A stretch of 64,000 nucleotides of DNA from Minisyncoccota bacterium (GTDB lineage: Bacteria; Patescibacteriota; Minisyncoccia; UBA6257; GWB1-50-10), in contig JAYRXE010000033.1 of NCBI GenBank assembly GCA_041917695.1, positions 38,490-102,489 on the forward strand. Direction: 5' to 3'. Each line of letters begins with the position of its first letter. Positions within the stretch are counted from its first letter, which is position 1. Below the pieces are notes generated by a model. The model made no database searches. It saw only the letters and a program-made list of their open reading frames with translations, and had not been told where the DNA came from. This document shows positions 1-64,000 of the stretch, one piece after another. The position numbers and the translations under genes are program-made.

Positions 1-470
1 GCGCCACAGGACAGGAGATTCTGGATCCGGTATCAACCGCTCAAGACCAACCAAGTCGGGACGTACGATTTCGTCGGCAGGTGGTTGAAGATTCTGACTG
101 TGGTTGACGAGTATACCCGTGAATGTCTGGCCATTGAAGTTGGCCGCAGCTTCACGGCTCGGGATGTGATCGAGGTCCTGCGACCGGATGGCCCAATGCA
201 GGATTCAGGACTTCATCCGTTCGGACAACGGACCGCAGTTCATTGCCAACGCCCTTCGGGACTGGTTGACCAAAATCGGCACTCAAACGATGTTCACCCG
301 CTACACCGGACGGTCAAGGGGCACGGCCCGCCTCCGGCGATGATGGCGGTCTCCCTTGACACCGGCGGCGCTCTGGCAAGGACAGCGAATTTCGAACTCA
401 ATGGCGTTCAGTGGATTGATCGTTCAATCCGGACTTTTAACCCTCAACAACGTCCAGACTAACATTGAAT
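1..470 (+). pseudogene. Remnant of an rve (DDE integrase-core) IS transposase, IS3/IS481-like. It is frameshifted and truncated at the window start.
   Basis: ORF 85-462 gives TVVDEYTRECLAIEVGRSFTARDVIEVL. Another frame at ~225-300 reads IRSDNGPQFIANALRDWLTKIGTQTMFT, the classic SDNGxEF DDE motif. Frame breaks lie between the pieces. Confidence 0.6.
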
Positions 471-557
471 CTAATACAAGTTTCGGGTTGAGTTCACGAA
501 ACGCAGGTACTCATTTTTGAAAAGTTTAACAAGGATTTTCTGACAAGGAAGTACTTT

Positions 558-1541
558 ATGAATATTTATAGTAAAATGATTGTTACATTATTTATTCAAA
601 TTTTATTTATTTCCTTGGGCTTAAATTTAACTCCAAAAGTTACTGGCACTCAACTTTCTAAATCGAAAATATATAAAATTGAAGGCCTTTACAATAATAT
701 TGGAGAAATCGGTTTAGAAGACGAAGATTTACTGAAAGAATCAGGCAACTCTAAAATTGATTCTATTGTACAAAAAGTGGTTTCAGATTTTTGCAAAACA
801 GAGCCTCTAACAATAAATTATTTTTTCTTTCAGGATAGTAACAAAATGGGAGCTTATGCTGTTTCTGGATGCGATCCCGACCATGCACCGGACGGCTCAA
901 TTTTAATTGGAAAAACTTTTGCAGAAAGTATTTTTGGAAAGAATTCTACTGGTCTTTATATTTTGATTTTGCATGAGATTGGCCATTTATATCAGAAAAA
1001 ATTATCTTCAAGTTTAGTAGGGAAGGCCAAAGAATTAGATGCTGATCGATTTGCTGGAAATCGGATTCGACAATTTCTGCCTTCAAATATTCTTTCTAGT
1101 GAAGACTCAATTCAACTTGCTGCAAGTCAAGGTATCCAAGAACTTCTTCAGCGGGGTGATAAAGTATATAAGGAAGAAAGTCACGGAAGTTCCCCTGAAA
1201 GAGTCGGTTCCTTTTTAGATGGTTTCCGAGAATCGAAACTACCAGAAATTCCTTGCGGATGTTCTAATAAAGAAATCAATGAGTATCTCGAATATGACAC
1301 AAATTTGTGTAAGACAATAATGGTCTTTTCACCTCAAGGACGACAAGATTGTTTTGATCAGGTTACCTGTAAGGCTGATAAAATTATGGCTCGTTGTCAA
1401 TTGGCTGAACTTCAAAAAAATTGTAGATTACAACTTAATAATTCTCGTGAGCAATTAGCTGAATTTCTGAATTCCCCTCGTGGTCGACTTTCACGAGTGC
1501 CATTGGAAGAGCATTGTGATTTTAATAAAATTTTTAAGTGA
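558..1541 (+). CDS. Secreted or membrane-anchored HExxH zinc metallopeptidase-like protein, AT-rich foreign gene
   Basis: N-terminal hydrophobic segment MIVTLFIQILFISLGLNL. Zincin motif ILILHEIGHLY (HExxH). Coding GC ~30% against ~60% flanks. Confidence 0.5.
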   Translation: MNIYSKMIVTLFIQILFISLGLNLTPKVTGTQLSKSKIYKIEGLYNNIGEIGLEDEDLLKESGNSKIDSIVQKVVSDFCKTEPLTINYFFFQDSNKMGAYAVSGCDPDHAPDGSILIGKTFAESIFGKNSTGLYILILHEIGHLYQKKLSSSLVGKAKELDADRFAGNRIRQFLPSNILSSEDSIQLAASQGIQELLQRGDKVYKEESHGSSPERVGSFLDGFRESKLPEIPCGCSNKEINEYLEYDTNLCKTIMVFSPQGRQDCFDQVTCKADKIMARCQLAELQKNCRLQLNNSREQLAEFLNSPRGRLSRVPLEEHCDFNKIFK

Positions 1542-1798
1542 GCAACTGCTTCTAGTGGGCCATAAGTGTATTAACTTCCTTAAAGGGGCGATCGGCATTA
1601 AAAGTGTAACTTTTCACGATAAATGTCGCGAATTTTCTGCGATATTTGTCGATCATTGGCCCACAATTTTCCGAAGTCGGGGTTACCCCAGTAGTGGTGT
1701 AAAAACAAACCATTAAGCCGATTTTCGTCCAGACCCCGTGAAAAAACACACCATAAGGGCATTTTGAGGTGTTCGAGACCTACTCCGAAGTCAGTTTA

Positions 1799-1836
1799 GG
1801 GGTTCTCTTAGCAATGGAACAATTTTCGCTGTTAAG
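1799..1836. repeat. Tn3-family 38-bp terminal inverted repeat, tnpA-proximal end
   Basis: GGGGTTCTCTTAGCAATGGAACAATTTTCGCTGTTAAG. Outer GGGG, internal TGGAAC and inner CGTTAAG containing the tnpA TAA stop match the Tn3 IR GGGGTCTGACGCTCAGTGGAACGAAAACTCACGTTAAG. Confidence 0.7.
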
Positions 1837-4079
1837 GATTTTCACGCCTCTTTGGCGGGACTCTGAAAGGCAGTAACCCCTTTCGCTCCAATGTTTCCGC
1901 CACCGGAAAGGTGATGGTTCCGTAGGGATTGACGTGTCCGAATCGGCTCGGCCAGATGTATTTGAGGTCATCCTGGTTGAAATGTCGCCCGTCCGCCCGT
2001 TGTTGCTTGAGTAGTTCCTCAAAGTACGTCGTGTTCCAAAGAAGGACGGCGTTGGTCAGAATGGTCAGGCAGGACATCTGGTCGTTCTGATCCTCCGGCA
2101 TCGGAAAAGGCGGCCTTGATTGTTTCCAGTCGCAGGTGCGCGTCGGCGAAGGTTCGGATGGACTGTTCCGGAAGTTTCGTCATGTGGGCGATTCCCGCGA
2201 TGCCGAAATTGCCGCCGTGCGCCATCAGGGCGGCGAACAGGAGCGGGAGGTCTTCGCGCGAGGGGCGATGGTAATTCGCGATGTGGGTGAAGCAGGCAGA
2301 GAAGTTAGTCCATCCTTCAACCTCGATGAGGACTTCGGAAAGATCGACCAGCGGGAGGCGGTCGTCGATGAACGTTCGGAGCGACTCGACCGAGCCAGGC
2401 TCTTCATCGGCGTCGAGTCGGGCGAGCGACAAAACGCCGTCTTCGTCGAGCGAGACTTCCTTCCCGAGTTTGAGCGCGGCGTCCATCTCGATGACGACGG
2501 CGGCGAGTTCGCGGCCAAGCGACGCGAGGTGCGCGTCAGCCGATTGGGTAAGGTTCAGTTGCTTTCGGATTTCACCTCGCGTCTTCAGCCACCGGTCGGG
2601 CGGGATGAGGAAGGACGCCGGGTCCCGATACCGCCGCGCTCCTTCAACCCAGATGTTTCCGGACCGCAGGGCCAACCGCAATTCCCACAGAACGCACAGT
2701 TCATAGTATTTCTGGCTCGCGGCCTTGCCTTCCGGGAAAACCCACCGAATCCATTTTTCCGGAATGAATTCACGGGGCGGATTTTCAGGCATCCGTTCCT
2801 TTCCGTTTCCCCATGTCTTGACGACCACCTTGATGGCGCGAAGAAGCGGGGCGTAATCTGGGGAACACCGCCAGGTGAAGGACGCAAGAAACCGGCGGCT
2901 GAACTGGCGCAGGACACCGAATTTTCCGGCAATCAGATCCGCCGGCCATTCGTTGCGGGGGCGCTGTTCGGCGTCGCATTGGGCGACCGCCCGCATCAGA
3001 AGTTCGCGGGGAACGACGCCGAAAACCGACTGCCTGACTTCGGGATCCGGAATTTCCCCGTTGAGCAGGACGCGCGCGACCTGGCCGAGCAGCCGGTTGC
3101 GTTCGTGACCGCTCCGGGCCGCGGATTGACGCAGGTCCTCGAAATCCCGTTCCGCATTGTTTTGAACGTCGGCCAGACAGCGGTCGAACTGATCCATCAC
3201 GGTGTCGAGCATTTCAGCCAGCGTCTCGACCAGAAAAGCGATGAGCGTCGGGAATCGGGTTTCATCCGGCATGCGCTCGAGACGTTGGTTGGAGGCGTAG
3301 TTGGCAAACCGGGCAAGGAGCTTGATCCGGTTCGGGTGGAAGGCGTTCAAATCCCAGCTTTCGACGCCAATTTCGCGGACCTGGTCGATCTTGTCCAGGG
3401 TCTCGTTGATGGTTTTAGACTTGGACGCCACCGCCCCGGCGCCGATCCAGGCCAGCGGGGAACGACCGTGCGGGGTTGGTGTTTTCACCAGACGGTTGAG
3501 CGTGTCCCGTAAATCCGGCGTCAACCAGGGCTCGACGGCTCGCCAGGTTCTGGCCTCGGCTTCCATGCGCGCCGCCGAAACATCTCGTTCAAGCAGACTG
3601 ATACCCGGACGGAGCAGTTTCAGGTGACGAAGCCGCTCGATCAGGGCATTGAGCAACAAAATGGGCCGGTCATGTTCCATCGCCCGGTCGGTCAGCCAGA
3701 CGAACAGGTTGTATCGATCCTCGGGCGTCGTGCGACGGAATCCGAGGGCCAGGACAGCCTGTTGTTCGTGATCGCTGCGTGTCCGGGCGTTGCGTCCATA
3801 GTCCCCGAGAGCCTCCGGATCAATTGCGAGCTGGTGGGCCAAAAACCGGAGGGCCGTCCCTGGAATCCCCCGGGGAGATTCGGGGAAAAACCCAAGGAAT
3901 CGCAGGCCGCACAATGAGACGGCGAAACCAAGGCGGTTGTCGTCGCCACGCCGCTCGGCCACGAGTTCGCGATCCGTTTCGGAAAGCGTGAAATGTTCGG
4001 CGAGATCCGAATCGGTCACCGTTTCGGGCCATTGACCAAGCAGGTCACGTTCGATTTCGGTGAGCCATTGAACGGGCAT
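1832..4079 (-). pseudogene. tnpA: Tn3-family transposase TnpA lacking most of the DDE core through a ~300-aa internal deletion/frameshift
   Basis: The 686-aa ORF starts MPVQWLTEIERDLLGQW...RRGDDNRLGFAVSLCGLRFLG (Tn3 TnpA N-terminus) and runs through ...GIAGIAHMTKLPEQSIRTFADAHL. The frame then breaks near 2020-2100. A separate 89-aa ORF carries the C-terminal ...LTILTNAVLLWNTTYFEELL...GHVNPYGTITF. The total of ~750 aa is below the ~990 aa of intact TnpA. Confidence 0.8.
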
Positions 4080-4254
4080 TCGGTTTCCTGTCCTTGAACG
4101 GTGTGTGTTTCACTGAGTTTGTCGCGGTTGTCTTTCAATTTTCCGACCCAATGGCGGTAAAAAAATAGCGTCCTCGGGTGGTTCGGACGAAAGGCCGACA
4201 GGATACTGATGCGGGGCCGAACCTCGAAACCGGTGGGCGGCGTGATTTCGGTTT

Positions 4255-4650
4255 TCAGACGATCAACCTGCTTTTTCGGCTTGGGGGAATGCGATTGATG
4301 ACGCCAATCAACCGGTCGGGGTGGGTGAGGATGTCGTTGAGCGTCTCGTCGTCGAGTTCCTCCGGACACCCGGTTTTCAGCGCCAGGTGAATCTGTTTCA
4401 ACTCCTCGTAAAACAGGTGTCGGCCATCTCCAGCCTCAATCATCTCGTCTGCCGCGGCATCCGCGAATTCAAGGTCGTCATTGAAAGGCTTGATAAGGGC
4501 GGTCACCCGGCGGCGAAGGTCAGCTTGAGACGCGGCCAGGCGAGTGTGGAGAAGAAGCGTTTCCTGTCGGACGCGACGGGCTTCACTGGCATCGACGCCA
4601 AGCCTTTCCTGTGTCAGCCGGGCAAGCTGCGCGGCTCCGAGGAGATTGAT
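4255..4650 (-). CDS. Hypothetical protein, a passenger inside the Tn3-like remnant
   Basis: Open frame ...LARLTQERLGVDASEARRVRQE...VTALIKPFNDDLEFADAAADEMIEAGDGRHLFYEELKQIHLALK...; GTG/ATT starts. No recognisable motif. Confidence 0.3.
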   Translation of the reverse strand: MNLLGAAQLARLTQERLGVDASEARRVRQETLLLHTRLAASQADLRRRVTALIKPFNDDLEFADAAADEMIEAGDGRHLFYEELKQIHLALKTGCPEELDDETLNDILTHPDRLIGVINRIPPSRKSRLIV

Positions 4651-4703
4651 TTTCCCTACGGCAGGGCTTCACCAACATCAGCCTGGTAACGCAGAATCGG
4701 CAA

Positions 4704-4994
4704 TTAGAACCCCACGAATGACGCGACCGACAGTTTCGGACGTCCGTGTTTTTCGAGGGCGGTCCGGAGCGCACGGTCTACCGCCAAGAGGTCCTCGCGG
4801 TCGAATTTCGCTGGCCGGCCGCCGGGTTTGTCGGTCGCCTTGTAACTGCCGACATGCCGGACGGCGTTGAGCAGGGTGAAGACCTTGCGGTCGGTTGCTG
4901 GGGTCGGGAAGGGGCTGATTTCGCGAAGGGTGTCGAGAACCCGGCGGACTCCGGCGGACCTCGGCGTAAGCCATTGAATTTGAATCATTTCCAA
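4704..4994 (-). pseudogene. C-terminal HTH fragment of a serine recombinase (resolvase/invertase); the catalytic domain is absent
   Basis: KPGGRPAKFDREDLLAVDRAL resembles the GRxxK-DRDAVL hinge/HTH of gamma-delta, Hin and Tn3 resolvases. No upstream catalytic S-domain; an AT-rich gene follows. Confidence 0.35.
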
Positions 4995-5072
4995 AAAGTC
5001 AAGATTTTACCTTTGCGAAGTTGTTATTGAGTCAAAAATAAATTTTCAATTTTCCAATAAAAGAATTAAAAA

Positions 5073-5795
5073 TTATTCTTCTTTAGGAAGATGTAAAAAT
5101 TGCCAATAAAAGCGTTTAGTTTGGACCGGTGCTGTGCTTTGGATAGTTGTTTGGGCAAAGAATTTTTTTAAAGTGGTCATCTTAACTTTTCTAGTTAAAC
5201 AAGTCACCCATAAAGCATTTCCTTGGCTAATAGCAAATTTGTTCAGAATTTCACGAACAGTAATATTTTCTTCTTGTATGAAAATTTTCTTTTCTGAGAA
5301 AAAATCGTCATCAGGATTGCCATACCCACAGCTACCTACCCTAACTCCTTCAATAAAGTCACGAAGACCACAGCTAGCAAAGATTAGATTTTCTGGATGA
5401 AACATCTGATATTTATCGATTGTAATATTTAAAAAATTTTCATCGCTGTTAACAATTTCATACGAAAAAATATTAACAATTTTATCTTGAACAGAAATTC
5501 CAAGCTTTTCCCCATGACTTATTATTTCGTTAAGAATAAATTCTACTGACTGATTTTCAAAACTAATCGGAGAAACTTTTTTTTGATCATCCGATAGCCA
5601 TTCAATTCCAACAGGTAATTTCGAAGCCTGACAAAGCTCAATAATTTGCTCTAGTGAAGAATCGGAAGCCGAAGAAAACTTTGCCAACTTTCTTTTAAGA
5701 ATAGTTTTACAAGAATTTTCTTGCCCCGTAGCCCCATTGCTAAAAAAAATATTAATTAGCACCATCAAAGTCATTCCAAAAATAAGCTTTTTCAT
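5073..5795 (-). CDS. Secreted hypothetical protein, AT-rich foreign gene
   Basis: Signal peptide MKKLIFGMTLMVLINIFFSNGATG. GC ~30%. No known motif. Confidence 0.5.
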   Translation of the reverse strand: MKKLIFGMTLMVLINIFFSNGATGQENSCKTILKRKLAKFSSASDSSLEQIIELCQASKLPVGIEWLSDDQKKVSPISFENQSVEFILNEIISHGEKLGISVQDKIVNIFSYEIVNSDENFLNITIDKYQMFHPENLIFASCGLRDFIEGVRVGSCGYGNPDDDFFSEKKIFIQEENITVREILNKFAISQGNALWVTCLTRKVKMTTLKKFFAQTTIQSTAPVQTKRFYWQFLHLPKEE

Positions 5796-6247
5796 AACTT
5801 CTCCTAGTTTAAGAAGGGGGTCGTGTTAAAAAAAAACCGATAAATATCTCGACTTTTGTGATTTTGGGTTAGTTGGATGAAGGTCAGGTCGATCCCACCT
5901 CAGTTGGGGTTTGTCGAAGTGAATGGACAGACGTTGGTAATGCCATAGCTAGTCCTTAAAAAACCGTTTGCATTGATGAGGAGTATCCGATGTGCACGCG
6001 GCCGAAGCAGTGGGGGCGGCGACTCTTAGGCGTCGTTTCATGCCGCGCCCACTTTTATGTCATTTTTCTCCGCTGGAACAGTTTTTATTTAACGAACCAC
6101 AGTTCGGCCTCCAAAAAATACATCGGATAGGTAAATCCCTGCCATTTTTCATCTGAGCCTGCGCAAACTACACATTTATGCAGGCTTGACGGAAAACGTA
6201 AATCCTCTGATATTCACCCCCGACCGGGGCGGCGGCGGGGCCGAAAC

Positions 6248-6670
6248 TCAGACCTGGGACCAGTCGAGCGGGATGAATTCGGAGATTTTGGCGAAATCCT
6301 TGGCGTTGACCGTCAGGAGCTTCAGTCCGCGTCGGGCGATGCTCGCCGCAAGCAAAGTATCGTTGGTCAGCCGGGCACGACCAATGAGTTCGTAGCCGTA
6401 CTTCTCGCCGATCTTGCCGAGGACGTTTCCAGCAAGCGTCCAGTCGGAAAGGATGGGAACGAGCAGGCGGCCGATCTTGTCGAAATCATGCTCGAACTTC
6501 TCAAGCTTTTTGCGAAGGGCAGGGTCGGCCCCGGTGTAAAGTTCTTCCAGCACAACCGCGCTCAACCAGAGCGGCGACTGGACCGAGAAACGTCGCTGAC
6601 CGAGCAGGGCGAGGTTCCCGCCACGCAAAGCGGTGATGTAAACCGATGTATCGAGGACGGTTCCGGCCAC
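6248..6670 (-). CDS. vapC: PIN-domain toxin VapC
   Basis: LDTSVYI near the N-terminus and a conserved DTLLAASIA acidic motif. 140 aa. Lies directly downstream of a small antitoxin ORF. Confidence 0.8.
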   Translation of the reverse strand: MAGTVLDTSVYITALRGGNLALLGQRRFSVQSPLWLSAVVLEELYTGADPALRKKLEKFEHDFDKIGRLLVPILSDWTLAGNVLGKIGEKYGYELIGRARLTNDTLLAASIARRGLKLLTVNAKDFAKISEFIPLDWSQV

Positions 6671-6907
6671 CTACGCCTCCAGATTCCCGAAGACGTCGCG
6701 GATCGCCCCATCACCTTTCATGAGACGTTCGTGTGCCTTCAATGCCGCCGCCGCGCGTTCGTGTTCGCCGATGAGGGCATCCAGCGCGCGCTCGATGGTC
6801 TCGGTTTCAGTGGGGGCACCGAGAAGTTTCTGGGCGCGGTGAATTTTGGTCTCGTCCAGCACGAAGTGTTTGTTGCGCTTGACGGTTTTCTTGATCGGGG
6901 TCGGCAT
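6671..6907 (-). CDS. vapB: VapB-type antitoxin
   Basis: 78 aa MPTPIKKTVKRNKHFVLDETKIHRAQKLLG.... GGAGGA Shine-Dalgarno lies 6 nt upstream of the ATG at 6905-6907. Stop abuts the vapC start. Confidence 0.6.
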   Translation of the reverse strand: MPTPIKKTVKRNKHFVLDETKIHRAQKLLGAPTETETIERALDALIGEHERAAAALKAHERLMKGDGAIRDVFGNLEA

Positions 6908-6931
6908 CCGGTGATCCTCCGTTCTCCTGAA

Positions 6932-6958
6932 TGTACAAAGAGTATCAGACTTTGTACA
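6932..6958. promoter_or_regulatory. Palindromic operator upstream of vapBC, probably the antitoxin autoregulation site
   Basis: TGTACAAAG-AGTATCAGA-CTTTGTACA is a 9-bp perfect inverted repeat. It lies 25 bp upstream of the vapB start, between vapB and the integrase gene. Confidence 0.5.
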
Positions 6959-6989
6959 TTTCGAAAACCCTCGGAAAGGAATCAATTCA

Positions 6990-7973
6990 ATGACGGGACT
7001 GGCGAAAATCGACCCGGCTGATGCCGTCGTGAAGGCGGCGGTCGCGGTCTGGGCGGAGGCGACCACTTCCACCGGCCTCGCCCGGCAGGCCGACATCCGG
7101 CGCGAAAAGCAGCGCTCCGTCGAAGCATTTTTCAATCTCGTCAAGGTTGGTCCGGGCGAGGTGACGCCGCAGGACGTTCAGACCTGGCTTCGCGAGATGG
7201 CGAAACGGGGACTCAAACCGACGACCGTTTACGCCCGGGCCTGCCATCTGTCGTCCTTCTTTCAGTGGGCGATGCGCGAAACCGCCCTCGGACAGACGCT
7301 TCGGGGCAACCCCGTCCGGTATGCCATGCCAAAAGCGCCAAAGCCGTACCAGAGCCGAAGCACGAAATCCCTGACCGACGAGCAGGTCGTCAAACTTTTG
7401 AAGGTTGTCCGCGGCCGCGCGGCGGAAGCCGATCCAGTCGGGAAACGCGATTACGCGCTCCTGCTGATGTTCTTCGCGACCGGCTTGCGGCGGCAGGAAG
7501 TACTGTCGCTCAGGGGAAAGGACATCGAGATGGAGGACGAGACGATGTACGTCCGGACGAAAGTGAAAGGCGGCGACTACCAGCGTCGGGAGGTTGCCGA
7601 TCCGGCGGTTCGCGACGCTTTACTGGAATACCTGCGGACGGCACGGCGATTGACGGTATTGAAAAAGGACGGCCCACTCTGGACACGCCATGATCGGGCC
7701 GGCAAGCCGGGACTTCCACTCGTCGCCTGGTCGTTCGTCGAGAACCTCAAGAAATACGCCGTCGAAGCCGGCATCGGTGACATTCACCTGCACCAAACCC
7801 GGCATACCTTCGCCCGAATGGTGTCCGAGATGAGTGGCAGCCTGAGCGAAACCCAAGACGCGCTCGGCCACCGCAACCAGACCACGACCCGCGTCTACGT
7901 CCAGCGCATCGCCATCAAACGCGACCGCCACAGCCGCCGGATTCTCGAACGCTTGAGTCCTGACGAAAAGTAG
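6990..7973 (+). CDS. int: Tyrosine site-specific recombinase / integrase
   Basis: C-terminal catalytic motifs HQTRHTFARM and LGHRNQTTTRVY (R..H..R..Y). SAM-like N-terminal domain. Confidence 0.85.
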   Translation: MTGLAKIDPADAVVKAAVAVWAEATTSTGLARQADIRREKQRSVEAFFNLVKVGPGEVTPQDVQTWLREMAKRGLKPTTVYARACHLSSFFQWAMRETALGQTLRGNPVRYAMPKAPKPYQSRSTKSLTDEQVVKLLKVVRGRAAEADPVGKRDYALLLMFFATGLRRQEVLSLRGKDIEMEDETMYVRTKVKGGDYQRREVADPAVRDALLEYLRTARRLTVLKKDGPLWTRHDRAGKPGLPLVAWSFVENLKKYAVEAGIGDIHLHQTRHTFARMVSEMSGSLSETQDALGHRNQTTTRVYVQRIAIKRDRHSRRILERLSPDEK

Positions 7974-8028
7974 ACGATGAATACGATTACGCCCGGTTGA
8001 ATCCTGGGCAAGAAAGAATGCCAACCCT

Positions 8029-8844
8029 TTGAAAACAAAGCTCGTCAAAGTCACCCCCAAACTCGCCGCCCAATGGCTCGCAACCAATCATTCCAATCGC
8101 CCGATAAGCCGCGCTTTCGTCGAGGAACTGTCGCGATCTCTGATTGCCGGCACTTTTCAAACAACGCACCAGGGAATCGCCTTCGACGAACAGGGCCGAC
8201 TCCGGGATGGACAGCACCGCCTGACCGCCATCCTCGAAACCAGCATTTCCATTGAACTCCTCGTCACCACCGGGTTGACCGAGCAGGAGTTGCTGGCCAT
8301 CGACGACGGACGCCGACGCACGATTCATCAGGTTTTGACGATGGTCGACGCCGGCGCTTCCTTCTTTTCCTCTGCCATCGCCAAGGAAATGTTGATCGGG
8401 GGCCATCACCTGGCCACTCGCTCCAAACCGGTCAAACCGGGGCGGCAGGAACTCATCGAATTCTTCAACGCTCATGTCCAGGCCATCGGGTTCGCTGTAA
8501 AACGCTTCGGGAAACCGTCTTCCGGATTTCAAATCGGATATATCGGGGCGGTGATCGCCCGTGCCTGGTACTCGGCCGACCGCGAGCGGCTCGAACATTT
8601 CGCAACCGTACTGGTCACTGGCTTTCCGAAACCAGGAGACGAATCCATCATCCGGTTGCGGAATCACGTATTGACGGCGCGAAGGGAGAAGATTCGAAAT
8701 CGGGGTTTTCGGGACGAAATTTACGCCAAAACCCAGCGAACACTGGCCGACTGGCTCGCGGGTGTCGAATCTCACAAGCTGGAATCCACACGCGAAGAAT
8801 TGTTCTCAATTCCGCCCCTGAGTCGTGAATTGACTTCGGAGTAG
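8029..8844 (+). CDS. ParB/Srx-fold nuclease-like protein with a DGQHR motif
   Basis: Contains RDGQHRLTAILE (ParB/DndB-like DGQHR box). Integrase-adjacent. Confidence 0.45.
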   Translation: MKTKLVKVTPKLAAQWLATNHSNRPISRAFVEELSRSLIAGTFQTTHQGIAFDEQGRLRDGQHRLTAILETSISIELLVTTGLTEQELLAIDDGRRRTIHQVLTMVDAGASFFSSAIAKEMLIGGHHLATRSKPVKPGRQELIEFFNAHVQAIGFAVKRFGKPSSGFQIGYIGAVIARAWYSADRERLEHFATVLVTGFPKPGDESIIRLRNHVLTARREKIRNRGFRDEIYAKTQRTLADWLAGVESHKLESTREELFSIPPLSRELTSE

Positions 8845-9337
8845 GGATTGAGGATACCTCAAAATGACCGAATGGTGTGTTTTGTCGCGATTACTGGGGA
8901 ACACCAAGAACTCTCCCCGCTGCCGGGAGAAGAAAGTCCGATCAGCCCCAAAGCAACAAAAAGGACAAGAAGACGCCCGAAAAACAAGCCTAATAGCTAG
9001 AGAAATGTCCTTAGCGTCATGAATTGAATGAGGAAAATGGAAATTTGATCCTTAGCGTCTAAAAATGCGCGAATTCTTTCCCTACCCCGACACAAAAACC
9101 ACTTCCCAACTCTTTGGTGTTGCAAGAACCTGACTTTGGAGTCTATTTTCCGCATAAAGCGGAATCAAAGCTGCCCTATGTTAATTGCCGATGAGAACTA
9201 TTGAAGGTGCAACCACTAAAGACTTCCCTTCGGTAACCGTCTCGAAAGGGCAAGTAACCGGTTTGATTAGTAATAAAAATTAGGACAATCCTGAAAAACC
9301 CGACAAACTAAGAATTTTTAAATCAAGTAGGAGATTC

Positions 9338-12300
9338 ATGAAACTTTCAATTCTACATTTAAGTGACATTCACTTTAAAAATAACGGAATAAATTTTGTA
9401 AGTGAGAAAATCGAACAAATTGCAAGTGCAGTAGACGCAAATCTATTTCTTCAAAGCAGTGAGGTTTTGCTCATTGTTGTTACTGGTGATATAGCATTTT
9501 CAGGTAAAGTAGAAGAATATAACTTGGCAAAATCATTTTTTAATCGTCTTGAGAATTTACTGATTGAAAAATGCAAATTTGAGAAAATAGTAAAAGTAAC
9601 AGTTCCAGGCAACCATGATTGCGATTTTTCAAATAAAGAAACAACTTTAAGAGAAATGGTTTTATCAGATTTCCAAAAAAATTTGAAAGACCAGAAGAAA
9701 GTCGCTGAAGCAGTTAATTTCAGCACGAAAATTCAAGAAAACTACTTTGCATTTGAAGGAGAAATTGAAGGCACAGAGAATGAATTCCATTACTTGGCAA
9801 AATCAAGAAAAGTAAGTCACGGAAATTTTAATATTGAAATTAGAAAGTTCAACACTGCTTGGTGCTCAATGAGAAATGAGAATCAAGGCGGTCTCATATT
9901 TCCAGTTGGTTCACTTAATGAAATAAATTTTTCAGAAAATGCTGATCTGGTTATTTCACTTTTTCATCATCCCTATAATTGGCTTGAATCAAATAATTCA
10001 CGAGATTTCAAAAAATATATCGAGAAAAATTCCGACATAGTTTTAACCGGGCATGAACATATCGCTGACAATTATCAAAAACGCGGATATAAGGGCGAGG
10101 AACTCACATATATTGAAGGAGGTGTTTTACAAGATGGGAGCAAAAACAACAGTGCCTTTAACTTCATAAATATTGACCTCATGGAGAAAGCATTTTCTTT
10201 TAAACAAATGCTTTTTGTAGACGAGAGTTACCAAGAAGAAGATGTAAATGAAAAATGGATTGAATTTAAAAGAAACCCTCACCGATCAACCAACAATTTT
10301 ATTTTTACTCAAGAATTCGAAGCATTTCTCAAAGAACTAGGCATTGGTTTAACGCATAAAAAGAGAGAAGAAATATTTCTTGATGATTTATTTATCTTTC
10401 CAAACTTTGAAAAAAGAAAAATTAGTAAGAAGAATTTTAGCTTTAACAATGTAGAAATTGAGGGGAAAAAAATATTTGACGAGATAATTGAGGAAAAAAC
10501 ACTAATAATAAATGGAGAAGATAGCTCAGGAAAAACAACATTGGCAAAAAAGCTGATATTGGGATTAAATAAAGAGTTTGGATTTGTATCGGTGATGATC
10601 TCCGCTAAAATTATTTTTCAACTTAAAAATAATCAAATTAAAGAGAATATAGTCAGAGAGCTTGTCGAAAAACAATTCAAAAAACAATACAACAGGGATC
10701 AATTTGAAAAGTTTAAAAATCTTTCTTCGGACAAGAAAGTGATTATTATTGATGACCTTGATTTTGGACTTGGGAATTTAGAGAGGTTTTATCAGATTAT
10801 TCCCTTCTTGAAAAAGTCATTTGAAACAATATTAATTTTCTCAACAAAATATTTTGAATTAGGTGACTTGGTAATACACGCGCCCGAAAAGAACCCATTT
10901 TTCGGATTCACTCCTTTAGAAATTAAACCATTTGGACACTTATTGAGATCTAAATTGATCTCAAAATGGATTGATCTAGATTCTGATGAAATTTCTAGTA
11001 CTGACCGAGTTTACAAACAAAATAACCTTGAAAACACAATTACTGCCTTAATCAAGGAAGACATTTTACCATCTTACCCATTTGTTATTCTAACTCTACT
11101 CCAAAACTCCGAATTATCTAATAACCAGATAAACTCTTCTGGAACATATGCACATCTGTATACAGCATTAATTAATGCCTCACTTTTTCGTGAAAATTCC
11201 GATCCGGCACAAATAAGCATTAAGCTATCATTTCTCAGTTTTCTAGCATTTAGAATGTTTACTTATAAAACAGATTTTCTTTCTGAAGACCAAGTAACCA
11301 TTGTGATAGATGAGTTTAAAAATCGCTTTCATGTTACCTTCACCGAAGAGATGCTTAGAACACTGGAAAAATCAAAAATCCTGGAGAAGAGAAGTGAAGG
11401 TTTCAAGTTTGTGTATAGATACTGCTACTACTATTTCGTTGCCCAATACTTCCATGCAAATATTAGAAACAACGTAAATTCTGAACTGAAAAACATCCTT
11501 TTCAAAATGGTTAGCAAGACTTACTTTGATGACTATTTTCAAATTATATTGTTCTACATTTATCTTTCAACTGATCTTGAAGTGATTGATCGACTTATTC
11601 AAGAATCTGATACTTTTTTCACATCGTATAGTCAGTTTGACTTCAAAAACGACTTTTCTTTTATCAACGGAATCCTAAATAAACAGTTAGAAAAAGAGAC
11701 GCCAGTCCTTAATACAAATAATTCGATTAGCGATAACAGGGATAATCATCACAAGGAGCTAGATAAGCAAAAGAAAGAAGAGGATTCATCTTTAATAAAG
11801 CTAAGATCTGTTGACACCAATGAGCAGGAGTTTGAAATAAATGAACTATTAAAGGTTAATCTTTCACTTAGAAAGATTGACCTCCTGGGTCAAATTTTGA
11901 AAAATTTCCAAGGTTCAATTGAAGGTGACCTAAAAATTAAGATAACGACCTCGGCTTACTCCCTCGGACTTCGACTCTTAAAATATATCTTCACTTCATT
12001 TGAACAAAACTTCGATATCTATAAGGAATTTGTATCTTCCTTTGTAAACATGATTCTTCCGGATGAGAGTGAAACTAGAAGGAACGAACTGATTAACAAA
12101 TATATTATTTACTTTATGTCTCGCTGGTCTCATGGGATTGTGAAACGGTTATCTACTTCTTGTGGACATGAACAATTAAAAATGACCTATGAGGAGATTC
12201 AAAAACTCAGCAATAAGTCTAAAAATGAAATTCCCATAGCAGTTTCACTAATTCAACTTTCAATAAAATTAGATCATTTTAAGGGTACTCCGTTAGATGA

Positions 12301-12508
12301 AATGAAAAGGTTAAAAAATGATCTGAAGAATAATCCCTTTGCTAATCAAATATTACGTCAGCTTGTATATGACTATCTGTACTTATTCCCCTGTGAGGGT
12401 AGATTAGTACAACAAATTTCTGCTCACTTTGATATTAGACTTAATACTCATAAAGGGCTTCCGGATGGCCTTGTAAAGGAACAAAAATCCCAAAAAAAGC
12501 TTAGTTGA
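9338..12508 (+). CDS. Calcineurin-like metallophosphoesterase fused to a P-loop NTPase (STAND/AAA-like) with a ~500-aa helical C-terminus. Candidate single-gene defence/conflict protein; AT-rich.
   Basis: Phosphoesterase motifs LHLSDIHF, VTGDIAFSG, PGNHD, LFHHPYNW and TGHEH. Walker A INGEDSSGKTTLAKK. Walker B KVIIIDDLD followed by ILIFSTK. GC ~30%. AGGAG RBS. Confidence 0.65.
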   Translation: MKLSILHLSDIHFKNNGINFVSEKIEQIASAVDANLFLQSSEVLLIVVTGDIAFSGKVEEYNLAKSFFNRLENLLIEKCKFEKIVKVTVPGNHDCDFSNKETTLREMVLSDFQKNLKDQKKVAEAVNFSTKIQENYFAFEGEIEGTENEFHYLAKSRKVSHGNFNIEIRKFNTAWCSMRNENQGGLIFPVGSLNEINFSENADLVISLFHHPYNWLESNNSRDFKKYIEKNSDIVLTGHEHIADNYQKRGYKGEELTYIEGGVLQDGSKNNSAFNFINIDLMEKAFSFKQMLFVDESYQEEDVNEKWIEFKRNPHRSTNNFIFTQEFEAFLKELGIGLTHKKREEIFLDDLFIFPNFEKRKISKKNFSFNNVEIEGKKIFDEIIEEKTLIINGEDSSGKTTLAKKLILGLNKEFGFVSVMISAKIIFQLKNNQIKENIVRELVEKQFKKQYNRDQFEKFKNLSSDKKVIIIDDLDFGLGNLERFYQIIPFLKKSFETILIFSTKYFELGDLVIHAPEKNPFFGFTPLEIKPFGHLLRSKLISKWIDLDSDEISSTDRVYKQNNLENTITALIKEDILPSYPFVILTLLQNSELSNNQINSSGTYAHLYTALINASLFRENSDPAQISIKLSFLSFLAFRMFTYKTDFLSEDQVTIVIDEFKNRFHVTFTEEMLRTLEKSKILEKRSEGFKFVYRYCYYYFVAQYFHANIRNNVNSELKNILFKMVSKTYFDDYFQIILFYIYLSTDLEVIDRLIQESDTFFTSYSQFDFKNDFSFINGILNKQLEKETPVLNTNNSISDNRDNHHKELDKQKKEEDSSLIKLRSVDTNEQEFEINELLKVNLSLRKIDLLGQILKNFQGSIEGDLKIKITTSAYSLGLRLLKYIFTSFEQNFDIYKEFVSSFVNMILPDESETRRNELINKYIIYFMSRWSHGIVKRLSTSCGHEQLKMTYEEIQKLSNKSKNEIPIAVSLIQLSIKLDHFKGTPLDEMKRLKNDLKNNPFANQILRQLVYDYLYLFPCEGRLVQQISAHFDIRLNTHKGLPDGLVKEQKSQKKLS

Positions 12509-12736
12509 ACAGCTTTTAACCCTTTTGTTCTGAATAAGTTTGCTCGATTTCGATATTCATCTTTCAACAGAAGAATATATCTTTTAAAACGCCCTGATCG
12601 AAGCCCCCGCCTTCTCAGAGTCCGGCGCTTTGGAACGTGCCTCCGCCGCGCACTTCCCGTCGGTCTCCTCTTTTTCAGGAAAGTTCCCTCGATTCAGGAT
12701 TTTTGTTCGCACCCTGTCGATTCCCGTAGCTCATTC

Positions 12737-13157
12737 ATGGCCAGAACCAAGTCAGTTAAAGACACCACCGCTAACCTCGGCTTCGAAGCGAAACTGTGGC
12801 TCGCCGCCGACAAGCTCCGCAACAACATGGACGCGGCGGAGTACAAGCACGTCGTCCTCGGTCTCATCTTCCTGAAGTACATTTCGGATTCCTTCGCGGA
12901 GAACGTCTTCTGGGTCCTAAAAGAAGCCCGGTGGTCTGAGCTTCGGGCGAACGCCAAGCGGCCGACCATCGGGAAAATCGTGGATGTGGATGACGCGATG
13001 GTCTCCCTTGAGCGGGACAATATCAGGCTCAAGGGAGTACTTCCGAAGGATTACGCCCGGCCCGCGCACGACAAGCACCGGCTCGGCGAACTGATCGACC
13101 TGATTGGGACCATCGGCCTCGGCGACGCTGCCAACCGCGCCCAGGACATCCTCGGTC
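12737..13157 (+). pseudogene. hsdM: Type I restriction-modification methyltransferase HsdM, N-terminal ~140 aa only
   Basis: [25 protein letters not shown]...[28 protein letters not shown]...[12 protein letters not shown]...[15 protein letters not shown]...DILGR is the canonical HsdM N-terminus. The frame diverges after DILGR. Confidence 0.8.
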
Positions 13158-13337
13158 GCACAGGTTCGCAAGAGCGTCACCATCGACTGGACACTTCGGG
13201 AAAGCACCCGCGCCCAGATCAAGGTACGGGTGAAGCGGATCCTCAACAAGTACGGGTATCCGCCCGACTTGCAGGCCAAAGCCACGCAAACCGTCCTGAA
13301 ACAGGCGGAATTGCTCTCGGCAATGTGGTCAATTTGA
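13158..13337 (+). pseudogene. hsdR: Type I restriction enzyme HsdR, extreme C-terminal fragment fused to the hsdM fragment (deletion scar)
   Basis: [52 protein letters not shown] is the conserved HsdR C-terminal tail. It starts at the point where the HsdM frame breaks. Confidence 0.7.
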
Positions 13338-13366
13338 ACTGCGTCAAGACAAAGAGATGCTTTAAA

Positions 13367-13900
13367 ATGAAAACCAAATCTTATTTCTCCGTTGCATTCC
13401 TCATTCTGCCTTTTTTAACCATACCCGTTTTGAATATTTCACTTTCCGCGGCTAAGGCCCCTGCTGTCGCAGCGAACAGGACCGATACCGGACAAAAAGA
13501 GGAAGAAGACAAACTGTTTCCATATCCCATTCCTTTGGATCTTCCCATCCCGAAAAATTCCGAACGCCTTGGTCGTTCTTTTCAGTTTCAAACCCTCAGC
13601 TACACATTTGGATGTACTCAAAGCAGTTCCGATGTCATTACTTTCTATCGAGACCAACTACCGAAACTCGGATGGAAAACGACCGTGACTTCAGCAAGCG
13701 AAAATAAATTCGGTCCAATCCAAGTTCTTTCCGGCAAAAAAGAGGAGGAAGGTCTAAGAAAATCCTGTGAACTTACAATTGGACCAGTCACCCCCGGAAC
13801 TACCAAGGGTGGGGAATCCAGGGTCTCCAATCCCCCGTTTCAAAGCTATGTGAACATCAGGTACTCAGACCCTGCTCTTGTAGCTAAACCTGTAAACTGA
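13367..13900 (+). CDS. Secreted hypothetical protein
   Basis: ATG at 13367, [31 protein letters not shown] signal peptide. Lower GC than the flanks. Confidence 0.45.
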
Positions 13901-14079
13901 GATTGATCTTCGACAACTCGCCAGACGGCTGAAAGCGCCGGGCCGTTGGCGAAAAGCCAGGTTGGACCAGCAATCTGAACGAATGTTCCCACCGGAGACG
14001 GACAGACCGAGCGGGAACTCAATCCATCCACCATAAACTGTAAGTCATTAAATCAATTAGAAGACCTGAGAATCCATAC

Positions 14080-14859
14080 ATGGCTATGCTGAATAATCCA
14101 GACATCAATAGTCATTCACTACCTTGGGTGGATTATGATCAGGCCAACAAAATTATGGGCACGCTCTCCGATCTATTGACTTACCCCAAACAACGGAGAA
14201 TGCCATGCCTTTTCATCTCTGGGCCTGAAAGCAATGGTAAATCCGCCCTCATTTCACGTTTTTCCGAAGTCTACCCACCCCGAGCAGGTCGAAATCAGCC
14301 GCCGCTCCTTTGCTGTGAACTCCCGGAGAGACCCACCGAATCGAAGTTTTACGATTGCGTGTTGAGCGCGATGTGTCCCTCGATGAAGCTGCCCAGATCG
14401 GCTTCTGAAAAAGAGTACATGGTCCGCTCGATGCTTGATTCCACGGGCGTTGAAATGTTGTTCATTGATGCCTTTGAACGAATTCTCACTGCTCGCCCCC
14501 TGGATCGACGGGTACTTCTCAACGTCCTCAAGGTGGTAATCAACTTGACTGAGGTGATTGTTGTCGCCGTCGGAAGGCCGGATTCCGCCGACTTCCTTTT
14601 TGAAAATGACGAGATGTGTTCAAGGTTTCACCCGGTCGAGCTGCCGCTGTGGGAGGAAGGCGACGCCTATGTTCGGCTGTTTGCCGATCTTGAACGGGCC
14701 TCTGCGGCTCAATCAGGAAAGCAGCCATTTACGAATGATCCATTGGTTGCCGCTTCCTTGAGGTCTCGGGTACTTCAGATTACTGGTGGGCGGATTGGAG
14801 AGATCTCCAGGCTTGTATCTCTGGGCGGAGACCTGCTCGATTTTTTGGAAGGAAACTGA
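14080..14859 (+). CDS. tniB: TniB-type AAA+ transposition ATPase (Tn5053/Tn402-family); orphan with no adjacent tniA
   Basis: YPKQRRMPCLFISGPESNGKS aligns with TniB HPRIHRMPNLLIVGETNNGKT. MLFIDAFERIL...LLNVLKVV...VVAVG aligns with MLIIDEIHHIL...FLNVLKYL...IVGVG. CSRFHPVELPLW aligns with ANRFEPAVLPKW. GRIGEISRLV aligns with GTIGEMAKLL. Confidence 0.75.
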   Translation: MAMLNNPDINSHSLPWVDYDQANKIMGTLSDLLTYPKQRRMPCLFISGPESNGKSALISRFSEVYPPRAGRNQPPLLCCELPERPTESKFYDCVLSAMCPSMKLPRSASEKEYMVRSMLDSTGVEMLFIDAFERILTARPLDRRVLLNVLKVVINLTEVIVVAVGRPDSADFLFENDEMCSRFHPVELPLWEEGDAYVRLFADLERASAAQSGKQPFTNDPLVAASLRSRVLQITGGRIGEISRLVSLGGDLLDFLEGN

Positions 14860-14941
14860 ATTCAATTGCTATACTCTTTGCTGAAATTGAATGACCTTCT
14901 AAGGCAAAAATCTCCAGCTATTGACTTCGAAGTGACTGAAC

Positions 14942-15271
14942 ATGACCTATGCTGAATTTCATCGTCGATTTGAACAAGGTCTTTTGACGAATGACCGGAG
15001 TTCCTTGGTTAAACTTCTAGTCGAAACTAACGAGGTCCTTGTATCGCACCACTTACCCGATTTCGTCCATGATACTTGGGTCGATCAAGTCTGGAAGTTT
15101 TGCGATGACGTTCTGGACCACGGCCAGGCGGGCGAGGTCTTCTACCTCCATTGCGGAATTTCTCGAATCAGCGTTGGGTGGTTTCAGGGGAGACTCACCG
15201 TCGAACTGACCGAGAATTCTTCGGACAAAGCGAAGCGGGTGTGGAACGCGGAAACCGCGGCCACACCCTAA
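14942..15271 (+). CDS. Hypothetical protein, possibly a degraded tniQ-like remnant
   Basis: 109-aa ORF immediately downstream of tniB. No motif recognised. Confidence 0.25.
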   Translation: MTYAEFHRRFEQGLLTNDRSSLVKLLVETNEVLVSHHLPDFVHDTWVDQVWKFCDDVLDHGQAGEVFYLHCGISRISVGWFQGRLTVELTENSSDKAKRVWNAETAATP

Positions 15272-15363
15272 AAATTCCGGCCTGATTTTACATAAAAAGA
15301 ATTATCGGACAACGATCCATTCTCGCCCTAATTCTTTTTGAGTTTCCTATTTCTTAAAAAAAA

Positions 15364-15813
15364 TTAGTAAATTATCCCGTCTAATCTATACTGTTCAATT
15401 TTGACTTTAATTTTTTTAAACTCGTCGAATAAATAAGCTTCGAAAATAGAACTGTCCGTTCTTTTATTTTTGTAAAATTGTCTCAGATCGTGTACCGCAT
15501 AACACCAAAGGATTGCAACAACAACACAACCAAAAACCAAGAGAGAGAGGGCAAGGCACATGAGTGGGAGCATCAGTTCATTTCTCAGCCTATAACTTTC
15601 CAAAATAAAAAGAAAAATTGAAAGACTTAATAGTGTTGAAGCATTATAAAAGAATACCTTTTTATACTTCAAGCAATGGAAAATTTTTCTTTTCTCAAGA
15701 AAATTAACAAAGGTTTGAATTTCATTGATATCAAAATCAACAAAATTCTTGTGGAAGAATCCTCTCTTTAAAACACCTTGTTCGAAAATTTCATATTCAA
15801 ACATCTTAATCAC
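15364..15813 (-). CDS. Small membrane protein, AT-rich foreign gene
   Basis: Two hydrophobic helices (LLSLSIFLFILESY, LMCLALSLLVFGCVVVAILWCY). GC ~30%. Confidence 0.4.
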   Translation of the reverse strand: MIKMFEYEIFEQGVLKRGFFHKNFVDFDINEIQTFVNFLEKRKIFHCLKYKKVFFYNASTLLSLSIFLFILESYRLRNELMLPLMCLALSLLVFGCVVVAILWCYAVHDLRQFYKNKRTDSSIFEAYLFDEFKKIKVKIEQYRLDGIIY

Positions 15814-16017
15814 AACCCCACAAAGGAATTAAGTGAAATCCTCTTTCTCTAAGGATTTTCTCAAACCCTCAGAATGCTTCCTAAGACAACCAAGATCGAA
15901 TTCAGATTCTCTCCACGCAGGTAGCCGACGAGCATTTCGAGCAGGTCGAATGCAACACCAAAATGAAACCCTCGACCAAAGGCAGGCCGCATCCCCTCTT
16001 CTCGAAGGGCATTTCGT

Positions 16018-17931
16018 TCATTCACGGTCCACAAGAAAATTTCTTTCTAGCATGAAGCGATACATCTCTTCGGCATCGGCAAATTCGCACCAAACCGGTT
16101 TCCCGACGAATTCGATGGCGCAAAAAAGGCCAGTCTTCAGATTCAGCACGAACAGTTCCTCTCCATTCTGACCAAAGTAAATAAAGTCCCGTGAAAAATA
16201 CTCATTCAAATTTTGGTTCGCCTGTTGGATGGTTTCCTCAAAATCCGGTTCGGGTTTAATTGGCCAGATGGTCATCCCATCGAAATAAAAACCGTTCGTC
16301 TTCCTCAGAATTCGTTTGTAGGCATCCGGGAAGGGCTGGCCGAAGGCTTTGCTGAACCTGGTCTCAGCCAAAAGGATCTCTTCCTCGGTGCAGGGGCTGG
16401 GCTGGGCTTTCTCCCCCCATTCCGCCAGTTTCAGTTTCATAGCTTCAATTAACTCTTCAATCGACATAGCATCCGGAACACCCTCATCTGAAATGGGTTC
16501 AGCGGGATTCGCTACTACCTCGATGTTCAGGTGATACGCCTCGGCCACCGACTCAAGCAGCGCCCTTTCCTGTTCACTCACGCCCTTCTTGAACTCGGCC
16601 ATGATTTCCTCCTTGAGGGTTTCGAGGCTGCCGCGCTCGCGGCCCCGGAAATCGACCGTAACCGGCTTTCCTTCAAGGCGTGCGCGGACAAAGTCCTCGC
16701 CGGCACGCTTCGCCTGGGGACAATCGAAGCCGTTCCGGTAAATAACCCGCAATGCCAATTCCCTGAAGCGTTCGTTCGGCATGCGTTGGGCAATTGACCA
16801 CCGGATTTCGCCGGCAAGCGCATTATGAAAACTCCTGACGTCGTCCTGAGCGGCGTTCAGGTCGGAGAAGAAATCGCCTGAGTTATCGCCCGAGTACAGG
16901 CTCGAATCAAGATCGAGGTGATCGAGGGCTGGAAACTCACCGTTCAATCCTTCCATGAATAGCTTGATCCCCTTCTCGGCAATCAACTTGAGGTTCTGGC
17001 GAACGATACCTTTCCTCTCTTCAGGGAATTGGGCTTTCTCGGCTTTCAGGACGAACGGTGGTTCTCCTGGCCGCCGACTGACGAAAATGGGCCGATTCAG
17101 ATTCTCTCCACGCAGGTAGCCAGTCAGGTCCCGCTCAAGGAGTAACCACAACTGCCTTCCGGTCGATTCCGTTCGCGCGAGGACCGCCGGCTGCTGGTAC
17201 TTGTCGTCGTGCGCTCGATGCGAAATCAGGACGGCGAATTTCACTTCCGACGAGCCGGCTCGAACCGGCGTCAGTTCGTCGAGGGCGCCGACATCTTCCC
17301 TTTTTACGAACCGCTTCAGCGCGGCCTCAATCAATTTCGGGCTCGCGTCCCGCATTCGTTTGAAGAGTTCGATTGTCATTCGGACGTCGGCGCCGGCATC
17401 GTGTGCCTGCGAATCGTCGATCCCGTTCTCGACCGCCATCGCCCCCAACTTGAAGGTGGGCGTCCCGTCTTCCCGTGTCGGAAACTTCAGGGCCTTTGGC
17501 GCGAAGATTTTGAAAAGGGGGAGCATCGGAAGCACGTCCGCTCGACCGCACCCGTTGGCCCACTGGTGGGAGTACGGGTCGAGCAGGTTACGGTAAAACA
17601 GAAACCGCGACACCTGGTCATCGAATTGAAAAGAGTTGTAGCCAATGCTGATCGTATACGGTCGGTTGAATTCCTGGTGGATGCGGCAGGCAGCTTCGTA
17701 CTCGGTGATGCCGGTTCCAAGAACCTCTGGCGTCAGCCCCGTGACCTTCAGCGAAACGAGCGACGGAACGACATCGGGGCGTAACCTGATTCGAAACGAA
17801 TCCGCTCCGGTTTCCTCACCCGCCGCGCCAAGACGCACGGAAGCGAACTGGACCGGTTGATCGAAGACAACGTTCAGTCCGGTTGTTTCGTAGTCGTAGA
17901 AAAGGAACTGCTTCGAGGCTTGCGTCATCAT
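16018..17931 (-). CDS. sbcB: Exonuclease I (SbcB-like DEDDh 3'-5' ssDNA exonuclease) with a C-terminal SUKH/SMI1-KNR4-like domain
   Basis: FLFYDYETTGLNVVFDQPVQFASVR matches ExoI FLFHDYETFG..LDRPAQFAAIR. GYNSFQFDDQVSRFLFYRNLLDPY and SQAHDAGADV match the Exo II and III motifs. The ~150-aa tail FPDAYKRILRKTNGFYF...IYFGQNGEELFVL fits the SUKH pattern. Confidence 0.8.
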   Translation of the reverse strand: MMTQASKQFLFYDYETTGLNVVFDQPVQFASVRLGAAGEETGADSFRIRLRPDVVPSLVSLKVTGLTPEVLGTGITEYEAACRIHQEFNRPYTISIGYNSFQFDDQVSRFLFYRNLLDPYSHQWANGCGRADVLPMLPLFKIFAPKALKFPTREDGTPTFKLGAMAVENGIDDSQAHDAGADVRMTIELFKRMRDASPKLIEAALKRFVKREDVGALDELTPVRAGSSEVKFAVLISHRAHDDKYQQPAVLARTESTGRQLWLLLERDLTGYLRGENLNRPIFVSRRPGEPPFVLKAEKAQFPEERKGIVRQNLKLIAEKGIKLFMEGLNGEFPALDHLDLDSSLYSGDNSGDFFSDLNAAQDDVRSFHNALAGEIRWSIAQRMPNERFRELALRVIYRNGFDCPQAKRAGEDFVRARLEGKPVTVDFRGRERGSLETLKEEIMAEFKKGVSEQERALLESVAEAYHLNIEVVANPAEPISDEGVPDAMSIEELIEAMKLKLAEWGEKAQPSPCTEEEILLAETRFSKAFGQPFPDAYKRILRKTNGFYFDGMTIWPIKPEPDFEETIQQANQNLNEYFSRDFIYFGQNGEELFVLNLKTGLFCAIEFVGKPVWCEFADAEEMYRFMLERNFLVDRE

Positions 17932-18392
17932 TCGCTCCTTGATTGTTCAAACCAAACAGTCAGGCGGCGGCGGCCCTTCGGTTGCCGGGTCGTGTCTACA
18001 GGGTCTCGTCCAGTTCTCGCCCCGGCTGTCCCGGTAACTGATGACACCTGTGCCCATGCAAAACGGGCACTTCTCCGGCGAGTAGATTTGGGGCTGGACG
18101 ACCTCGAAAGCCCCGTCCTGGTCGCCTTCCGCGAGATCGTCCTGTTCAAAGAATGCCGTCTGCGTGTCGAGACGAAGCCGAGTTGTGATGTCGTCTCGAA
18201 CTTAGTGTCGCACTGTTCCATTGCTAAGAGGACGCCAAGTTGGGCTAAATCCGCGCCAGTTGTAGCGAGTCCCGTTTATTTTGAGAAATGACAAGCTTGG
18301 CCGGGCGGCGACTCGGTCGGGCGCGAAGGCAGGGAAGCAACGTGAAACAGGGGGGAGCGAAGGCCCCCTCCCCTTGGGTCGTCGGGATCAGA

Positions 18393-18980
18393 TCAGTTCA
18401 CCGCGAGAACCGGGACCTGGAACACATGCGAAGCGGCTTTCGCCATTGCGCTCGTCGAATACGCACCGTATGCCCGGTCGATGCTCTGGTTGTACTGGTG
18501 TGCAACCGTGTGCTGGTCCGCGCCGCTCGATCCCGCGAGCTGCGCGTCGATCACACGGCGGAATTCCGCGTTGGCCTTTTCCGGCAACGGCGTCACCCGG
18601 CGGGCGAGAATCGTCCCCGATGGAGACGCGACCAGGAACACATTCAGGATTTCGCGCTCCCCCGCCTTTCCCCGGTGGTCATATCTTTCTCGGAATTTCT
18701 CGTGATCGGGTCGAAACCGTTCAAGCGCCATCGAGAACGGTGCGTCCAGCCACGGCTGGTTTCCTGCCTTGAAGAGAAAAAACAAAACGCCGGAATACGA
18801 AAACAGGGCGACTTTGAACGATCCAAACTGGTACGCGACAAGTTCTTCGCGAGTTGGTTCCTTCAGAGCGACCAGGAGCCTCGGGCCGGGCAGGTCGAGA
18901 CTCGCGCGGACTTGCTCGCCGACAATCGAGCCCTCCGGAATGAGTTTGTCACCAATTTTGAAAATTTTTTCTTCACCCAT
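18393..18980 (-). CDS. Hypothetical protein
   Basis: 195-aa ORF with coherent GC and codon use. No motif. Confidence 0.35.
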   Translation of the reverse strand: MGEEKIFKIGDKLIPEGSIVGEQVRASLDLPGPRLLVALKEPTREELVAYQFGSFKVALFSYSGVLFFLFKAGNQPWLDAPFSMALERFRPDHEKFRERYDHRGKAGEREILNVFLVASPSGTILARRVTPLPEKANAEFRRVIDAQLAGSSGADQHTVAHQYNQSIDRAYGAYSTSAMAKAASHVFQVPVLAVN

Positions 18981-19167
18981 CGTCGGTGCTTTCTGTCATT
19001 ACAACCATAAAGTGGCAGTAAGTTTTCTACCAATTCAGCAAATGGCTGTAAAATTTTCTCATTTGTGCCAGTTTATGCCTGTTTTTTCTGCCATTTTATG
19101 GTGGTAATGACACTTTCTCATTTGAAGTATCCCGGCGGGACCATGATCCCGCCGGGCCGAACAGTGA

Positions 19168-19407
19168 TCAGACACGCCAGTGTTTTGAATTCTGGTTGTG
19201 GAATTTGTAGTCCACCACCTGATTCGCGAGTCCCTTGTCTCGCGTCACGTCCAGGTAGCGGTAAGTCTTTCCTTCGAGCGTCGAGGGCGTGCCGAGTTGG
19301 TAGCGGACTCGGTAATAGACCTCCGTCTGGCTGATTCGTCCATTTTCGGAGGCAATCTCGACGGTTGAATCCAATTCGATTTCAGGCAGTTGATACATGT
19401 TAGCCAA
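19168..19407 (-). CDS. Small hypothetical protein
   Basis: 79-aa ORF. Followed by the GC-rich hairpin CCCGGCGGGA-ccatga-TCCCGCCGGG at 19128-19153, a possible terminator. Confidence 0.3.
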   Translation of the reverse strand: MANMYQLPEIELDSTVEIASENGRISQTEVYYRVRYQLGTPSTLEGKTYRYLDVTRDKGLANQVVDYKFHNQNSKHWRV

Positions 19408-19623
19408 TCCTTTCCTTTAGTGAAAAGCACGTTTCTTTTTTGCCGAACGAGGTCAGGAATTGCACCGGACGCAGCCCATCGCCCCCGGCTCGACCAATCC
19501 GGGCCGATCAAACACGTCGCCACATTCGAGGCACTCCCAACTGTGACCAGTCGCCTCATCCGTCGATTTCGGGTCCTCGGGAAAGGCAGCCTCAATTTTC
19601 AGTGAATCAGCCGCTTCCTATTC

Positions 19624-22600
19624 CTACTGTCCATCCCAGTCGCCTGTCACGGGAGTATCCGTGTCTACCCCGTAGAAAAATTGGATGTCGGCGAAGCCGC
19701 TCGTGTTTGAGTTTCGCAGAAACCACTGGTTTCCGCGCACGATTCCGATAGTGTCGATGCCGTCGGCATTCCAGTCACCGACAACCGGGCGGTCGCCGGC
19801 CTGCCCGTAGAAGAACTCGAAATCGGCAATCCCGGTTGTGTTGCTGTTGCGGATATAGACGAATCCGTTCGTCGGACGATAGGCACCAATGGTGTCAATT
19901 CCATCTCCGTTCCAGTCACCCACGATGAAAATGTCACTTGCCAATCCATAATTGAACTGGATGTCCGCATTGCCTGCGGTGTTCGTGTTACGAAGAAACA
20001 CACCGTTGCCCCGGACAATCCCGATGGTGTCAATCCCGTCACCGTCCCAGTCTCCCGCAATCGGAATATCTCCTGGAATACCGAAAGGGAATTGGATATC
20101 GGCAAATCCGGACGAGTTGGAGTTTCGAAGGAAGAACGTGCCGTTCCGGTAAATGCCAATGGTGTCGATCCCGTCACCATCCCAGTCACCAGCTATCGGA
20201 ATATCACTGGCTTGACCATAGAAAAACTGGTTGTTGGCAAATCCGGTGTCGTTGGAGTTGCGAAGGTATACAAAGCCATTTGATGGTCGAAACTGCCCCG
20301 GCGTTGAAGCAGATCGAGCCGTTTGATTGAAGGTTATCGTCTGACCGGCAACCGTGATTGTTCCCGTTCTGGCCGCGCCGGTGTTTCTTGCCAACTGAAC
20401 ATTCACATCCAAGGTCGGTCCACCCGGTAAGATGGTAATCCAGGAAGGACCACCCGAAACCAATACAGGGCAACCGCTGGTTGTCGTGACATTGATCTTT
20501 CGCTTTCCACCCTTCCAAGTCACCTGAAAACTCGTCGGCGCAACGACGAATTGGCATCCGGGCTGGGTAACGGTAAAGGTTTGACCAGCGATGGTCAGTG
20601 TACCCGTCCGATCCGGACCGAGGTTTGATGCCACAAGGTAACCGACTGTTCCATTGCCGGTTCCGGTTGCGCCTGACGTAATCGTAATGAATGAGTCATT
20701 ACTTACCGCCGTCCACGGGCACGCCGAGTCCGATGCCGTCACCGCCACGGTTCCCGTTCCGCCCGCCGCCGCGATGGTCGTGCTGGTCGGGTTGATTGAG
20801 TAGGTACACCCATTCGACTGCGTCACCGTGAAGGTCTGACCGGCGATGGTTACTGTTCCGACCCGCTGGATACCAGTGTTTGCCGCAACCGTGTACCCGA
20901 CCGACCCGTTACCGGTCCCGGTTGCGCCCGAGGTGATGGTAATGAAGCTGTTGTTGCTCACCGCCGTCCACGGACACGCCGTATCAGACGCCGTCACCGC
21001 CACGGTTCCCGTTCCGCCCGCTGCCGCGATGGTCGTGCTGGTCGGATTGATCGAGTAGGTACACCCGTTTGACTGGGTCACCGTGAACGTCTGACCGGCG
21101 ATGGTTACTGTTCCCGTCCGCTGGATGCCAGTGTTGGCCGCAACCGTGTACCCGACCGACCCGTTGCCGGTCCCGGTCGCGCCGGAAGTGATGGTAATGA
21201 AGGAGTTGTTGCTCACCGCCGTCCACGGACAGGCCGTGTCAGAAGCTGTCACCGCAACCGTTCCTGTTCCACCCGCCGCCGCGATGGTCGTGCTCGTTGG
21301 ATTGATCGAGTAGGTACAGCCGTTTGCTTGAGTAACCGTGAAGGTCTGACCAGCGATGGTTACTGTTCCCGTCCGCTCGATGCTGGTATTAGCGGACACC
21401 GAATAGCCGACCGTGCCATTGCCGGTTCCGGTTGCTCCGGATGTAATCGTAATCCAGGAAGTATTGCTCGTCGCCGTCCATGCACAACCGGCATTGGACG
21501 CCATGACGGTAACGGTCCCGCTCGCTCCGGACGAACCGACTGTCGAACTGGTGGGATTGATTGAGAACGAGCAGTTATCCAGGTTAAGGCCAAGGCTGTA
21601 ACTGTTTCGAGTGTCATTGAAGAGCAGCACCCGAAGGTAAAATGTGTTGGTCCCGGATGTATTCAGGAAGCTGATGTTTTCGGTGTTGGACGTGCCGTTG
21701 GATACCGCCACGGGTGTGGATTCACCATTTCGGTACAGTTCCAGGTCGATATCGCCCCAAACATGAGTGAAATTCGCGGTAGCGTTGACCGTCTGGCCCG
21801 GACCGGCGCTGATCGAATACCAATCTTCGTTATTCTCCTTCACGATCAGATTCGACGCCGTCACGCTGACGACGGGAGAAGCGGTTGCGCGCGTGTCGTT
21901 CGGCTCGAAGCCATCATCCGACCCGCCCGCGAGATTGGCGGTAATCAGCGGGGCGAAATCGGAAAAACGACCGAAATTGTCGGTTTGCAGGTTGGCCGGC
22001 TGACCGCAGGCGGAACTTCCACACCCGGTCAGCACACCCGTCAGGAAATTTGTACCGTTCACGGTGATGAACAATCCGGCTCCGTCCGAACCGGGTTCGG
22101 CTACACCTTCCGTCCATGTCACCTGATAGGCGTTGCTTACCCCGGTCGCCGGACAGGACTGATTTTGCGCCGTAATGCTGCCGGTCGACCGCCGGAGATA
22201 GGATTCGATTTGATTTCCGGCGGCAGGGAAGCCCGTACCCGGATGGTGGAGACTGAAAACTGCCCCCCCGGTCGATTGGGCATTGGTATTCCATCCCGAG
22301 TAAAACAAATTGCGCGGAATGACGCCGAGAATTTCGAGGAGCGTTTGATCCGATCCCGCGCTCGTTTGAAGAATTGACGCACCTGTTGGCGAGACAAATA
22401 TCCCGCTTTGGAGTGTATTCGAGTTGCAGGCAATCGACTGGTAAAACCAGAAAGCCTGAACCGTCTGGGCCTCGGCGGCAGTGCCGACACAATGATTCGC
22501 GGTCAGAACATAGGGTGATTTGTCTGTGTTCGTCGTTGCCAACACTGTCCCGCTACATGCAAACGTTTGTCCGCCACTCGTGAAAATAATCCGGGCCACG

Positions 22601-23333
22601 GAATTTTTCTCGGGCTGCTGGGTTCCGCATCGTGCGTCCACTTCGCATGCGCCGACGGTATTCAGACCGGACAATGGGTTCTCAATCAAGTGAGAAACTT
22701 CCGATACCGTGAAGTCCGATCCCTTCATATCTCTCCAATCGGAATCATCCCAGACTCTTTCAATCACGACCGTGTCACCAAGGGTTACATCGGACCAGAA
22801 TTCGCCATTTCCGAAAGGTCCGCTGCCGGTAATCTCTGTCTTTGAATCCGCTATTGACCCATCCAGCCCATAAATGAAAAGTGACTCTCCATCAGCCAGG
22901 TGCATCCCTTCGATGTGGATTCTAAGTCCCACGGCCTTGGGGGAACGCAGTACCAGTGCATCAATTTGCCGGCTCCCTTTAAGTACCGTTCTGAAAGAAC
23001 CATTGGTCTGGAGACCAATCTTTCGTCCAATTCCGATCTGGTTCGGCCTGATTGATTCAGAAACGGAAAGATCGCCGAGGTCTTGTGCCAGACTTCTCAA
23101 AAAACTGTCTGAGAACAACAACCTGAGACTCGGTTCAACAATCGGGCGCTTGGTTTGTTCCCCGGATTCCCCGGTCTTTTCGAACCCCTTTTGTTGCCCC
23201 GGATCATTTTGTCCCTTTGGCGTCGTTCCGGCTGCCCGAACTGATTGAGGGCTGGCCCCAAAATAGCTTCCGCATGTCAAAATCGAACAGAACATTAAAA
23301 AAGCCCAAAAACCTCGGGTCTTGATTTTTATCA
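19624..23333 (-). CDS. Large secreted trypsin-like (S1) serine peptidase with pre-peptidase C-terminal (PPC) domain, four BACON/Ig-like repeats and six FG-GAP repeats
   Basis: Signal peptide [22 protein letters not shown]1 His motif [12 protein letters not shown] domain [16 protein letters not shown]...NNEDWYSI. Four ~85-aa repeats [28 protein letters not shown]...[16 protein letters not shown]. Six [19 protein letters not shown] repeats. Confidence 0.65.
20590..21610. repeat. Four tandem ~255-bp near-identical coding repeats inside the protease gene
   Basis: Antisense ORFs 20846-21058 and 21101-21313 are almost identical at exactly 255-bp offset. The protein shows four 85-aa repeats. Confidence 0.8.
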
Positions 23334-23505
23334 TGAGATTCCAGCTAAAAGCCCTGAAGGCTTCCCCTTCCTGATATTTGGAACAAACACCTGATTGCGA
23401 GTCGGATGAATCACTGAGCTTAACCCAACAGCTTTCCAAGGGCATTGCATAATTGCAAAACGCCGCTTCAAAAGGCAAAAAAGGGTACAACCGAAAATTT
23501 TCTTT

Positions 23506-24399
23506 TTAGTCGGATACCTTCTTCCGCCGAATCCGTTTCCGGGTCGAGCTGCTTTCGCGAGGCTCGATCCCGAAATTCGGGTTATCCCGATATCCGTCGG
23601 TCATGGATTGAAACCAACCGAGAAAATCGTCGAAATCCTCCCCGTCCGTAACGTCCAGAGGCATCACCTGAAGGTGACCGTGCCGCGCGAAATAAATGCC
23701 TGCATGGGTGATTTGCGGCTTGTCCATTTGAATGGAGCGGAGCAATGAGTAGCCTACGAGTTGTATCCAGTAATCGGTTTTGAATTGGAACTCCTTGGTG
23801 GTTTTGAAGTCCACCAGGAGATTTTTGTTGTTGGCAAAGCCGACGATGAGATCGGCATCTGCCCCTTTGACGAGTCTCGAAGCCTTTCCGAATTGAGGGT
23901 TCAGTTCAAGTCTCACGGCGCCTCTGAACATTCTCGGGTCGAAAACTCTCCCAATGGCCGACACGTCCTCAATCACCTTCTCTGAAACGTAGGGGACGCC
24001 TCCCAGTCCCTCTCCGACCCGATAAATCGGGTCAATTCGGGCCAGGTGACACATCGACTTGACGAATTCAGGCGACAGGCGTCCATCCAGAAGAAACTGG
24101 CGGTGTGCGTTTCGTCCCCGGTCGAGATACCCAAGCAGCATGTTTTGAAAGAGGGGCGGGGCTTTGGCGATGGCCAATTCCGCAATCCAGGTGTTGCGAT
24201 GAATTTCACAGATATTCGAGTACACCCGTTCGAGGATCGCCCGGAGAACGTAATCCGCTGCCGTTCCCGTCAATCCGTACTCGGTTGTAAGACTCGGTGC
24301 CGCCAACTGTTTCTCCTCCATCGTGGTGGAGGGAAGGGGATACCGCTCGATGAGAGATTTGGCGATGGCCGGGATTTTCAGGAAGAGAGTGAGTGACAT
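23506..24399 (-). CDS. Hypothetical protein with a PD-(D/E)xK nuclease-like motif
   Basis: GADADLIVGFANNKNLLVDFKTTK fits D-x(n)-(D/E)xK. Confidence 0.3.
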   Translation of the reverse strand: MSLTLFLKIPAIAKSLIERYPLPSTTMEEKQLAAPSLTTEYGLTGTAADYVLRAILERVYSNICEIHRNTWIAELAIAKAPPLFQNMLLGYLDRGRNAHRQFLLDGRLSPEFVKSMCHLARIDPIYRVGEGLGGVPYVSEKVIEDVSAIGRVFDPRMFRGAVRLELNPQFGKASRLVKGADADLIVGFANNKNLLVDFKTTKEFQFKTDYWIQLVGYSLLRSIQMDKPQITHAGIYFARHGHLQVMPLDVTDGEDFDDFLGWFQSMTDGYRDNPNFGIEPRESSSTRKRIRRKKVSD

Positions 24400-24934
24400 C
24401 GGAGTGCCTGGAAAGACTGCAAAACTTCAGAACCCTTTAATTGGGGTTTTAACCGTCTTTAACCCCTGAAATCGTCCCGATGACCGGATTCTTTGAAAAC
24501 TTCGCCCCAAAACCATTTCAACTGGGTCCCCGCTACCTTTAGGTGACGGTTCATGGTCTGAAAAAAAAGCCGGCCACCCACTCCGTTGGCTGTTTTTCAA
24601 TTTGAAGAATCAGATTCAACGTTCTACGGGGTATTTGATTTTCGCGGATGGTTGCTTTCGACCGAGGTGGGTGATCGTGACTTTGCCAGAATATTGAATC
24701 CGTCCTTCGATAAAATTTCCGGCGTCAATTTTCAGTGGACGTTCAGCTTGGAAAATTTCAATCGCCCTAAAAATTAGAGAAAAATTTCACCCGGTTCCGA
24801 CCGAGTTTTCCACAGACCGGTATAACAAAACTTTCCCCTATACAGTTCATGTAACCATGAGTAGTAAATAGGTTAAGAGGATAGGGGACTGGATTTTTAC
24901 CTTAAAAGGTTTTTTGTCAGTAGTTTACAGGTGC

Positions 24935-25415
24935 GGGTCCGTAACCGTGCGCCCTAGTCGGGTCGTTTTTCGACGGGTCCGTAACCGTGCGCCCTAGTGT
25001 TTTTCCACAGTTTTTTTGGGTCCGTAACCGTGCGCCCCGTAGTCCGTAACCGTGCGCCCCGTAGTCCGTAACCGTGCGCCCTATAGTGTAAATATTTTTC
25101 GAGTCCGATATTTTGAAAAAACCTGTGGATCCTTGCCGGATTTCTCCAGCCTGATCCGGGTCCGTAACCGTGCGCCCTAGTATTTTGGCTGGGTCCGTAA
25201 CCGTGCGCCCCAGTATTTTTCCACAGGTAGAGTGGGTCCGTAACCGTGCGCCCCAGTATTTTTCCACAGCCATTTCGGCCCTTTTCAAGGGAGTTTCAGG
25301 TTTAAGGTGTGATAGGTCCGTAACCGTGCGCCCTAGTTCTTTGAGGTGGTTTTCACGGGGTCATTTTCTGACGCTTGTGTTTATTTACGGTTAGGTCCGT
25401 AACCGTGCGCCCTAG
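24935..25415. repeat. Iteron array: ten direct copies of a 22-23-bp repeat with an internal AT-rich unwinding stretch (candidate oriV)
   Basis: (G/A)GGTCCGTAACCGTGCGCCC(T/C)(A)G repeated 10 times with spacers of 2-90 bp. AT-rich block GTGTAAATATTTTTCGAGTCCGATATTTTGAAAAAA at ~25085-25125. The last copy overlaps the stop of the Rep-like gene. Confidence 0.8.
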
Positions 25416-26506
25416 TCCTTAGCTTCACTAACTTCCGGTACTTTCGTTTGCTTGGCATGACTCTGCACGGCGTCGCGAACCAAGGTCATTGAGGGATGAA
25501 GCTCAAAAATCACGTTTTCCAGTTTTTGAGCCGTTCCTTTTTTCTTCTCCCATTTTCGCAACGTTTTGAAAGAGAGGAGGATTCTGGCATCAACCAACTC
25601 TTGGAGGCTTTTCTCGACTTTGGGTATATATGTCCGGAACGGACTGTTTGTGTCGAGGCCGAAATCCTCGATGATACGCAGGATCGAGATCCTGTAAGGT
25701 TCTTTTAAATTTGCTTGTAAGTACATATGAGCCAGTCGTTTATACATCGCTCGCGCAATTGCCGTTTTGAGATTTAAGGTTTTTTCGTAGTCGAGAAGTC
25801 GTAGGGAACCAAGTTGAATTGCTTTGGTGATCAGGTCGTTGAAACGCACCAGGACTGCGGTCGAATTTTCGTCAGTCTCGTTCTCATGGATTTCAATACG
25901 CTCGATATATCCCTGTTCCACGATTTGTTTTGAATCGAGGGTCTCGATGTGAAGTTTTGACCTGCTCAGAATGAAAAGCGCTTCCCGGATCTGGCTGTAT
26001 TTGTATGTGTGTCCTTGATTTGCGAGGACTTGCTGTAGTTGATACAGGTTGAAAATAACCCCGGACTGGTCCGGCAACAGGATGCCTTTCCCCTCCGTTG
26101 CCAACTTTCTCAAGCCAAGTTCGACGAATTCTTCGCGCTCACTCGGGTAGTAATGTCGAAACTTTCCGCCGCCCTCTACGACATAAGCCGGGTGTATCTG
26201 AAGCACCAATTCTTGATCTCGAAACCGAAATCGCCTTTCCAGTGGAAGCAGATAGGTATCGAGTTGTCGCTTAACGTTTCCGAAGACCCATCGGGGGGAT
26301 TGATCAAGCATTTCAATCGAGGCGGTATACCGATGACGGTCACGCTCACCGGCCATTTCTGTCAGCAGGGGATCGAAAAGGCGCAGTTGTCCTTTTTCGG
26401 CGGCTTCTTTCAGTTCTTTATCGCGTTTTGACATGGAGGTCCCGTCCGTCTCTTCCGCACTGCGAAGAACTTGGAGTTTGGGATTCAGCAGGGGTTTCGT
26501 TTTCAT
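25412..26506 (-). CDS. repA: Plasmid-type replication initiator (RepA-like) candidate
   Basis: 364-aa basic protein immediately adjacent to the iteron array. No enzymatic motif. Assignment is mainly by context. Confidence 0.5.
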   Translation of the reverse strand: MKTKPLLNPKLQVLRSAEETDGTSMSKRDKELKEAAEKGQLRLFDPLLTEMAGERDRHRYTASIEMLDQSPRWVFGNVKRQLDTYLLPLERRFRFRDQELVLQIHPAYVVEGGGKFRHYYPSEREEFVELGLRKLATEGKGILLPDQSGVIFNLYQLQQVLANQGHTYKYSQIREALFILSRSKLHIETLDSKQIVEQGYIERIEIHENETDENSTAVLVRFNDLITKAIQLGSLRLLDYEKTLNLKTAIARAMYKRLAHMYLQANLKEPYRISILRIIEDFGLDTNSPFRTYIPKVEKSLQELVDARILLSFKTLRKWEKKKGTAQKLENVIFELHPSMTLVRDAVQSHAKQTKVPEVSEAKD

Positions 26507-26628
26507 GGTGACGGCTTCTCGGCTTTATAACGCAGGACTTGATTTATCCGGCTGTTTTTTTCTTAAACTCAATGCACAAAATAATGTGCAGTCGGCTCTA
26601 TTCGCAAAACCGATTTCCTACAATCGGG

Positions 26629-26891
26629 ACATGCGAAACAAGACACTCGCAAGAACGCTCGGTCGCCTGATTCGAGAGCTTCGGACGGATGCCGGCTACT
26701 CAAGCCAGGAGTCCTTTGCCATCGAGATCGGCATTCATCGCAACGAAGTCAGTCTCATCGAACGTGGCCAAACCGCTGTTTCATTCGAGATACTCGTGAA
26801 AATTTGCGAGATCGCCCACGTCTCGATTTCCGATTTCTGCCGGAAACTCGAAGATAACTTGCCACCCTCTCGGCGGCTTCGACTTCGGTAG
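26629..26891 (+). CDS. XRE/Cro-type helix-turn-helix transcriptional regulator
   Basis: LIRELRTDAGYSSQESFAIEIGIHRNEVSLIERGQTAVSFEILVKICE is a typical HTH_3. Confidence 0.7.
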
Positions 26892-26937
26892 TTCGGCAAA
26901 GTTCAGGGTCACGGTCATTGCCGAATGCTTCTGGGCC

Positions 26938-27120
26938 TCACCGATGAAGCGTCAATTTTCCGATAATCGCGCGGGACAGTTTGTCGTCGATGTAGCCGGA
27001 AAGGGAGTCGAAGGTTTGTTGCCCGATGGGGATCTCCGAGTAGTAAAACAAGGCCATCACGGGAACGAAGTAAATGACGAACAGAAGAAACAGGGTCAGG
27101 ACGATACGTGAACGTTGCAT
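26938..27120 (-). CDS. Small membrane protein expressed from a consensus sigma-54 promoter
   Basis: 60 aa with one TM helix VLTLFLLFVIYFVPVMALFYY. GAGGAG RBS. A perfect -24/-12 element lies 35 bp upstream. Confidence 0.35.
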   Translation of the reverse strand: MQRSRIVLTLFLLFVIYFVPVMALFYYSEIPIGQQTFDSLSGYIDDKLSRAIIGKLTLHR

Positions 27121-27157
27121 TTGGCGTGCTCCTCAAAAAAAGGTATGCACTCCTTAT

Positions 27158-27173
27158 TGCAACCCTCGTGCCA
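27158..27173 (-). promoter_or_regulatory. Sigma-54 (-24/-12) promoter, perfect consensus
   Basis: Minus strand TGGCACGAGGGTTGCA equals TGGCACG-N4-TTGCA. Two repeat-family sites lie 50-110 bp upstream. Confidence 0.6.
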
Positions 27174-27224
27174 TAATCCGCTAAAAATCAAACTGTTGAA
27201 AATAAATGGTTTATTCGTTTTCTA

Positions 27225-27272
27225 TTACTGTCAAAAAGGACAGTAATTCAATAACTGACAAAAAGGTCACTT
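27225..27272. promoter_or_regulatory. Two copies of the AACTGNC-N6-GNCA(C/G) repeat family, a candidate enhancer site for the sigma-54 activator and/or terminator hairpins
   Basis: ACTGTCaaaaagGACAGT (6-bp stem) and AACTGACaaaaagGTCAC. The second overlaps the TGA stop of the 27267 gene. Confidence 0.5.
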
Positions 27273-28478
27273 ATTCTTCAGAACGATTTCTATGAAATCT
27301 TCAAGCGGCTCGCCACTGAAAGCCTCCCATACAAGTACCCGCCGATTGGAATAGACCTGACGTAACCGTCGAATCACGTTTTGCTTTACTTCCCGAATCT
27401 CCGGCTCCGGGGACGAGTCGACACCAATCAGGGTGTTCATGGAAGGGATTGCAAAATCTGGCCGAAGGCCCCACCGGTCATCAAAGAGGCATTTTACGAA
27501 GCCGATGCCTGTTTCGCGAAGTTTCAGGGCCAGAGATCGTTCCCCGGTATTTTCTATCGGCATTGGCCAATCGTTTGCGACGATCATCTGAAGAGCGCAT
27601 TTCTTCCAGATTGGCAGTGCGAATTGCTGGTCGTCGAAATCGTTGCGCGCGCCAACGCCGAACAAGAGCCAGGGGCCCACGGTTCCGATGCGTCCGATGC
27701 TGGTCGGCTCAAATGTCGCGCGGTAGGGTTTGTACCTGGGGTTTAGTTCCACAGTCGGGGAAGGGAAGAAGTACGCTGTTCCTTCCGCGGGGCTGTTCAT
27801 CATCTCGGCAAACAACCAGCATTCCGGGGGTAAGTCGATTCTGGTCCACGTCTTCAACCGGTCGTTCAATCCTCGCATTCCGCCCGAGTACAGCTTGAGC
27901 GGAACCCATGAAAAATCGGCCATCGACTGAGATGTTCTGGGGATCCGAATTTTTCTGAGAATTTCCTGAAAGGGATTCCAGAATTCCGAATGGGCCTGCT
28001 TTCCGGTCGGGGTGATCGTTGGTTCAAACGTTCCCCACCCTGCTTCAACGGCCATTCGGTGAAGGGTCGAGAACATCAATTTATTCTTGATGGAATCAAC
28101 CGCGGTCCGTCCTTCGCCGTCACCATCTCCGGTTGCCTCCGGTTTCACCCGGAGAAGGAGTCCGTAGGGGGCTGGCTGGTATGGGTTTTTCCCTCCGCGA
28201 TATTTCCCCGGCTGAATTTCAAAGGTGCAGATCTCGCATTGAATTTCGTCGTCGAAGTCCTGTTTCGGATTTCGCCTCAAAAAGTGAAGATTCTTGCGTT
28301 CGACGACATGAAGGATGCGTCCGCATCGGCAAGAAATCAGTTGTCCGGCCAAGCGGATCTCACCCATCCACTCCTGGGAAATAGGCCAATCCGGATGTTT
28401 CTCGACGAACGCTATTTCTTCCTCGGAGAGAGGACGAATCGCGGCGCTATCCTCGGAACGAAGGAAAGGATCGGGCAT
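27267..28478 (-). CDS. Hypothetical protein with a Cys cluster; last gene of the transfer cluster
   Basis: 403 aa. CRCGRILHV...CEICTF suggests a zinc ribbon. No other motif. Confidence 0.4.
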   Translation of the reverse strand: MPDPFLRSEDSAAIRPLSEEEIAFVEKHPDWPISQEWMGEIRLAGQLISCRCGRILHVVERKNLHFLRRNPKQDFDDEIQCEICTFEIQPGKYRGGKNPYQPAPYGLLLRVKPEATGDGDGEGRTAVDSIKNKLMFSTLHRMAVEAGWGTFEPTITPTGKQAHSEFWNPFQEILRKIRIPRTSQSMADFSWVPLKLYSGGMRGLNDRLKTWTRIDLPPECWLFAEMMNSPAEGTAYFFPSPTVELNPRYKPYRATFEPTSIGRIGTVGPWLLFGVGARNDFDDQQFALPIWKKCALQMIVANDWPMPIENTGERSLALKLRETGIGFVKCLFDDRWGLRPDFAIPSMNTLIGVDSSPEPEIREVKQNVIRRLRQVYSNRRVLVWEAFSGEPLEDFIEIVLKNK

Positions 28479-28481
28479 GGC

Positions 28482-30254
28482 TTATTCGGGAGTTCGACCG
28501 AGTTTTTCTTCGATCTTTCCCCGTTCTTCGGTCGATGACCGGAAATTGCTGACCAGATCACCAAACGAAGAAATCACCGCCTGATGGTATTCCAATTCAT
28601 CAGTTCCCAGTCGGGTCCCGTCTGAAAGGGTTGCCTTGGCGATACGGTGCATCTTTACGACCATCGCCATAAAAGCTGTTTTGTGTTCAGCGAATTCAAT
28701 TGCGTCCTCAGCCGTGATCTCTTCGTCGAGAACCAGCGCGACCAGACTGTCTTCCAGAGTAGTGCAGAATTTTTGAGAATTTGTGTAGCCAATCGTGTCG
28801 TAAAACCTATCCTTATCGAAAGGCTGTTCAGAACTTCCGATAATCGCGGCTCTAAGTTGGTTTCGGTTGGAGATACGGCAAACTTCCATGACCAGTTTCC
28901 GCCCGCCCCCCTTGCCGTTGTTTTTTGAAAAATCGCTGGAGAGGGCCGCTTTCGGCATTCTTCGAGGAGAGATCAGTCGCTGTGCGACAATTGCCTGAAG
29001 GGCCTGGGCGACCTTTGCTCTATTTCCCACCATCTCGATCAGTTTCTGAATGGCGTCGTATGCGGTTGTCGCCGCGTGCATCGTTCCAAGCACAAGATGC
29101 CCGGTCAATGCCAGGTGGACGGCAACCTCGGCGGTGCTCACATCCCTGATCTCGCCAATTGCAACCACATCCGGATCCTGTCGAAGGGCGTTTCTTCCCG
29201 CTTCCGCATAGCTGCGCGCGCACGTACCAATTTCTATTTGCTGAATGGTGGCTTTCTTATGGGAATAAATGATCTCGACGGGGTCTTCAATCGTGACAAT
29301 GTTGACCGGACGCCGTTCGTTCAATTGTTCAATGGTCGCGGCCATTGAGTTTGTCTTCCCGCTCCCGGTTGGCCCGACATACAATACAAGGCCCTGATGG
29401 ATCGCCTGCTGGCAGATGTCTTCCACCAGGCGTTCCCCGACATCGTTGAATCCCAGGCTCCGGACCGACGGTGGCGCCGCCGGAATCTTTCGAATACTTG
29501 CTGCCAGCCCGCGTGCGTTGGGTTCATCCGTAACCACTAAATGGACATTGATTCTTAAACGAGCAAGGAGTTCATTCGACTCTTTTGAGTACACCGAATA
29601 AACGGGATTTACCCCGTCTTCGGGTAAGTGTTTTTCAAAGTTGGGAATTCTGAGACCCTCTTTTTCAAGGTATAAATTTTCAAGATGCTTGAAATAGGTC
29701 GTATTCCTTGTGACTTCACGCAGGAATTCAAGGATTTCCGCTTCGGGCATGACACTGCCTTCTTGAACGGACTCCATTTGTCCTTTCTCGTTGCGGATTT
29801 TGACCTGCCGGTTTGGGAGAATCTGGATGTCGGAGGCTCCGTTATAAACCATCAATTCGATTGTCTCGAACAATCTCCCCGCGGTGAATACATTCGATCT
29901 CTTCGCCGGGGTCCATTCCGAAATCCCTTTTTGGACAAGGCTGATTTCACGTTTGAGCGTCTCAAGAAATGCTTCGTAGGAGTCTCGGGAGTAGCGTGAA
30001 TGAACCGATTCGGGTGGTATGTAGGGCATTTCGAGTAACGCCGTGCTGCCTCGTCCTGCTCGTTTCAATACCTGGTCCAATGGTTCCTTGCTTTTTTCGG
30101 TGTAGGGCGCGACAAAGATATTGACTGATCCTTCACTTCGAATCAGGTGGCCCCCGAGTTCGACCAGGAAGCCGTCAAGATTTTCAGTCTTTGATGCCAA
30201 GATGACGACCTGTGAAGGGCGAAGAAATTGGTTAATTTCCATTTCAATCCTCAT
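28482..30254 (-). CDS. PilT/PilU-like GspE-family secretion ATPase with a ~250-aa N-terminal extension
   Basis: Walker A VGPTGSGKTN. Asp box VTIEDPVEI. Walker B VAIGEIRD. His box TGHLVLGTMHA. No C-terminal tetra-Cys. Confidence 0.8.
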   Translation of the reverse strand: MRIEMEINQFLRPSQVVILASKTENLDGFLVELGGHLIRSEGSVNIFVAPYTEKSKEPLDQVLKRAGRGSTALLEMPYIPPESVHSRYSRDSYEAFLETLKREISLVQKGISEWTPAKRSNVFTAGRLFETIELMVYNGASDIQILPNRQVKIRNEKGQMESVQEGSVMPEAEILEFLREVTRNTTYFKHLENLYLEKEGLRIPNFEKHLPEDGVNPVYSVYSKESNELLARLRINVHLVVTDEPNARGLAASIRKIPAAPPSVRSLGFNDVGERLVEDICQQAIHQGLVLYVGPTGSGKTNSMAATIEQLNERRPVNIVTIEDPVEIIYSHKKATIQQIEIGTCARSYAEAGRNALRQDPDVVAIGEIRDVSTAEVAVHLALTGHLVLGTMHAATTAYDAIQKLIEMVGNRAKVAQALQAIVAQRLISPRRMPKAALSSDFSKNNGKGGGRKLVMEVCRISNRNQLRAAIIGSSEQPFDKDRFYDTIGYTNSQKFCTTLEDSLVALVLDEEITAEDAIEFAEHKTAFMAMVVKMHRIAKATLSDGTRLGTDELEYHQAVISSFGDLVSNFRSSTEERGKIEEKLGRTPE

Positions 30255-30271
30255 TTTTAGGGGGGTGCTAA

Positions 30272-31666
30272 CTACCTGATTTGGTCGTATTCAAGACACA
30301 ATTCGGTGAAAACCGCGTCTCCACTATTAAAATCCAAATCCTTGATTTCTGATTCGAGGAGATGTTGCACGTCCTCGACCGAGACGTTTCCAGCCGCCTC
30401 ACTGTCTGAAAAGAATACACTCCAGAAGATGACGCCGTTTTCGAAGGCAATGCTGCTGTCTGCAATCATGAGCCTCTTGCCGAGCGCTTCGAAAATCCGG
30501 TTGTAACCCTTCTGCAACCGGTCGGCACCGTAAATTCGGATAATCCGTTCCGCGTCATTGGGGTTTGGGCTAATTCTTACAATCATCCCCTTTGCAAAAG
30601 TCTTCAGTTCCTCAAGCGTCGAAAACTCTGGTTTGCCCTTGATTTCATTCATGGATGATCGGCGGTTACGAAAAGCCCCGAAATGTGCTTCGTGGGGCAC
30701 GTTTTCCGGTATTTCCTGAATGCTTTCGTTTTCGGAAAACATTGTATTCACCCTTTCCTGGTGGACTGGCCGAAGGTCCACGTCAGGTTCAACGTTCGGA
30801 ACGATTTCTTCAAAAGAAGCGATTTCAGGTGTTGTCTGGGCAAAGTCCAAGCCTCCGTTGAAGGCAACTCCCACGGGTACTTGTGGCTCCAGTGGATCTC
30901 CGAGGTTTGGGTCAACGGCAAATATCGGTTCTACCTGAAAACGTTCTTGATCGGGTTTTTCGGAAAATTCCATTGGAACAACGAGGTCCGATTGGGCTGG
31001 TTCAAATCCGGGGGCTTGAAATTCACTGGTGCGCCGTTGGGATCTCCGTTCGGCATCCATTCTTAGCCGATTATATTTGAACACCAATGCAAGTGATTTG
31101 TCCTGAAGGGTCTGAATTTCCGATTCTCGGCCCAGGTAGAGCCTAACCACCGATTGCAACGAATCGGCAAGGCTGTTTCTACTGACAGTTGCGGGAAGCC
31201 CCTTCACGACCCCAAGCGCGAGTTTGTCTTTTCGTTCCGCCCGCAAAAGCAGGAGGGCAGTCGTACCGGTGCAGGCTAAAAAAAATAACCCAAGCCAAAA
31301 AAATCTCGATTTTTCTCTGGCTCTTTCATCCGTTCGCCAAATCAGGCCAAGGGTTCCAAGGAATTTTCTTTGGGCAGTGGCAGGTAAGTTTACAGTTGCG
31401 GATCCTTTTTCCAGGTTTGAGTCGATGATCTTTATGAATTCCCCGTCAGCGTCGATCACCTGAAGGTATGCCGAATCGGAAAGTGCGTCTTTTGCTGAGT
31501 TTTCGAACATTTTCCGGTTCGTCTGAAAGTCTTTGATGGTCGATGAAGCCAGCATTGCCTCGGCATCCGAGAAAAGGTTTCTGCCCGTATCGGATTCCCC
31601 GGCAAGAAGGCTCCACCCAATCACGGCCATCATGAGAACAAGAATCGCCAATCCAGTAACTCTCAT
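30272..31666 (-). CDS. Membrane protein with two TM segments; hypothetical
   Basis: TM helices LAILVLMMAVIGWSLL and FFWLGLFFLACTGTTALLLL. Unknown C-terminal domain. Confidence 0.35.
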   Translation of the reverse strand: MRVTGLAILVLMMAVIGWSLLAGESDTGRNLFSDAEAMLASSTIKDFQTNRKMFENSAKDALSDSAYLQVIDADGEFIKIIDSNLEKGSATVNLPATAQRKFLGTLGLIWRTDERAREKSRFFWLGLFFLACTGTTALLLLRAERKDKLALGVVKGLPATVSRNSLADSLQSVVRLYLGRESEIQTLQDKSLALVFKYNRLRMDAERRSQRRTSEFQAPGFEPAQSDLVVPMEFSEKPDQERFQVEPIFAVDPNLGDPLEPQVPVGVAFNGGLDFAQTTPEIASFEEIVPNVEPDVDLRPVHQERVNTMFSENESIQEIPENVPHEAHFGAFRNRRSSMNEIKGKPEFSTLEELKTFAKGMIVRISPNPNDAERIIRIYGADRLQKGYNRIFEALGKRLMIADSSIAFENGVIFWSVFFSDSEAAGNVSVEDVQHLLESEIKDLDFNSGDAVFTELCLEYDQIR

Positions 31667-32937
31667 TTTGTTCCTCCCGCAAGCGTTCCCACGAGTTGGA
31701 GCAGCGGCATGTACATCCCGATCACGATGTAGCCAACAATGATGCCCAGGACAATTTTCATAACGGGTTCGATGAGCTTGACCAGACGTTCCAGGGACTC
31801 GTCGACCAAGCCTTCGAGTTCGCGTTGAAGGTTATCGAGGTCGCCGGTGGAGCCGGTTGATTCGTATTGCTTCAATGAAGCGTAGAGCGGGGTCGTCCTT
31901 CCAAAAGCAGGGTGGTAATCTGCGAGCTTATCAGCAAGGTTTTTCCCATCAATGATGAAGTCGTCCGCTGCCTTCAATGCGGCTGATCGCAGTTCGAGAT
32001 TTCCGATTGAAGCGGCCGCATAGGTGACCGCTTCTTTGATTTCTCCGGTCGCTGAGACCAGTCCACTCAAAACGCCAACGTATTGAAAACCCGCAATGCG
32101 AACGACGATCCGATTGATGACCGGGATTCGAAGCGACCAATAACTTTCCCACTGCTTCACCCTGAAATCCTTTCGTTTCCAATAGGAATAGCCATAGGGG
32201 ATGGCAACACTGAGAATTATCAAAAGCCACCAGTAAGCATCTATAAATTCTCCTAACCATATCAGGGAAGTTGTCACCGGGTTAATTTTGTCGCCCAGTT
32301 GCGCAAACATGTTCTTGAGTACCGGGATAACGAATTTCAACATGATCCCCAAGACAACTCCGGCAACGACGAGAGTCAGAACGGGCAAGATCAATTCGCT
32401 CTTGATGGTCGCCCAGACCTTCGACATTTTCTCAAGAAACCTTACATGCCGTTCAAGCAAACCGGGAACGTACATCCCGTCAACTGCTTGCCCGGAGTAG
32501 TTCCCGGTTTTTTCCGCGGCGGCTATCATCATGAGGGTCGATCCGTCAAAGACGCCCGGAAACTCATAACAGGCTTCGGCGAAGGTAATTCCTTGCTCCG
32601 ACAAATTGTAAAGTTCGGCAAAGAGCAATCCCGCTTTCGGCGGATTGTCCATTAAATAGGCCATTAAATGATTTTTTCCTTCATTGTAGGTCGCACTCAG
32701 GCGATACCGGCGTGACAGGTAATTTTGGACTGTGATTCCGGCTTTCGTCGAATTGACCAGTTCATTCAGAAAACGAATCCGTTCCCGTTCAGACATTCTG
32801 AAATTTTTACGATCATCTTGTCGTTCGGGATCGTCGTGTCGAAGGCGCTCGACTTTGGCGTAATCGACTCTTTTCTGCTTTTCAAACATTATTTTTATCC
32901 TTCCCTCGGAACGTCGATGATTGGCCCGTTTTCCCAT
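31663..32937 (-). CDS. GspF/PilC-type inner-membrane platform protein
   Basis: Two T2SS-F repeats and TM helices LILPVLTLVVAGVVLGIMLKF, WWLLIILSVAIPY and IVLGIIVGYIVIGMYMPLL. The true start is probably MFEKQK at ~32889. Confidence 0.75.
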   Translation of the reverse strand: MGKRANHRRSEGRIKIMFEKQKRVDYAKVERLRHDDPERQDDRKNFRMSERERIRFLNELVNSTKAGITVQNYLSRRYRLSATYNEGKNHLMAYLMDNPPKAGLLFAELYNLSEQGITFAEACYEFPGVFDGSTLMMIAAAEKTGNYSGQAVDGMYVPGLLERHVRFLEKMSKVWATIKSELILPVLTLVVAGVVLGIMLKFVIPVLKNMFAQLGDKINPVTTSLIWLGEFIDAYWWLLIILSVAIPYGYSYWKRKDFRVKQWESYWSLRIPVINRIVVRIAGFQYVGVLSGLVSATGEIKEAVTYAAASIGNLELRSAALKAADDFIIDGKNLADKLADYHPAFGRTTPLYASLKQYESTGSTGDLDNLQRELEGLVDESLERLVKLIEPVMKIVLGIIVGYIVIGMYMPLLQLVGTLAGGTK

Positions 32938-35348
32938 TCCGAGCGCCCGGATGTACGTCTACCTGACGCTCCGTATTCGCCCCTTCGCGGTGTTCTCAGG
33001 GGGCCGGTTTCATCCGTATTGGTTTCGGTCTGGTGAAATTTTTCATCCAGGTCCGGAGATGCTTCTTCGTCAGGGAACTGGTCCTCCAGAACCAACGCCC
33101 CCAAAGCATCGAAATACTCCTCGATGCCGATGACCCCGCGAATCAGCCGATCAATGCCGGCCCGGTGTAGGGTGCAGTGACCGTTTTTCAGGGCCGCTTC
33201 CCGTAAAACAACCGCTGAAGCATGGTTGTCGATCAGTCGCTTTTCGGATTTTGTCGGCTTCCAGATTTCCGGAATGGCGGTTCTTCCGCCGATACCAGGC
33301 TCTTTTCCTTTCCCGACGCAATCGGGACAATTTTCTCCCGACTCTGTTTTTCCTTTGGCCATCAAAGGCACGAAAAAAGGCAGAACCTGTTTCTCAAGAC
33401 ACTCTTCCCGCCATCTTTCAAGGTCGAGCGTTTCTTTACCGAGCTGCACTTTGCTCAAATGAATGGCGAGGGCGATATTTCCATCGGCCTCTTTGTCCCA
33501 ACCTTGACGGTGACTATCTTTTTGCTTATCCGAAAGCTTTTCCCACCTGTCCTCTCCGATCTTCAGACAGGCAATCTCAAATGCCTCTTCCCAAGTTGTG
33601 GGAATCTTCAATTTCTTCAGCATCTCCAGCAAATGCTGCATGTTGACGGTATATTTCGCATTTGCACCAAGGCGATCTTTCCAGTCAAAGTCGTGTGTAC
33701 TGCACGTCGGGCAAAGTTTGTTCGCGAGGGATTGATAGATGATTGCGAGGATGCATGAAGAAAGAGCCGAGGGAACAATCTCGTAGGGCTCTTCGGTGAT
33801 TCGTTGGACGGCGGTAAATGGGTCCGTCGAATGGAATGTCGTCACCACGAAGACCCCACCCATTCCGCTTGTAATGGCCATTTCTCCCATTTCTTTCGTA
33901 TTAATTTCTCCCATAAACAATCCATTGATCCCTTGACGGACAACGGTTTTCAACTTGCTCATGGGGTTTTCTTGTTCGGCCAACTCGCACTGCGAAATAT
34001 AGGGATTGTGATACTCGACGGGTTGCTCAATGGAGATAATGTCCTTGCCCGGATTCAGGATTGACTGTTCAGTGAGGAGGGCGCTTGCCGTGCCCGATTT
34101 ACCGGACCCCATTTCGCCAACCAATATGACCACGCCATGCCGGTGATTGTTTACCTCCAGCATCACCGCATACTCCCGGTCGTTATAGCCGAGTTCGTTC
34201 AATCGAAGCAGATTGCTGGCCCCGGACAAAATTCGGAACGACACCCGTCCGTTGCATTCGGCATTCCGGTGCAACGTATTCGTGAGCGGGATGTACGACA
34301 CGCGAGTCGCGAGTTCCACGGTCCTTCTCGATTTCGGGAGAACCACCTTCTTGAACGTCAAAGGGCCATTGTGCTCTTTATGGATCAATGGCTCACCGCT
34401 GGTCGTGGTGACAATCCAGACCATGATCCGTTTGTACGCTTCATTGAGCATCCTCAAGCGCTGAACGTCTCGATATTCCCCGTTGACCCGTGCCCGGACC
34501 AACATTTCCCCGGTATCGAAATCGTATCTTATGAGCACATCCGAGAATTTTTCCTCGGCAAGTTTCCCGATGATTTCGGAAAGCAGTTGCTCTGGTTCGC
34601 CGATGGTCCTTTGTATGACGCCTTCTTTAACGGCCGTACCCGCGTTTATCCTCTCGGCAATATCGTCGATTTTCTTTTGACTCGCTTTTTGGTCGACCTC
34701 ATAGATCTCGCCGATGTACTTGTGAACCGTACCTGGGTCAACAAACTTAATGCTTGGCGAAAGTTGGTTCCACAGCCGGGATTCTCCGAAAGCTGACTCG
34801 GAAATTCTTTCCCGGAAGCTCTGCGAATCGAACATTCTCGTAAGGGTTTCGCGGCCAGGCCCGTCTTCGGCAATGCAACTGACTTCGGTGCCCCGAATGG
34901 ACGTCACCAACACCCGGAACTGGGTTGCCACTTCAATATCCACGCAGCGGGCAATTTTCACGGTGATCGGAATCCGTTCGACGTTTTGTTTGCTTTGGTA
35001 GAGACGAATCAGGGCTGCTTGGACCTGTTCGGGGTTGAACACCTCGACTACCACCGAGATCTGTTCTGGCCGGGGATTCCCAAGTTTGTCCCGGAAAGCG
35101 GAGTCCTCCGCATACTCGCGAATTCGGGTTTCGACCGCCGTTCGATAGCGTTCGTCGGTCGCAACCGTCAACCGGCGCAGTCGAGCATCATACGAAATCA
35201 CTACAATGGAGAACTCCTTGGCCACCGTTTCCGGAATGATCGACTGGAGATTTGGATTTGGATGGAGGGGGCGAATGTTCAAATTGATGTTGCCGGGCTT
35301 CATCAATCCCTTCGCCGCGGTAAATCCCCGAGATAAAAATGACGACAT
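32895..35348 (-). CDS. GspE/PilB-type secretion/extension ATPase with N-terminal GspE_N domains and a C-terminal tetra-Cys zinc site
   Basis: Walker A LVGEMGSGKSGT. GspE_N-like IPETVAKEFSIVVISYDARLRRLTVATDE. CPTCS...CPDC tetra-Cys. 817 aa. Confidence 0.8.
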   Translation of the reverse strand: MSSFLSRGFTAAKGLMKPGNINLNIRPLHPNPNLQSIIPETVAKEFSIVVISYDARLRRLTVATDERYRTAVETRIREYAEDSAFRDKLGNPRPEQISVVVEVFNPEQVQAALIRLYQSKQNVERIPITVKIARCVDIEVATQFRVLVTSIRGTEVSCIAEDGPGRETLTRMFDSQSFRERISESAFGESRLWNQLSPSIKFVDPGTVHKYIGEIYEVDQKASQKKIDDIAERINAGTAVKEGVIQRTIGEPEQLLSEIIGKLAEEKFSDVLIRYDFDTGEMLVRARVNGEYRDVQRLRMLNEAYKRIMVWIVTTTSGEPLIHKEHNGPLTFKKVVLPKSRRTVELATRVSYIPLTNTLHRNAECNGRVSFRILSGASNLLRLNELGYNDREYAVMLEVNNHRHGVVILVGEMGSGKSGTASALLTEQSILNPGKDIISIEQPVEYHNPYISQCELAEQENPMSKLKTVVRQGINGLFMGEINTKEMGEMAITSGMGGVFVVTTFHSTDPFTAVQRITEEPYEIVPSALSSCILAIIYQSLANKLCPTCSTHDFDWKDRLGANAKYTVNMQHLLEMLKKLKIPTTWEEAFEIACLKIGEDRWEKLSDKQKDSHRQGWDKEADGNIALAIHLSKVQLGKETLDLERWREECLEKQVLPFFVPLMAKGKTESGENCPDCVGKGKEPGIGGRTAIPEIWKPTKSEKRLIDNHASAVVLREAALKNGHCTLHRAGIDRLIRGVIGIEEYFDALGALVLEDQFPDEEASPDLDEKFHQTETNTDETGPLRTPRRGEYGASGRRTSGRSEWENGPIIDVPREG

Positions 35349-35400
35349 ACTGACTTCCGTTCCCCTTTGAAAGTTACGTTCTGAAAATTTGACCCTGGTT

Positions 35401-35979
35401 TCAATCCAGGCTCGTGCCCGGCTCGGGGATGTCCACCGGCATGGAAGCCCGCACCGACATCTTCAACGGACCGAACCCATCGCCTTTGACGCTGAATGCC
35501 TGCACGGTCACCAGTTGCGGAAAATCTGCAAGCCAGTCCCCGAAACTTTTCAGGAGGCTGTATTTCCCCGTGAAATCCTGCTTTTCGGGGGTCAGCAGGG
35601 AAATGACCAGGGGAGAAGCGTTAATTCCCGGCCGATAGGGGGGATGTTGCCCATTGAAATCGAGCTTCAGTTTTCTTGTTTTTGCCGCGGCGTTCATTTC
35701 CAGAACAAATTGACCGAAGTTTTCTTCGGAAGGCAGCCGTTTGCGAAGTTCAACGAACTGGTCACGGATGTCGGCACGCTCTTTTTGCAGCTCTTTGAAC
35801 TTGGTCCGCAGGTTGTTATTACGCTCATTGATCAGTTGTTTTTGACTAACTTTCAATGCCAGGGCATCGTTTTTCGCTCGTTGGTCAGCGATATAGTTGG
35901 TATCGCCCACGTACCAAATCGTAAATCCGATGACTGAGGCCAACGCCGTGGCAAAAATCAATTTTGTCGAAAACTTCAT
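35401..35979 (-). CDS. GspM/PilO-like bitopic assembly protein
   Basis: N-terminal TM LIFATALASVIGFTIWYV, then a coiled-coil and a periplasmic domain. 192 aa. Confidence 0.45.
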   Translation of the reverse strand: MKFSTKLIFATALASVIGFTIWYVGDTNYIADQRAKNDALALKVSQKQLINERNNNLRTKFKELQKERADIRDQFVELRKRLPSEENFGQFVLEMNAAAKTRKLKLDFNGQHPPYRPGINASPLVISLLTPEKQDFTGKYSLLKSFGDWLADFPQLVTVQAFSVKGDGFGPLKMSVRASMPVDIPEPGTSLD

Positions 35980-36647
35980 GCCTGTGCTCCTTCTTGCGTT
36001 TTTACGATTTCAAGCGAAAGGCGAAACTGTTCCCCGTTTTCGGTTCTGCCTTTCAAGCTCACAAAAGCCGAGTGATTGTCGTCAAATGTGATCAGCAGCC
36101 GACCCTCTTCAAGGTAGTTCCGATCAAGGGACCGCCACCCATGCATGGTGATTTTTGCCTTCTCGTGGCCGACCGACTCAGCATAGATTTCGTGACAGTC
36201 GTTCTCGTCCACGAAACCGAGGAATGCGGCCCGATCAGCGTCGTAGGTGATCTCACCAGTCATTTTGCCCTCGGCGAGAAATTTACGCGCGAACCCTTTC
36301 AAGCCATCTCGGGCATCCCTCTTTTGCTTGCCCCAGGTCGGGTCCAAACCATAGGCAAGAGGGAACAGACGCCAGACCTCCCCCGGTTCGAGCTTGATTG
36401 GGGACCATCTGATTTCCGAGGAAATTACCCCTGACGTCCATTTCGACAGCTTTACGAGAAATTCTCTGTCCGAGAACAGTTCGGTCAGTTTTCTCAGTCC
36501 TGCCTCATCCTCGTGGTAACAGGTAATTTGATCTCCAAACTGACGGGATACCAAAATCGAGAACCGAAGTGCGGTCTCATAGTCCAGTGTTTCGGCGAGG
36601 TCGCGGTTTGGAGCAAAGTGCTCTCGAAGAACTTTTAGGTCCGTCAT
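35976..36647 (-). CDS. Hypothetical cytoplasmic protein
   Basis: 223 aa, no TM segment, no motif. Confidence 0.35.
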   Translation of the reverse strand: MTDLKVLREHFAPNRDLAETLDYETALRFSILVSRQFGDQITCYHEDEAGLRKLTELFSDREFLVKLSKWTSGVISSEIRWSPIKLEPGEVWRLFPLAYGLDPTWGKQKRDARDGLKGFARKFLAEGKMTGEITYDADRAAFLGFVDENDCHEIYAESVGHEKAKITMHGWRSLDRNYLEEGRLLITFDDNHSAFVSLKGRTENGEQFRLSLEIVKTQEGAQA

Positions 36648-38155
36648 TATTTTCGCTCCTTCGCTTCCGCCGTCAGTTGCTGTTGCCGGGCGATGGCCGC
36701 CGCCTTTGCCTCTTCAAGCAGCTTTGAAGTCGCAGGGAGTTCCAGCGGTTCTTTCCCGGTGACACCCTTAAAAGTACACGTCACGCGGAACGTCGCCATT
36801 TTCTCGGACTCATTTTTGATCTCCGGCACAATGTTGTTGACCTCGCCAGACTGCTCAAGGCTCCGGATGAACTGTCCGAGGAGATTCCCGGCGTCGATTG
36901 GTCCCCCACCCTCGCGACCATAGACGCTGGTGTCGGCAATGTAGCCACTGAAGGTAAGCTGTGAACCTTCCCCCGAAAATTCGGTCAGTACCAATCCGGG
37001 TACGTACCGGGTTTGCAGCAATTGAAGTAGGTTCGAAAGGCTTTTTTGTTTCGGGGTTTCAGTTTCAATCGCCTTCTTGATTTTTTTGATGACCTGAAGG
37101 CGAGCGTCGATATCCGTGATTTCCGTTTGGATCTTTTCGTTCTCTTTTTCGATTTTCTCTTCTTCCCGCATTTTTTGGGCAAGGCTTTCGCCGCGTTGGG
37201 ATTCCAGTGAGTTTGCGCGGAGAAATACACCGCCCCCAACGAGAATTCCCAGGATCAGACCCGCCGCGACGGGTTGAAGGCTGGCTTTGGCCCAGGTGGC
37301 ATACCGCTTCAACGCGGTCACGGACAGGCCGGTCTCGGGTATTTCCGGGACCGGGAGAAGCCGATTATAAAAGTCCGGGCCGATCCCCGTGTTTGCCGCC
37401 CAAGCCGCCGAATAAATCGAAATTGAAACATCATCCCGGCCGACACTCTGTTCGTCGATGATATTTGTCCCGAATGGGACATACTCGGCATCCAGCGATA
37501 CTCCGGTCATCCGTTTGAAAGGTTCCAGAAGCCAGGTTTCGTAACTGTTGGTAAGGTAATTGGCCCCGGTCAGGTACATCGCCTGAGTTGCCTTGCCGTT
37601 GATTCGAGTCCGCTCGATCAGACCCGCTACCGCTTCAGTTTTACCGGCCTCGTTGACGAAGTATTCGGTGTCGTATTTCACCAGATTGCCGTACTGATAA
37701 ACAAAAACCTGAATCCGGCTTTCCGAAATGTTCCACTGGATTGATGAGTCCAGTTTTTGGAGTTCGGCTTTGCGCACCATGTGGAAAGCCATCGCGGTAT
37801 AGAGGTCATCCGGCATCCGGTTTTGACTTTCGGCTTCCTCGAATGCCTGCTCGGTGGCAAAGACAAGATTCTTCCCAATTCGCGTCCAAGCGTAATGCCA
37901 GCCCTTCGGCACCTGTTTCGGTGTTCGTCCGGCTTTGGCTTCCAACTCAAAGTCCGCCGCATCTCCGCCCGTCAAAATTTGAATCGGCGCGTCAACCAGT
38001 ACCGTTCGGGGAACATCTCTCAGTTCGCTTGCGACCTGACTCTGTTCGTTAATCCCAAGCCGTTGTAATTGGGAAATCCGGACCCGGTTCCCTTGCCGGT
38101 AGGCCTGGGCAATTTCAACCGCTTCCCCCCTGACTTTTCGTTCGATGATAATCAT
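36647..38155 (-). CDS. GspL-like (PilM-PilN fusion-like) assembly protein
   Basis: ~290-aa cytoplasmic actin-like region, a single TM LQPVAAGLILGILVGGGVFL, then a periplasmic coiled-coil plus domain. Confidence 0.5.
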   Translation of the reverse strand: MIIIERKVRGEAVEIAQAYRQGNRVRISQLQRLGINEQSQVASELRDVPRTVLVDAPIQILTGGDAADFELEAKAGRTPKQVPKGWHYAWTRIGKNLVFATEQAFEEAESQNRMPDDLYTAMAFHMVRKAELQKLDSSIQWNISESRIQVFVYQYGNLVKYDTEYFVNEAGKTEAVAGLIERTRINGKATQAMYLTGANYLTNSYETWLLEPFKRMTGVSLDAEYVPFGTNIIDEQSVGRDDVSISIYSAAWAANTGIGPDFYNRLLPVPEIPETGLSVTALKRYATWAKASLQPVAAGLILGILVGGGVFLRANSLESQRGESLAQKMREEEKIEKENEKIQTEITDIDARLQVIKKIKKAIETETPKQKSLSNLLQLLQTRYVPGLVLTEFSGEGSQLTFSGYIADTSVYGREGGGPIDAGNLLGQFIRSLEQSGEVNNIVPEIKNESEKMATFRVTCTFKGVTGKEPLELPATSKLLEEAKAAAIARQQQLTAEAKERK

Positions 38156-38706
38156 CGTGTTCCATCCTTCCTGAGCGGAATCTCGATTTTTTCCAATTTC
38201 CCGTTCGGTTGCTGTCGTCCTTCGACGATGACTTTCCGCTCACTTGGCTGTCCGTCAGTGACGATCTTGATGATCCGACCGTTGAAGAAGCGACTTCCGG
38301 TGGTGCCGAAAGTCAAAGCGGAACTATTCGGGGTGCGAAAAGCCACCTGGATACGGTTGTCGCGTTCGAAGATGCCGACCAGCGTGACTTCACTGGTCAA
38401 ATATGCACCGAGACTTCCAAATCCCTGTTTCTTGGCGTATTCAGCCCGCGCCGCTGAGGACTCCCACGGAACGAGCAAGGCACGTTTGCGCACCGCCCCC
38501 GGATCGAAAAACGGATCCGCGTTCGCCGGTCGGGCCGGTTGCCCGAAGCCGGGGTTGCCCGGCGGCGTCGGCGAGGGTTGTCCCGCAACCGGTTGCGCTT
38601 GACCAGTTGGCGTTCCGGCTTGTGCCGGCGCGGTTGCCGGCGGGGGCGGCGGTGCTGGTTGCTGGGCGGCCCCCTGGATCAGGAGAAAAAGGAGAAACGC
38701 TTTCAT
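38152..38706 (-). CDS. PilP-like periplasmic (lipo)protein, a putative secretin partner
   Basis: Signal peptide MKAFLLFLLIQGAA, Pro-rich linker PAPPPPPATAPAQAG, C-terminal beta domain. Overlaps the secretin stop. Confidence 0.4.
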   Translation of the reverse strand: MKAFLLFLLIQGAAQQPAPPPPPATAPAQAGTPTGQAQPVAGQPSPTPPGNPGFGQPARPANADPFFDPGAVRKRALLVPWESSAARAEYAKKQGFGSLGAYLTSEVTLVGIFERDNRIQVAFRTPNSSALTFGTTGSRFFNGRIIKIVTDGQPSERKVIVEGRQQPNGKLEKIEIPLRKDGTR

Positions 38707-40520
38707 TCCTGGTCTCCCTTCTTCTTTTCAGTTTCAGTGGATTCGACCGGTTTGCCGGTGTTTTTGGCGTTCGGGTTGGGAACAGTTGGCGGTGGGGTTT
38801 TTACTTTTTCGGCCTTCTGGCGCGGTGCGGTGGCTTTCGGGGCGTCGATTGGCGGGAGCGGGCGCGACTGCTGCTCGGGACTATTCGGTACGTCAATGCC
38901 TTGGGGGCGCTCGACGATGGTTTCGACTTCCCCTTCCGTAACGACTCGTGCCGTAACAAAAAAGAGCAGCTCCACCTCGGAGACGAGGCGGTCTTTGCGC
39001 TCGAAGAGTTTGCCGAGTCCAGGGATATTGGCGAGACCGGGAACCCTGTTCAAATTCAGCGACTCTTGGTTCGAGAGTAATCCGGAAATGAGGATCGTTC
39101 CGCCATTCGGGCAAGGCACAGTTGTCGAGGCCGTTTGCCGCGTGATGAGCGGTAAACCATTTACTGTACTTCCATTGGGTGAATCATTCTTGATGTCGAT
39201 TTTCAGTATGATTTGGTCACCGGCGACTTGGGGTGTGACGGTAAAGCCAAGCGAGGCATTTGCGAACTGGGTGGTTTGGGCCACTCCGACGCCGCCGGCC
39301 CCGCCCGCCACTGGGGAAGCCTGTACATAGGGGATGTCCACCCCGTTCCCCAACTGTGCTTGCATGTTATTAAACACCTTGGTACGTGGGGCGAGGATGG
39401 TTCTGCCGATTCCCTTCGTCTCTAGCGCGTTGATTGCTGCCGACAGGGAATAGGTCCCACGGCTCAAAACGAAACCGAAAGCACTGTTGGCAGCCGAACC
39501 AAGACCCAAAGTCCCATTCGGCTGCCCCCCCGGAATTTGTGGCGCGCCAACCGGTCGAACTCCGGCAATCGGATTCGGAGTGGTACCGCCCTGAACTCCG
39601 AGTCCAGTGGAATTTGCACCGGCATTGATGATCACACCAAGGTTGCGGGTAAAGTCGCGGCGCGCGACGACGACGCGGGCCTCAATCTCGATCACCGGTT
39701 CCGGTTTATCCAATTGGTCGAGTATGTTCTGGACACGATCCTGGGCTACAGGCGTGTCATTGACGATCAACGAATTGCTCTCCGGATCTTCCTGGACCGT
39801 TCCGATTTGAGTCAACAAGCTCGTGATGATGGCCTTGAGTCCGCTCCCCTGGAGGGCTCCCGCGTTTGGCCCGCCCGTGCTTCCTCCCCCGGCACCTCCC
39901 GCGCTGGTAACACTCGTGTCGGCCCCGCTTTGGCCGGCGCGAAGAAATGCTCCCGTCCGCACATTACGGTTCTTGAGTTTGTAGATTTTTTGGATTCTTG
40001 TTCCGTTCAGTTCGGTCGTTTCGCGTTCCTTTCGAATCTGCTCCTCTTCATCGGAAGAAGCTTTAATCGTCATGACCCGGAAAATTTCGGTTTCTGTGTC
40101 GTCCCGCCGGATCGTCAGGCGCTTTGCCCGCAGCACCGACCGAACGACAACGTTCCAGGGCTGCTTGCTGACGCGGACCGAAATCGAGGTTTTCGGGACT
40201 GACTCGTCAATCACGTAATTCAGCCCGAAATTATTGTTGAAGAACTCTAGAAATTCGTAGAGATCGGTCCCGTTGAGTTCCAGCGAAATTTCTTCGCCTC
40301 GAAAATCGGGTTCAAGAAACCTACTCCCTTCCGATTTGTCTTTTTTTGATCCTGCCGGGGCCGCGGGGGGAACTGGATTGGTCCCTTCGGTTGCCGGTTG
40401 GACGGCCGGAGCTTCGGTTTTTTTGTTCGCTGTCTTTCGGCGCCCGGAAGGAATACTCGCGAATGTCGGGGTCGAGGCCAGAAGTATGAGGGCCAGTGCC
40501 AGGATTGCTTTCGGTTTCAT
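38703..40520 (-). CDS. Secretin (GspD/PilQ family outer-membrane channel)
   Basis: Signal peptide MKPKAILALALILLASTPTFA. Secretin C-domain signature VPGLANIPGLGKLF...LLFFVTARVV. N-domain LIVNDTP. Confidence 0.85.
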   Translation of the reverse strand: MKPKAILALALILLASTPTFASIPSGRRKTANKKTEAPAVQPATEGTNPVPPAAPAGSKKDKSEGSRFLEPDFRGEEISLELNGTDLYEFLEFFNNNFGLNYVIDESVPKTSISVRVSKQPWNVVVRSVLRAKRLTIRRDDTETEIFRVMTIKASSDEEEQIRKERETTELNGTRIQKIYKLKNRNVRTGAFLRAGQSGADTSVTSAGGAGGGSTGGPNAGALQGSGLKAIITSLLTQIGTVQEDPESNSLIVNDTPVAQDRVQNILDQLDKPEPVIEIEARVVVARRDFTRNLGVIINAGANSTGLGVQGGTTPNPIAGVRPVGAPQIPGGQPNGTLGLGSAANSAFGFVLSRGTYSLSAAINALETKGIGRTILAPRTKVFNNMQAQLGNGVDIPYVQASPVAGGAGGVGVAQTTQFANASLGFTVTPQVAGDQIILKIDIKNDSPNGSTVNGLPLITRQTASTTVPCPNGGTILISGLLSNQESLNLNRVPGLANIPGLGKLFERKDRLVSEVELLFFVTARVVTEGEVETIVERPQGIDVPNSPEQQSRPLPPIDAPKATAPRQKAEKVKTPPPTVPNPNAKNTGKPVESTETEKKKGDQE

Positions 40521-40707
40521 TTCTCTTTTCCCTTTTCTTTGGTTTGAGCGTTGTTTCGGTCAATTCTTTTCGAGAGACCGAGTAAGAGTCGAATCAGGAC
40601 ACTTCGGTCCAGGTTCTCGCCGCCGGGGACTTTTAGTTGCAGCTCTACCAGCTCATCCCGGCTCAGTTTGACCTCGGTTTTCACGATTTCAGTTTGGGGT
40701 TGATCCA
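40517..40707 (-). CDS. Small hypothetical protein, first gene of the secretin operon
   Basis: 63 aa MDQPQTEIVKTEVKLSRDELVELQLKV.... The stop overlaps the secretin start. Confidence 0.3.
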
Positions 40708-41323
40708 TGTGGATGTTCTCGGGCTTGATTTTGGTGACAAACCGGATCGGTCTGTCGTAACAAGGTAAAGTTGAAGAAGTGCGATTGGGGGGGGCAGGAA
40801 AGTACGTTCTGCTGGGTAAGCATCCACCCTGCATTCAGTGACAATATGTAAGGTCAGGGTGAATATCCTTGTTTGGCCCAGAAAAAGTCAATATATAGCC
40901 TGAAAAAAGTTATCTTTTGCCGAAGGAGAACCAAATACTCGAACTCCAATCAAGAAAACTCGGGTGTGATTTTCCGTAACTTGCTCCATTTCAAAATCTT
41001 CCGCCTCATTCTGTGCTTCAGTACCGATCAGGATTTTGCCTTGGACTTGATTCCTTCTGGCTTCACCTTTTAATCCTGATGGAAGGCGGCTTCGATCCAC
41101 TTTCTGGCCGAACCTGTCGCCGCGCTTTCAATGAATTTGCGGTTCCGCGTTTTAAGTTCCACAGGGGCGGGCCCCGTCTGGGCAGTCGTCGAAGCCAGTC
41201 CATTCGTGCTCTCTGCGCGCGCCGGAAAGCTTGATGAACAGAAAATGAGTCGGCTCATGACGAGAGAGGCCTTTCGGTGCGGTCGAGATAATTCTTTCAG
41301 CGTGTTGTTGCACCCATCAAATA

Positions 41324-41339
41324 GACAAACCGCGTGCCA
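41324..41339 (-). promoter_or_regulatory. Sigma-54-like -24/-12 promoter candidate for the secretin operon
   Basis: Minus strand TGGCACGCGGTTTGTC has TGGCACG with -12 TTGT instead of TTGC. It lies 52 bp downstream of the 22-bp palindrome. Confidence 0.4.
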
Positions 41340-41390
41340 GAACTTACCTTTTTCTAAGTTATTGATTTCATTGGATTTTCTTGTAATCGT

Positions 41391-41442
41391 AAAACTGTCC
41401 TTTCTGTCAGTTTTTCAATAACTGACAGAAAGGACAGTTTTA
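41391..41442. promoter_or_regulatory. Perfect 22-bp inverted repeat with an 8-nt spacer. It is built from two repeat-family sites and may be an enhancer, a bidirectional terminator or an oriT.
   Basis: AAAACTGTCCTTTCTGTCAGTT-tttcaata-AACTGACAGAAAGGACAGTTTT. It sits between the 3' end of the giant gene and the secretin operon promoter. Confidence 0.8.
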
Positions 41443-41664
41443 CAGGGGCTAGATTCTTCACTTGAGACTCAAAAAAAGGGGTATCTAGGCTTTTTTTTCG
41501 GCCACCGGGTCAGGATGGAATTTGCCTTGTCGCCAGCTTATTTGGGTTCGTTCCTCGACGGTCTGAACGACATAAAGGACACCTGTTACCGCTGCTCGAC
41601 CTTGGTGAGAGCCATGACAACCGAGTCGTGTTCGGACTTTTTTCGCCCACCCCGCGCGCTTGAA

Positions 41665-44600
41665 CTACATACCCCAACCCAAATCATGAAAACTCGGTTT
41701 AGGTTTTTCTGTCTTTTTCTCCCGTTCAAACCGTGCCGGATAGTCTTGTGTTTCCACGCCGACGAGGGCCCCTGAAGTGGGTTTGAATTCTCCGTGACTC
41801 ACGCTCTCGCCCCGATAGATTGCGGCCTCGATCCGCTTCCTTCCGAAACCGGTATCGGCGAGAACTCCGGCAAGAGCTTCCGGACGAAGATGGTTCGATA
41901 CTTGCAAACCTGCCTGGCCGTTCAAGGTTTCGATCACCCGAATTTGTCCCGCCATCTTTTCCAGCATCGACGTTGCCTGGTTTCTCAGCTTGGTGAATTC
42001 CCCATAGGTCAGCTTTCCTTTCTGAGCGCTCTCGACGAAGTTTCGAGTCAGGTTTTTCACTTCCACCGGGGCTGGTTCCGCTTGAGTCTGGGGCGAAGCC
42101 AGTTCATCCAAAATCTCCTTGGTGACCACAAAGAGTTCCGCCGGCTTGATTGCCGCCAGCTTCTCCAGCACCCTGGCATGGACGGGAGCTTCCTCCATGA
42201 GGCTGATCTCCGACCGGCTCATACATGCCCGCGCGACCTTCTCGGTTCCCATCAAGGTTCGCGCGGTGGCTTGAATCCCGCTCGCAGGATCGCCGTTGTT
42301 GGCCCACTTCTTGAGCGCGGCGAGCGGGTCGCTTCCTTGTCGGGACAGGAGAATCCTTCCCTCGGCTTCCGATTTCGGAAGGGAGGTCACCCCTTGTTTA
42401 CAAAGAATATCGGCTGAACTTCGGGTGAGGGGAAGGTCGGCTACATCCGCCAATTTCCGGATCACCTGGCTGTTTTCACTGACCGGCGCTTTCGGGAACG
42501 CCTGCTGGAACTTGATGGCAGCCTTTTCTATCCGGTGGTTGATCTCATTGGCGACTTGTACCGCCACGGCCTTCCAGGTCTCGGTCGCTTCCGGCGAAAA
42601 TTCCCCCTCCGCCAGAACCCAACCCATTTCCTTGAGTGTTTTCGCGCAATGTTTCGGTGCGGTCGGGGCCACTCCGATCGCGTTCTCTATAGCGGTCGCC
42701 ATCCGGGATGCCATTGTCCGCCGTTCGTCCAGTTCCTTGGACATTTCTTGAAACGACTGGTGCCATTCCGATTCGAGGTTCTGGGCGGCTTCAATCTGGG
42801 CAGGCGTTTTTGCCGATTTCAAAAATGCTTCAATGTCTTTGCTTGACCACGGTCGTTGAGGACTGGTCAGAAGACCAAAAGCACCCTCAAGGTTACTCTG
42901 TACTTCTGGTTTGACCTGAATCAGGACCTCCGATTCGTTCAACTGGGAAACCAGGTAATCCCCGGTGAATCGGTTCGTTTCGCGCAGTGCTTCAAGCCGC
43001 CCGATAACCTCTTCAGGCATTTCCTGCTTGATGTCGATTTTCTGCGCCAACTTGTCAAACGCTTCGGAATCCTGTTTTTCAGCGGCATCCAAAAGCGTTC
43101 TGGCATACCGGCGGTTGAGTGGGTCGGCGCAGGATTCCAAAGCCGGATGGTAGGCCGGAGAATTCCAGCGAGTCGCAGTTTCCGCGGCTTTCAGCAACAT
43201 CTGGATTTCCGGCTCGGCTTCCTCTAGCTCTCTGGCGATCAGGACGTGACGGGCCAGCGCTTTCTCAATATCCAAACCTTGGGGCAAATCCCGCTCGACC
43301 GAAGCATCCGCGAAAGTGAAGACCTGCTCCCTGATTTCCTTTGGGGAAATAAAGTCGTTTCGGGTACGCATCCGGAATGATTGCCTGTCGATAATGTCGC
43401 TGCTCCGGGTTAAACGATTTTCCAGATCCCGCAAAACCGAAAAGGCCGGGTCACTCACCTTGAGGTTTGCAAGGTCGTTCCCAAATGCCTTGATATCCGA
43501 GTCTTCGGCCTCAACGTCTGTTTTGGTGAAAGTTTCTTCGCCTTCATAAACGATTGATTCTCTCTCCACGGTGATAATTACGCCGTCGCGCAGCACGTCG
43601 TAACCGGATTCCCGTAAAAATCCGCTCACGGCTTTGCCCATGCCGGTTCCGCTTGCCTGGTAGTACGTGGAAATTTCTGAAGCCGATGGGTTGGTTTTCG
43701 GATCGAAAACCCTTCTTGGCGAGAGAGCGACGAGACGGTAATCCTCTCCGTCAATCATATCCGAGGCATCCGTTATGACCCGGTATCCGAGCGGCCGATT
43801 GGGTCCAACATCGGCCTTGGGAACGATGACTCTTTCCACCGGGATTTGGAACGTCTCGGCTTTTTTCAATGCTCCAGCGTAGACGCTTTCAGGTTTCGCC
43901 CCGAGTTCAACCATCTGGCGTCGTAAGTCCAGAAGTGTTGCATGGGGATTGATGGAACTATTCCGACGCTCGAAATAGGCATCCATCTGTTCGAACGTCG
44001 CTGGCGCCTGTTCACGGCGGGTTCTGGACTCGTCGGCCAAAACAAACGGAAGTCGCTCTTTTTGAACCTCTGAAACTTGCGCGCCGGCTTTACTGAAGAA
44101 CGCAGTCAATTTTTCAGCGAGCCCCTCGAATTGAACTTCCCGAACCCGGTTCTCGATGACCGTCACCGGCATAAAGCCAACGATCAGTCCCTCATTTTCA
44201 GGGACCGCCGGTTCAACCGGGATCGGGGTGGTCTCCGCCGAAGTGCTGAAACTCCCATTGATCTCGCCTTCCGTGAATTGAACTGGTTGTTCAACGTCAC
44301 TTCTGGTTCGTTCCCCTTCCGTTTGGTTGGGAACAACCTCCAGGACTTTGGCGGTTTCGATGATTGATTGGGCCGAGACCGGAAGGACCTCTTTTCCAAG
44401 TTCCAGGGCGACCTCCGCCCCGAACACGAAGTTCTGCATCTCCGTCGCCTGACCATAGTTCTCATCCGCGAATCTGCATTCCCAGTTTCCGTTCAACCCT
44501 TCCAGTTGAACCGTCTCACCAACCTTGTTCGAATCCCGAACCTTTCCTCCGAGCAAGGTTTCAATTTCGTCAAAGGATTCCATCAAGGCCTCGTCGAGTC

Positions 44601-47600
44601 CTTCCCGTATCCGGAGTGCCTGAAGGGCAACCTGTTTGCCGGCGAGGGCGGTTTCCATGATTTGGCCTTCAAGTGGGCGGATGGTGACAAGTGCGTACCC
44701 CATCAGTGATTCATAAGGGTCGGCAAAATATTCTGTGACCGCCCCAAAAGTTGTGCCACGTTCGGTCCCGTAACCGGATTGACTGATGGCCCGGCCGGTT
44801 TCGTTCGCCTGCGCCCCGTCCAGCCCGATCTTGACGACATTTGCCACGAAGGTTTTTCCCGTCGGTGCGGGAGACAACTTCAACTGATCCTCCAGCCCTT
44901 GAATGGAATCCGGGTGGGAAAAATCACCGACCCCGATCAAAGCGCTATGCGTTTGGGGTGTCAGGAATTTGGCTATCCTTGCGGCGGTGCGCGAGTTCTC
45001 CAGGCTGTCATCAGAAATCATTTGAACCAGGATGATTTTTGAAACTCGAAATTCCTCGCTCTGACCTTCCGCGTGGATGAAATGGGCCGGCAGACCGGGT
45101 TCGACTTTTTCGACTTCTGGAGTTGCTGACTTGATTTCGGTTTCAACCCGAACTTCTCGCGCATTCACTTCCGACACATCGAGCCTGTTTGCGGGGGCTG
45201 CGCTCGTTTCTCCGACTGGTGGCACCAAGCCGTTCTTGAATGCCTCGATGGTGACGAACGATTCCCCCTCGAACATCCACCTGGCCGACCATCCGGATTT
45301 GTAATCCACGGCGGTCCGGGTCTGATTCACACGACCGAATTTTTCCCGAGTCGTGTCGGTGATGAAATCATAGACGCTCTTGTGAACCACGTAGCGCTGG
45401 AGACCTGAATAAGCCGAATCTCGGCTCTCTCCAAGCAAAATTCGGAGATTTTTATCAGGGCTTTCAAGCACGACCAGGTTGGTTCGTTGCTGCGAAGGCG
45501 TTTGACTGCTGATCTCCGGTTCGGGTTCAATTCCCGAATTCGGCGACCTGCTTTCAAGCAATGTGGTCAGTGGAGCTTCGACTCCTTGAGGCCCAGGCGT
45601 TTCTTTTACCCGAGTCACGTTTTCACTTACTGGGGCGACAGGTTCTGCGGGGGTGGTCTGAACCGGTTCCAAATCGTCTGAAACATCCGACGCCTGTCCG
45701 GCCTTCTCACGCCTGACCTTTTCCACGAAATTCCGATAAAGGCTCGTCGTCAACCCCGTTCGATATACATTCTCCACATAGTCTCTCCCGTTGTACCGGG
45801 CAATTTTTGCTTGACCATCCAGTTCCGGGCGTTTGTCACCCCGTTTATTGATTTGGATTTTCAGCTCGCTCAATTCGTTTCGAGCATCTTCAAGCTCTTG
45901 GGACTGGGGAAACTCTTTCAAACGGGTAATCGTTTCGTCGCCATTCTGGATTTCCTCGTAGATGGCAGATCGAAGCGTATCCCGCCGCCGTTCAAATACG
46001 TCTTTCATTGAGGCATTTTTTTCGAGTTCACGCTTGATGGCCGTCAGTTCGAGGTTGGCAATCCTGAACAGTTCTTCCGGTTGTTCCTGGTTAAAGATGA
46101 GATGCCGTTGCCGGCCCTCAAAGTCGATGACGAGGATTCTTTGGGGGAGTTCAAGTGCGTACTCCTCGATACTGGCAATTCGTCCTCCCCGATACTTCCC
46201 GATCAAGACGAACCCCGACTCATTGCGTAAAACGGCCTGGCTTTGACGTTCGACGATGTAGGCCCCGGCTTCTTTCTTGTTTGACATGACTTCCCCATCG
46301 GGAAGTGAGAACTCGAATTCCTTGGTTTCCGATTCGTCGATCAATCTGGTCAATTCATTGAGCCGCGTGCCCTTTTCTCCCAGATCACGTAGCTCACGTT
46401 CCGCACTGGCAATCTCCCATTGGGTTGTGGATCGCCATCGGTTAAACGCTTTGGCCTTTCTTTCCAGTGCCTCGACCTCGACCTGCTTCTCGTGGGCTTG
46501 GAGAGCGAGGGTATCCCGGCTGGCGATAGCCGCAATTTGCTCGGCGGTCAGGTCATCTTCAGAAACGTCAAACGTCATTGGCGCGTTTTCGACATCCGAC
46601 CTGACCCATCCCATGAACTCACTGATGATTTCCGACTTGTTGCCAAGGTATTTTGCAAAGAAGTCGTCAACCCCTTCCTTGACGACGCGAACTACCTGTA
46701 CCGCTTCGTTCTCATTCCCCGGACGTACTCCCCGACCGACGCATTGAATTTCGTTTCGGGGCGTATATCCGTTGTGAAGGAGATACTGGGCAATGACCTT
46801 CTTTTGAACGTTTGTTCCGGTTCCCAATCTTGCGGTTGATCCTATGGCAACAATGGCGTCACCATCATTCAGGCGCTGTTGCGCGCGGATCCGCTCTTCG
46901 TCGCCCGTAATGTTTGAAAAATTGAGGACCTTGTTTTTCGGGATGCCTTTCTGCTCCAGGAGGCGGATCAGATCCTCGACCGCGCTGATGCCTTTCTGAT
47001 TGGGATGGACTCCGAAATCGGTGAAAACCAGTTGGACCTTGTTCGGGTATTCCGACGCCATCGAGACAATCATGTCGGCGGTCATTTCAATTTTCCCATT
47101 CGGGTTGGGAATGATGTCGTCCCGATACAGCAGGTTCGTATGCACCGAAATCTGCTTTAACTCATTCACCAGCCGCATGCGCTCACCGGTTGTATCCCTG
47201 CCCAAATTTCTTGCCTTTTGAGCAATTTCATTCAAGAGGAATTCCTCGTACTCGGTAATGGGGGATACCGCAACGATGGTTTGAGCCTTGGGTGGGTTCA
47301 GGTCGGCAGCCGTGCCGGGGCCGAAAGTGACAAACGATTTTGCCCAACGAACGAGGTCCGGAATCGAGTCATACCCACGAACCCTGGTCTGGACCTTCAT
47401 CCCGTCCATCGTTCGTTCGAGCCGCCCTGAAACCCGAAGGAAGTTATTGACGAAGCCCTGAAGGTTGTCGGCCCCAGGGGGCATCATGTCGAGCATTTTC
47501 CCCCAATTGAAAATTTCTACCGCGGTATTCACGATGGGGGTCGCGGTCATCAGGACGGTTCTGTGATTTGCCCCTCCTTCAACACATTGGCGGTACAGGA

Positions 47601-50600
47601 TCGACATTTTCATCCTGAAATCGACGGCCATATCCGAGCCGGTTCCATCGGGAACACCCTTGATACTCCGGACGGCCGAAGAGGCATCTGGATGAGCCAT
47701 CCCCCGTACTTTGTCGTCCACTTCGTCGGCAATAAACGCGATGTTTTCCCGTCCGATCAGACGTTCCCACGTCAACATCTTTGATCCGATCCGGCTGTCT
47801 TTGACGATGCCCTCAAGGTATTGGGTCCTTTCAAGAGCAATGTATTTGACGGCCGAAACGATTTGTTCTTCAGCTTGACTGGAAACCTGTTTGGCATTGA
47901 GCCTTGCATCCTCCCTGGGAGCGCCCGACCATTTGATTTCCGGGCAGGCAAGTTTCATCTCCGAAACTTTGGAATAAGCGATCTTACCGATTTCCCCATT
48001 CCTGTTTTCCGACGACAGGATTTCTTTCAATTCGTGTTCGGCGGCCGAAACAATCTCGTTGGCCACGGCTTTCGCCCGGTTCTCATACGACTCCAGAGCA
48101 ACTTTGATGATGGATTGCTGTTCCGGTTCGAACTGGTACAGGTTGTCCTTGACGGCATCGAAGTATCTTTGGGAGATCCTGGCCTCAATCTCCGCCATTT
48201 TTCGTTCCAACTGTTTGGTCCTGAACTTTGAACCGGTTTCCAGTTCTTCATGGTAGGCCTGTCGCACCCGCTCGATTTCGTCCTGGACGATGCGGGTGAA
48301 ATTTTCCGGGTGAATCGGAATCCGTGAAAAGTCCTCATACGTCATTACGACAAAGTCGAAATCATTCGTCAGTCCCCGCATCAAGGTCGCATGTTTTGCC
48401 GTCCAATCCGTCAAACCGGAGGTGGTCAGGATGCGTTTACCGGGGAAAAACCGCTGAATTTCGCCAACGAACTGGGCAAGGTTGGTCTTTTTGCAGACGA
48501 TGATCCCTTTCTCCACGGCTCCGATTTCTTGCAGTTTCGAAACCGTCAACGCCGCCAATCCGGTTTTCCCGCCACCGACATCCCGGGTGACGAGGGAAGC
48601 CCGGCGATGGAGGATTTCCTGCACGACCGGGAGTGTCCAGGCCCGCGGGTCGATATCAGTTGCCAGCCCCGCGAAGGTCATCCCTTCACCGGTGAATTTT
48701 GGTTGTACAATGCTGTTCATCGTCGAGTTGTAGATCTGCTCGATGACGGTTCGCCGGTTGACGATTTCCTCATTCGTCCCCATGACTTCTCGGGTCTCAC
48801 CGGATTCGCCCGTCCAGATCCAGCGGGCGAACCACTCGTTGGCTTTCTCGATTTTGACCTCGATATCAGCCATTGCGGCTTCGTTGATTTCCCCGTCTTC
48901 GTTTTTGATGACAATCTGTTTGGCATTGAAAGCGGCTTCGAGAACCGCGTCCCAACCGGCTTCATCTGTTCCAAAAGCTAACTTCAGGTCCGAATGAGAA
49001 CTAAAACCAAGCAACCGGCTATCGACGGACCATTCACCGCTATGCGGGTTTCGACTGATTTCAATCGTTTCCCGATCTACCTTTCCGGTTATGGAATTGT
49101 ATTTCTTGTGGATCGCCTCGAAGATAAACCGTTCAAAGTACTCGGTCGGAATAAACGGTTTGCCCAACCTGACAGGAATCTCGTCGTAGTGGCGCCAAGG
49201 GGGAAGCACTCCCTTCAATGCTTCAACGTTCGCCTCGAATTCGGGCATGGTTCTGGCTGAGAATTCCGCCTGCTTGAGTTTCTCCCGGACATTTCCCGAC
49301 AGATATTCGACGGAGGTCACCAAACTCCGATTCAATGGGTCACGGAAGGCAAGTTTTCGGTCCAGGAGTTCCGCCAGAACCTCACCTTCGGACAATCCGA
49401 GTTGCTTTCCGATGGTTGCCGGGTCGAGTTTTTGCCGGGTATTGATGGCTTCGAGCACGGCGTTTTCGACGTTGGCGATTTTGCCTTTTTCGAACCTCCT
49501 CGAAACTGGTCCTTTGAGTATCCCGGCTTCCTTACCCTCCGATTCGAGGCTCATCAGGAGAGAACGATCCGGATGCCAACTCATCAGCAACAGGTTCTGC
49601 TTTGTGTTCAGGCGACCCCGCGCGGATACGAAATTCCGATACTCGTTCTGAAGTTTTTGTCGTTCGGACTCGGCTTCCGGTAAACCAAGTTCGTCCAGTT
49701 GGTAGACTTGCCGCAACGTATTGGCAAGCTCGCTCAATTTTCCAATCCGAACCACCTCTTCTCGGGTAACCGTTTTCTTTTCGAGTCCGTTCTTTCCAAT
49801 GACCAGGAGATGATCGGTCGCAATTTTGCCCTGGACTCCGAATTCATTTGTAACCCGGTACAAGGTCCCCCCTTCAACCAGATAGGGAAGGGACGGTTCT
49901 TCGAGAATCACTGGCGGTCGTTTGGGAATCGACGAGTCGCTCACCGAGTTTTGCAGCGCCGGGACCTTCTCAACCGCCTTCTTCAGCGCGTCGCGTAATT
50001 CGCCTTGACCTTCCACGATCAGATCATATCCGTGCATTCCGTGGCCAAGTCTTTTGTCTCCCAGAATCTGATCCGGGTTATCCAGGAAATACTGGTTGAT
50101 GTAGCGGTCGGCAAGTTCTTCGCCGTTTACCTCAAGGCGTTGGGTTGTCAACCAGGATGACTCGATCTTCTCGATGCCTGGGCCACGTTTTTGGAAAATC
50201 AGAATGTCCGTGATGACCTGCGTCCCTGCATTTTTCTGAAATGCCCCCGATGGCAGGCGGAATGCCTTCACGAGATTAGCCCGGTCCTCCACCCACTGCC
50301 GGAATTTCTGATCGACCTTGTCCATGAAATACCGGGAATTAACCAGGATCATCACGCCTCCCGGCCGCATTTCATTGATCGCTTTTGCCATGAACACTTC
50401 ATGGTTCGGGCATTTGGAAACGACTGGGTCACTGGCAAACATCGGCGCAAAAAGCCGACCAGTTCCAAAAGGAGGGTTCCCTATCACGATGTCATAATAA
50501 TCCGTCGGCAGATTTGCCGTCCCGTAATTCCCCTTGTGGATGATGTCTTTAGGGAACAGGTAACTGGCAATTTCCTGGCTCAGGCTGTCGAGTTCGACCC

Positions 50601-53600
50601 CTTCCCGAATGCTTTTTTCTTGAATCGCCTCGGGGGCGGTCGCAAACAGCACCCCGTTTGCGCCGATTGAAGGCTCAAGGATCCGGGGGGTATCGACCGA
50701 TGTGATGCCTGTCTTCTCAAGCATGGCCCACATCGCCCGAGCCACCTCCGGATGGGTGTACATCGCATTCACATGAGAGCTTCTGGCCGATGCGAATTCT
50801 TCCGGAGTCAGGTAGTTCTGAAGCTCACGGCTCTCTTTTTTCCATTCACCGCGACCGGTGAACAATTCGCTCGGAAAGGCCCCGAAGCCCGGAAACAAGG
50901 AAAGGACCCGCTGCTGATCCGCCGTTGCCTCAACTCGACCATCGGCTTCAAGACTCAATGCGCGAAGCTCATTCAGAACCTTCAGCGATTCAATCAGGTT
51001 TCGAAACCGAACCTTTGGGGTGTACTCGAAATCTTCACTCTCAGGCAGCCGGTAATTCGTGTTCCCGCTGCCAAGGAAACGAACTTCAGTCGCTTGAATG
51101 TCGATCACCGGGGGGCCTTCGACCGCCGGGATGACATCAGCCAATGACGGTTTTTCCACCTCCCCCCGTCGGTAATTTCCCGTGATCGACGTGTCTTGTG
51201 AGCCGGTGAATTGAGCGATGGCATTTTCAACAACGCCTTCTTGGGAACTTTCTTGGTTTCGATTCATTGCTGGTTTCTCCGTCTTCAGGTCGGGATTATT
51301 TTGTTGCGGGTCGTCGGGTGACAATCTGATTGTCTGAAATGGCTCGTAAAGGATTCCGATTTTGGCGGTATTGGGTGTCTTAACCCCAGTCTTTCCCATC
51401 AGATAGACGTGCCAGTCGATCATTCTGTGGGGGCGATTCAAGGTTTTTCGAACCAGTTTCCAAAGTGGGAGTTGACCGTGTTCCTCTTTCAATTCATCCC
51501 GCATTCGTTTGGATTGGGTAAACAGGCGGTACAGTCCTTCTGGGCTGTTGACGAATCTTGTCAGCTTTCTGAGATACGCCCGGTCATCGCGATACAACTC
51601 CTCGGGCGGAACCGATTTCCCCTTGAGCGATTGTGACTTGGCCCATTCGTCAGCTTTCTTGTCGGTCCACACTTCACGGAAGTCTTTTCGAAGTTCTTCC
51701 TGCTGCGATCTGATTCGGCGCAGCTTCTCGGCTTCTTCGGGGTTTTCGGGTTCGTTCCCGCCATCCTTTCCCGAAAATGCTGGGGTTGTTTTGTCCCCGT
51801 GGACCCGGTAATCGTCATCCTTGAAATAGTCGAGTTCGAGGTATTCGATACCTTTCCGCATGATCCTGTCGGTCAGTTCCCAGGAACCGACCTCGGAGAT
51901 TGTCTGCCGAATCACTTCTTCGATGGCACCCCAATTGAAACGCTCTTTCCCTCTGGCCATTGTCAAGGCTTTGTCGATGGTGAACTTGAGCCAATCATTT
52001 TGATCCCACTCGGGACGAACCCTTTTCGATTGCCGCATCAGTCGTTCGATTTGCACGGCATCATCGGAGTAGAAGGCGAGCTTCCTCGCCAACAAGTAGT
52101 CCCCGTACCCAGGTGGCGCCGGCTGGCTTGGTTCAGTGGAGGGTTTCCCCTCCTTCGTTTTTACCCGTTTGACCCCGGCCTCGCCATTCCACAGTCTGAC
52201 GACGTGGTTCGGGTCAGCCTCGATTTCTTCCGGTTCTGCGTAGCCCGCAAGCTTGTTGAGGATGCGTCGGTCGGTAATGTCGAAGAGGCTTGATTCAAGA
52301 TTGGATTTCCCGCTCGAACCCTCGAATTCATCCTCCAACTCAAGAAAGTCATTGGGGTCCGTGAGGTCGAAAGGCGCTTCGTCGTGCCACGCCGGTGGGG
52401 ACGCTGCGCCATCGTCAACCGGCTCTTGAAAAAAAGGGTTCTGATCCGCTTCCTCACGGGCATTCGAGGGAGACACACCTTGCGACGCATCGGCCTTGAA
52501 ATTCCGGTTCGAACCAACGGTTGCGGGGGGTGCTCCGGATAGCGCCGATTCCGGCTTTTCAGCCTTTGGGTGACCAACCTCGGTTTTCGGTTTGAGAACC
52601 TTCGACCAGTCGAAAAAGACATTCTTTGTTCTCAAGACATAGCTGATGGTGTACTCGCCAAACGATTGGCCCGCACCACTGCCAACCGAGCGATCCCATT
52701 TGGGACGCATTCTTCCCGAATTTCGGAAAATACGATCAATCTGGGTGCGATCCTGAGTGTAGAACGCCAACATGCCGACAAAACGAACATCGTTCGTGCT
52801 GACATCCTCCGCCCCACTCGAATCCCGATATGGGTTACCGCCCCCATATAAATCGAGGAATTTCCCTCCGTCCCTGGTTTTCAGGAGTCGGTCAATAACC
52901 ATCTCGTCCGTGATGGTATCCCCGATGACCGAACCACTCTTTCTCTCGGGTAATGCGACGGATGGGCGATTTTGGGTTTCGGCCTGGATCTCCGGCCTTT
53001 TCAGATATGTCTCGTAAAGCCAGTGCAGGCCCGCCACACTTTCAGTCGGCTCCAATTCGGTACCAGGTAACCGGTTTCCAGTCACGGTCAAGTACCTTGG
53101 GCTTCGCCAGTCGTACACCTCAATCCAGGAAAATTCATCTTTTCCTTTTCCGCGATGGATGGCTTCTCCAATAACAAATCCCCGGAGACCTTTCCCTGAA
53201 GGTGAAATTTCCCAGTACCCGCCAAGTCGAGTGACGATATCCTTTGCAACTTGATTGATCTCGCCGGTGTCGGGATTCAGACACTTGTCTAGGTCGATAC
53301 CGACGAGGTTGTCGCCCTGACGAAGTTGAAAGCTCAGGCCACCTATTTTTTCGAGAATCTGGTTTTTCAGCGCATGGTAGTAAGTTGGGTTCTTTTCGCG
53401 TCCTTCAACAAACTGGACAGCCTTTTCAAAGCTGTTCCAGTCACCTGGCTGATTTGACCTCGCCTTCATCCAGTTTTTAGCGACATTGAAGGCAATTTTG
53501 GTCGGTTTGGGGATCTTGCTGTCGTAACTCATGCCGCGAACCCAGCCGTTCCACTGGGTCAGCAACTTCAATGTTTCAGGAATGTATTGAGGAAAATGCG

Positions 53601-54396
53601 GTCGTCCCTGAGCTTCGAGCCGGAGATGTGTATCCAGCCGGTCGGGGTTTTCGATTCCGAACCAATTGCTTCGTTCGTCGCGTGTTGCATCCCGGAGATC
53701 CTTATTCGAACTGATGAGGATGACTTGGCTGGCCCCGCCTTCATCGTCCGTATACTTGGTCACCCGGTTGAGGATTTGCTCCAAGGGATTTTGAGCGGCG
53801 TCACTGGCGACAACGAAGTTTGGTAACTCCTCGATGTTTCGAATGATCCAGCCCAGTTGTTCCAGCTTTTCCCTACGAACCTTTTGCAGGTCGATGTCCT
53901 GATCCAGGAAGATGAACTTTTTCGAATTTCCTGGGGTGTTTCTGGCTGGCGATTCTTGCCCGAATCCATCCAAAAACAGTTCAGCAATCTCTGAAGGCCG
54001 GTCTCCCTGATTGTGAAAGCTTTGTCTTGAGAGCCCGCGAGAACCCCCATCTTTCATGCGGTAGGTGATATGGATATGAGGGTTGTCCGTATCCCGGTGG
54101 ATACTGGCGTGCCATTCAAGTTCAACTCCGAAGTAATTTTCGACCAAGGGCATGCTGCCCCGGATTCCGAATCTCAGAGACTCGTCCTGTTCAACGTCAT
54201 TCTTTCCAAGTTCTTTGAGGTCGGCGTGAGACTTGAAGGACAAGACCATTTCAAAAGCGTTTGTCCAGGTTTCATCAATGTCGAGGGGAAGTACGGATGC
54301 TGTTTCATTGAAGGGAGAACTTCGAGTGCTCCCTCCGCTACCGACATACTTGCCTCTCCCAGTCACCGGTCCAGTGCTGACAACAACGAATTCCAT
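41665..54396 (-). CDS. Giant 4243-aa multidomain protein with MobA/MobL-like relaxase, PrimPol, three PriCT-like motifs, N6-adenine DNA methyltransferase, SNF2-like helicase and a ~1600-aa unknown C-terminus (DarB-like architecture)
   Basis: Relaxase motif III WHASIHRDTDNPHIHI at ~54070-54120. PrimPol NLVGIDLDKC...EISPSGKGLRGF at ~53280. Methyltransferase motif I ILEPSIGANGVLF and motif IV IVIGNPPFG at ~50470. Helicase Walker A DVGGGKTG at ~48570, DEVDD, motif VI QCVGRGVRPG at ~46740. RBS AGGGTG, start 12 nt after the VirB6-like stop. Confidence 0.85.
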   Translation of the reverse strand: MEFVVVSTGPVTGRGKYVGSGGSTRSSPFNETASVLPLDIDETWTNAFEMVLSFKSHADLKELGKNDVEQDESLRFGIRGSMPLVENYFGVELEWHASIHRDTDNPHIHITYRMKDGGSRGLSRQSFHNQGDRPSEIAELFLDGFGQESPARNTPGNSKKFIFLDQDIDLQKVRREKLEQLGWIIRNIEELPNFVVASDAAQNPLEQILNRVTKYTDDEGGASQVILISSNKDLRDATRDERSNWFGIENPDRLDTHLRLEAQGRPHFPQYIPETLKLLTQWNGWVRGMSYDSKIPKPTKIAFNVAKNWMKARSNQPGDWNSFEKAVQFVEGREKNPTYYHALKNQILEKIGGLSFQLRQGDNLVGIDLDKCLNPDTGEINQVAKDIVTRLGGYWEISPSGKGLRGFVIGEAIHRGKGKDEFSWIEVYDWRSPRYLTVTGNRLPGTELEPTESVAGLHWLYETYLKRPEIQAETQNRPSVALPERKSGSVIGDTITDEMVIDRLLKTRDGGKFLDLYGGGNPYRDSSGAEDVSTNDVRFVGMLAFYTQDRTQIDRIFRNSGRMRPKWDRSVGSGAGQSFGEYTISYVLRTKNVFFDWSKVLKPKTEVGHPKAEKPESALSGAPPATVGSNRNFKADASQGVSPSNAREEADQNPFFQEPVDDGAASPPAWHDEAPFDLTDPNDFLELEDEFEGSSGKSNLESSLFDITDRRILNKLAGYAEPEEIEADPNHVVRLWNGEAGVKRVKTKEGKPSTEPSQPAPPGYGDYLLARKLAFYSDDAVQIERLMRQSKRVRPEWDQNDWLKFTIDKALTMARGKERFNWGAIEEVIRQTISEVGSWELTDRIMRKGIEYLELDYFKDDDYRVHGDKTTPAFSGKDGGNEPENPEEAEKLRRIRSQQEELRKDFREVWTDKKADEWAKSQSLKGKSVPPEELYRDDRAYLRKLTRFVNSPEGLYRLFTQSKRMRDELKEEHGQLPLWKLVRKTLNRPHRMIDWHVYLMGKTGVKTPNTAKIGILYEPFQTIRLSPDDPQQNNPDLKTEKPAMNRNQESSQEGVVENAIAQFTGSQDTSITGNYRRGEVEKPSLADVIPAVEGPPVIDIQATEVRFLGSGNTNYRLPESEDFEYTPKVRFRNLIESLKVLNELRALSLEADGRVEATADQQRVLSLFPGFGAFPSELFTGRGEWKKESRELQNYLTPEEFASARSSHVNAMYTHPEVARAMWAMLEKTGITSVDTPRILEPSIGANGVLFATAPEAIQEKSIREGVELDSLSQEIASYLFPKDIIHKGNYGTANLPTDYYDIVIGNPPFGTGRLFAPMFASDPVVSKCPNHEVFMAKAINEMRPGGVMILVNSRYFMDKVDQKFRQWVEDRANLVKAFRLPSGAFQKNAGTQVITDILIFQKRGPGIEKIESSWLTTQRLEVNGEELADRYINQYFLDNPDQILGDKRLGHGMHGYDLIVEGQGELRDALKKAVEKVPALQNSVSDSSIPKRPPVILEEPSLPYLVEGGTLYRVTNEFGVQGKIATDHLLVIGKNGLEKKTVTREEVVRIGKLSELANTLRQVYQLDELGLPEAESERQKLQNEYRNFVSARGRLNTKQNLLLMSWHPDRSLLMSLESEGKEAGILKGPVSRRFEKGKIANVENAVLEAINTRQKLDPATIGKQLGLSEGEVLAELLDRKLAFRDPLNRSLVTSVEYLSGNVREKLKQAEFSARTMPEFEANVEALKGVLPPWRHYDEIPVRLGKPFIPTEYFERFIFEAIHKKYNSITGKVDRETIEISRNPHSGEWSVDSRLLGFSSHSDLKLAFGTDEAGWDAVLEAAFNAKQIVIKNEDGEINEAAMADIEVKIEKANEWFARWIWTGESGETREVMGTNEEIVNRRTVIEQIYNSTMNSIVQPKFTGEGMTFAGLATDIDPRAWTLPVVQEILHRRASLVTRDVGGGKTGLAALTVSKLQEIGAVEKGIIVCKKTNLAQFVGEIQRFFPGKRILTTSGLTDWTAKHATLMRGLTNDFDFVVMTYEDFSRIPIHPENFTRIVQDEIERVRQAYHEELETGSKFRTKQLERKMAEIEARISQRYFDAVKDNLYQFEPEQQSIIKVALESYENRAKAVANEIVSAAEHELKEILSSENRNGEIGKIAYSKVSEMKLACPEIKWSGAPREDARLNAKQVSSQAEEQIVSAVKYIALERTQYLEGIVKDSRIGSKMLTWERLIGRENIAFIADEVDDKVRGMAHPDASSAVRSIKGVPDGTGSDMAVDFRMKMSILYRQCVEGGANHRTVLMTATPIVNTAVEIFNWGKMLDMMPPGADNLQGFVNNFLRVSGRLERTMDGMKVQTRVRGYDSIPDLVRWAKSFVTFGPGTAADLNPPKAQTIVAVSPITEYEEFLLNEIAQKARNLGRDTTGERMRLVNELKQISVHTNLLYRDDIIPNPNGKIEMTADMIVSMASEYPNKVQLVFTDFGVHPNQKGISAVEDLIRLLEQKGIPKNKVLNFSNITGDEERIRAQQRLNDGDAIVAIGSTARLGTGTNVQKKVIAQYLLHNGYTPRNEIQCVGRGVRPGNENEAVQVVRVVKEGVDDFFAKYLGNKSEIISEFMGWVRSDVENAPMTFDVSEDDLTAEQIAAIASRDTLALQAHEKQVEVEALERKAKAFNRWRSTTQWEIASAERELRDLGEKGTRLNELTRLIDESETKEFEFSLPDGEVMSNKKEAGAYIVERQSQAVLRNESGFVLIGKYRGGRIASIEEYALELPQRILVIDFEGRQRHLIFNQEQPEELFRIANLELTAIKRELEKNASMKDVFERRRDTLRSAIYEEIQNGDETITRLKEFPQSQELEDARNELSELKIQINKRGDKRPELDGQAKIARYNGRDYVENVYRTGLTTSLYRNFVEKVRREKAGQASDVSDDLEPVQTTPAEPVAPVSENVTRVKETPGPQGVEAPLTTLLESRSPNSGIEPEPEISSQTPSQQRTNLVVLESPDKNLRILLGESRDSAYSGLQRYVVHKSVYDFITDTTREKFGRVNQTRTAVDYKSGWSARWMFEGESFVTIEAFKNGLVPPVGETSAAPANRLDVSEVNAREVRVETEIKSATPEVEKVEPGLPAHFIHAEGQSEEFRVSKIILVQMISDDSLENSRTAARIAKFLTPQTHSALIGVGDFSHPDSIQGLEDQLKLSPAPTGKTFVANVVKIGLDGAQANETGRAISQSGYGTERGTTFGAVTEYFADPYESLMGYALVTIRPLEGQIMETALAGKQVALQALRIREGLDEALMESFDEIETLLGGKVRDSNKVGETVQLEGLNGNWECRFADENYGQATEMQNFVFGAEVALELGKEVLPVSAQSIIETAKVLEVVPNQTEGERTRSDVEQPVQFTEGEINGSFSTSAETTPIPVEPAVPENEGLIVGFMPVTVIENRVREVQFEGLAEKLTAFFSKAGAQVSEVQKERLPFVLADESRTRREQAPATFEQMDAYFERRNSSINPHATLLDLRRQMVELGAKPESVYAGALKKAETFQIPVERVIVPKADVGPNRPLGYRVITDASDMIDGEDYRLVALSPRRVFDPKTNPSASEISTYYQASGTGMGKAVSGFLRESGYDVLRDGVIITVERESIVYEGEETFTKTDVEAEDSDIKAFGNDLANLKVSDPAFSVLRDLENRLTRSSDIIDRQSFRMRTRNDFISPKEIREQVFTFADASVERDLPQGLDIEKALARHVLIARELEEAEPEIQMLLKAAETATRWNSPAYHPALESCADPLNRRYARTLLDAAEKQDSEAFDKLAQKIDIKQEMPEEVIGRLEALRETNRFTGDYLVSQLNESEVLIQVKPEVQSNLEGAFGLLTSPQRPWSSKDIEAFLKSAKTPAQIEAAQNLESEWHQSFQEMSKELDERRTMASRMATAIENAIGVAPTAPKHCAKTLKEMGWVLAEGEFSPEATETWKAVAVQVANEINHRIEKAAIKFQQAFPKAPVSENSQVIRKLADVADLPLTRSSADILCKQGVTSLPKSEAEGRILLSRQGSDPLAALKKWANNGDPASGIQATARTLMGTEKVARACMSRSEISLMEEAPVHARVLEKLAAIKPAELFVVTKEILDELASPQTQAEPAPVEVKNLTRNFVESAQKGKLTYGEFTKLRNQATSMLEKMAGQIRVIETLNGQAGLQVSNHLRPEALAGVLADTGFGRKRIEAAIYRGESVSHGEFKPTSGALVGVETQDYPARFEREKKTEKPKPSFHDLGWGM

Positions 54397-54408
54397 AGTT
54401 TGTTCACC

Positions 54409-56385
54409 CTAGAATCGGTTCACGCTCGTCATTTGATCGCCGACGGCTCTGCCGGCCGCTGCACCGGCCTCTTCGACAACCCTGCCGATTTCTCTCAACT
54501 GTGAGGCTGTTTCGTTAGCCCTGAGTGTGATGGCATTTGAGGTCAGCGCACCCTGGTATCCAATCTCAGCGCCCGCGAATGCTCCGGCTGCCGTCTGCTC
54601 GGCATTCCGGAGTCTGCCGTCGGCATTCGTCACTTTTTCGCTTCGATCCGCGTCGGTTTTCAGGTTTGCCTGATTTTGAGTGTGATTGATTTGCTGGACC
54701 GATTGAGTCATTGCTCCCCCGGCAGTGGGGGCTAATGGGCGCTCGCCACGACCGATGTCACGATCTCCTTGGCGCACACGCTCCGCGGCATTGGGGACTC
54801 CAACGAACCTTCCACCAAAATCGATAAGCGAATCGAGGGTCGAGGGGATAAAGGAACGGGTCGAGTCGAAGCGACCATAATCAGCTTCACCCTGATTGTA
54901 TTTTTTCTCCGCGTTCGCGTGAGTATTTGCCGCGTTTATGTTGTAGGTATGCTCGGCTTTTGCCCCGCTGAGTTGCCCCGCCGCGCGGGCATTTTCGGCG
55001 TTCCGTTGCGCGAGGGCCGAAACGTTGGCGGCCTTGAATTGACCAACGTTCTGCGCCGAATCCGCCTGTCTTCCAAAGGCGGCACCGGCAGCGGCGGAAA
55101 CTGTCTGGACGCCGGCGCTAATCATTGATCCGGTCCATCCCGCAACGGCGCTTGTGACGGCCGCGAATGCGTCGCCGGTGGTCAAGCGGTACGCAATAAA
55201 AGGCGAGATGACAATGCAGAGGCCCGATATCGCCATCAGAACCGATCCCATCAACGCGACATAGGTTGGGTTCCCCTGGGTGATGACCTGCATCTGTTCC
55301 GGATTCCAGGTATGAACGAGCCGGGTGTCCGCCCAATTTCCCACAAATGCCCCAAATGCCATGTTCCCAATCATGTAGGCCGCTATTTCCAATACCGTGA
55401 TGACGATTGGGAAGATCAGGGTCGCGACGATCACGCCTTTGACGTAATTCATGGCGATGCTGGCCGAGAGGGATTTATTGACCGCCAGGCATGCAAAAAT
55501 TGGGGCCAGAATGCGGAGCGCGGGAATCAGGAAGAGCAAGAGAATCTTGGTTGAGAGCAACCCTACTTCCATAACCCCGCGGCTCAGGGTCAGCATGTTG
55601 AATAGTTCGGTCGGGGTCCAGGTCGATGGATCGAGCCGTGAAAAAAACTGACGCACGAAATTTCCGTCTTTTGGGTCTTCCATAAACGGAATGACTTCTT
55701 CAATCCGGGTTTCTCCCGGCGCGGGTTCGAACTGAATGTCGTTCCCAACCTTCATGAACAGGCCAAGCTCCTGAAATTTCTGATAGTTGTTGTTGAAATC
55801 GTTGCGCCATCTGGCCCGCATTTGCCCAAGGTATCCGCCCCTCAAGTTATCCCCAACCTGTCCGGGGACCACCTGTCCATCAAAGGTAGAGGTAATCTCC
55901 TCTCCAGTACCGTTGGTCAGCCAATATCCGAGGTCGAAAAGGTTGGTGACCAATCCAGGACCCCAGATAATCAGGATGTAGCACGCCACAAATCGAACAC
56001 CCTGATAGGCAATATCGACCGCCTGCCCCTGTGACTCGCGTCCCAGTTGCACCAAAGTGAAGAGCGTCAGGACGCAAATGAAAACACCCGCGATCACCTT
56101 GACGTAGGGGATCAAGGGTCGTTCGAGTTCATTGACGAACAGTGGCAGGTAATACTCGGAGACAGATTTGGACATCTCCGAAAGCGTTCGGGGCAGATTG
56201 ATTTGCGGCAAATCCTTTACCGGTGTGTCTTTCCCGGTTGGGGCTTGGGTTGGGCCGTTGATCTTCCCGCTGTCAACCGATGCCGCTTCCGGATTCCCCT
56301 CGGTGGCCAATGCCGAAACCAGGGGGAACAGCAGACAGGAGACGACGAAAATGAGTGACAAAACCGATTTTAACCATCTGGTCAT
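54409..56385 (-). CDS. VirB6/TrbL-like polytopic inner-membrane protein
   Basis: Six or seven TM helices, then a ~200-aa Gly/Ala/Asn-rich hydrophilic tail. Positioned after the TrbJ-like gene as in trb operons. Confidence 0.5.
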   Translation of the reverse strand: MTRWLKSVLSLIFVVSCLLFPLVSALATEGNPEAASVDSGKINGPTQAPTGKDTPVKDLPQINLPRTLSEMSKSVSEYYLPLFVNELERPLIPYVKVIAGVFICVLTLFTLVQLGRESQGQAVDIAYQGVRFVACYILIIWGPGLVTNLFDLGYWLTNGTGEEITSTFDGQVVPGQVGDNLRGGYLGQMRARWRNDFNNNYQKFQELGLFMKVGNDIQFEPAPGETRIEEVIPFMEDPKDGNFVRQFFSRLDPSTWTPTELFNMLTLSRGVMEVGLLSTKILLLFLIPALRILAPIFACLAVNKSLSASIAMNYVKGVIVATLIFPIVITVLEIAAYMIGNMAFGAFVGNWADTRLVHTWNPEQMQVITQGNPTYVALMGSVLMAISGLCIVISPFIAYRLTTGDAFAAVTSAVAGWTGSMISAGVQTVSAAAGAAFGRQADSAQNVGQFKAANVSALAQRNAENARAAGQLSGAKAEHTYNINAANTHANAEKKYNQGEADYGRFDSTRSFIPSTLDSLIDFGGRFVGVPNAAERVRQGDRDIGRGERPLAPTAGGAMTQSVQQINHTQNQANLKTDADRSEKVTNADGRLRNAEQTAAGAFAGAEIGYQGALTSNAITLRANETASQLREIGRVVEEAGAAAGRAVGDQMTSVNRF

Positions 56386-56411
56386 AATATCTCCGTTCTT
56401 TTCAGGTCGTC

Positions 56412-57551
56412 CTAGCGAGGACCAAGTGCGGGCGCGCTCGGTGCGTCGGGAAGCTCGCTCGGGCCTTCCATGACTGCTCGAAACGCTTTGTCGGCGTCCG
56501 CGTCGAGTTGGCCCATCAACTGTCCCCAGGCTTTCTGGTTCTCGTCGATCTCTTTGCCGGTCTGCATCATGTATTCAAACTTGACCCGGTTTGCGGCGTA
56601 CAATTCGGCTATTTCCTTGAGTTTGTCAGCGATGTCCGCTTTCAGGCCGACTTCCTGGGCCTCAAGCACATCCAGCCGCTTTTGCAGTTCACGCATTCCT
56701 TCCTGGTCTTGTGTCTGAGCGGTCACCGGTGGCGTGTCAGTTGGGGTACTTCCATCTGGAGCAGGTGTACCCACGCCGACCGAATCACCACTCATCCGGG
56801 TCATTTCTTCTTTGCACCGTTTGATCTTCTCCCGGACGTACGCGATTTGCGCGTTCAGGTCTCCATACCTTTCCCAAAGGAGTGCCATTTTCGGGTCTCT
56901 TTCGAGCATGACCCGGCGTTTCTGCTCGGCGGCATATTCTTGGCGGTAAACCCGGTCCATAAAATCGGTCAGGATTGACCATGCTTCACGAGGATTGAAA
57001 GAACTCCCCATGTTGCGTATCCGATTCAAAGTGTCGATGACCGCCCAACGGGTGTTCCACAGTTGCACTCCGGAGGTGTAGAGCTGGCGAGCGGCCTCGA
57101 TGTGGCGAAACCATTTCAGCAAATTTGCTCGGGTTTTTTCATCCAGTCCGAACCGTGCCGCCGTATATTGGTAAATCCCTCGCAGCGTGGTCAGTTGTTG
57201 CACCAACTTTGTGTATTGGGTGATGTGGGCGGTCCAGCTTTGGATTCTGAAAGCCCATTGTTCAGCCAGTTGTTTGTTCCCAATAGCGTTTGCTTCCTTG
57301 GTCGCTTCTTTTATTTTTTCGAGTTTTTCGTTCGTGCTGTCGGCTTTGTCGTTTGCTTTGGCAAGCTTGTCATTTGCCTTGTCGAGCGCCCCGCCCATGT
57401 TTTTGTCAAATGCTTTGACGGCCGTCAGCAATGCCACTCCATCAAAAATGGCTGGTACTTTTTCGGTAAACAACGCTCCCGAGGGGAGGGGCCCGGCGAC
57501 CCAAAACGCACAAAAGGCTGCCATTACGATTGTCTGTACCATTTTTTTCAT
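56412..57551 (-). CDS. TrbJ/VirB5-like secreted coiled-coil protein
   Basis: Signal peptide MKKMVQTIVMAAFCAFWVAG, extended coiled-coil. Position between the VirB4 and VirB6 homologues. Confidence 0.4.
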   Translation of the reverse strand: MKKMVQTIVMAAFCAFWVAGPLPSGALFTEKVPAIFDGVALLTAVKAFDKNMGGALDKANDKLAKANDKADSTNEKLEKIKEATKEANAIGNKQLAEQWAFRIQSWTAHITQYTKLVQQLTTLRGIYQYTAARFGLDEKTRANLLKWFRHIEAARQLYTSGVQLWNTRWAVIDTLNRIRNMGSSFNPREAWSILTDFMDRVYRQEYAAEQKRRVMLERDPKMALLWERYGDLNAQIAYVREKIKRCKEEMTRMSGDSVGVGTPAPDGSTPTDTPPVTAQTQDQEGMRELQKRLDVLEAQEVGLKADIADKLKEIAELYAANRVKFEYMMQTGKEIDENQKAWGQLMGQLDADADKAFRAVMEGPSELPDAPSAPALGPR

Positions 57552-60420
57552 CGTTGTTTCTCCATTTGATCCGCGTAGATGTTCAGGGCCGCAAGGTCCT
57601 CGTCCGTCAGGCGGGTTTTGCGTTCAAAGGCCAAGCCACGCGGGTAACGGTTGGCAAGGAAGGTGATTGCCAGAACCGAGTTCCCCAATTTTTCCCGAAC
57701 CGCCCGCAAGACAGTGACTTCGTTCGGCTCGCTCGTGAACGTCCAGAGGTAGTAATCGGACAGTTCGAGCTGGAAGAGGTCGGACCTTTGGGAAACTCCC
57801 TCCCCGGTCACCATCACGAACTGGGCATGACTGCCGGGGAGGTTCGAAATGTTTTCAATCCCGGCCGCCGCATCCTTTGAGATGGAAAAGTCTGAAATCA
57901 TCTTTGAATAGTCCCCATTCTGGCGACCGATGATTTTCAGACCGACGTGTTCCACGATGTTTTTCAGGCCGTCGACCTGTTTTGCGTTTTGAGCGATGAA
58001 AAGGGTTCGTACGTTTTCTTTTCGGCCCTGAAACGCCCCCTTCGAGATGGCGTAAAGAATCTCGGGGTAATCGCTGGCGATCCGGCCCATCTCGTCAAAG
58101 ATGTTCAGACGGGGAAGGCGTTCACCACCTTTGGACGGACCGATTGCTCGGGTGGTCCGGACGGCAACGCGGTACGCCAGCGACCGCCGAACATCTTCGG
58201 GGAACAGGGCCAAAGACTCCATGTCGTAAACGATCAGCGATGAGTCGGTGAGGTAGGACGGATCCATTCGGTTATCCAGCCAAGGGTTCCCCCTGTAACG
58301 TCGAAGCCGAAGCAGAATATCCTGGGCTTTACCCTTGATCGTTTCGCTGTCGAATGCGCCGCCGCCGCACCATTGTTCAAGGGCTTCGATGAAGTCACTC
58401 AGGATGGGTTCTTTTTTCGATTCCGTTTGAAATGCCCGGTTGTGAGCGCAGGCCCCGGTGTAGACCTCGCGGACCACCGGTTCCAGAATGCCGTCGGCGA
58501 GGCTGTCGTGAATGTCGATGCCGGCAAGGGCTTTCAGGTCACCAAGAACGAGTGTGACCTGTTCTTCCTCGACCGGGAGTCCCTCTCGAAGGCCATCGTA
58601 GTATCCGATGTTGAACCCCTTTTTGATTTTGGGATCGAATTGAAAAAGAAGTCCCCCGGTAACCTCAGCCATTGTTTTGAAACTGTTGAAATCGACGATT
58701 TGAACTTTGGCGGTCGGATGGGTCGCCAAGGTATCGAGGCCCAGGACTCCGGCGAGGACTGATTTCCCCGATCCCGTTTCCCCGAACAGCGCTGTCCCCG
58801 GCGCTCTGGTCGTACCCGCTTCAAAAAGGTCGATCCCCGTCAGTTCTCCGGTCTGAGCGCGAAAAAACGTATGCGGGACGGCGGAGGGCGACCACGCTTT
58901 CTCGACATTGATGAACGTGGCGACCGACTGGGCAATTTCCTCGATTTCACGCCCACTTTTCGATCCCGAGATTTCACCAACGAGCAAGCCGGGATAGAGA
59001 CAGAGCGCAGCCGAACGGTTTTCCCGTATCGCGTTGACGCCGGGAATATCCCGACATGAATTAAGGACGGCCTTGGCTCGGCGATCCAGGGCGTCGCTCA
59101 AGTCTTCGGGCAGTTCTTTTTGTTTGCTGAAGTCCGCGGCTTGCTTCGGAGAGAGAGGTTCGCCGTAAACCAGGATGATTTTTTTGCAGGACATGATCTG
59201 GGTTTGGCCGGTGGCCATGTCTCCGCGAAGCGCGTCCAATTCGGCGATCTGTTGTCCGGCTTCCTTGGTCGCGCCGCCGCCGAAAAGATTTCCGCCGGCG
59301 CGGGTCGTCCATTCAATTTTCCGGTCATACAGTTTACGGCGCTGCATCTGGTCGACGACTTCGAGTTCGGTGACGAACGTATGCCGGAACAGGAGTCGTG
59401 GGTTCATTGAGAGCGGGCGCATCACCGTGGGGAATGTACCCGAACGCTTTCCGTCACCCGAGGATTGGGGCGGCGTTGTCATCGAGACGATGGCGACTGG
59501 AGTCCGGCCATGAACGATGGCATCGTCGCCGAACACAATTCTTTCGTCGGAAAGGTAGCGACCGATGTCGTCGGTGATACTCGGTGTTCGTGGAGATGAG
59601 ACTGCCAATTCGTTATGGCTGAAAAAAATCGCGTCCCACAATTCCGAGGATGTGAATCGGCGAATTTCAAAGGGGCAGTTTCGGAGGACCTGTTGAAAAA
59701 TATCTTCGGCTTTTTTTCGTGCGGCATTTTCTTCGGCGATCATTCTCCGGACGAGTTCATTTTCCTGGAGGCAGTCCAGGATAGCTTTCACATCAAACCT
59801 GCCCCGAGTTTTCAGGACAGTTTTCACTTGGAGCATCATCTCGTGGAATGCCAGTTTTATCCCCGGACTGAGCGTCCCCGTTGGAACCCGTACCCACAGG
59901 GTATGCCTCGAACTTTTGAATTCACCGGATTCGATTTTTGCGTTCAAATATTTCAGGTTGCGGGCATGAAGTTCTTGGCAGGCCCCAACCTTTTTTGAGG
60001 GGGATAAACGAGAAAGGTGGTTTCTTAAATTTGTTCCCTCGTCGATATTTACGGACTGTCTGAATTGATAAATCGTCCCGACGGGAGCCTCATTGGTGAG
60101 CCACGTCACCGTGCGCCGGTGATCTTCAGCGATGGTGTCATCGTGGGCAAAAAGGCTCTCCATCGGGGTTAATTCAAAACCGGCGACAAATGCTCCATCC
60201 GTTTGGCGAATGGCGTTTCTGTCGACGGAAAGGCAACGACTTTCCAGGCGGTGTCCATTCGGCGCCTTTCCGGGAACCAAGGGGAGGTCGCCGGCGCCAG
60301 GCGCGAAGAGATCGCGTAAGGCGGGAATTGCGGCGCGTGATGCTTTCATCGAGAAGTAGGTGCTGAAAGCAGCGACCCCCGTGTAGCTTAGTCCCATCAG
60401 AATTTCGTCAATGCCGTTCA
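57548..60420 (-). CDS. VirB4/TrbE conjugative T4SS ATPase
   Basis: Walker A GETGSGKSVLAG. Walker B LNIFDEMGRI. ~950 aa. ATGA overlap with the virB3 stop. ATG at 60418-60420 (MNGIDEILMGLSYTG...). Confidence 0.85.
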
Positions 60421-60744
60421 TTGTTCTTGTATCCAGTTTCTTGGCTTGATTTGGTTTGGTCGGTCGAATTGCTTCGGCGAAACCAGGTAACGGAAGAAAT
60501 GGTGAGCAAACCGTCTGGGTTTCCCAATCCTTGCCCATGCAAAAAATCCGGAAACCCCGCAGAAACTCCCGATGGCAACCAGATACCAGGCCGGAAATCC
60601 TGCCACCATCGTTCGAGCAAACCAGAAGGGAAGCGTGACCAGAAAGGTCAGGATCAGGACGATTGGCCAATCCTCAATGGCTACGCCAAAACGAATCACC
60701 GGTTGGAAGATCATCGGTCGAACAGGGTACGTTGGTTTTGACAT
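60418..60744 (-). CDS. VirB3/TrbD-like small membrane protein
   Basis: 108 aa with two TM helices (WPIVLILTFLVTLPFWF, LVAIGSFCGVSGFFAW). Sits between the pilin and VirB4. Confidence 0.6.
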   Translation of the reverse strand: MSKPTYPVRPMIFQPVIRFGVAIEDWPIVLILTFLVTLPFWFARTMVAGFPAWYLVAIGSFCGVSGFFAWARIGKPRRFAHHFFRYLVSPKQFDRPNQIKPRNWIQEQ

Positions 60745-60761
60745 AGCCCGGTCTCCAGACC

Positions 60762-61136
60762 TTAGAAATTCAAACCAGGGATCGGGGCGGATTCGCCTCG
60801 ACCGATGAGAGTACCCAGCGCCTGCCAGCCCTCATACGTGAGCAAGCAGACTCCGATGGCCATTGTCTTCCAACCACCTGAATTGAAGGTCATGAGTCCA
60901 TACAGGAAAAAACAGACCCCGGCGATGGCCGCCACGTAACGGGCGATGATCAACAGGGTTCTGCCAGAGTTGAGGGGGGCTGCCGGGTTGCCGGTGAAAA
61001 CCGACCCTTGCGCGAAGACGTGATTGAGTGACCCGAGTGCGACGACGAGTGCGACGACGACACAGGTGCGAAGTACGGCTTTGTGGAGATCAGGCGAGGC
61101 AAGGTAACCCGCCAACCTTTTGAGCTTGAACTTCAT
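60762..61136 (-). CDS. VirB2/TrbC-type conjugative pilin
   Basis: Long leader ending VFAQG. Mature part has two hydrophobic helices LLIIARYVAAIAGVCFFLYGLM and TMAIGVCLLTYEGWQALGTLIG separated by TFNSGGWK. AAGGAG RBS 7 nt upstream of ATG 61134-61136. Confidence 0.7.
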   Translation of the reverse strand: MKFKLKRLAGYLASPDLHKAVLRTCVVVALVVALGSLNHVFAQGSVFTGNPAAPLNSGRTLLIIARYVAAIAGVCFFLYGLMTFNSGGWKTMAIGVCLLTYEGWQALGTLIGRGESAPIPGLNF

Positions 61137-61156
61137 AGCGACGCTCCTTGAAAAAA

Positions 61157-61186
61157 GTATGGGCGGTGCTCCCGCGCCGCCCATAC
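61157..61186. promoter_or_regulatory. GC-rich inverted repeat between the sigma-54 promoter and the pilin start
   Basis: GTATGGGCGG-tgctcccgcg-CCGCCCATAC (10-bp stem). It overlaps the expected transcription start. Confidence 0.45.
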
Positions 61187-61189
61187 CTA

Positions 61190-61206
61190 ATCAAGTTGTG
61201 TGCCAG
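61190..61206 (-). promoter_or_regulatory. Sigma-54-like -24/-12 promoter candidate for the pilin/VirB/giant-gene operon
   Basis: Minus strand CTGGCACACAACTTGAT has TGGCAC-N5-TTGA, with -12 GA instead of GC. Upstream of it lie the tandem 29-bp repeats and a gene encoding a GAFTGA activator. Confidence 0.45.
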
Positions 61207-61251
61207 AGTTTTCTCTCGCCCTAAACTATTGAAAAATAAGGAATCTTGATT

Positions 61252-61309
61252 CTTCTAAAACTGTCGAAAGTGTCACTTATTTCTAAAACTGTCGAAAGTG
61301 TCACTTATT
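61252..61309. promoter_or_regulatory. Two perfect tandem 29-bp direct repeats, a candidate enhancer for the adjacent sigma-54 activator
   Basis: TTCTAAAACTGTCGAAAGTGTCACTTATT appears twice. It is 45-115 bp upstream of the -24 element, and the second copy overlaps the TAA stop of the activator gene. Confidence 0.7.
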
Positions 61310-64000
61310 TGGCGGATGGTTTCTTCCCTCTTTTCGATCTGATCCGGTCTGGGACTTTGCCGAGCTTTCGGAACATGGATCGTTCGATAAGGCCGGGATG
61401 AAGTTGGATTACATCCTTCCAGCTTCCACAAATTTCAAATTCGTAAGTGAGAAGGCGGAGTATGAAAAGGCGCTCTGCTTCTCTGAGAGAGACTCCCTCA
61501 AATTCTCGAAGGTCAAGGAAATGATTCTGCTCCGGGGTTTCCTGGGTCGCCCGGCTTGGTGAGGAGGCGGCGGATATCTTTCCCTGAAAATGGTACGGTT
61601 GAATTACCTTCTCTTCGGTACCCAAAAGTGCGGTAACACTTCCAATCTGGTTTTCCAGTTCCCGAATATTCCCCTTCCATTGTTGGTTTGAAAGGTATTC
61701 CAAGGCCGCCTGGCTGATTTGCAACTCACTATTCTCCTTGGCGAGAAAATGGTTTACGAGAAGGGGAATATCCTCGCGGCGTTCTCGCAGAGGGGGAATC
61801 TCGATGGTGACAACCTTCAGTCGCTGGTAGAGGTCGGAACGAAATGAACCTCTTGAAATTTCCTCTTCCAGGTTTCGGTTGGTGGCTGCGATGACACGGA
61901 CATCGACCTTGTCCTCCGTTTCTCCGCCAACGGCTTTAACCACGCCTTCTTGCAGGAAGCGCAAAAGATTGGCTTGAAGGTCGATTGGCAATTCACCGAT
62001 TTCGTCAAGAAAGAGAGTTCCCCCGTCACTGGCTCGAATCGCGCCAAGACGGTTTTCGTTTGCCCCTGTGAAAGCTCCTTTTCGGTGTCCGAATAACTCC
62101 GACTGGATCAGCTCCCTGGAAATTGCGCCACAATTCAGTGCTGTGAAGACCCGGTCACTCCGTGGGCTGACCTGGTGAACTGCCCGCGCCATGACCTCCT
62201 TGCCGGTCCCGGTTTCCCCGGTGATCAAGACTGGCTTCTCACTCCCGTTTTCTTTGAGTCGCGCAACGATTTCCAGAATCGGTTGAAGGCCTCTTGAATT
62301 CCCGACGATCCCGTTTTCAAATCCGATTTTTTGATCAAAATAAAATTCACTGGTTTTGCTAAAGGGTTCAAGTTGCTTCACGCGGGCTGAAAAGGCTCGG
62401 CGTTCACGCTCGATTTCGACTGTTTTCAGGGCCAGCGCACTCCCTCCCGTACCCAGGAAAACCCATCCTTCGGACTGCGCCTCAATCTCGAACTGGAAAA
62501 ATCCGAATGGTATTTTCCCTTCAAGGGCTTCCTCGATGAACCGGTTAAAAATCGTTTCATCCCCGGCTGAACCAAAAACGTCCCGTCCGTTTACTTTATT
62601 TCGGTAGACCAAGCCAAACCAGTTCTGGGAACGGCACAGGAAGAGAAATTCCTTGGCGAATTTTTCCGGGTCTTCGTATTCGGCGAAGAGCGAGGTCAAA
62701 TCCGGAATGGAAAAGACGATATCTGTTGAAGTTGCAGTTTCCTCTTCAGTCCATTCAAGTCCGATCCGTTTTTCAATTCGGCCAATTCGTTCCAGCGTTT
62801 CGGTAACCCCTTCCTCGTTCCCCTGGCGGCGGCAAAGTTCAAGAAAGCGGACGTTGCCGAGCCAGGTGAACAGGGGCTGATCTTCTGAGTCCTTGATGAC
62901 TTTCTTGTAATTGAGAACCGCGCCCATGAACGCCCCTGGCCCTTTTTTTTCCTGGTCGTACCCGGCCCATAATCTATTGGCAAGTTCTCCAAGGTGGTTG
63001 GTTGGTCCATCAATATTCAGCAGTCCTCGGGTGTGTGGAGGTATCGTTCCGGGACCGGCTGATGATTGGTTGTAGAACTCCCGAAATCTTTCCATCTCGG
63101 GTTTGTCCTTTCCGGAAAGCACGCGGACAAATTTTCCGCCCGCCAGAATCGAGAACGCGAAACCGCGTTTCCAACTCAGTCGGGTATCGACCAAAAGGTC
63201 GTTGATATCCCTCACTTTGCGAAAGGGAACGCGGATGAAGCCCCGAGACGCTTCCTGGATGGCCCACAGAATCCATTCGTCATCCGGTCCGATTGATCCC
63301 GCGTTTCCCGACACAACCTGTTCGGCTTTCGAAACCGCTTCGCGCCAACGGAGAAAAATACCGTTGACACAGGCTGACAGGATTAAGGCATCAGCCAAAA
63401 GATCCGGCCGGTGAGTGATTCCTTCGATTTCCAATTCGGAACATCGGCGTAGACTTTCCGGCTGGTTCCCGGATGCGACCGCCGCTCGAACCCCAACTTC
63501 CAGTAATTGATAGATCCATATCTGATCGTTTTCTGCCTTTGCGATAGCGCTTCCCGCGTCAATCGTTCTGAAGGCAAGGTCATAATTTCCGCTTTCAAGG
63601 GCGGCGACCGCCCGCCAGAATGCACCTTCTACTCTGCGACTAAAACCCAGTCTGAAGAAGTCTTCGTCGATAAATCCAAGTGCTCGATCCCACTGGCGAC
63701 CAGCCACGGCGCAGCGTCCCAGGATAAGTTTGCCGGATCGGTCGTCGATTCCCGCCAGCTTGGCGGTTTCCAGGTATTCGGAAGCGAACCTACTTGCGTA
63801 CAGGCTATTCCCAGCCAGTTCGTACAATCTTGCAAGAATGATCATTCGGTGGGCAATTTCCTGAGTTTCGACCGGTTGAAGCCCGCGTTCGATGATTGAA
63901 AGGGCATCATTGACGGCGATTTCCGCTGGCGAGAGTTCCAGGGTTCGATCCCAATAGCCCCAGGCATCCCGGAATCTTCCACCTTCCAGTGATTGGAGGA
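61305..64000 (-). CDS. Sigma-54-dependent transcriptional activator (bacterial enhancer-binding protein) with a long TPR-like N-terminal region; the 5' end lies beyond the window
   Basis: AAA+ sigma-54 interaction domain VLITGETGTGKEVMARAVH, GAFTGA, TLFLDEIGELPIDLQANLLRFLQEG, VRVIAATNRNLEE. The frame stays open to position 64000. Confidence 0.85.
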   Translation of the reverse strand, partial: LQSLEGGRFRDAWGYWDRTLELSPAEIAVNDALSIIERGLQPVETQEIAHRMIILARLYELAGNSLYASRFASEYLETAKLAGIDDRSGKLILGRCAVAGRQWDRALGFIDEDFFRLGFSRRVEGAFWRAVAALESGNYDLAFRTIDAGSAIAKAENDQIWIYQLLEVGVRAAVASGNQPESLRRCSELEIEGITHRPDLLADALILSACVNGIFLRWREAVSKAEQVVSGNAGSIGPDDEWILWAIQEASRGFIRVPFRKVRDINDLLVDTRLSWKRGFAFSILAGGKFVRVLSGKDKPEMERFREFYNQSSAGPGTIPPHTRGLLNIDGPTNHLGELANRLWAGYDQEKKGPGAFMGAVLNYKKVIKDSEDQPLFTWLGNVRFLELCRRQGNEEGVTETLERIGRIEKRIGLEWTEEETATSTDIVFSIPDLTSLFAEYEDPEKFAKEFLFLCRSQNWFGLVYRNKVNGRDVFGSAGDETIFNRFIEEALEGKIPFGFFQFEIEAQSEGWVFLGTGGSALALKTVEIERERRAFSARVKQLEPFSKTSEFYFDQKIGFENGIVGNSRGLQPILEIVARLKENGSEKPVLITGETGTGKEVMARAVHQVSPRSDRVFTALNCGAISRELIQSELFGHRKGAFTGANENRLGAIRASDGGTLFLDEIGELPIDLQANLLRFLQEGVVKAVGGETEDKVDVRVIAATNRNLEEEISRGSFRSDLYQRLKVVTIEIPPLRERREDIPLLVNHFLAKENSELQISQAALEYLSNQQWKGNIRELENQIGSVTALLGTEEKVIQPYHFQGKISAASSPSRATQETPEQNHFLDLREFEGVSLREAERLFILRLLTYEFEICGSWKDVIQLHPGLIERSMFRKLGKVPDRIRSKRGKKPSAK

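What the first reader, a model, noticed from the sequence alone, without database searches (positions are those of the whole stretch)
27267..64000. Sigma-54-controlled chimeric transfer apparatus: Trb-type T4SS components (VirB2-B6) followed by a secretin/GspE/GspF/GspL-M/PilT module with no VirB7-B11 or VirD4 in view
A ~37-kb run of minus-strand genes follows the Ti/IncP trb order trbC-trbD-trbE-trbJ-trbL, encoding pilin, VirB3, VirB4, TrbJ-like and TrbL-like proteins. Where trbF/G/H/I (VirB8, VirB9, VirB7, VirB10) would normally come, it instead encodes a 4243-aa relaxase-primase-methylase-helicase protein. This is followed by a complete type-IV-filament-style envelope machine. That machine comprises a secretin, a PilP-like protein, GspL-like and GspM-like proteins, a GspE ATPase with zinc site, a GspF platform and a PilT-like retraction ATPase. 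No class-III (GFTLIE) prepilin, prepilin peptidase, VirB9/B10 outer-membrane core complex, VirB11 or VirD4 coupling protein is recognisable in the window, and the only filament subunit is the VirB2-type pilin. The whole block is preceded by a GAFTGA sigma-54 activator and carries three -24/-12 promoters. This looks like a T4SS whose outer-membrane and energising parts have been replaced or supplemented by a secretin-based system. It could be a DNA/protein transfer system not matching described MPF types.
Basis: partly seen in the sequence, partly recalled or inferred. Interest (0 to 1): 0.9.

Follow-up and report, generated by a model that had tools for sequence, protein, structure and literature searches.

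The report
Sigma-54-controlled conjugative plasmid with extra pilus machine
This is the transfer region of a conjugative plasmid from an uncultured soil bacterium: its DNA-transfer machine is complete, because the parts that looked missing lie just past the window end, and it also carries a rare type-IV-pilus-like machine with no pilin gene, all switched on by one plasmid-encoded sigma-54 activator.

Summary
The idea that a secretin system replaced the T4SS outer-membrane and energising parts is refuted.

A Logan contig from the same sequencing run joins the window end through a 28-nt palindrome. It carries a divergent operon: SLT/VirB1, a VirB8-family protein, a VirB9-position protein, VirB10 (fold-confirmed), an AAA+ ATPase and a VirD4 coupling protein. 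The only close relative (62% VirB4 identity) has the same order.

Fifty soil-metagenome relatives of this very divergent T4SS keep both divergent operons. None has a secretin, PilB/C/T or activator gene within 10 kb. The secretin module is therefore an add-on, not a substitute.

The module is a real type-IV-filament machine: PilQ-like secretin, PilM-N fusion, PilO, PilB/GspE-like, PilC-like and PilT-like proteins. No prepilin or prepilin peptidase was found in 76 kb. It belongs to a very rare family.

Four sigma-54 promoters, each with an upstream palindrome and an IHF-like block, precede T4SS operon 1, T4SS operon 2, the secretin module and a plasmid rep gene. Their positions are conserved in the relative.

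Verdict: a new variant of a known theme (conjugative element plus accessory type IV pilus), of moderate interest.

The parts
61305..64000 (-). Sigma-54 enhancer-binding protein with a GAFTGA motif. The gene runs on to about 64037, giving about 910 aa.
   Evidence: Pfam Sigma54_activat 2.5e-64 and AAA_lid_14. GAFTGA is visible in the translation. The start was inferred from Logan contig L002, which extends 95 nt past the window. The ortholog in the relative is 47% identical.
61190..61294 (-). Sigma-54 promoter P1 (TGGCACACAACTTGAT, 61205-61190), with an imperfect upstream palindrome at 61271-61294 and an IHF-like A/T block between them. It lies in front of the pilin-VirB3-VirB4 operon.
   Evidence: A promoter at the same position is found in the relative (L003 9228-9243).
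60762..61136 (-). VirB2/TrbC-type pilin candidate, about 124 aa counted from the ATG that follows an AAGGAG ribosome-binding site.
   Evidence: Signal-like segment plus two hydrophobic helices. First gene before the VirB3-like and VirB4 genes. 57% identical in the relative. No Pfam hit, so the label rests on topology and position only.
60418..60744 (-). VirB3-like small protein with two membrane helices.
   Evidence: Topology. Its stop overlaps the VirB4 start. Detected next to VirB4 in 44 related loci.
57548..60421 (-). Divergent VirB4/TraC ATPase, 957 aa.
   Evidence: NCBIfam TraC-F-type 3.9e-9 and VirB4_CagE 2.5e-8, both far below cut-off. The family profile hits PDB 4AG5 VirB4 at 1.6e-5. 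The Walker A motif GETGSGKS is visible in the translation. Only two 90% clusters exist among 5.8 billion proteins. Fifty metagenome relatives at 28-37% identity.
56412..57551 (-). Secreted coiled-coil protein at the TrbJ/VirB5 position, 379 aa.
   Evidence: Signal peptide. Only coiled-coil-type weak hits. 70% identical in the relative. One distant tblastn match in L008.
54409..56385 (-). Polytopic membrane protein at the VirB6/TrbL position, 658 aa.
   Evidence: Signal peptide plus at least five membrane segments. Homologs follow VirB4 in 21 related loci. Pfam TrbL is not significant: 1 of 16 members at E 0.087.
41665..54396 (-). Giant 4243-aa multidomain protein: N-terminal MobL-type relaxase, primase-polymerase, methyltransferase-like region and SNF2/DEAD helicase.
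   Evidence: Pfam. PDB NrS-1 primase-polymerase 6e-14 over residues 351-585. The motif HASIHRDTDNPHIHITY is visible in the translation. Residues 4-137 align, at 30% identity, to the N-terminus of the L008 protein that carries Relaxase/MobL hits. An ortholog of 4237 aa is present in the relative.
41324..41427 (-). Sigma-54 promoter P2 (TGGCACGCGGTTTGTC, 41339-41324), with palindrome TGTCAGTTTTTCAATAACTGACA at 41405-41427. It lies in front of the secretin module.
   Evidence: A promoter at the same position is found in the relative (L007 4332-4347).
40517..40708 (-). Small conserved ORF of 62 aa immediately upstream of the secretin gene. Possibly a ribbon-helix-helix DNA-binding protein.
   Evidence: tblastx gives 54% identity over 48 aa with the relative. 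The fold assignment is my inference from the sequence pattern only.
38703..40520 (-). Outer-membrane secretin, PilQ-like, 605 aa.
   Evidence: Pfam Secretin 1.1e-32 and Secretin_N. NCBIfam PilQ 2e-64 over the whole model, but below cut-off; GspD 7e-40. 67% identical in the relative.
38152..38706 (-). Periplasmic protein at the PilP position, 184 aa: signal peptide, Pro-rich linker and a C-terminal domain.
   Evidence: Sequence features. Position between the secretin and the PilM-N fusion. 54% identical in the relative and 30% in distant module L063. No family hit.
36647..38155 (-). PilM-PilN fusion with GspL-like architecture, 502 aa.
   Evidence: AlphaFold model with mean pLDDT 80.8: an actin-like cytoplasmic domain, a membrane/coiled-coil helix and a C-terminal alpha/beta domain. 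Foldseek top hits are PilM (1.5e-9) and EpsL/PulL cytoplasmic domains. Only 10 representatives exist among 1.84 billion proteins.
35976..36647 (-). Cytoplasmic 223-aa protein whose N-terminus is homologous to a repeat in the N-terminal region of the assembly ATPase.
   Evidence: BLASTP 9e-9, 30% identity over 97 aa. No membrane segment. No family hit.
35401..35979 (-). PilO/GspM-type bitopic protein, 192 aa.
   Evidence: Pfam PilO 3.1e-7. N-terminal membrane segment. 70% identical in the relative.
32895..35348 (-). Assembly ATPase of the PilB/GspE type, 817 aa.
   Evidence: Pfam T2SSE 1.1e-30. PDB PilF/PilB/GspE 9e-21 to 1e-17. NCBIfam GspE 5.7e-34 and PilB 3.4e-30. CPTC at residue 546 and CPDC at 674.
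31663..32937 (-). Platform protein of the PilC/GspF type, 424 aa.
   Evidence: Pfam T2SSF 3.5e-18. NCBIfam PilC 4e-35 and GspF 1e-34.
30272..31666 (-). Conserved 464-aa membrane protein of unknown function with two membrane segments.
   Evidence: Topology. 31-34% identical in the relative. A protein of similar layout follows the platform gene in distant module L063. No family hit.
28482..30254 (-). PilT/PilU-family retraction-type ATPase with a 230-aa N-terminal extension, 590 aa.
   Evidence: PDB PilT 1e-40, DotB 1e-20, VirB11 2.5e-7. NCBIfam pilT_fam 4.5e-56, TraJ 2.9e-28, VirB11 2.9e-9.
27267..28478 (-). Conserved cytoplasmic 403-aa protein of unknown function; last gene of the module.
   Evidence: 62% identical in the relative. 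No membrane segment. No family hit.
27158..27260 (-). Sigma-54 promoter P3 (perfect TGGCACGAGGGTTGCA, 27173-27158), with a palindrome at 27238-27260. It points towards the rep gene.
   Evidence: A promoter at the same position is found in the relative (L007 18216-18231).
25412..26506 (-). Plasmid replication-protein homolog, 364 aa.
   Evidence: tblastn matches in 1302 plasmid records, about 30% identity over 85-97% of the query, annotated 'replication protein'. 55% identical in the relative.

Best explanation
The window holds most of the transfer backbone of a conjugative plasmid from an uncultured soil bacterium.

The plasmid encodes a complete but very divergent type IV secretion system, split into two divergent operons around a plasmid-borne sigma-54 activator gene.
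- Operon 1, inside the window: pilin, VirB3-like, VirB4, a TrbJ-position protein, a VirB6-position protein, then a 4243-aa relaxase/primase-polymerase/methylase/helicase.
- Operon 2, starting about 230 nt past the window end: SLT/VirB1, a VirB8-family protein, a VirB9-position protein, VirB10, an AAA+ ATPase, a small membrane protein and a VirD4 coupling protein.

A ten-gene type-IV-filament machine has been added downstream of the relaxase gene in this sub-lineage only. It comprises a secretin, a PilP-position protein, a PilM-N fusion, PilO, a PilB/GspE-like ATPase, a PilC-like platform, a PilT-like ATPase and three conserved proteins of unknown function.

The activator binds a palindrome about 65-90 nt upstream of four -24/-12 promoters and switches on both T4SS operons, the pilus-type machine and a rep gene together. 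The promoter architecture is shown; activator binding is inferred.

Inferred function: the added machine builds a retractable pilus that finds and pulls in recipient cells, as the thin pili of IncI plasmids and PAPI-1 promote mating. DNA itself passes through the VirB-type channel. No pilin or prepilin peptidase gene is present in the 76 kb examined. The subunits would therefore come from the host chromosome or from an unseen part of the plasmid.
For: Join beyond the window:
- Logan contig L006 comes from the same sequencing run as L002, which matches the window with no mismatch over 16453 nt. L006 overlaps the window extension by a 28-nt perfect palindrome.
- The VirB4, VirB10 and PilB-like proteins are each recorded on an NCBI contig of the same length, 120489 bp.

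Content of L006:
- SLT 6e-23; T4CP (T4SS-DNA_transf 2.5e-28, TrwB, TraG-D_C); ParB.
- VirB10: the AlphaFold C-terminal domain has pLDDT about 90, and all 17 Foldseek hits with E <= 5e-4 are VirB10/TraF/CagY/DotG/TraB.
- VirB8: 9 of 23 family members hit Pfam VirB8, best 6e-5.

Synteny:
- The relative has the same gene order across about 50 kb at 27-70% identity, in two other sequencing runs.

The secretin module is an add-on:
- In the 50 loci found by the metagenome scan, plus two found earlier, both T4SS operons are conserved. There are zero tblastn hits to any secretin-module protein or to the activator.

Regulon:
- Four TGGCAC-N5-TTG sites sit at conserved positions in both elements.
- The palindrome occurs exactly four times in 76 kb, always upstream of these sites. 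My estimate of the chance expectation is about 0.1.
- An IHF-like block is present in all eight promoters, and the relative uses a different palindrome.

Module identity.

Plasmid nature: rep homolog and ParB.
Against: - The join to L006 rests on a 28-nt palindromic overlap plus synteny and matching contig length. I could not read the 120-kb NCBI contig itself.
- The VirB9- and VirB6-position proteins gave no sequence-level match.
- No VirB11 homolog is present in the T4SS operons.
- No pilin or peptidase was found, so a filament is assumed rather than shown. About 44 kb of this contig and 10 kb of the relative's contig were not seen.
- Distant homologs of the module exist with no T4SS gene in the 10 kb seen downstream. 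The module can therefore work outside conjugation.
- A role in mating is inferred only from co-regulation, synteny and analogy.
Confidence: 0.62

Rival explanations
1. The secretin module is self-contained cargo that serves the host or plasmid outside DNA transfer, for example in adhesion, twitching, biofilm formation or secretion. It merely shares the activator with the transfer genes.
For: T4SS relatives function without it. Distant homologous modules (L063, L064) lie next to helicase and NACHT genes, with no T4SS gene in the sequence seen. The module has its own promoter.
Against: It is inserted inside the transfer backbone, between the relaxase and rep genes. That position is kept in a relative whose proteins are only 27-70% identical. 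It also carries the same element-specific palindrome as both T4SS operons.
Confidence: 0.25
2. One reading: a chimeric apparatus in which the secretin, GspE/F/L/M-like and PilT-like proteins replace VirB7-B11 and VirD4 as the outer-membrane conduit and energiser.
For: Inside the window no VirB8-B11 or VirD4 gene is recognisable. No VirB11 homolog was found in the T4SS operons either. The PilT-like ATPase has weak TraJ/DotB/VirB11 similarity.
Against: VirB1, a VirB8-family protein, VirB10 with a conserved C-terminal barrel, and VirD4 are encoded directly beyond the window and in the relative. The whole T4SS family operates without any secretin module.
Confidence: 0.03
3. The module is a competence-like or DNA-release machine that moves DNA through the secretin, acting in parallel with conjugation.
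For: The secretin also matches the DNA-uptake porin HofQ (9e-33), and the ATPases match ComGA. A retraction ATPase is present.
Against: No ComEA/ComEC-type genes turned up in any Pfam scan. No pilin was found. These matches are weaker than those to PilQ and PilT.
Confidence: 0.07

Closest known systems
Conjugative elements with an accessory type IV pilus: the IncI1 R64 / IncI2 TP114 thin pilus, and the PAPI-1 type IVb pilus (PMC9045228, PMC5297154)
   Same: A conjugative T4SS, relaxase and coupling protein sit together with a separate secretin/ATPase/platform pilus machine on the same element. In the known cases the pilus brings donor and recipient together.
   Different: - The known systems are type IVb. 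They encode their own prepilin (PilS), peptidase (PilU) and adhesin (PilV). To my knowledge they have no PilT-type ATPase.
- This module scores best against type IVa parts: PilQ, PilM-N, PilO and PilT.
- It has no pilin or peptidase gene in view.
- It has no close homolog on any of 72,556 plasmids; the best match is 24-27% identity over less than half of the ATPase.
- It is sigma-54 controlled.
VirB/Trb (MPF-T) and other described MPF classes of conjugative T4SS (PMC3548315, PMC4027160)
   Same: The inventory is the same: pilin, VirB3, VirB4, a VirB5/TrbJ-position protein, a VirB6-position protein, VirB1, VirB8, a VirB9-position protein, VirB10, VirD4 and a relaxase. The order of operon 1 matches trbC-D-E-J-L.
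   Different: - VirB4 is not recognised by Pfam and scores 33-35 bits against NCBIfam models whose cut-offs are 567-643 bits.
- Only two weak plasmid matches exist in PLSDB.
- An AAA+ (MadB/MoxR-like) ATPase takes the place where VirB11 might be expected.
- The genes are arranged as two divergent operons.
- The relaxase is fused into a 4243-aa polyprotein.
Type IVa pilus machine (PilMNOPQ, PilB, PilC, PilT) and the type II secretion system (GspD, E, F, L, M)
   Same: It has a secretin, an alignment subcomplex, an assembly ATPase with two CxxC pairs, a platform protein and a retraction-type ATPase.
   Different: - PilM and PilN are fused, as in GspL.
- All genes lie in one compact operon.
- No pilins, pseudopilins or peptidase are present.
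- It has three extra conserved proteins of unknown function.
- Every component scores below the curated family cut-offs.
Sigma-54/EBP control of pilus genes (PilR-type regulation of pilin expression; from my own knowledge)
   Same: A GAFTGA activator, an upstream palindrome, an IHF-like site and a -24/-12 promoter.
   Different: Here the activator is plasmid-encoded and governs the whole conjugation apparatus, a rep gene and the pilus machine. I found no paper describing sigma-54-controlled conjugation.

Membership tests
Conjugative type IV secretion system (any MPF class) | VirB4-family ATPase | tested here: met
   Weak but specific TraC/VirB4 NCBIfam hits. The family profile hits PDB VirB4 4AG5 at 1.6e-5. 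It is conserved next to VirB3-, VirB8- and VirB10-like genes in 50 loci.
Conjugative type IV secretion system (any MPF class) | Type IV coupling protein (VirD4/TraG/TraD) | tested here: met
   An 807-aa protein at L006 6274-8697, equivalent to about 70341-72764 in window numbering. T4SS-DNA_transf 2.5e-28, TrwB_AAD_bind 3.6e-20, TraG-D_C 9e-19. It lies outside the window.
Conjugative type IV secretion system (any MPF class) | Relaxase | tested here: inconclusive
   MobL hit at 3.9e-4, below cut-off. A histidine motif is visible. The N-terminus aligns at 30% identity with a relative's Relaxase/MobL protein. No oriT or nic site was identified.
Conjugative type IV secretion system (any MPF class) | Outer-membrane core: VirB10 | tested here: met
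   The top 17 Foldseek hits of the P0006 model are all VirB10 homologs, E 9e-8 to 5e-4. Relatives carry Pfam TrbI.
Conjugative type IV secretion system (any MPF class) | VirB8 | tested here: met
   Bitopic topology. 9 of 23 family members hit Pfam VirB8, best 6.1e-5. The protein of this plasmid itself gives no hit.
Conjugative type IV secretion system (any MPF class) | VirB9 and VirB7 | tested here: inconclusive
   A secreted two-domain 462-aa protein lies between the VirB8- and VirB10-like genes. Pfam and PDB profile searches find nothing. VirB7 was not searched for.
Conjugative type IV secretion system (any MPF class) | VirB11-type ATPase | tested here: not met
   No T2SSE-family ATPase is present in either T4SS operon. 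An AAA+ MadB-like ATPase is there instead. Several described MPF classes also lack VirB11 (from my own knowledge).
MPF-T (VirB/Trb) class specifically | VirB4/TrbE scoring as a member of the class | tested here: not met
   TIGR00929 gives 32.6 bits against a cut-off of 643. There is no Pfam CagE_TrbE_VirB hit. A proper VirB4 phylogeny or CONJscan run was not possible.
Type IVa pilus machine | Secretin, PilM/N/O alignment proteins, PilB, PilC, PilT | tested here: met
   All hits are at superfamily level and below the equivalog cut-offs.
Type IVa pilus machine | Major pilin with a class-III signal peptide (G-1, E+5, hydrophobic helix) | tested here: not met
   A relaxed six-frame scan of window plus L006 (76 kb), L007, L061 and L063-L065 gives only internal membrane helices or, in L061 and L065, short out-of-context reading frames; no prepilin N-terminus. 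About 44 kb of the contig was not seen.
Type IVa pilus machine | Prepilin peptidase (PilD, Peptidase_A24) | tested here: not met
   No such hit in any Pfam scan of the window or of L006, nor among the precomputed Pfam annotations of genes called in the relative's loci.
Type II secretion system | Pseudopilins GspG-K and GspC | tested here: not met
   Same scans as for pilins. No GspC-type hit.
IncI/PAPI-1-type conjugative type IVb pilus | PilS prepilin, PilU peptidase, PilV adhesin, and homology to the R64 pil genes | tested here: not met
   No pilin or peptidase. The best plasmid matches of the ATPase and the secretin are generic GspE/PilQ at 24-31% identity.
Sigma-54-dependent regulon | EBP with GAFTGA; -24 GG / -12 TG(C) promoters; upstream activator sites | tested here: met
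   The -12 element is TTGC in two promoters and TTGA or TTGT in the other two. A host rpoN gene and actual dependence on it cannot be tested with these tools.

The most novel reading that the evidence does not exclude
A so-far undescribed class of conjugation machinery from soil bacteria has, in one plasmid lineage, recruited a pilin-less, retraction-competent type-IV-filament machine. This machine polymerises pilins it does not encode (host pilins or a non-canonical subunit) into a mating pilus. The whole apparatus, including a replication gene, is fired as one sigma-54 regulon by a plasmid-encoded activator that co-evolves with its own binding palindrome.
Probability: 0.25. Interest if true: 0.7.

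Novelty: new variant of a known kind. Interest (0 to 1): 0.45.

Why it matters
- The apparent hybrid secretion system, which would have been remarkable, is explained away. The T4SS is complete once the 9 kb beyond the window is read.
- The remaining points are of real but moderate interest. First, the conjugative T4SS family is invisible to standard profiles, absent from 72,556 sequenced plasmids and common in soil metagenomes.
- Second, the entire transfer apparatus appears to be under sigma-54/EBP control, with four matched promoter and palindrome sets. This gives a clean and testable regulatory model.
- Third, the type-IV-filament machine belongs to a very rare family and has no pilin or peptidase gene in the sequence seen. 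If it uses host pilins, that would be a new way for a plasmid to obtain a mating pilus.

Tried and rejected
- Exact look-up of the activator protein found nothing, because the window ORF is truncated at its start.
- The genome-contig scan returned only a 2.4-kb contig, 99% identical, titled as an Actinomycetota MAG with 'WN_Acidobacteria_scaffold' in its name. The host stays uncertain and no flanks were gained.
- The Myxococcus plasmid TraC hit (25% identity) has an uninformative neighbourhood.
- PDB profile searches for the VirB8- and VirB9-position families found nothing. Pfam found nothing for the VirB9- and VirB6-position families.
- A PDB sequence search with the VirB10 family profile also failed, although the fold search succeeded.
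- The proteins of 403, 464, 223 and 184 aa and their orthologs gave no Pfam hit even at E 1, and no NCBIfam hit at E 0.1.
- No tRNA and no Rfam family is present in the window, so there is no sign of an integration site.
- A strict TGGCAC-N5-TTGCW search finds only one promoter inside the window. The looser TGGCAC-N5-TTG form was needed, and it was justified by positional conservation in the relative.
- Rejected: the PilT-like ATPase as the missing VirB11. T4SS relatives lack it, and it scores far better as PilT.
- Rejected: the 464-aa protein as an odd pilin. It has G5 but no E+5, and it has a second membrane segment.
- Literature searches found no description of this arrangement.

Full report
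**1. What is in the window**

From 64000 down to 25412 there is an almost gap-free run of minus-strand genes.

Secretin module:
- The 605-aa protein is a secretin (Pfam Secretin 1.1e-32 plus Secretin_N). Its best NCBIfam match is PilQ (2e-64, whole model, below cut-off).
- The 192-aa protein hits PilO.
- The 817-aa ATPase is closest to PilF/PilB/GspE (PDB about 1e-20). It has two CxxC pairs.
- The 424-aa protein is a PilC/GspF platform.
- The 590-aa ATPase is PilT-like. PilT scores 1e-40, against DotB 1e-20 and VirB11 2.5e-7.
- The 502-aa protein was modelled with an 11-sequence alignment (mean pLDDT 80.8). It is an actin-like cytoplasmic domain, a membrane helix and a small periplasmic domain. 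Its best structural matches are PilM and the cytoplasmic domain of EpsL/PulL. It is therefore a PilM-PilN fusion of the GspL kind.
- The 223-aa protein is cytoplasmic and shares a domain with the N-terminal repeats of the assembly ATPase. It is not GspM-like.

T4SS side:
- The 957-aa protein is a very divergent VirB4.
- The pilin, VirB3-, TrbJ- and TrbL-like proteins fit by size, topology and position only.

Giant protein (4243 aa):
- It has a solid primase-polymerase domain.
- It has weaker relaxase, methylase and helicase signals.
- Its N-terminus aligns with the Relaxase/MobL-bearing protein of a distant relative.

**2. The missing T4SS parts lie just outside the window**

- The VirB4 protein exists in only two 90% clusters among 5.8 billion proteins: itself, and a 62%-identical relative.
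- In the relative (Logan SRR29398968 contig_21, 62.9 kb), the activator gene is followed by a divergent operon. It encodes SLT, proteins of 255 and 485 aa, a 457-aa TrbI/TraM-like protein, an AAA ATPase, a 235-aa protein, a 784-aa coupling protein, and then ParB.
- The ortholog of the TrbI-like protein in this genome (P0006, 50% identical) is recorded on a contig of 120,489 bp. That is the same length as for the window's VirB4 and PilB-like proteins.
- P0006 lies on Logan contig L006, from the same run as L002. L002 matches the window with no mismatch over 16,453 nt and extends it to 64095.
- The 5' ends of L006 and L002 overlap by a perfect 28-nt palindrome. This explains the assembly break and fixes the orientation.
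- In window numbering the genes beyond the end are:
  - SLT/VirB1, 64230-64913
  - a VirB8-family protein, 64917-65699
  - a secreted 462-aa protein at the VirB9 position, 65705-67093
  - VirB10, 67107-68534
  - an AAA+ ATPase, 68534-69625
  - a 234-aa membrane protein
  - VirD4, 70341-72764
  - ParB on the other strand
- Evidence for the identities:
  - VirD4: T4SS-DNA_transf 2.5e-28, TrwB and TraG-D_C.
  - VirB10: a confident C-terminal barrel whose 17 best PDB matches are all VirB10 homologs.
  - VirB8: 9 of 23 family members hit Pfam VirB8.
  - VirB9: position and topology only.

**3. The secretin module is an addition, not a substitute**

- A metagenome scan with a four-sequence VirB4 alignment recovered 50 loci, mostly soil, at 28-37% identity.
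- tblastn with every protein of the window and of L006 shows the same two divergent operons throughout. One holds the VirB3-like, VirB4 and VirB6-position genes. The other holds SLT, VirB8-like, the VirB9-position gene, VirB10, the AAA ATPase and the T4CP.
- There is not a single hit to the secretin, PilB-, PilC-, PilT- or PilO-like proteins, the PilM-N fusion, the proteins of unknown function, or the activator. This includes seven loci with a full 10 kb on each side.
- In these relatives a roughly 1900-2200-aa relaxase follows the coupling protein.
- The T4SS family therefore works without any secretin system. The lineage of this plasmid gained the module and the activator.

**4. The juxtaposition is not accidental**

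- In the diverged relative every gene from rep to ParB is in the same order, at 27-70% protein identity.
- Four TGGCAC-N5-TTG sites stand in front of the pilin operon, the SLT operon, the secretin module and the rep gene. They occupy the same four positions in the relative.
- In this plasmid a palindrome, TGTCAGTTATT-N1-2-AATAACTGACA, occurs exactly four times in 76 kb when up to five substitutions are allowed. Each copy lies about 65-90 nt upstream of one of these promoters.
- An A/T-rich block resembling an IHF site lies between palindrome and promoter in all eight cases.
- The relative has a different palindrome (TTCCKGA-N5-xGGAA type) at the same places. This fits co-evolution of each activator with its own sites.
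- This is the classical architecture of sigma-54 promoters. It argues that the T4SS, the pilus-type machine and rep are fired together.

**5. Nature and rarity of the module**

- All components score best against type IVa pilus or T2SS families, but below the curated cut-offs.
- No plasmid in PLSDB carries a close homolog.
- The PilM-N fusion has only ten representatives among 1.84 billion cluster representatives.
- Two distant ones sit in similarly compact modules: secretin, 186 aa, 487 aa, PilO, ATPase, platform and a 400-aa membrane protein.
- A relaxed six-frame scan for prepilin N-termini (G/A/S, four residues, E, then a hydrophobic helix) found none. It covered 76 kb of this plasmid, about 52 kb of the relative and the distant modules. 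No prepilin peptidase appears in any Pfam scan.
- Every known type-IV-filament machine needs pilins. The subunits must therefore be encoded elsewhere: on the host chromosome, in the unseen 44 kb of the contig, or in the unseen 10 kb of the relative.

**6. Most likely mechanism**

- Shown: a plasmid backbone (rep homolog; ParB) with a complete divergent T4SS, a relaxase polyprotein, a coupling protein, a type-IV-filament machine with assembly and retraction ATPases, and a four-promoter sigma-54 architecture.
- Inferred, step 1: on a signal sensed by the roughly 500-aa N-terminal region of the activator, all four units are transcribed.
- Inferred, step 2: the relaxase nicks and pilots the DNA to VirD4 and through the VirB-type channel.
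- Inferred, step 3: the polyprotein's primase, methylase and helicase domains act in the recipient, as known for transferred primases and anti-restriction proteins (from my own knowledge).
- Inferred, step 4: the pilus-type machine makes a retractable fibre that captures recipients, by analogy with the R64/TP114 and PAPI-1 pili (PMC9045228, PMC5297154).
- The main rival is that the module is co-regulated cargo with a function outside DNA transfer.

**7. Comparison and verdict**

- The kind of system, a conjugative element with an accessory type IV pilus, is known.
- The differences are several:
  - The pilus machine is type IVa/T2SS-like rather than type IVb.
  - It has a PilT-type ATPase.
  - It has no pilin or peptidase genes.
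  - The T4SS is not recognised by standard profiles.
  - An AAA+ ATPase is present and VirB11 is absent.
  - A plasmid-borne sigma-54 activator controls the whole set. I found no published precedent for this.
- I rate it a new variant of a known kind, with interest about 0.45.

Noticed in passing
window 27238-27260, 41405-41427, 61271-61294; and 64070-64093 just beyond the window (L006 3-26): The palindrome TGTCAGTTATT-N1-2-AATAACTGACA occurs exactly four times in 76 kb. Each copy lies upstream of a sigma-54 promoter, with an IHF-like A/T block between them. The relative carries a different palindrome at the same four places. These are probably activator binding sites that co-evolve with the activator.
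   Followed up: partly
window 40517-40708 (-): The 105-aa ORF is over-called. Only its last 62 codons are conserved in the relative (54% identity). The sequence pattern suggests a ribbon-helix-helix DNA-binding protein encoded just before the secretin gene.
   Followed up: partly
window 40903-40919 (-): A 17-nt block, CAAAAGATAACTTTTTT, is identical in this plasmid and the relative, inside an otherwise diverged intergenic leader between the relaxase gene and the secretin module. It could belong to oriT or to a regulatory site.
   Followed up: no
window 25412-26506 (-) and 26433-26891 (+): The 364-aa protein is a plasmid replication-protein homolog that sits downstream of a perfect sigma-54 promoter. 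In this plasmid, but not in the relative, an opposite-strand Cro/C1-type HTH gene lies between promoter and rep.
   Followed up: partly
L006 4467-5558 (about 68534-69625 in window numbering) and homologs in 23 loci: An AAA+ ATPase whose best NCBIfam match is the MadB family (9e-30) is a conserved member of this T4SS family's second operon, directly after VirB10. Its role is unknown.
   Followed up: no
window 1-19000: A mosaic region with GC swinging between 32% and 61%. It holds a truncated Tn3-family transposase, a tyrosine integrase, TniB, an HsdM N-terminal fragment, a metallophosphatase-STAND NTPase (1056 aa) and an RNase T-SUKH fusion. It looks like an accessory or cargo region of the plasmid.
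   Followed up: partly
window 19624-23490 (-): A 1288-aa secreted protein with five BACON repeats and C-terminal repeats rich in '[12 protein letters not shown]'. It lies next to a 297-aa protein with a nuclease-like D...D/ExK pattern. It is not known whether either is conserved in the relative.
   Followed up: no
L063 (JGI 3300045107) and L064 (Logan SRR27730048): Distant homologs of the secretin module occur as compact operons without pilin genes, next to a DEAD helicase and a NACHT/HEAT histidine-kinase protein. They may represent an undescribed small family of type-IV-filament systems.
   Followed up: partly
L005 (JAAFHI010000936.1): A 2.4-kb contig 99% identical to the VirB4 gene sits in a MAG labelled Actinomycetota, while the scaffold name says Acidobacteria. 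The binning and the host assignment are doubtful.
   Followed up: no

What the first reader, a model, noticed from the sequence alone, without database searches (positions are those of the whole stretch)
41665..54396. 4243-aa fusion of relaxase, PrimPol, N6-methyltransferase and SNF2 helicase (DarB-like) inside the VirB operon
One 12.7-kb ORF fuses six parts. The first is a MobA/MobL-type relaxase motif III (HRDTDNPHIH, near the N-terminus). The second is a PrimPol domain (GIDLDKC...EISPSGKGL). The third is three repeats of a ~60-aa primase-C-like motif. The fourth is a gamma-class N6-adenine methyltransferase (motif I ILEPSIGANG, motif IV NPPF). The fifth is an SNF2/DEAD-like helicase (GGGKTG, DEVDD, QCVGRGVRPG). 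The sixth is ~1600 aa with no recognisable motif. The methyltransferase-helicase half recalls phage P1 DarB, a packaged anti-restriction protein. The relaxase-primase half recalls RSF1010 MobA/RepB'. The combination, sited between VirB6 and a secretin operon, suggests a pilot protein that nicks oriT, travels with the DNA, primes complementary-strand synthesis and methylates it in the recipient. I do not recognise this architecture as described.
Basis: partly seen in the sequence, partly recalled or inferred. Interest (0 to 1): 0.85.

Follow-up and report, generated by a model that had tools for sequence, protein, structure and literature searches.

The report
Giant relaxase-headed anti-restriction transfer protein
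A real 4,243-residue gene joins a DNA-nicking relaxase and a primase-polymerase to the known DarB-like methylase-helicase core of "polyvalent" proteins, and it sits in an unusual gene cluster that mixes conjugation-type and type IV pilus-type parts.

Summary

Tools support these domains:
- an N-terminal HUH/3-His relaxase of the MOBL/MOBQ/MOBP cluster (Y17, H100/H107/H109);
- an NrS-1-type PrimPol;
- two solid helix-bundle (HBD) repeats and one degenerate one;
- a DarB-like N6-adenine methylase plus SNF2 ATPase dyad;
- an orphan C-terminal ~1,400 aa.

The methylase-helicase core, with or without PrimPol, is not new. It is the hub of the "polyvalent proteins" of phages and conjugative elements (Iyer et al. 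2017). It occurs in about 2,000 plasmid records and in many phages, where it is annotated "DarB-like antirestriction".

Two things are new. First, the relaxase head: none of the other 110 core homologues retrieved has it. Only a 45%-identical syntenic homologue from the same sample and a third giant (5,396 aa) from another sample share it. Second, the setting is not a canonical VirB operon. It is a sigma-54-controlled cluster with a divergent VirB4/TraC-like ATPase and membrane proteins upstream, and a PilQ/PilB/PilC/PilT-type pilus module downstream. The same order is kept in three loci.

Best reading: a relaxase-piloted polyvalent protein that enters the recipient with the DNA. This is a new variant of a known kind. 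The mechanism is inferred, not shown.

The parts
41665..54396 (-). Whole ORF, 4,243 aa plus stop codon: relaxase-headed polyvalent protein
   Evidence: Identical protein P0001 is in public assemblies. 45%-identical full-length homologue P0002.
53947..54396 (-). Residues 1-150: HUH/3-His relaxase domain. Candidate catalytic Y17 is at 54346-54348; the His triad H100/H107/H109 lies within 54070-54099.
53617..53925 (-). Residues 158-260: small alpha/beta (Rossmann/HAD-like fold) domain of unknown role between the relaxase and PrimPol
52987..53604 (-). Residues ~265-470: archaeo-eukaryotic primase-type PrimPol catalytic domain (DxD 368-370, SPSGKGLR 398-405, WIEVYD 424-429)
   Evidence: phmmer against PDB hits the NrS-1 primase-polymerase (7rr3, 6a9w, 6k9a) at E 2e-15 to 4e-15. 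tblastn to plasmid PrimPols reaches down to E 1e-32. R instead of H in motif II is the majority state in the closest PrimPol-helicase relatives: 79 R against 32 H.
52639..52809 (-). Residues 530-586: NrS-1-type helix-bundle domain (HBD), copy 1
   Evidence: Pfam PF22763, E 4.6e-24. Own HMM, E 1.9e-24.
51967..52101 (-). Residues 766-810: HBD copy 2
   Evidence: Second Pfam stretch. Own HMM, E 7.6e-13.
51472..51588 (-). Residues 937-975: degenerate HBD-like copy 3
   Evidence: Own HMM gives only 10.4 bits (E 1e-4 in a search of 4 sequences). The equivalent in P0002 is marginal at E 0.13.
46297..51099 (-). Residues 1100-2700: DarB-like dyad of an N6-adenine methyltransferase (motif I 50653-50682, NPPF 50467-50478) and an SNF2-type ATPase (motif I 48559-48576, DEVDD 47713-47727, motif VI 46717-46746)
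   Evidence: 110 polyvalent-type homologues besides P0001/P0002, at E 1e-20 to 1e-124, carrying PF28553/PF28554/PF28555, SNF2 and Helicase_C; some are named 'N12 class adenine-specific DNA methylase'. Phage 'DarB-like antirestriction' proteins match at E 1e-77 to 1e-95. 2,014 plasmid records match. Motifs are conserved in P0002 (NPPY, GGGKT, DEVDD).
45847..46296 (-). Residues 2701-2850: charged helical region after the helicase, still shared with P0117
   Evidence: BLASTP of P0001 residues 2211-2849 against P0117 residues 1989-2645, E 1e-78.
41668..45846 (-). Residues 2851-4243: orphan C-terminal region. Mixed alpha/beta modules are followed by about 500 aa that are all helical.
   Evidence: Conserved only in P0002 at about 30-40% identity. 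No Pfam or NCBIfam hit. No homologue found. Not similar to the C-terminus of P0117. AF2 mean pLDDT is 35.7, so the model is unusable.
54409..56385 (-). Upstream neighbour, 658 aa: signal peptide plus about 6 TM segments (VirB6-like topology only)
   Evidence: Hydropathy. No family or PDB match. Syntenic in L002 and L003.
56412..57551 (-). 379-aa secreted coiled-coil protein
57548..60421 (-). 957-aa divergent VirB4/TraC-like ATPase (Walker A GETGSGKS)
   Evidence: NCBIfam TraC-F-type E 3.9e-9 and VirB4_CagE E 2.5e-8, both far below cut-off. tblastn 3e-15 to 'TraC family protein' of a Myxococcus plasmid. Weak Pfam hits to DUF87, P-loop_TraG and AAA_10.
60762..61184 (-). 140-aa protein with a long leader and two hydrophobic segments (VirB2/TrbC-pilin-like by topology only)
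   Evidence: No family hit.
61190..61205 (-). Sigma-54-type -24/-12 promoter-like site (TGGCACACAACTTGAT), preceded by two tandem 28-29-nt repeats at about 61253-61309
61305..63845 (-). Sigma-54-dependent transcriptional activator (bEBP)
   Evidence: Pfam Sigma54_activat, E 2.5e-64. Syntenic in L002 and L003.
41389..41443 (.). 27-nt near-perfect palindrome about 50 nt upstream of a sigma-54-like site (TGGCACGCGGTTTGTC, 41324-41339, minus strand). Probably an activator binding site for the pilus operon rather than an oriT.
   Evidence: Related half-sites lie upstream of the other two sigma-54-like sites. L002 has an analogous palindrome plus TGGCAC-N5-TTGC at the same place.
28482..40520 (-). 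Type IV pilus-like module: PilQ secretin (38703-40520), PilO-like (35401-35979), PilB/GspE-like ATPase (32895-35348), PilC/GspF platform (31663-32937), PilT-like ATPase (28482-30254), plus uncharacterised ORFs
   Evidence: Pfam. NCBIfam: PilQ E 2e-64, PilC E 4e-35, pilT_fam E 4.5e-56, GspE/PilB E 1e-30 to 1e-34.

Best explanation
The ORF encodes a relaxase-headed polyvalent protein of a rare, undescribed family of transfer elements.

Shown by sequence and structure comparison: from N to C it carries (1) a MOBL/MOBQ/MOBP-type HUH relaxase, (2) a small alpha/beta domain, (3) an NrS-1-type PrimPol with two to three helix-bundle domains, (4) a DarB-like N6-adenine methyltransferase coupled to an SNF2-type DNA translocase, and (5) a lineage-specific C-terminal region.

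Inferred mechanism: in the donor, Y17 of the relaxase cuts one strand at a still unidentified oriT and stays covalently bound to the 5' end. The protein is exported with the single strand through the element's own machine, which combines a VirB4-like ATPase and membrane proteins with a retractile type IV pilus and secretin module, all under one sigma-54 activator. In the recipient, the PrimPol primes complementary-strand synthesis. As duplex forms, the SNF2 motor moves the methylase along it, so the incoming DNA is protected in cis from restriction, as P1 DarB protects phage DNA. The relaxase finally rejoins the strand. Fusing the modules to the relaxase would ensure they arrive on the very DNA molecule they have to protect.
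For: Relaxase:
- The closest relatives among 1.8 billion representatives are proteins with MobL/Relaxase domains.
- The profile hits PDB 'Relaxase' 9qq7 at E 2.9e-8.
- Tyr and the 3-His motif are invariant.
- The domain starts at residue 1, as in all relaxases (PMC5313138).

PrimPol: PDB NrS-1 at E ~1e-15; HBD at E 4.6e-24.

DarB-like dyad: with motifs kept in a 45%-identical homologue.

Published concept: such dyads and PrimPols in conjugative elements are proposed to be delivered with the DNA and to act early in the recipient (PMC5512222).

Context: the gene is the last of a sigma-54-promoted unit that begins with a pilin-like protein and a VirB4/TraC-like ATPase. The order bEBP / small TM protein / VirB4-like / coiled-coil / polytopic / giant / secretin / PilB / PilC is kept in three loci whose giants are only 30-45% identical.
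Against: - No oriT or nic site was identified. No non-coding sequence is conserved among the three loci.
- No type IV coupling protein, no VirB7-11 and no recognisable prepilin were found in the 64-kb window.
- The relaxase matches to curated models are below their cut-offs.
- A 4,243-aa protein would have to be unfolded for export, and no processing protease domain was found.
- Whether the pilus module and the VirB4-like module work as one machine is unknown.
- Nothing about catalysis, transfer or methylation was tested.
Confidence: 0.6

Rival explanations
1. It is a donor-side replication/mobilisation protein only. The HUH domain would act as a rolling-circle Rep or a MobA-like nickase, and the PrimPol as the element's own replication primase (as in RSF1010 MobA/RepB' or PrimPol-helicase replication proteins). 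The protein would not be transferred.
For: The closest PrimPol relatives are PrimPol-helicase replication proteins of phages and plasmids. A shorter relaxase-PrimPol protein without the methylase-helicase part exists (P0115, 1,365 aa). No coupling protein was seen in the window.
Against: The DarB-like dyad is an anti-restriction module that only makes sense on DNA entering a new host. The gene is co-transcribed with VirB4-like and pilus genes rather than with partition or replication genes. The nearest HUH relatives are conjugative relaxases, not Rep proteins.
Confidence: 0.15
2. It is an ordinary polyvalent anti-restriction effector whose N-terminal relaxase-like domain is a non-catalytic relic or a DNA-end-binding or targeting module. 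The working relaxase would be encoded elsewhere on the element.
For: Curated relaxase models score below threshold. The domain is about 20 residues shorter between motifs I and II than its MobL-type relatives. Only 64 kb of the 120-kb contig were visible.
Against: The Tyr and all three metal-binding His are invariant across homologues down to 22-30% identity. The first 100 residues are among the better conserved parts of the protein (54% identity between P0001 and P0002). No other relaxase was found in the window.
Confidence: 0.12
3. It is a host defence or restriction-modification-like enzyme (methylase plus helicase) unrelated to DNA transfer.
For: PADLOC and NCBIfam give weak hits to type I/II methyltransferase and MADS methylase models. 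The left part of the window carries defence-type genes.
Against: Only the generic methylase fold matches. No nuclease or specificity subunit is present and no defence-system model matches the whole protein. The relaxase and PrimPol domains and the transfer-type neighbours do not fit a defence role.
Confidence: 0.04
4. It is an assembly or annotation artefact joining separate genes.
For: The length is extreme and the source is a metagenome or draft assembly.
Against: Two independent assemblies give the same protein. Two further uninterrupted homologues have the same domain order. Conservation runs along the whole length.
Confidence: 0.02

Closest known systems
Polyvalent proteins of phages and conjugative elements built on the DNA methylase - SWI2/SNF2 helicase dyad (Iyer, Burroughs, Anand, de Souza, Aravind 2017, PMC5512222)
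   Same: It is a giant multi-domain polypeptide. The same adenine methylase plus SNF2 dyad is present (E down to 1e-124 to such proteins). A PrimPol with an accessory helical domain is fused in front, as in the Tn1549-like elements of Firmicutes and Fusobacteria (for example P0025 Eggerthia and P0040 Fusobacterium). It is encoded next to transfer genes.
   Different: It carries a relaxase as its first domain. The paper's relaxase mentions that I read (4 of 6) treat relaxase only as a separately transferred protein and a search seed. None of the other 110 core homologues has the 3-His motif. The paper found PrimPol-containing versions only in Firmicutes and Fusobacteria, whereas this host has a secretin and so is diderm. 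No peptidase, ART, ArdC or other typical hub domain was detected. The C-terminal 1,400 aa match nothing.
Phage P1 DarB and 'DarB-like antirestriction' proteins (e.g. Burkholderia phage Bcep22)
   Same: The methylase-helicase core aligns over 85-93% of 1,601 residues at about 26% identity (E 1e-77 to 1e-95). The presumed role is cis-protection of entering DNA from restriction.
   Different: DarB is a virion-packaged phage protein without relaxase or primase. Here there are no phage genes, delivery would be by a secretion machine, and attachment to the DNA would be covalent.
RSF1010/R1162 MobA-RepB' (MOBQ relaxase fused to a primase)
   Different: Sequence similarity to MobA is marginal (E 0.48 with the profile). 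The primase here is an NrS-1-type PrimPol with HBD. MobA is 709 aa and has no methylase or helicase.
MOBL relaxases (RelLS20 of pLS20; Pfam PF18555; PMC5313138)
   Same: This is the best-scoring curated relaxase family. The HxxTDNPHxH motif III, the N-terminal Tyr motif and the 'hhhSh' motif II are shared. PDB 9qq7 'Relaxase' is hit at E 2.9e-8 by the family profile.
   Different: The score is below the Pfam cut-off (20.0 against 28.5 bits). The domain is about 20 residues shorter between motifs I and II. About 98% of MOBL relaxases are in Firmicutes (PMC5313138), and they are 400-1,000-aa proteins without these fusions.
Transferred plasmid primases Sog (R64) and TraC1 (RP4), and the R64 / PAPI-1-type conjugative type IV pili
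   Same: The concept is the same: a primase travels with the T-strand and primes in the recipient (PMC5512222). A type IV pilus module is encoded beside conjugation genes.
   Different: Those primases are Toprim-type and are separate from the relaxase. Those elements have complete T4SS sets with a coupling protein, while here only a VirB4-like ATPase is recognisable.

Membership tests
Polyvalent proteins with DarB-like methylase-SNF2 dyad | N6-adenine methyltransferase directly followed by a SWI2/SNF2-type ATPase in one polypeptide, homologous to DarB | tested here: met
   Motifs I/IV of the methylase and I/II/VI of the ATPase are present and conserved.
Polyvalent proteins with DarB-like methylase-SNF2 dyad | Several unrelated enzymatic domains combined in one giant protein | tested here: met
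   Relaxase, PrimPol, methylase and ATPase.
Polyvalent proteins with DarB-like methylase-SNF2 dyad | Encoded by a phage or conjugative element next to packaging or transfer genes | tested here: met
   VirB4/TraC-like ATPase three genes upstream in the same sigma-54-promoted unit. No phage genes. The transfer system itself is atypical.
Polyvalent proteins with DarB-like methylase-SNF2 dyad | Delivered into the recipient cell with the DNA | not testable with these tools
   Needs translocation assays.
HUH 3-His conjugative relaxases (MOBL/MOBQ/MOBP cluster) | Motif III HxDxxxxHxH (three metal-binding His) | tested here: met
   H100, H107 and H109 in HRDTDNPHIH. They are invariant in 13 sequences.
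HUH 3-His conjugative relaxases (MOBL/MOBQ/MOBP cluster) | Motif I with catalytic Tyr near the N-terminus; relaxase domain at the extreme N-terminus | tested here: met
   Y17 is invariant and aligns with the Tyr motif of MobL-type relatives. The start codon position is conserved in P0002, P0115 and P0117. Catalytic use is not tested.
HUH 3-His conjugative relaxases (MOBL/MOBQ/MOBP cluster) | Relaxase (HUH) fold | tested here: met
HUH 3-His conjugative relaxases (MOBL/MOBQ/MOBP cluster) | Score above the curated cut-off of a relaxase family model | tested here: not met
   Pfam MobL 20.0 against 28.5 bits; Relaxase 14.2 against 24.6; NCBIfam MobP3 18.4 against 150. It is therefore a divergent relative and not a member of any curated MOB family.
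HUH 3-His conjugative relaxases (MOBL/MOBQ/MOBP cluster) | Cognate oriT with nic site; site-specific nicking | tested here: inconclusive
   The inverted repeats found are better explained as sigma-54 activator sites. No non-coding block is shared by all three loci. Nicking is not testable here.
AEP-type PrimPol, NrS-1 polymerase-like | AEP motifs I (DxD), II (SxSGxGxH/R) and III, plus C-terminal helix-bundle domain | tested here: met
   PDB NrS-1 at E 2e-15. Pfam HBD at E 4.6e-24. Motif positions. R in motif II is the majority state in the clade.
VirB/Trb-type T4SS operon | VirB4 ATPase | tested here: inconclusive
   Significant but far below cut-off: 35 against 567 bits and 32.6 against 643 bits. 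tblastn 3e-15 to a TraC-family protein. No PDB sequence hit.
VirB/Trb-type T4SS operon | VirB6/TrbL polytopic protein recognisable by sequence | tested here: not met
   The 658-aa neighbour has about 6 TM segments but no match at E<=5 in Pfam, or in NCBIfam, PHROGs or PDB.
VirB/Trb-type T4SS operon | Outer-membrane core (VirB7/9/10), VirB11 and coupling protein VirD4 | tested here: not met
   None was detected in the window. The only other P-loop ATPases are PilB-like and PilT-like, and the outer-membrane component is a PilQ-type secretin. The rest of the 120-kb contig was not visible.

The most novel reading that the evidence does not exclude
The three syntenic loci define an undescribed class of DNA-transfer element with two unusual features. 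First, the export machine would be a chimera: T4SS inner-membrane parts (pilin-like protein, VirB4-like ATPase, polytopic protein) combined with a retractile type IV pilus apparatus whose secretin replaces the VirB7/9/10 outer-membrane core. Second, the relaxase would be the leading domain of a 4,200-5,400-aa polyvalent protein threaded into the recipient while covalently attached to the DNA. That would be direct genetic evidence that polyvalent proteins are piloted in cis on the transferred strand.
Probability: 0.25. Interest if true: 0.85.

Novelty: new variant of a known kind. Interest (0 to 1): 0.58.

Why it matters
Polyvalent proteins are proposed, mostly from genomics, to enter the recipient with the DNA and act first. 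How those of conjugative elements are recruited to the secretion channel and kept on the right DNA molecule is unresolved.

A version whose first domain is the relaxase, the one protein known to be covalently bound to the transferred strand, suggests a simple answer and gives a testable system: Y17F and His-triad mutants, Cre-fusion transfer assays, and methylome analysis of transconjugants.

The setting is also of interest. A VirB4-like ATPase and a PilQ/PilB/PilC/PilT module sit under one sigma-54 activator, with no recognisable coupling protein or VirB7-10 in 44 kb, and this layout recurs in three divergent loci. If it is a single machine, it would extend the known repertoire of mating-pair-formation types.

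The finding is not a new enzymatic principle. Every catalytic module belongs to a known family.

Tried and rejected
- **C-terminal region (2851-4243).** The word-indexed homology search found nothing. AF2 on residues 2935-4134 with a two-sequence alignment gave mean pLDDT 35.7, so no fold search was attempted. Self-BLAST found no internal repeats.
- **Wider family search.** Scans of one genome per species (two scans), JGI metagenome contigs and IMG/VR, using N-terminal alignments, returned only ordinary short relaxases or nothing. The family appears rare. The organism could not be named, because cluster look-up gave no names. No tRNA or Rfam feature was found. The left 19.6 kb has no plasmid megablast match. 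The SRA run is not cited in the paper library.
- **oriT search.** The 27-nt palindrome downstream of the gene was first considered as an oriT hairpin. I rejected this in favour of a sigma-54 activator site, because related repeats precede all three TGGCAC-N5-TTG sites and L002 has its own palindrome in the same place. K-mer comparison found no non-coding block shared by all three loci.
- **Possibly inactive PrimPol.** The H-to-R change in AEP motif II was considered as a sign of inactivation. I rejected this because R is the majority residue in the closest PrimPol-helicase proteins.
- **Defence-system reading.** Only generic methylase hits were found in PADLOC.
- **VirB6 identity of the 658-aa neighbour.** No sequence support in any library.
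- **The Myxococcus plasmid with the best VirB4-like match.** It has a different gene context.
Full report

A single ATG-initiated ORF of 4,243 codons occupies window 41665-54396 on the minus strand.

The ORF is not an assembly artefact:
- The identical protein (P0001) is recorded from an NCBI contig of 120,489 bp and from an independently assembled Logan contig of run SRR26835159.
- A second protein from the same run (P0002, 4,237 aa) is 45% identical over 98% of the length. Identity is 21-79% in every 100-residue block and there are few gaps.
- A third protein from another run (P0117, 5,396 aa) has the same domain order.
- The start codon is fixed by conservation. P0001, P0002, P0115 and P0117 all begin M-x-(x)-V-V-V, as do ordinary MobL-type relaxases.

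**2. Domain by domain**

*Relaxase (residues 1 to about 150).*
- Curated models give only sub-threshold hits: Pfam MobL E 3.9e-4, 20.0 bits against a cut-off of 28.5; Relaxase E 0.054; NCBIfam MobP3, RlxS and MobP2.
- An exhaustive phmmer search of residues 1-260 against 1.84 billion representatives returned only 17 proteins at E<=1e-3. Of the 10 scanned, 9 carry MobL and/or Relaxase Pfam domains above the cut-off, and the tenth has a sub-threshold Relaxase hit.
- In a 13-sequence alignment, Y17, S53, H100, P106, H107 and H109 are invariant. These correspond to relaxase motifs I (Tyr), II (hhhSh) and III (3-His), as defined for the MOBP/Q/V/L cluster (PMC5313138).
- The profile of that alignment hits PDB entry 9qq7, deposited as 'Relaxase', at E 2.9e-8, and MobA 2ns6 weakly.
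- I conclude that this is a genuine, divergent 3-His relaxase domain. It is about 20 residues shorter between motifs I and II than its relatives, and it cannot be assigned to a curated MOB family.

*PrimPol (about 265-470) and HBD repeats.*
- phmmer against PDB hits the NrS-1 primase-polymerase structures at E 2e-15 to 4e-15.
- tblastn finds plasmid PrimPols down to E 1e-32.
- Pfam finds the NrS-1 HBD at E 4.6e-24 in two stretches.
- An HMM built from 119 HBD segments finds three copies in P0001: 530-586 (E 2e-24), 766-810 (E 8e-13) and a weak 937-975 (10 bits). The third copy is marginal in P0002, and no copy was detected in P0117, which has a PriCT_2-like segment instead.
- Motif II has Arg where NrS-1 has His. 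Arg is the majority state (79 against 32) among the 120 best-scoring PrimPol relatives listed, most of them PrimPol-helicase proteins, so this is not a sign of decay.

*Methylase-SNF2 dyad (about 1100-2700).*
- The whole-protein search returned 110 further giant proteins (2,500-7,200 aa) that match about 8-25% of the query, most about 23%, at E down to 1e-124.
- These proteins carry PF28553, PF28554 and PF28555, plus SNF2, Helicase_C, Eco57I and many domains first defined in polyvalent proteins (PF18760, PF18763, PF18796, PF18798, PF18819, PF18823, PF18857, PF18858). Some sources name them 'N12 class adenine-specific DNA methylase'.
- Against annotated phages, the core aligns over 85-93% of 1,601 residues with 'DarB-like antirestriction' proteins at E 1e-77 to 1e-95.
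- Against plasmids, it matches 2,014 records, of which 701 are typed conjugative.
- Methylase motifs I and IV and ATPase motifs I, II and VI are intact and conserved in P0002.

*C-terminus (2851-4243).* This region is conserved only in P0002. It is unrelated to the C-terminus of P0117, has no family hit and no homologue. It could not be modelled (pLDDT 35.7). It is a lineage-specific extension, as is usual in polyvalent proteins.

**3. Surroundings**

All genes from 63845 down to 19624 are on the minus strand. In order they are:
- a sigma-54 activator (61305-63845, E 2.5e-64);
- a 140-aa protein with a long leader and two hydrophobic segments;
- a 957-aa divergent VirB4/TraC-like ATPase (NCBIfam E 3.9e-9 and 2.5e-8; tblastn 3e-15 to a Myxococcus plasmid 'TraC family protein');
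- a secreted coiled-coil protein of 379 aa;
- a 658-aa protein with a signal peptide and about 6 TM segments;
- the giant gene, starting 13 nt after the stop codon of the 658-aa ORF;
- an 830-bp spacer;
- a PilQ-type secretin, a PilO-like protein, a PilB/GspE-like ATPase, a PilC/GspF platform protein and a PilT-like ATPase, with several orphans between them.

No coupling protein, VirB7-11 homologue or canonical prepilin motif was found in the window.

Three TGGCAC-N5-TTG sites lie on the coding strand, at 61190-61205, 41324-41339 and 27158-27173. Each is preceded at about 45-60 nt by related repeats of the type CTGTC/GAC-N-TTT-N-GWCAG. The striking 27-nt palindrome at 41389-41443 is one of them. 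L002 has a different palindrome followed by TGGCACGCTGGTTGCC in the same position, and in L003 a sigma-54-like site lies directly in front of the giant gene. I therefore read these repeats as binding sites of the cluster's own activator, not as oriT.

The gene order is the same in L002 and L003. Both continue the same order as far as the sequence retrieved (to the PilB-like gene in L002, to the PilC-like gene in L003). Identities are 62% and 34% for the VirB4-like protein and 56% and 31% for the polytopic protein.

**4. How it most likely works**

*Shown.* The protein combines a relaxase, a PrimPol and a DarB-like methylase-translocase. It is encoded with, and probably co-transcribed with, a VirB4-like ATPase, next to a pilus module.

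*Inferred.* The inference rests on established knowledge of relaxases, of the transferred primases Sog and TraC1, and of P1 DarB, as summarised in PMC5512222.
- The relaxase nicks oriT and becomes the covalent pilot of the T-strand.
- The rest of the polypeptide follows into the recipient.
- The PrimPol primes the complementary strand.
- The SNF2 motor carries the methylase along the new duplex and protects it from restriction.
- The relaxase then recircularises the strand.

*Weak points.* oriT is unknown, no coupling protein has been seen, the protein is very large, and there is no experimental test. I put the probability at about 0.6.

*Rivals.*
- A donor-only Rep/Mob-primase role (0.15).
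- A non-catalytic relaxase relic with the real relaxase elsewhere (0.12).
- A defence enzyme (0.04).
- An artefact (0.02).

**5. Comparison with what is known, and novelty**

The protein meets the defining features of polyvalent proteins built on the methylase-SNF2 dyad. PrimPol fusions to that dyad are already described, but only in Tn1549-like elements of Firmicutes and Fusobacteria.

What I did not find described:
- A relaxase domain inside such a protein. The paper's relaxase mentions that I read (four of six) use it only as a separate transferred protein and as a search seed. None of the other 110 core homologues has a 3-His motif. A full-text search for relaxase + PrimPol + SNF2 + methyltransferase + conjugative returns only that paper.
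- A cluster that combines VirB4-like and PilQ/B/C/T-type genes with a relaxase. The literature search found nothing of this kind.

The family is rare. It comprises three giant clusters plus one shorter relaxase-PrimPol protein among 1.8 billion representatives. It is absent from the species-representative genomes, JGI contigs and IMG/VR at the sensitivity of the pattern scans.

Verdict: the feature is real and the domain calls are correct. The protein belongs to a known class, with a new and mechanistically suggestive head domain and an unusual genomic setting. It is a new variant of a known kind, of moderate to high interest.

Noticed in passing
window 61190-61309, 41324-41443, 27158-27275 (minus strand): Three sigma-54-type -24/-12 sites, each about 45-60 nt downstream of related repeats (tandem 28-29-mers, a 27-nt palindrome, and an inverted pair). 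They divide the 44-kb cluster into three units, apparently driven by the activator encoded at 61305-63845.
   Followed up: partly
L002 (SRR26835159) and window: The same sequencing run holds two copies of this roughly 40-kb cluster. They are only about 45-62% identical at protein level and have different activator-site palindromes. They could be two compatible relatives in one community or in one genome.
   Followed up: partly
L003 9948-26191 (SRR29398968): The third family member (P0117, 5,396 aa) has its own sigma-54-like promoter directly upstream. It has a PriCT_2-like segment instead of HBD repeats, an extra region of about 300 aa between the primase and methylase, and a 2,750-aa C-terminus unrelated to that of the window protein.
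   Followed up: partly
window 40903-40919 (minus strand) and L002 23040-23056: A 17-nt block, CAAAAGATAACTTTTTT (itself a small palindrome), is identical in the otherwise diverged spacer between the sigma-54 site and the secretin operon. Its function is unknown; it could be regulatory or a candidate nic region.
   Followed up: no
window 53617-53925 (residues 158-260 of the giant): A small alpha/beta domain with a HAD/Rossmann-like fold lies between the relaxase and PrimPol, and it is conserved in the family. No catalytic motif is conserved.
   Followed up: partly
window 19624-23490 (minus strand): A 1,288-aa protein with five BACON repeats lies at the distal end of the cluster. It may be a surface adhesin of the transfer or pilus system.
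   Followed up: no
window 1-19000: This is a mosaic, GC-heterogeneous (0.32-0.61) island of mobile and defence-type genes. It contains a truncated Tn3-family transposase (2019-4079), a tyrosine recombinase (6990-7973), a metallophosphatase-STAND NTPase matching the PADLOC candidate PDC-S60 (9338-12508, E 1e-69), a fragment with only the HsdM N-terminal domain (12737-13900), TniB (14080-14859) and an ExoI/SbcB-SUKH fusion matching a DRT-associated model (16018-17931).
   Followed up: partly
L018 729-4826 (P0115, SRR27730048): This 1,365-aa protein has the same relaxase, alpha/beta domain, PrimPol and HBD head but no methylase-helicase part. It may represent the ancestral relaxase-primase module onto which the DarB-like dyad was added.
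   Followed up: partly
window 25412-26506 and 26938-27120 (minus strand): The third sigma-54 unit starts with a 60-aa TM peptide and contains orphan proteins of 364 and 297 aa. No replication or partition function could be assigned to anything in the cluster.
   Followed up: no
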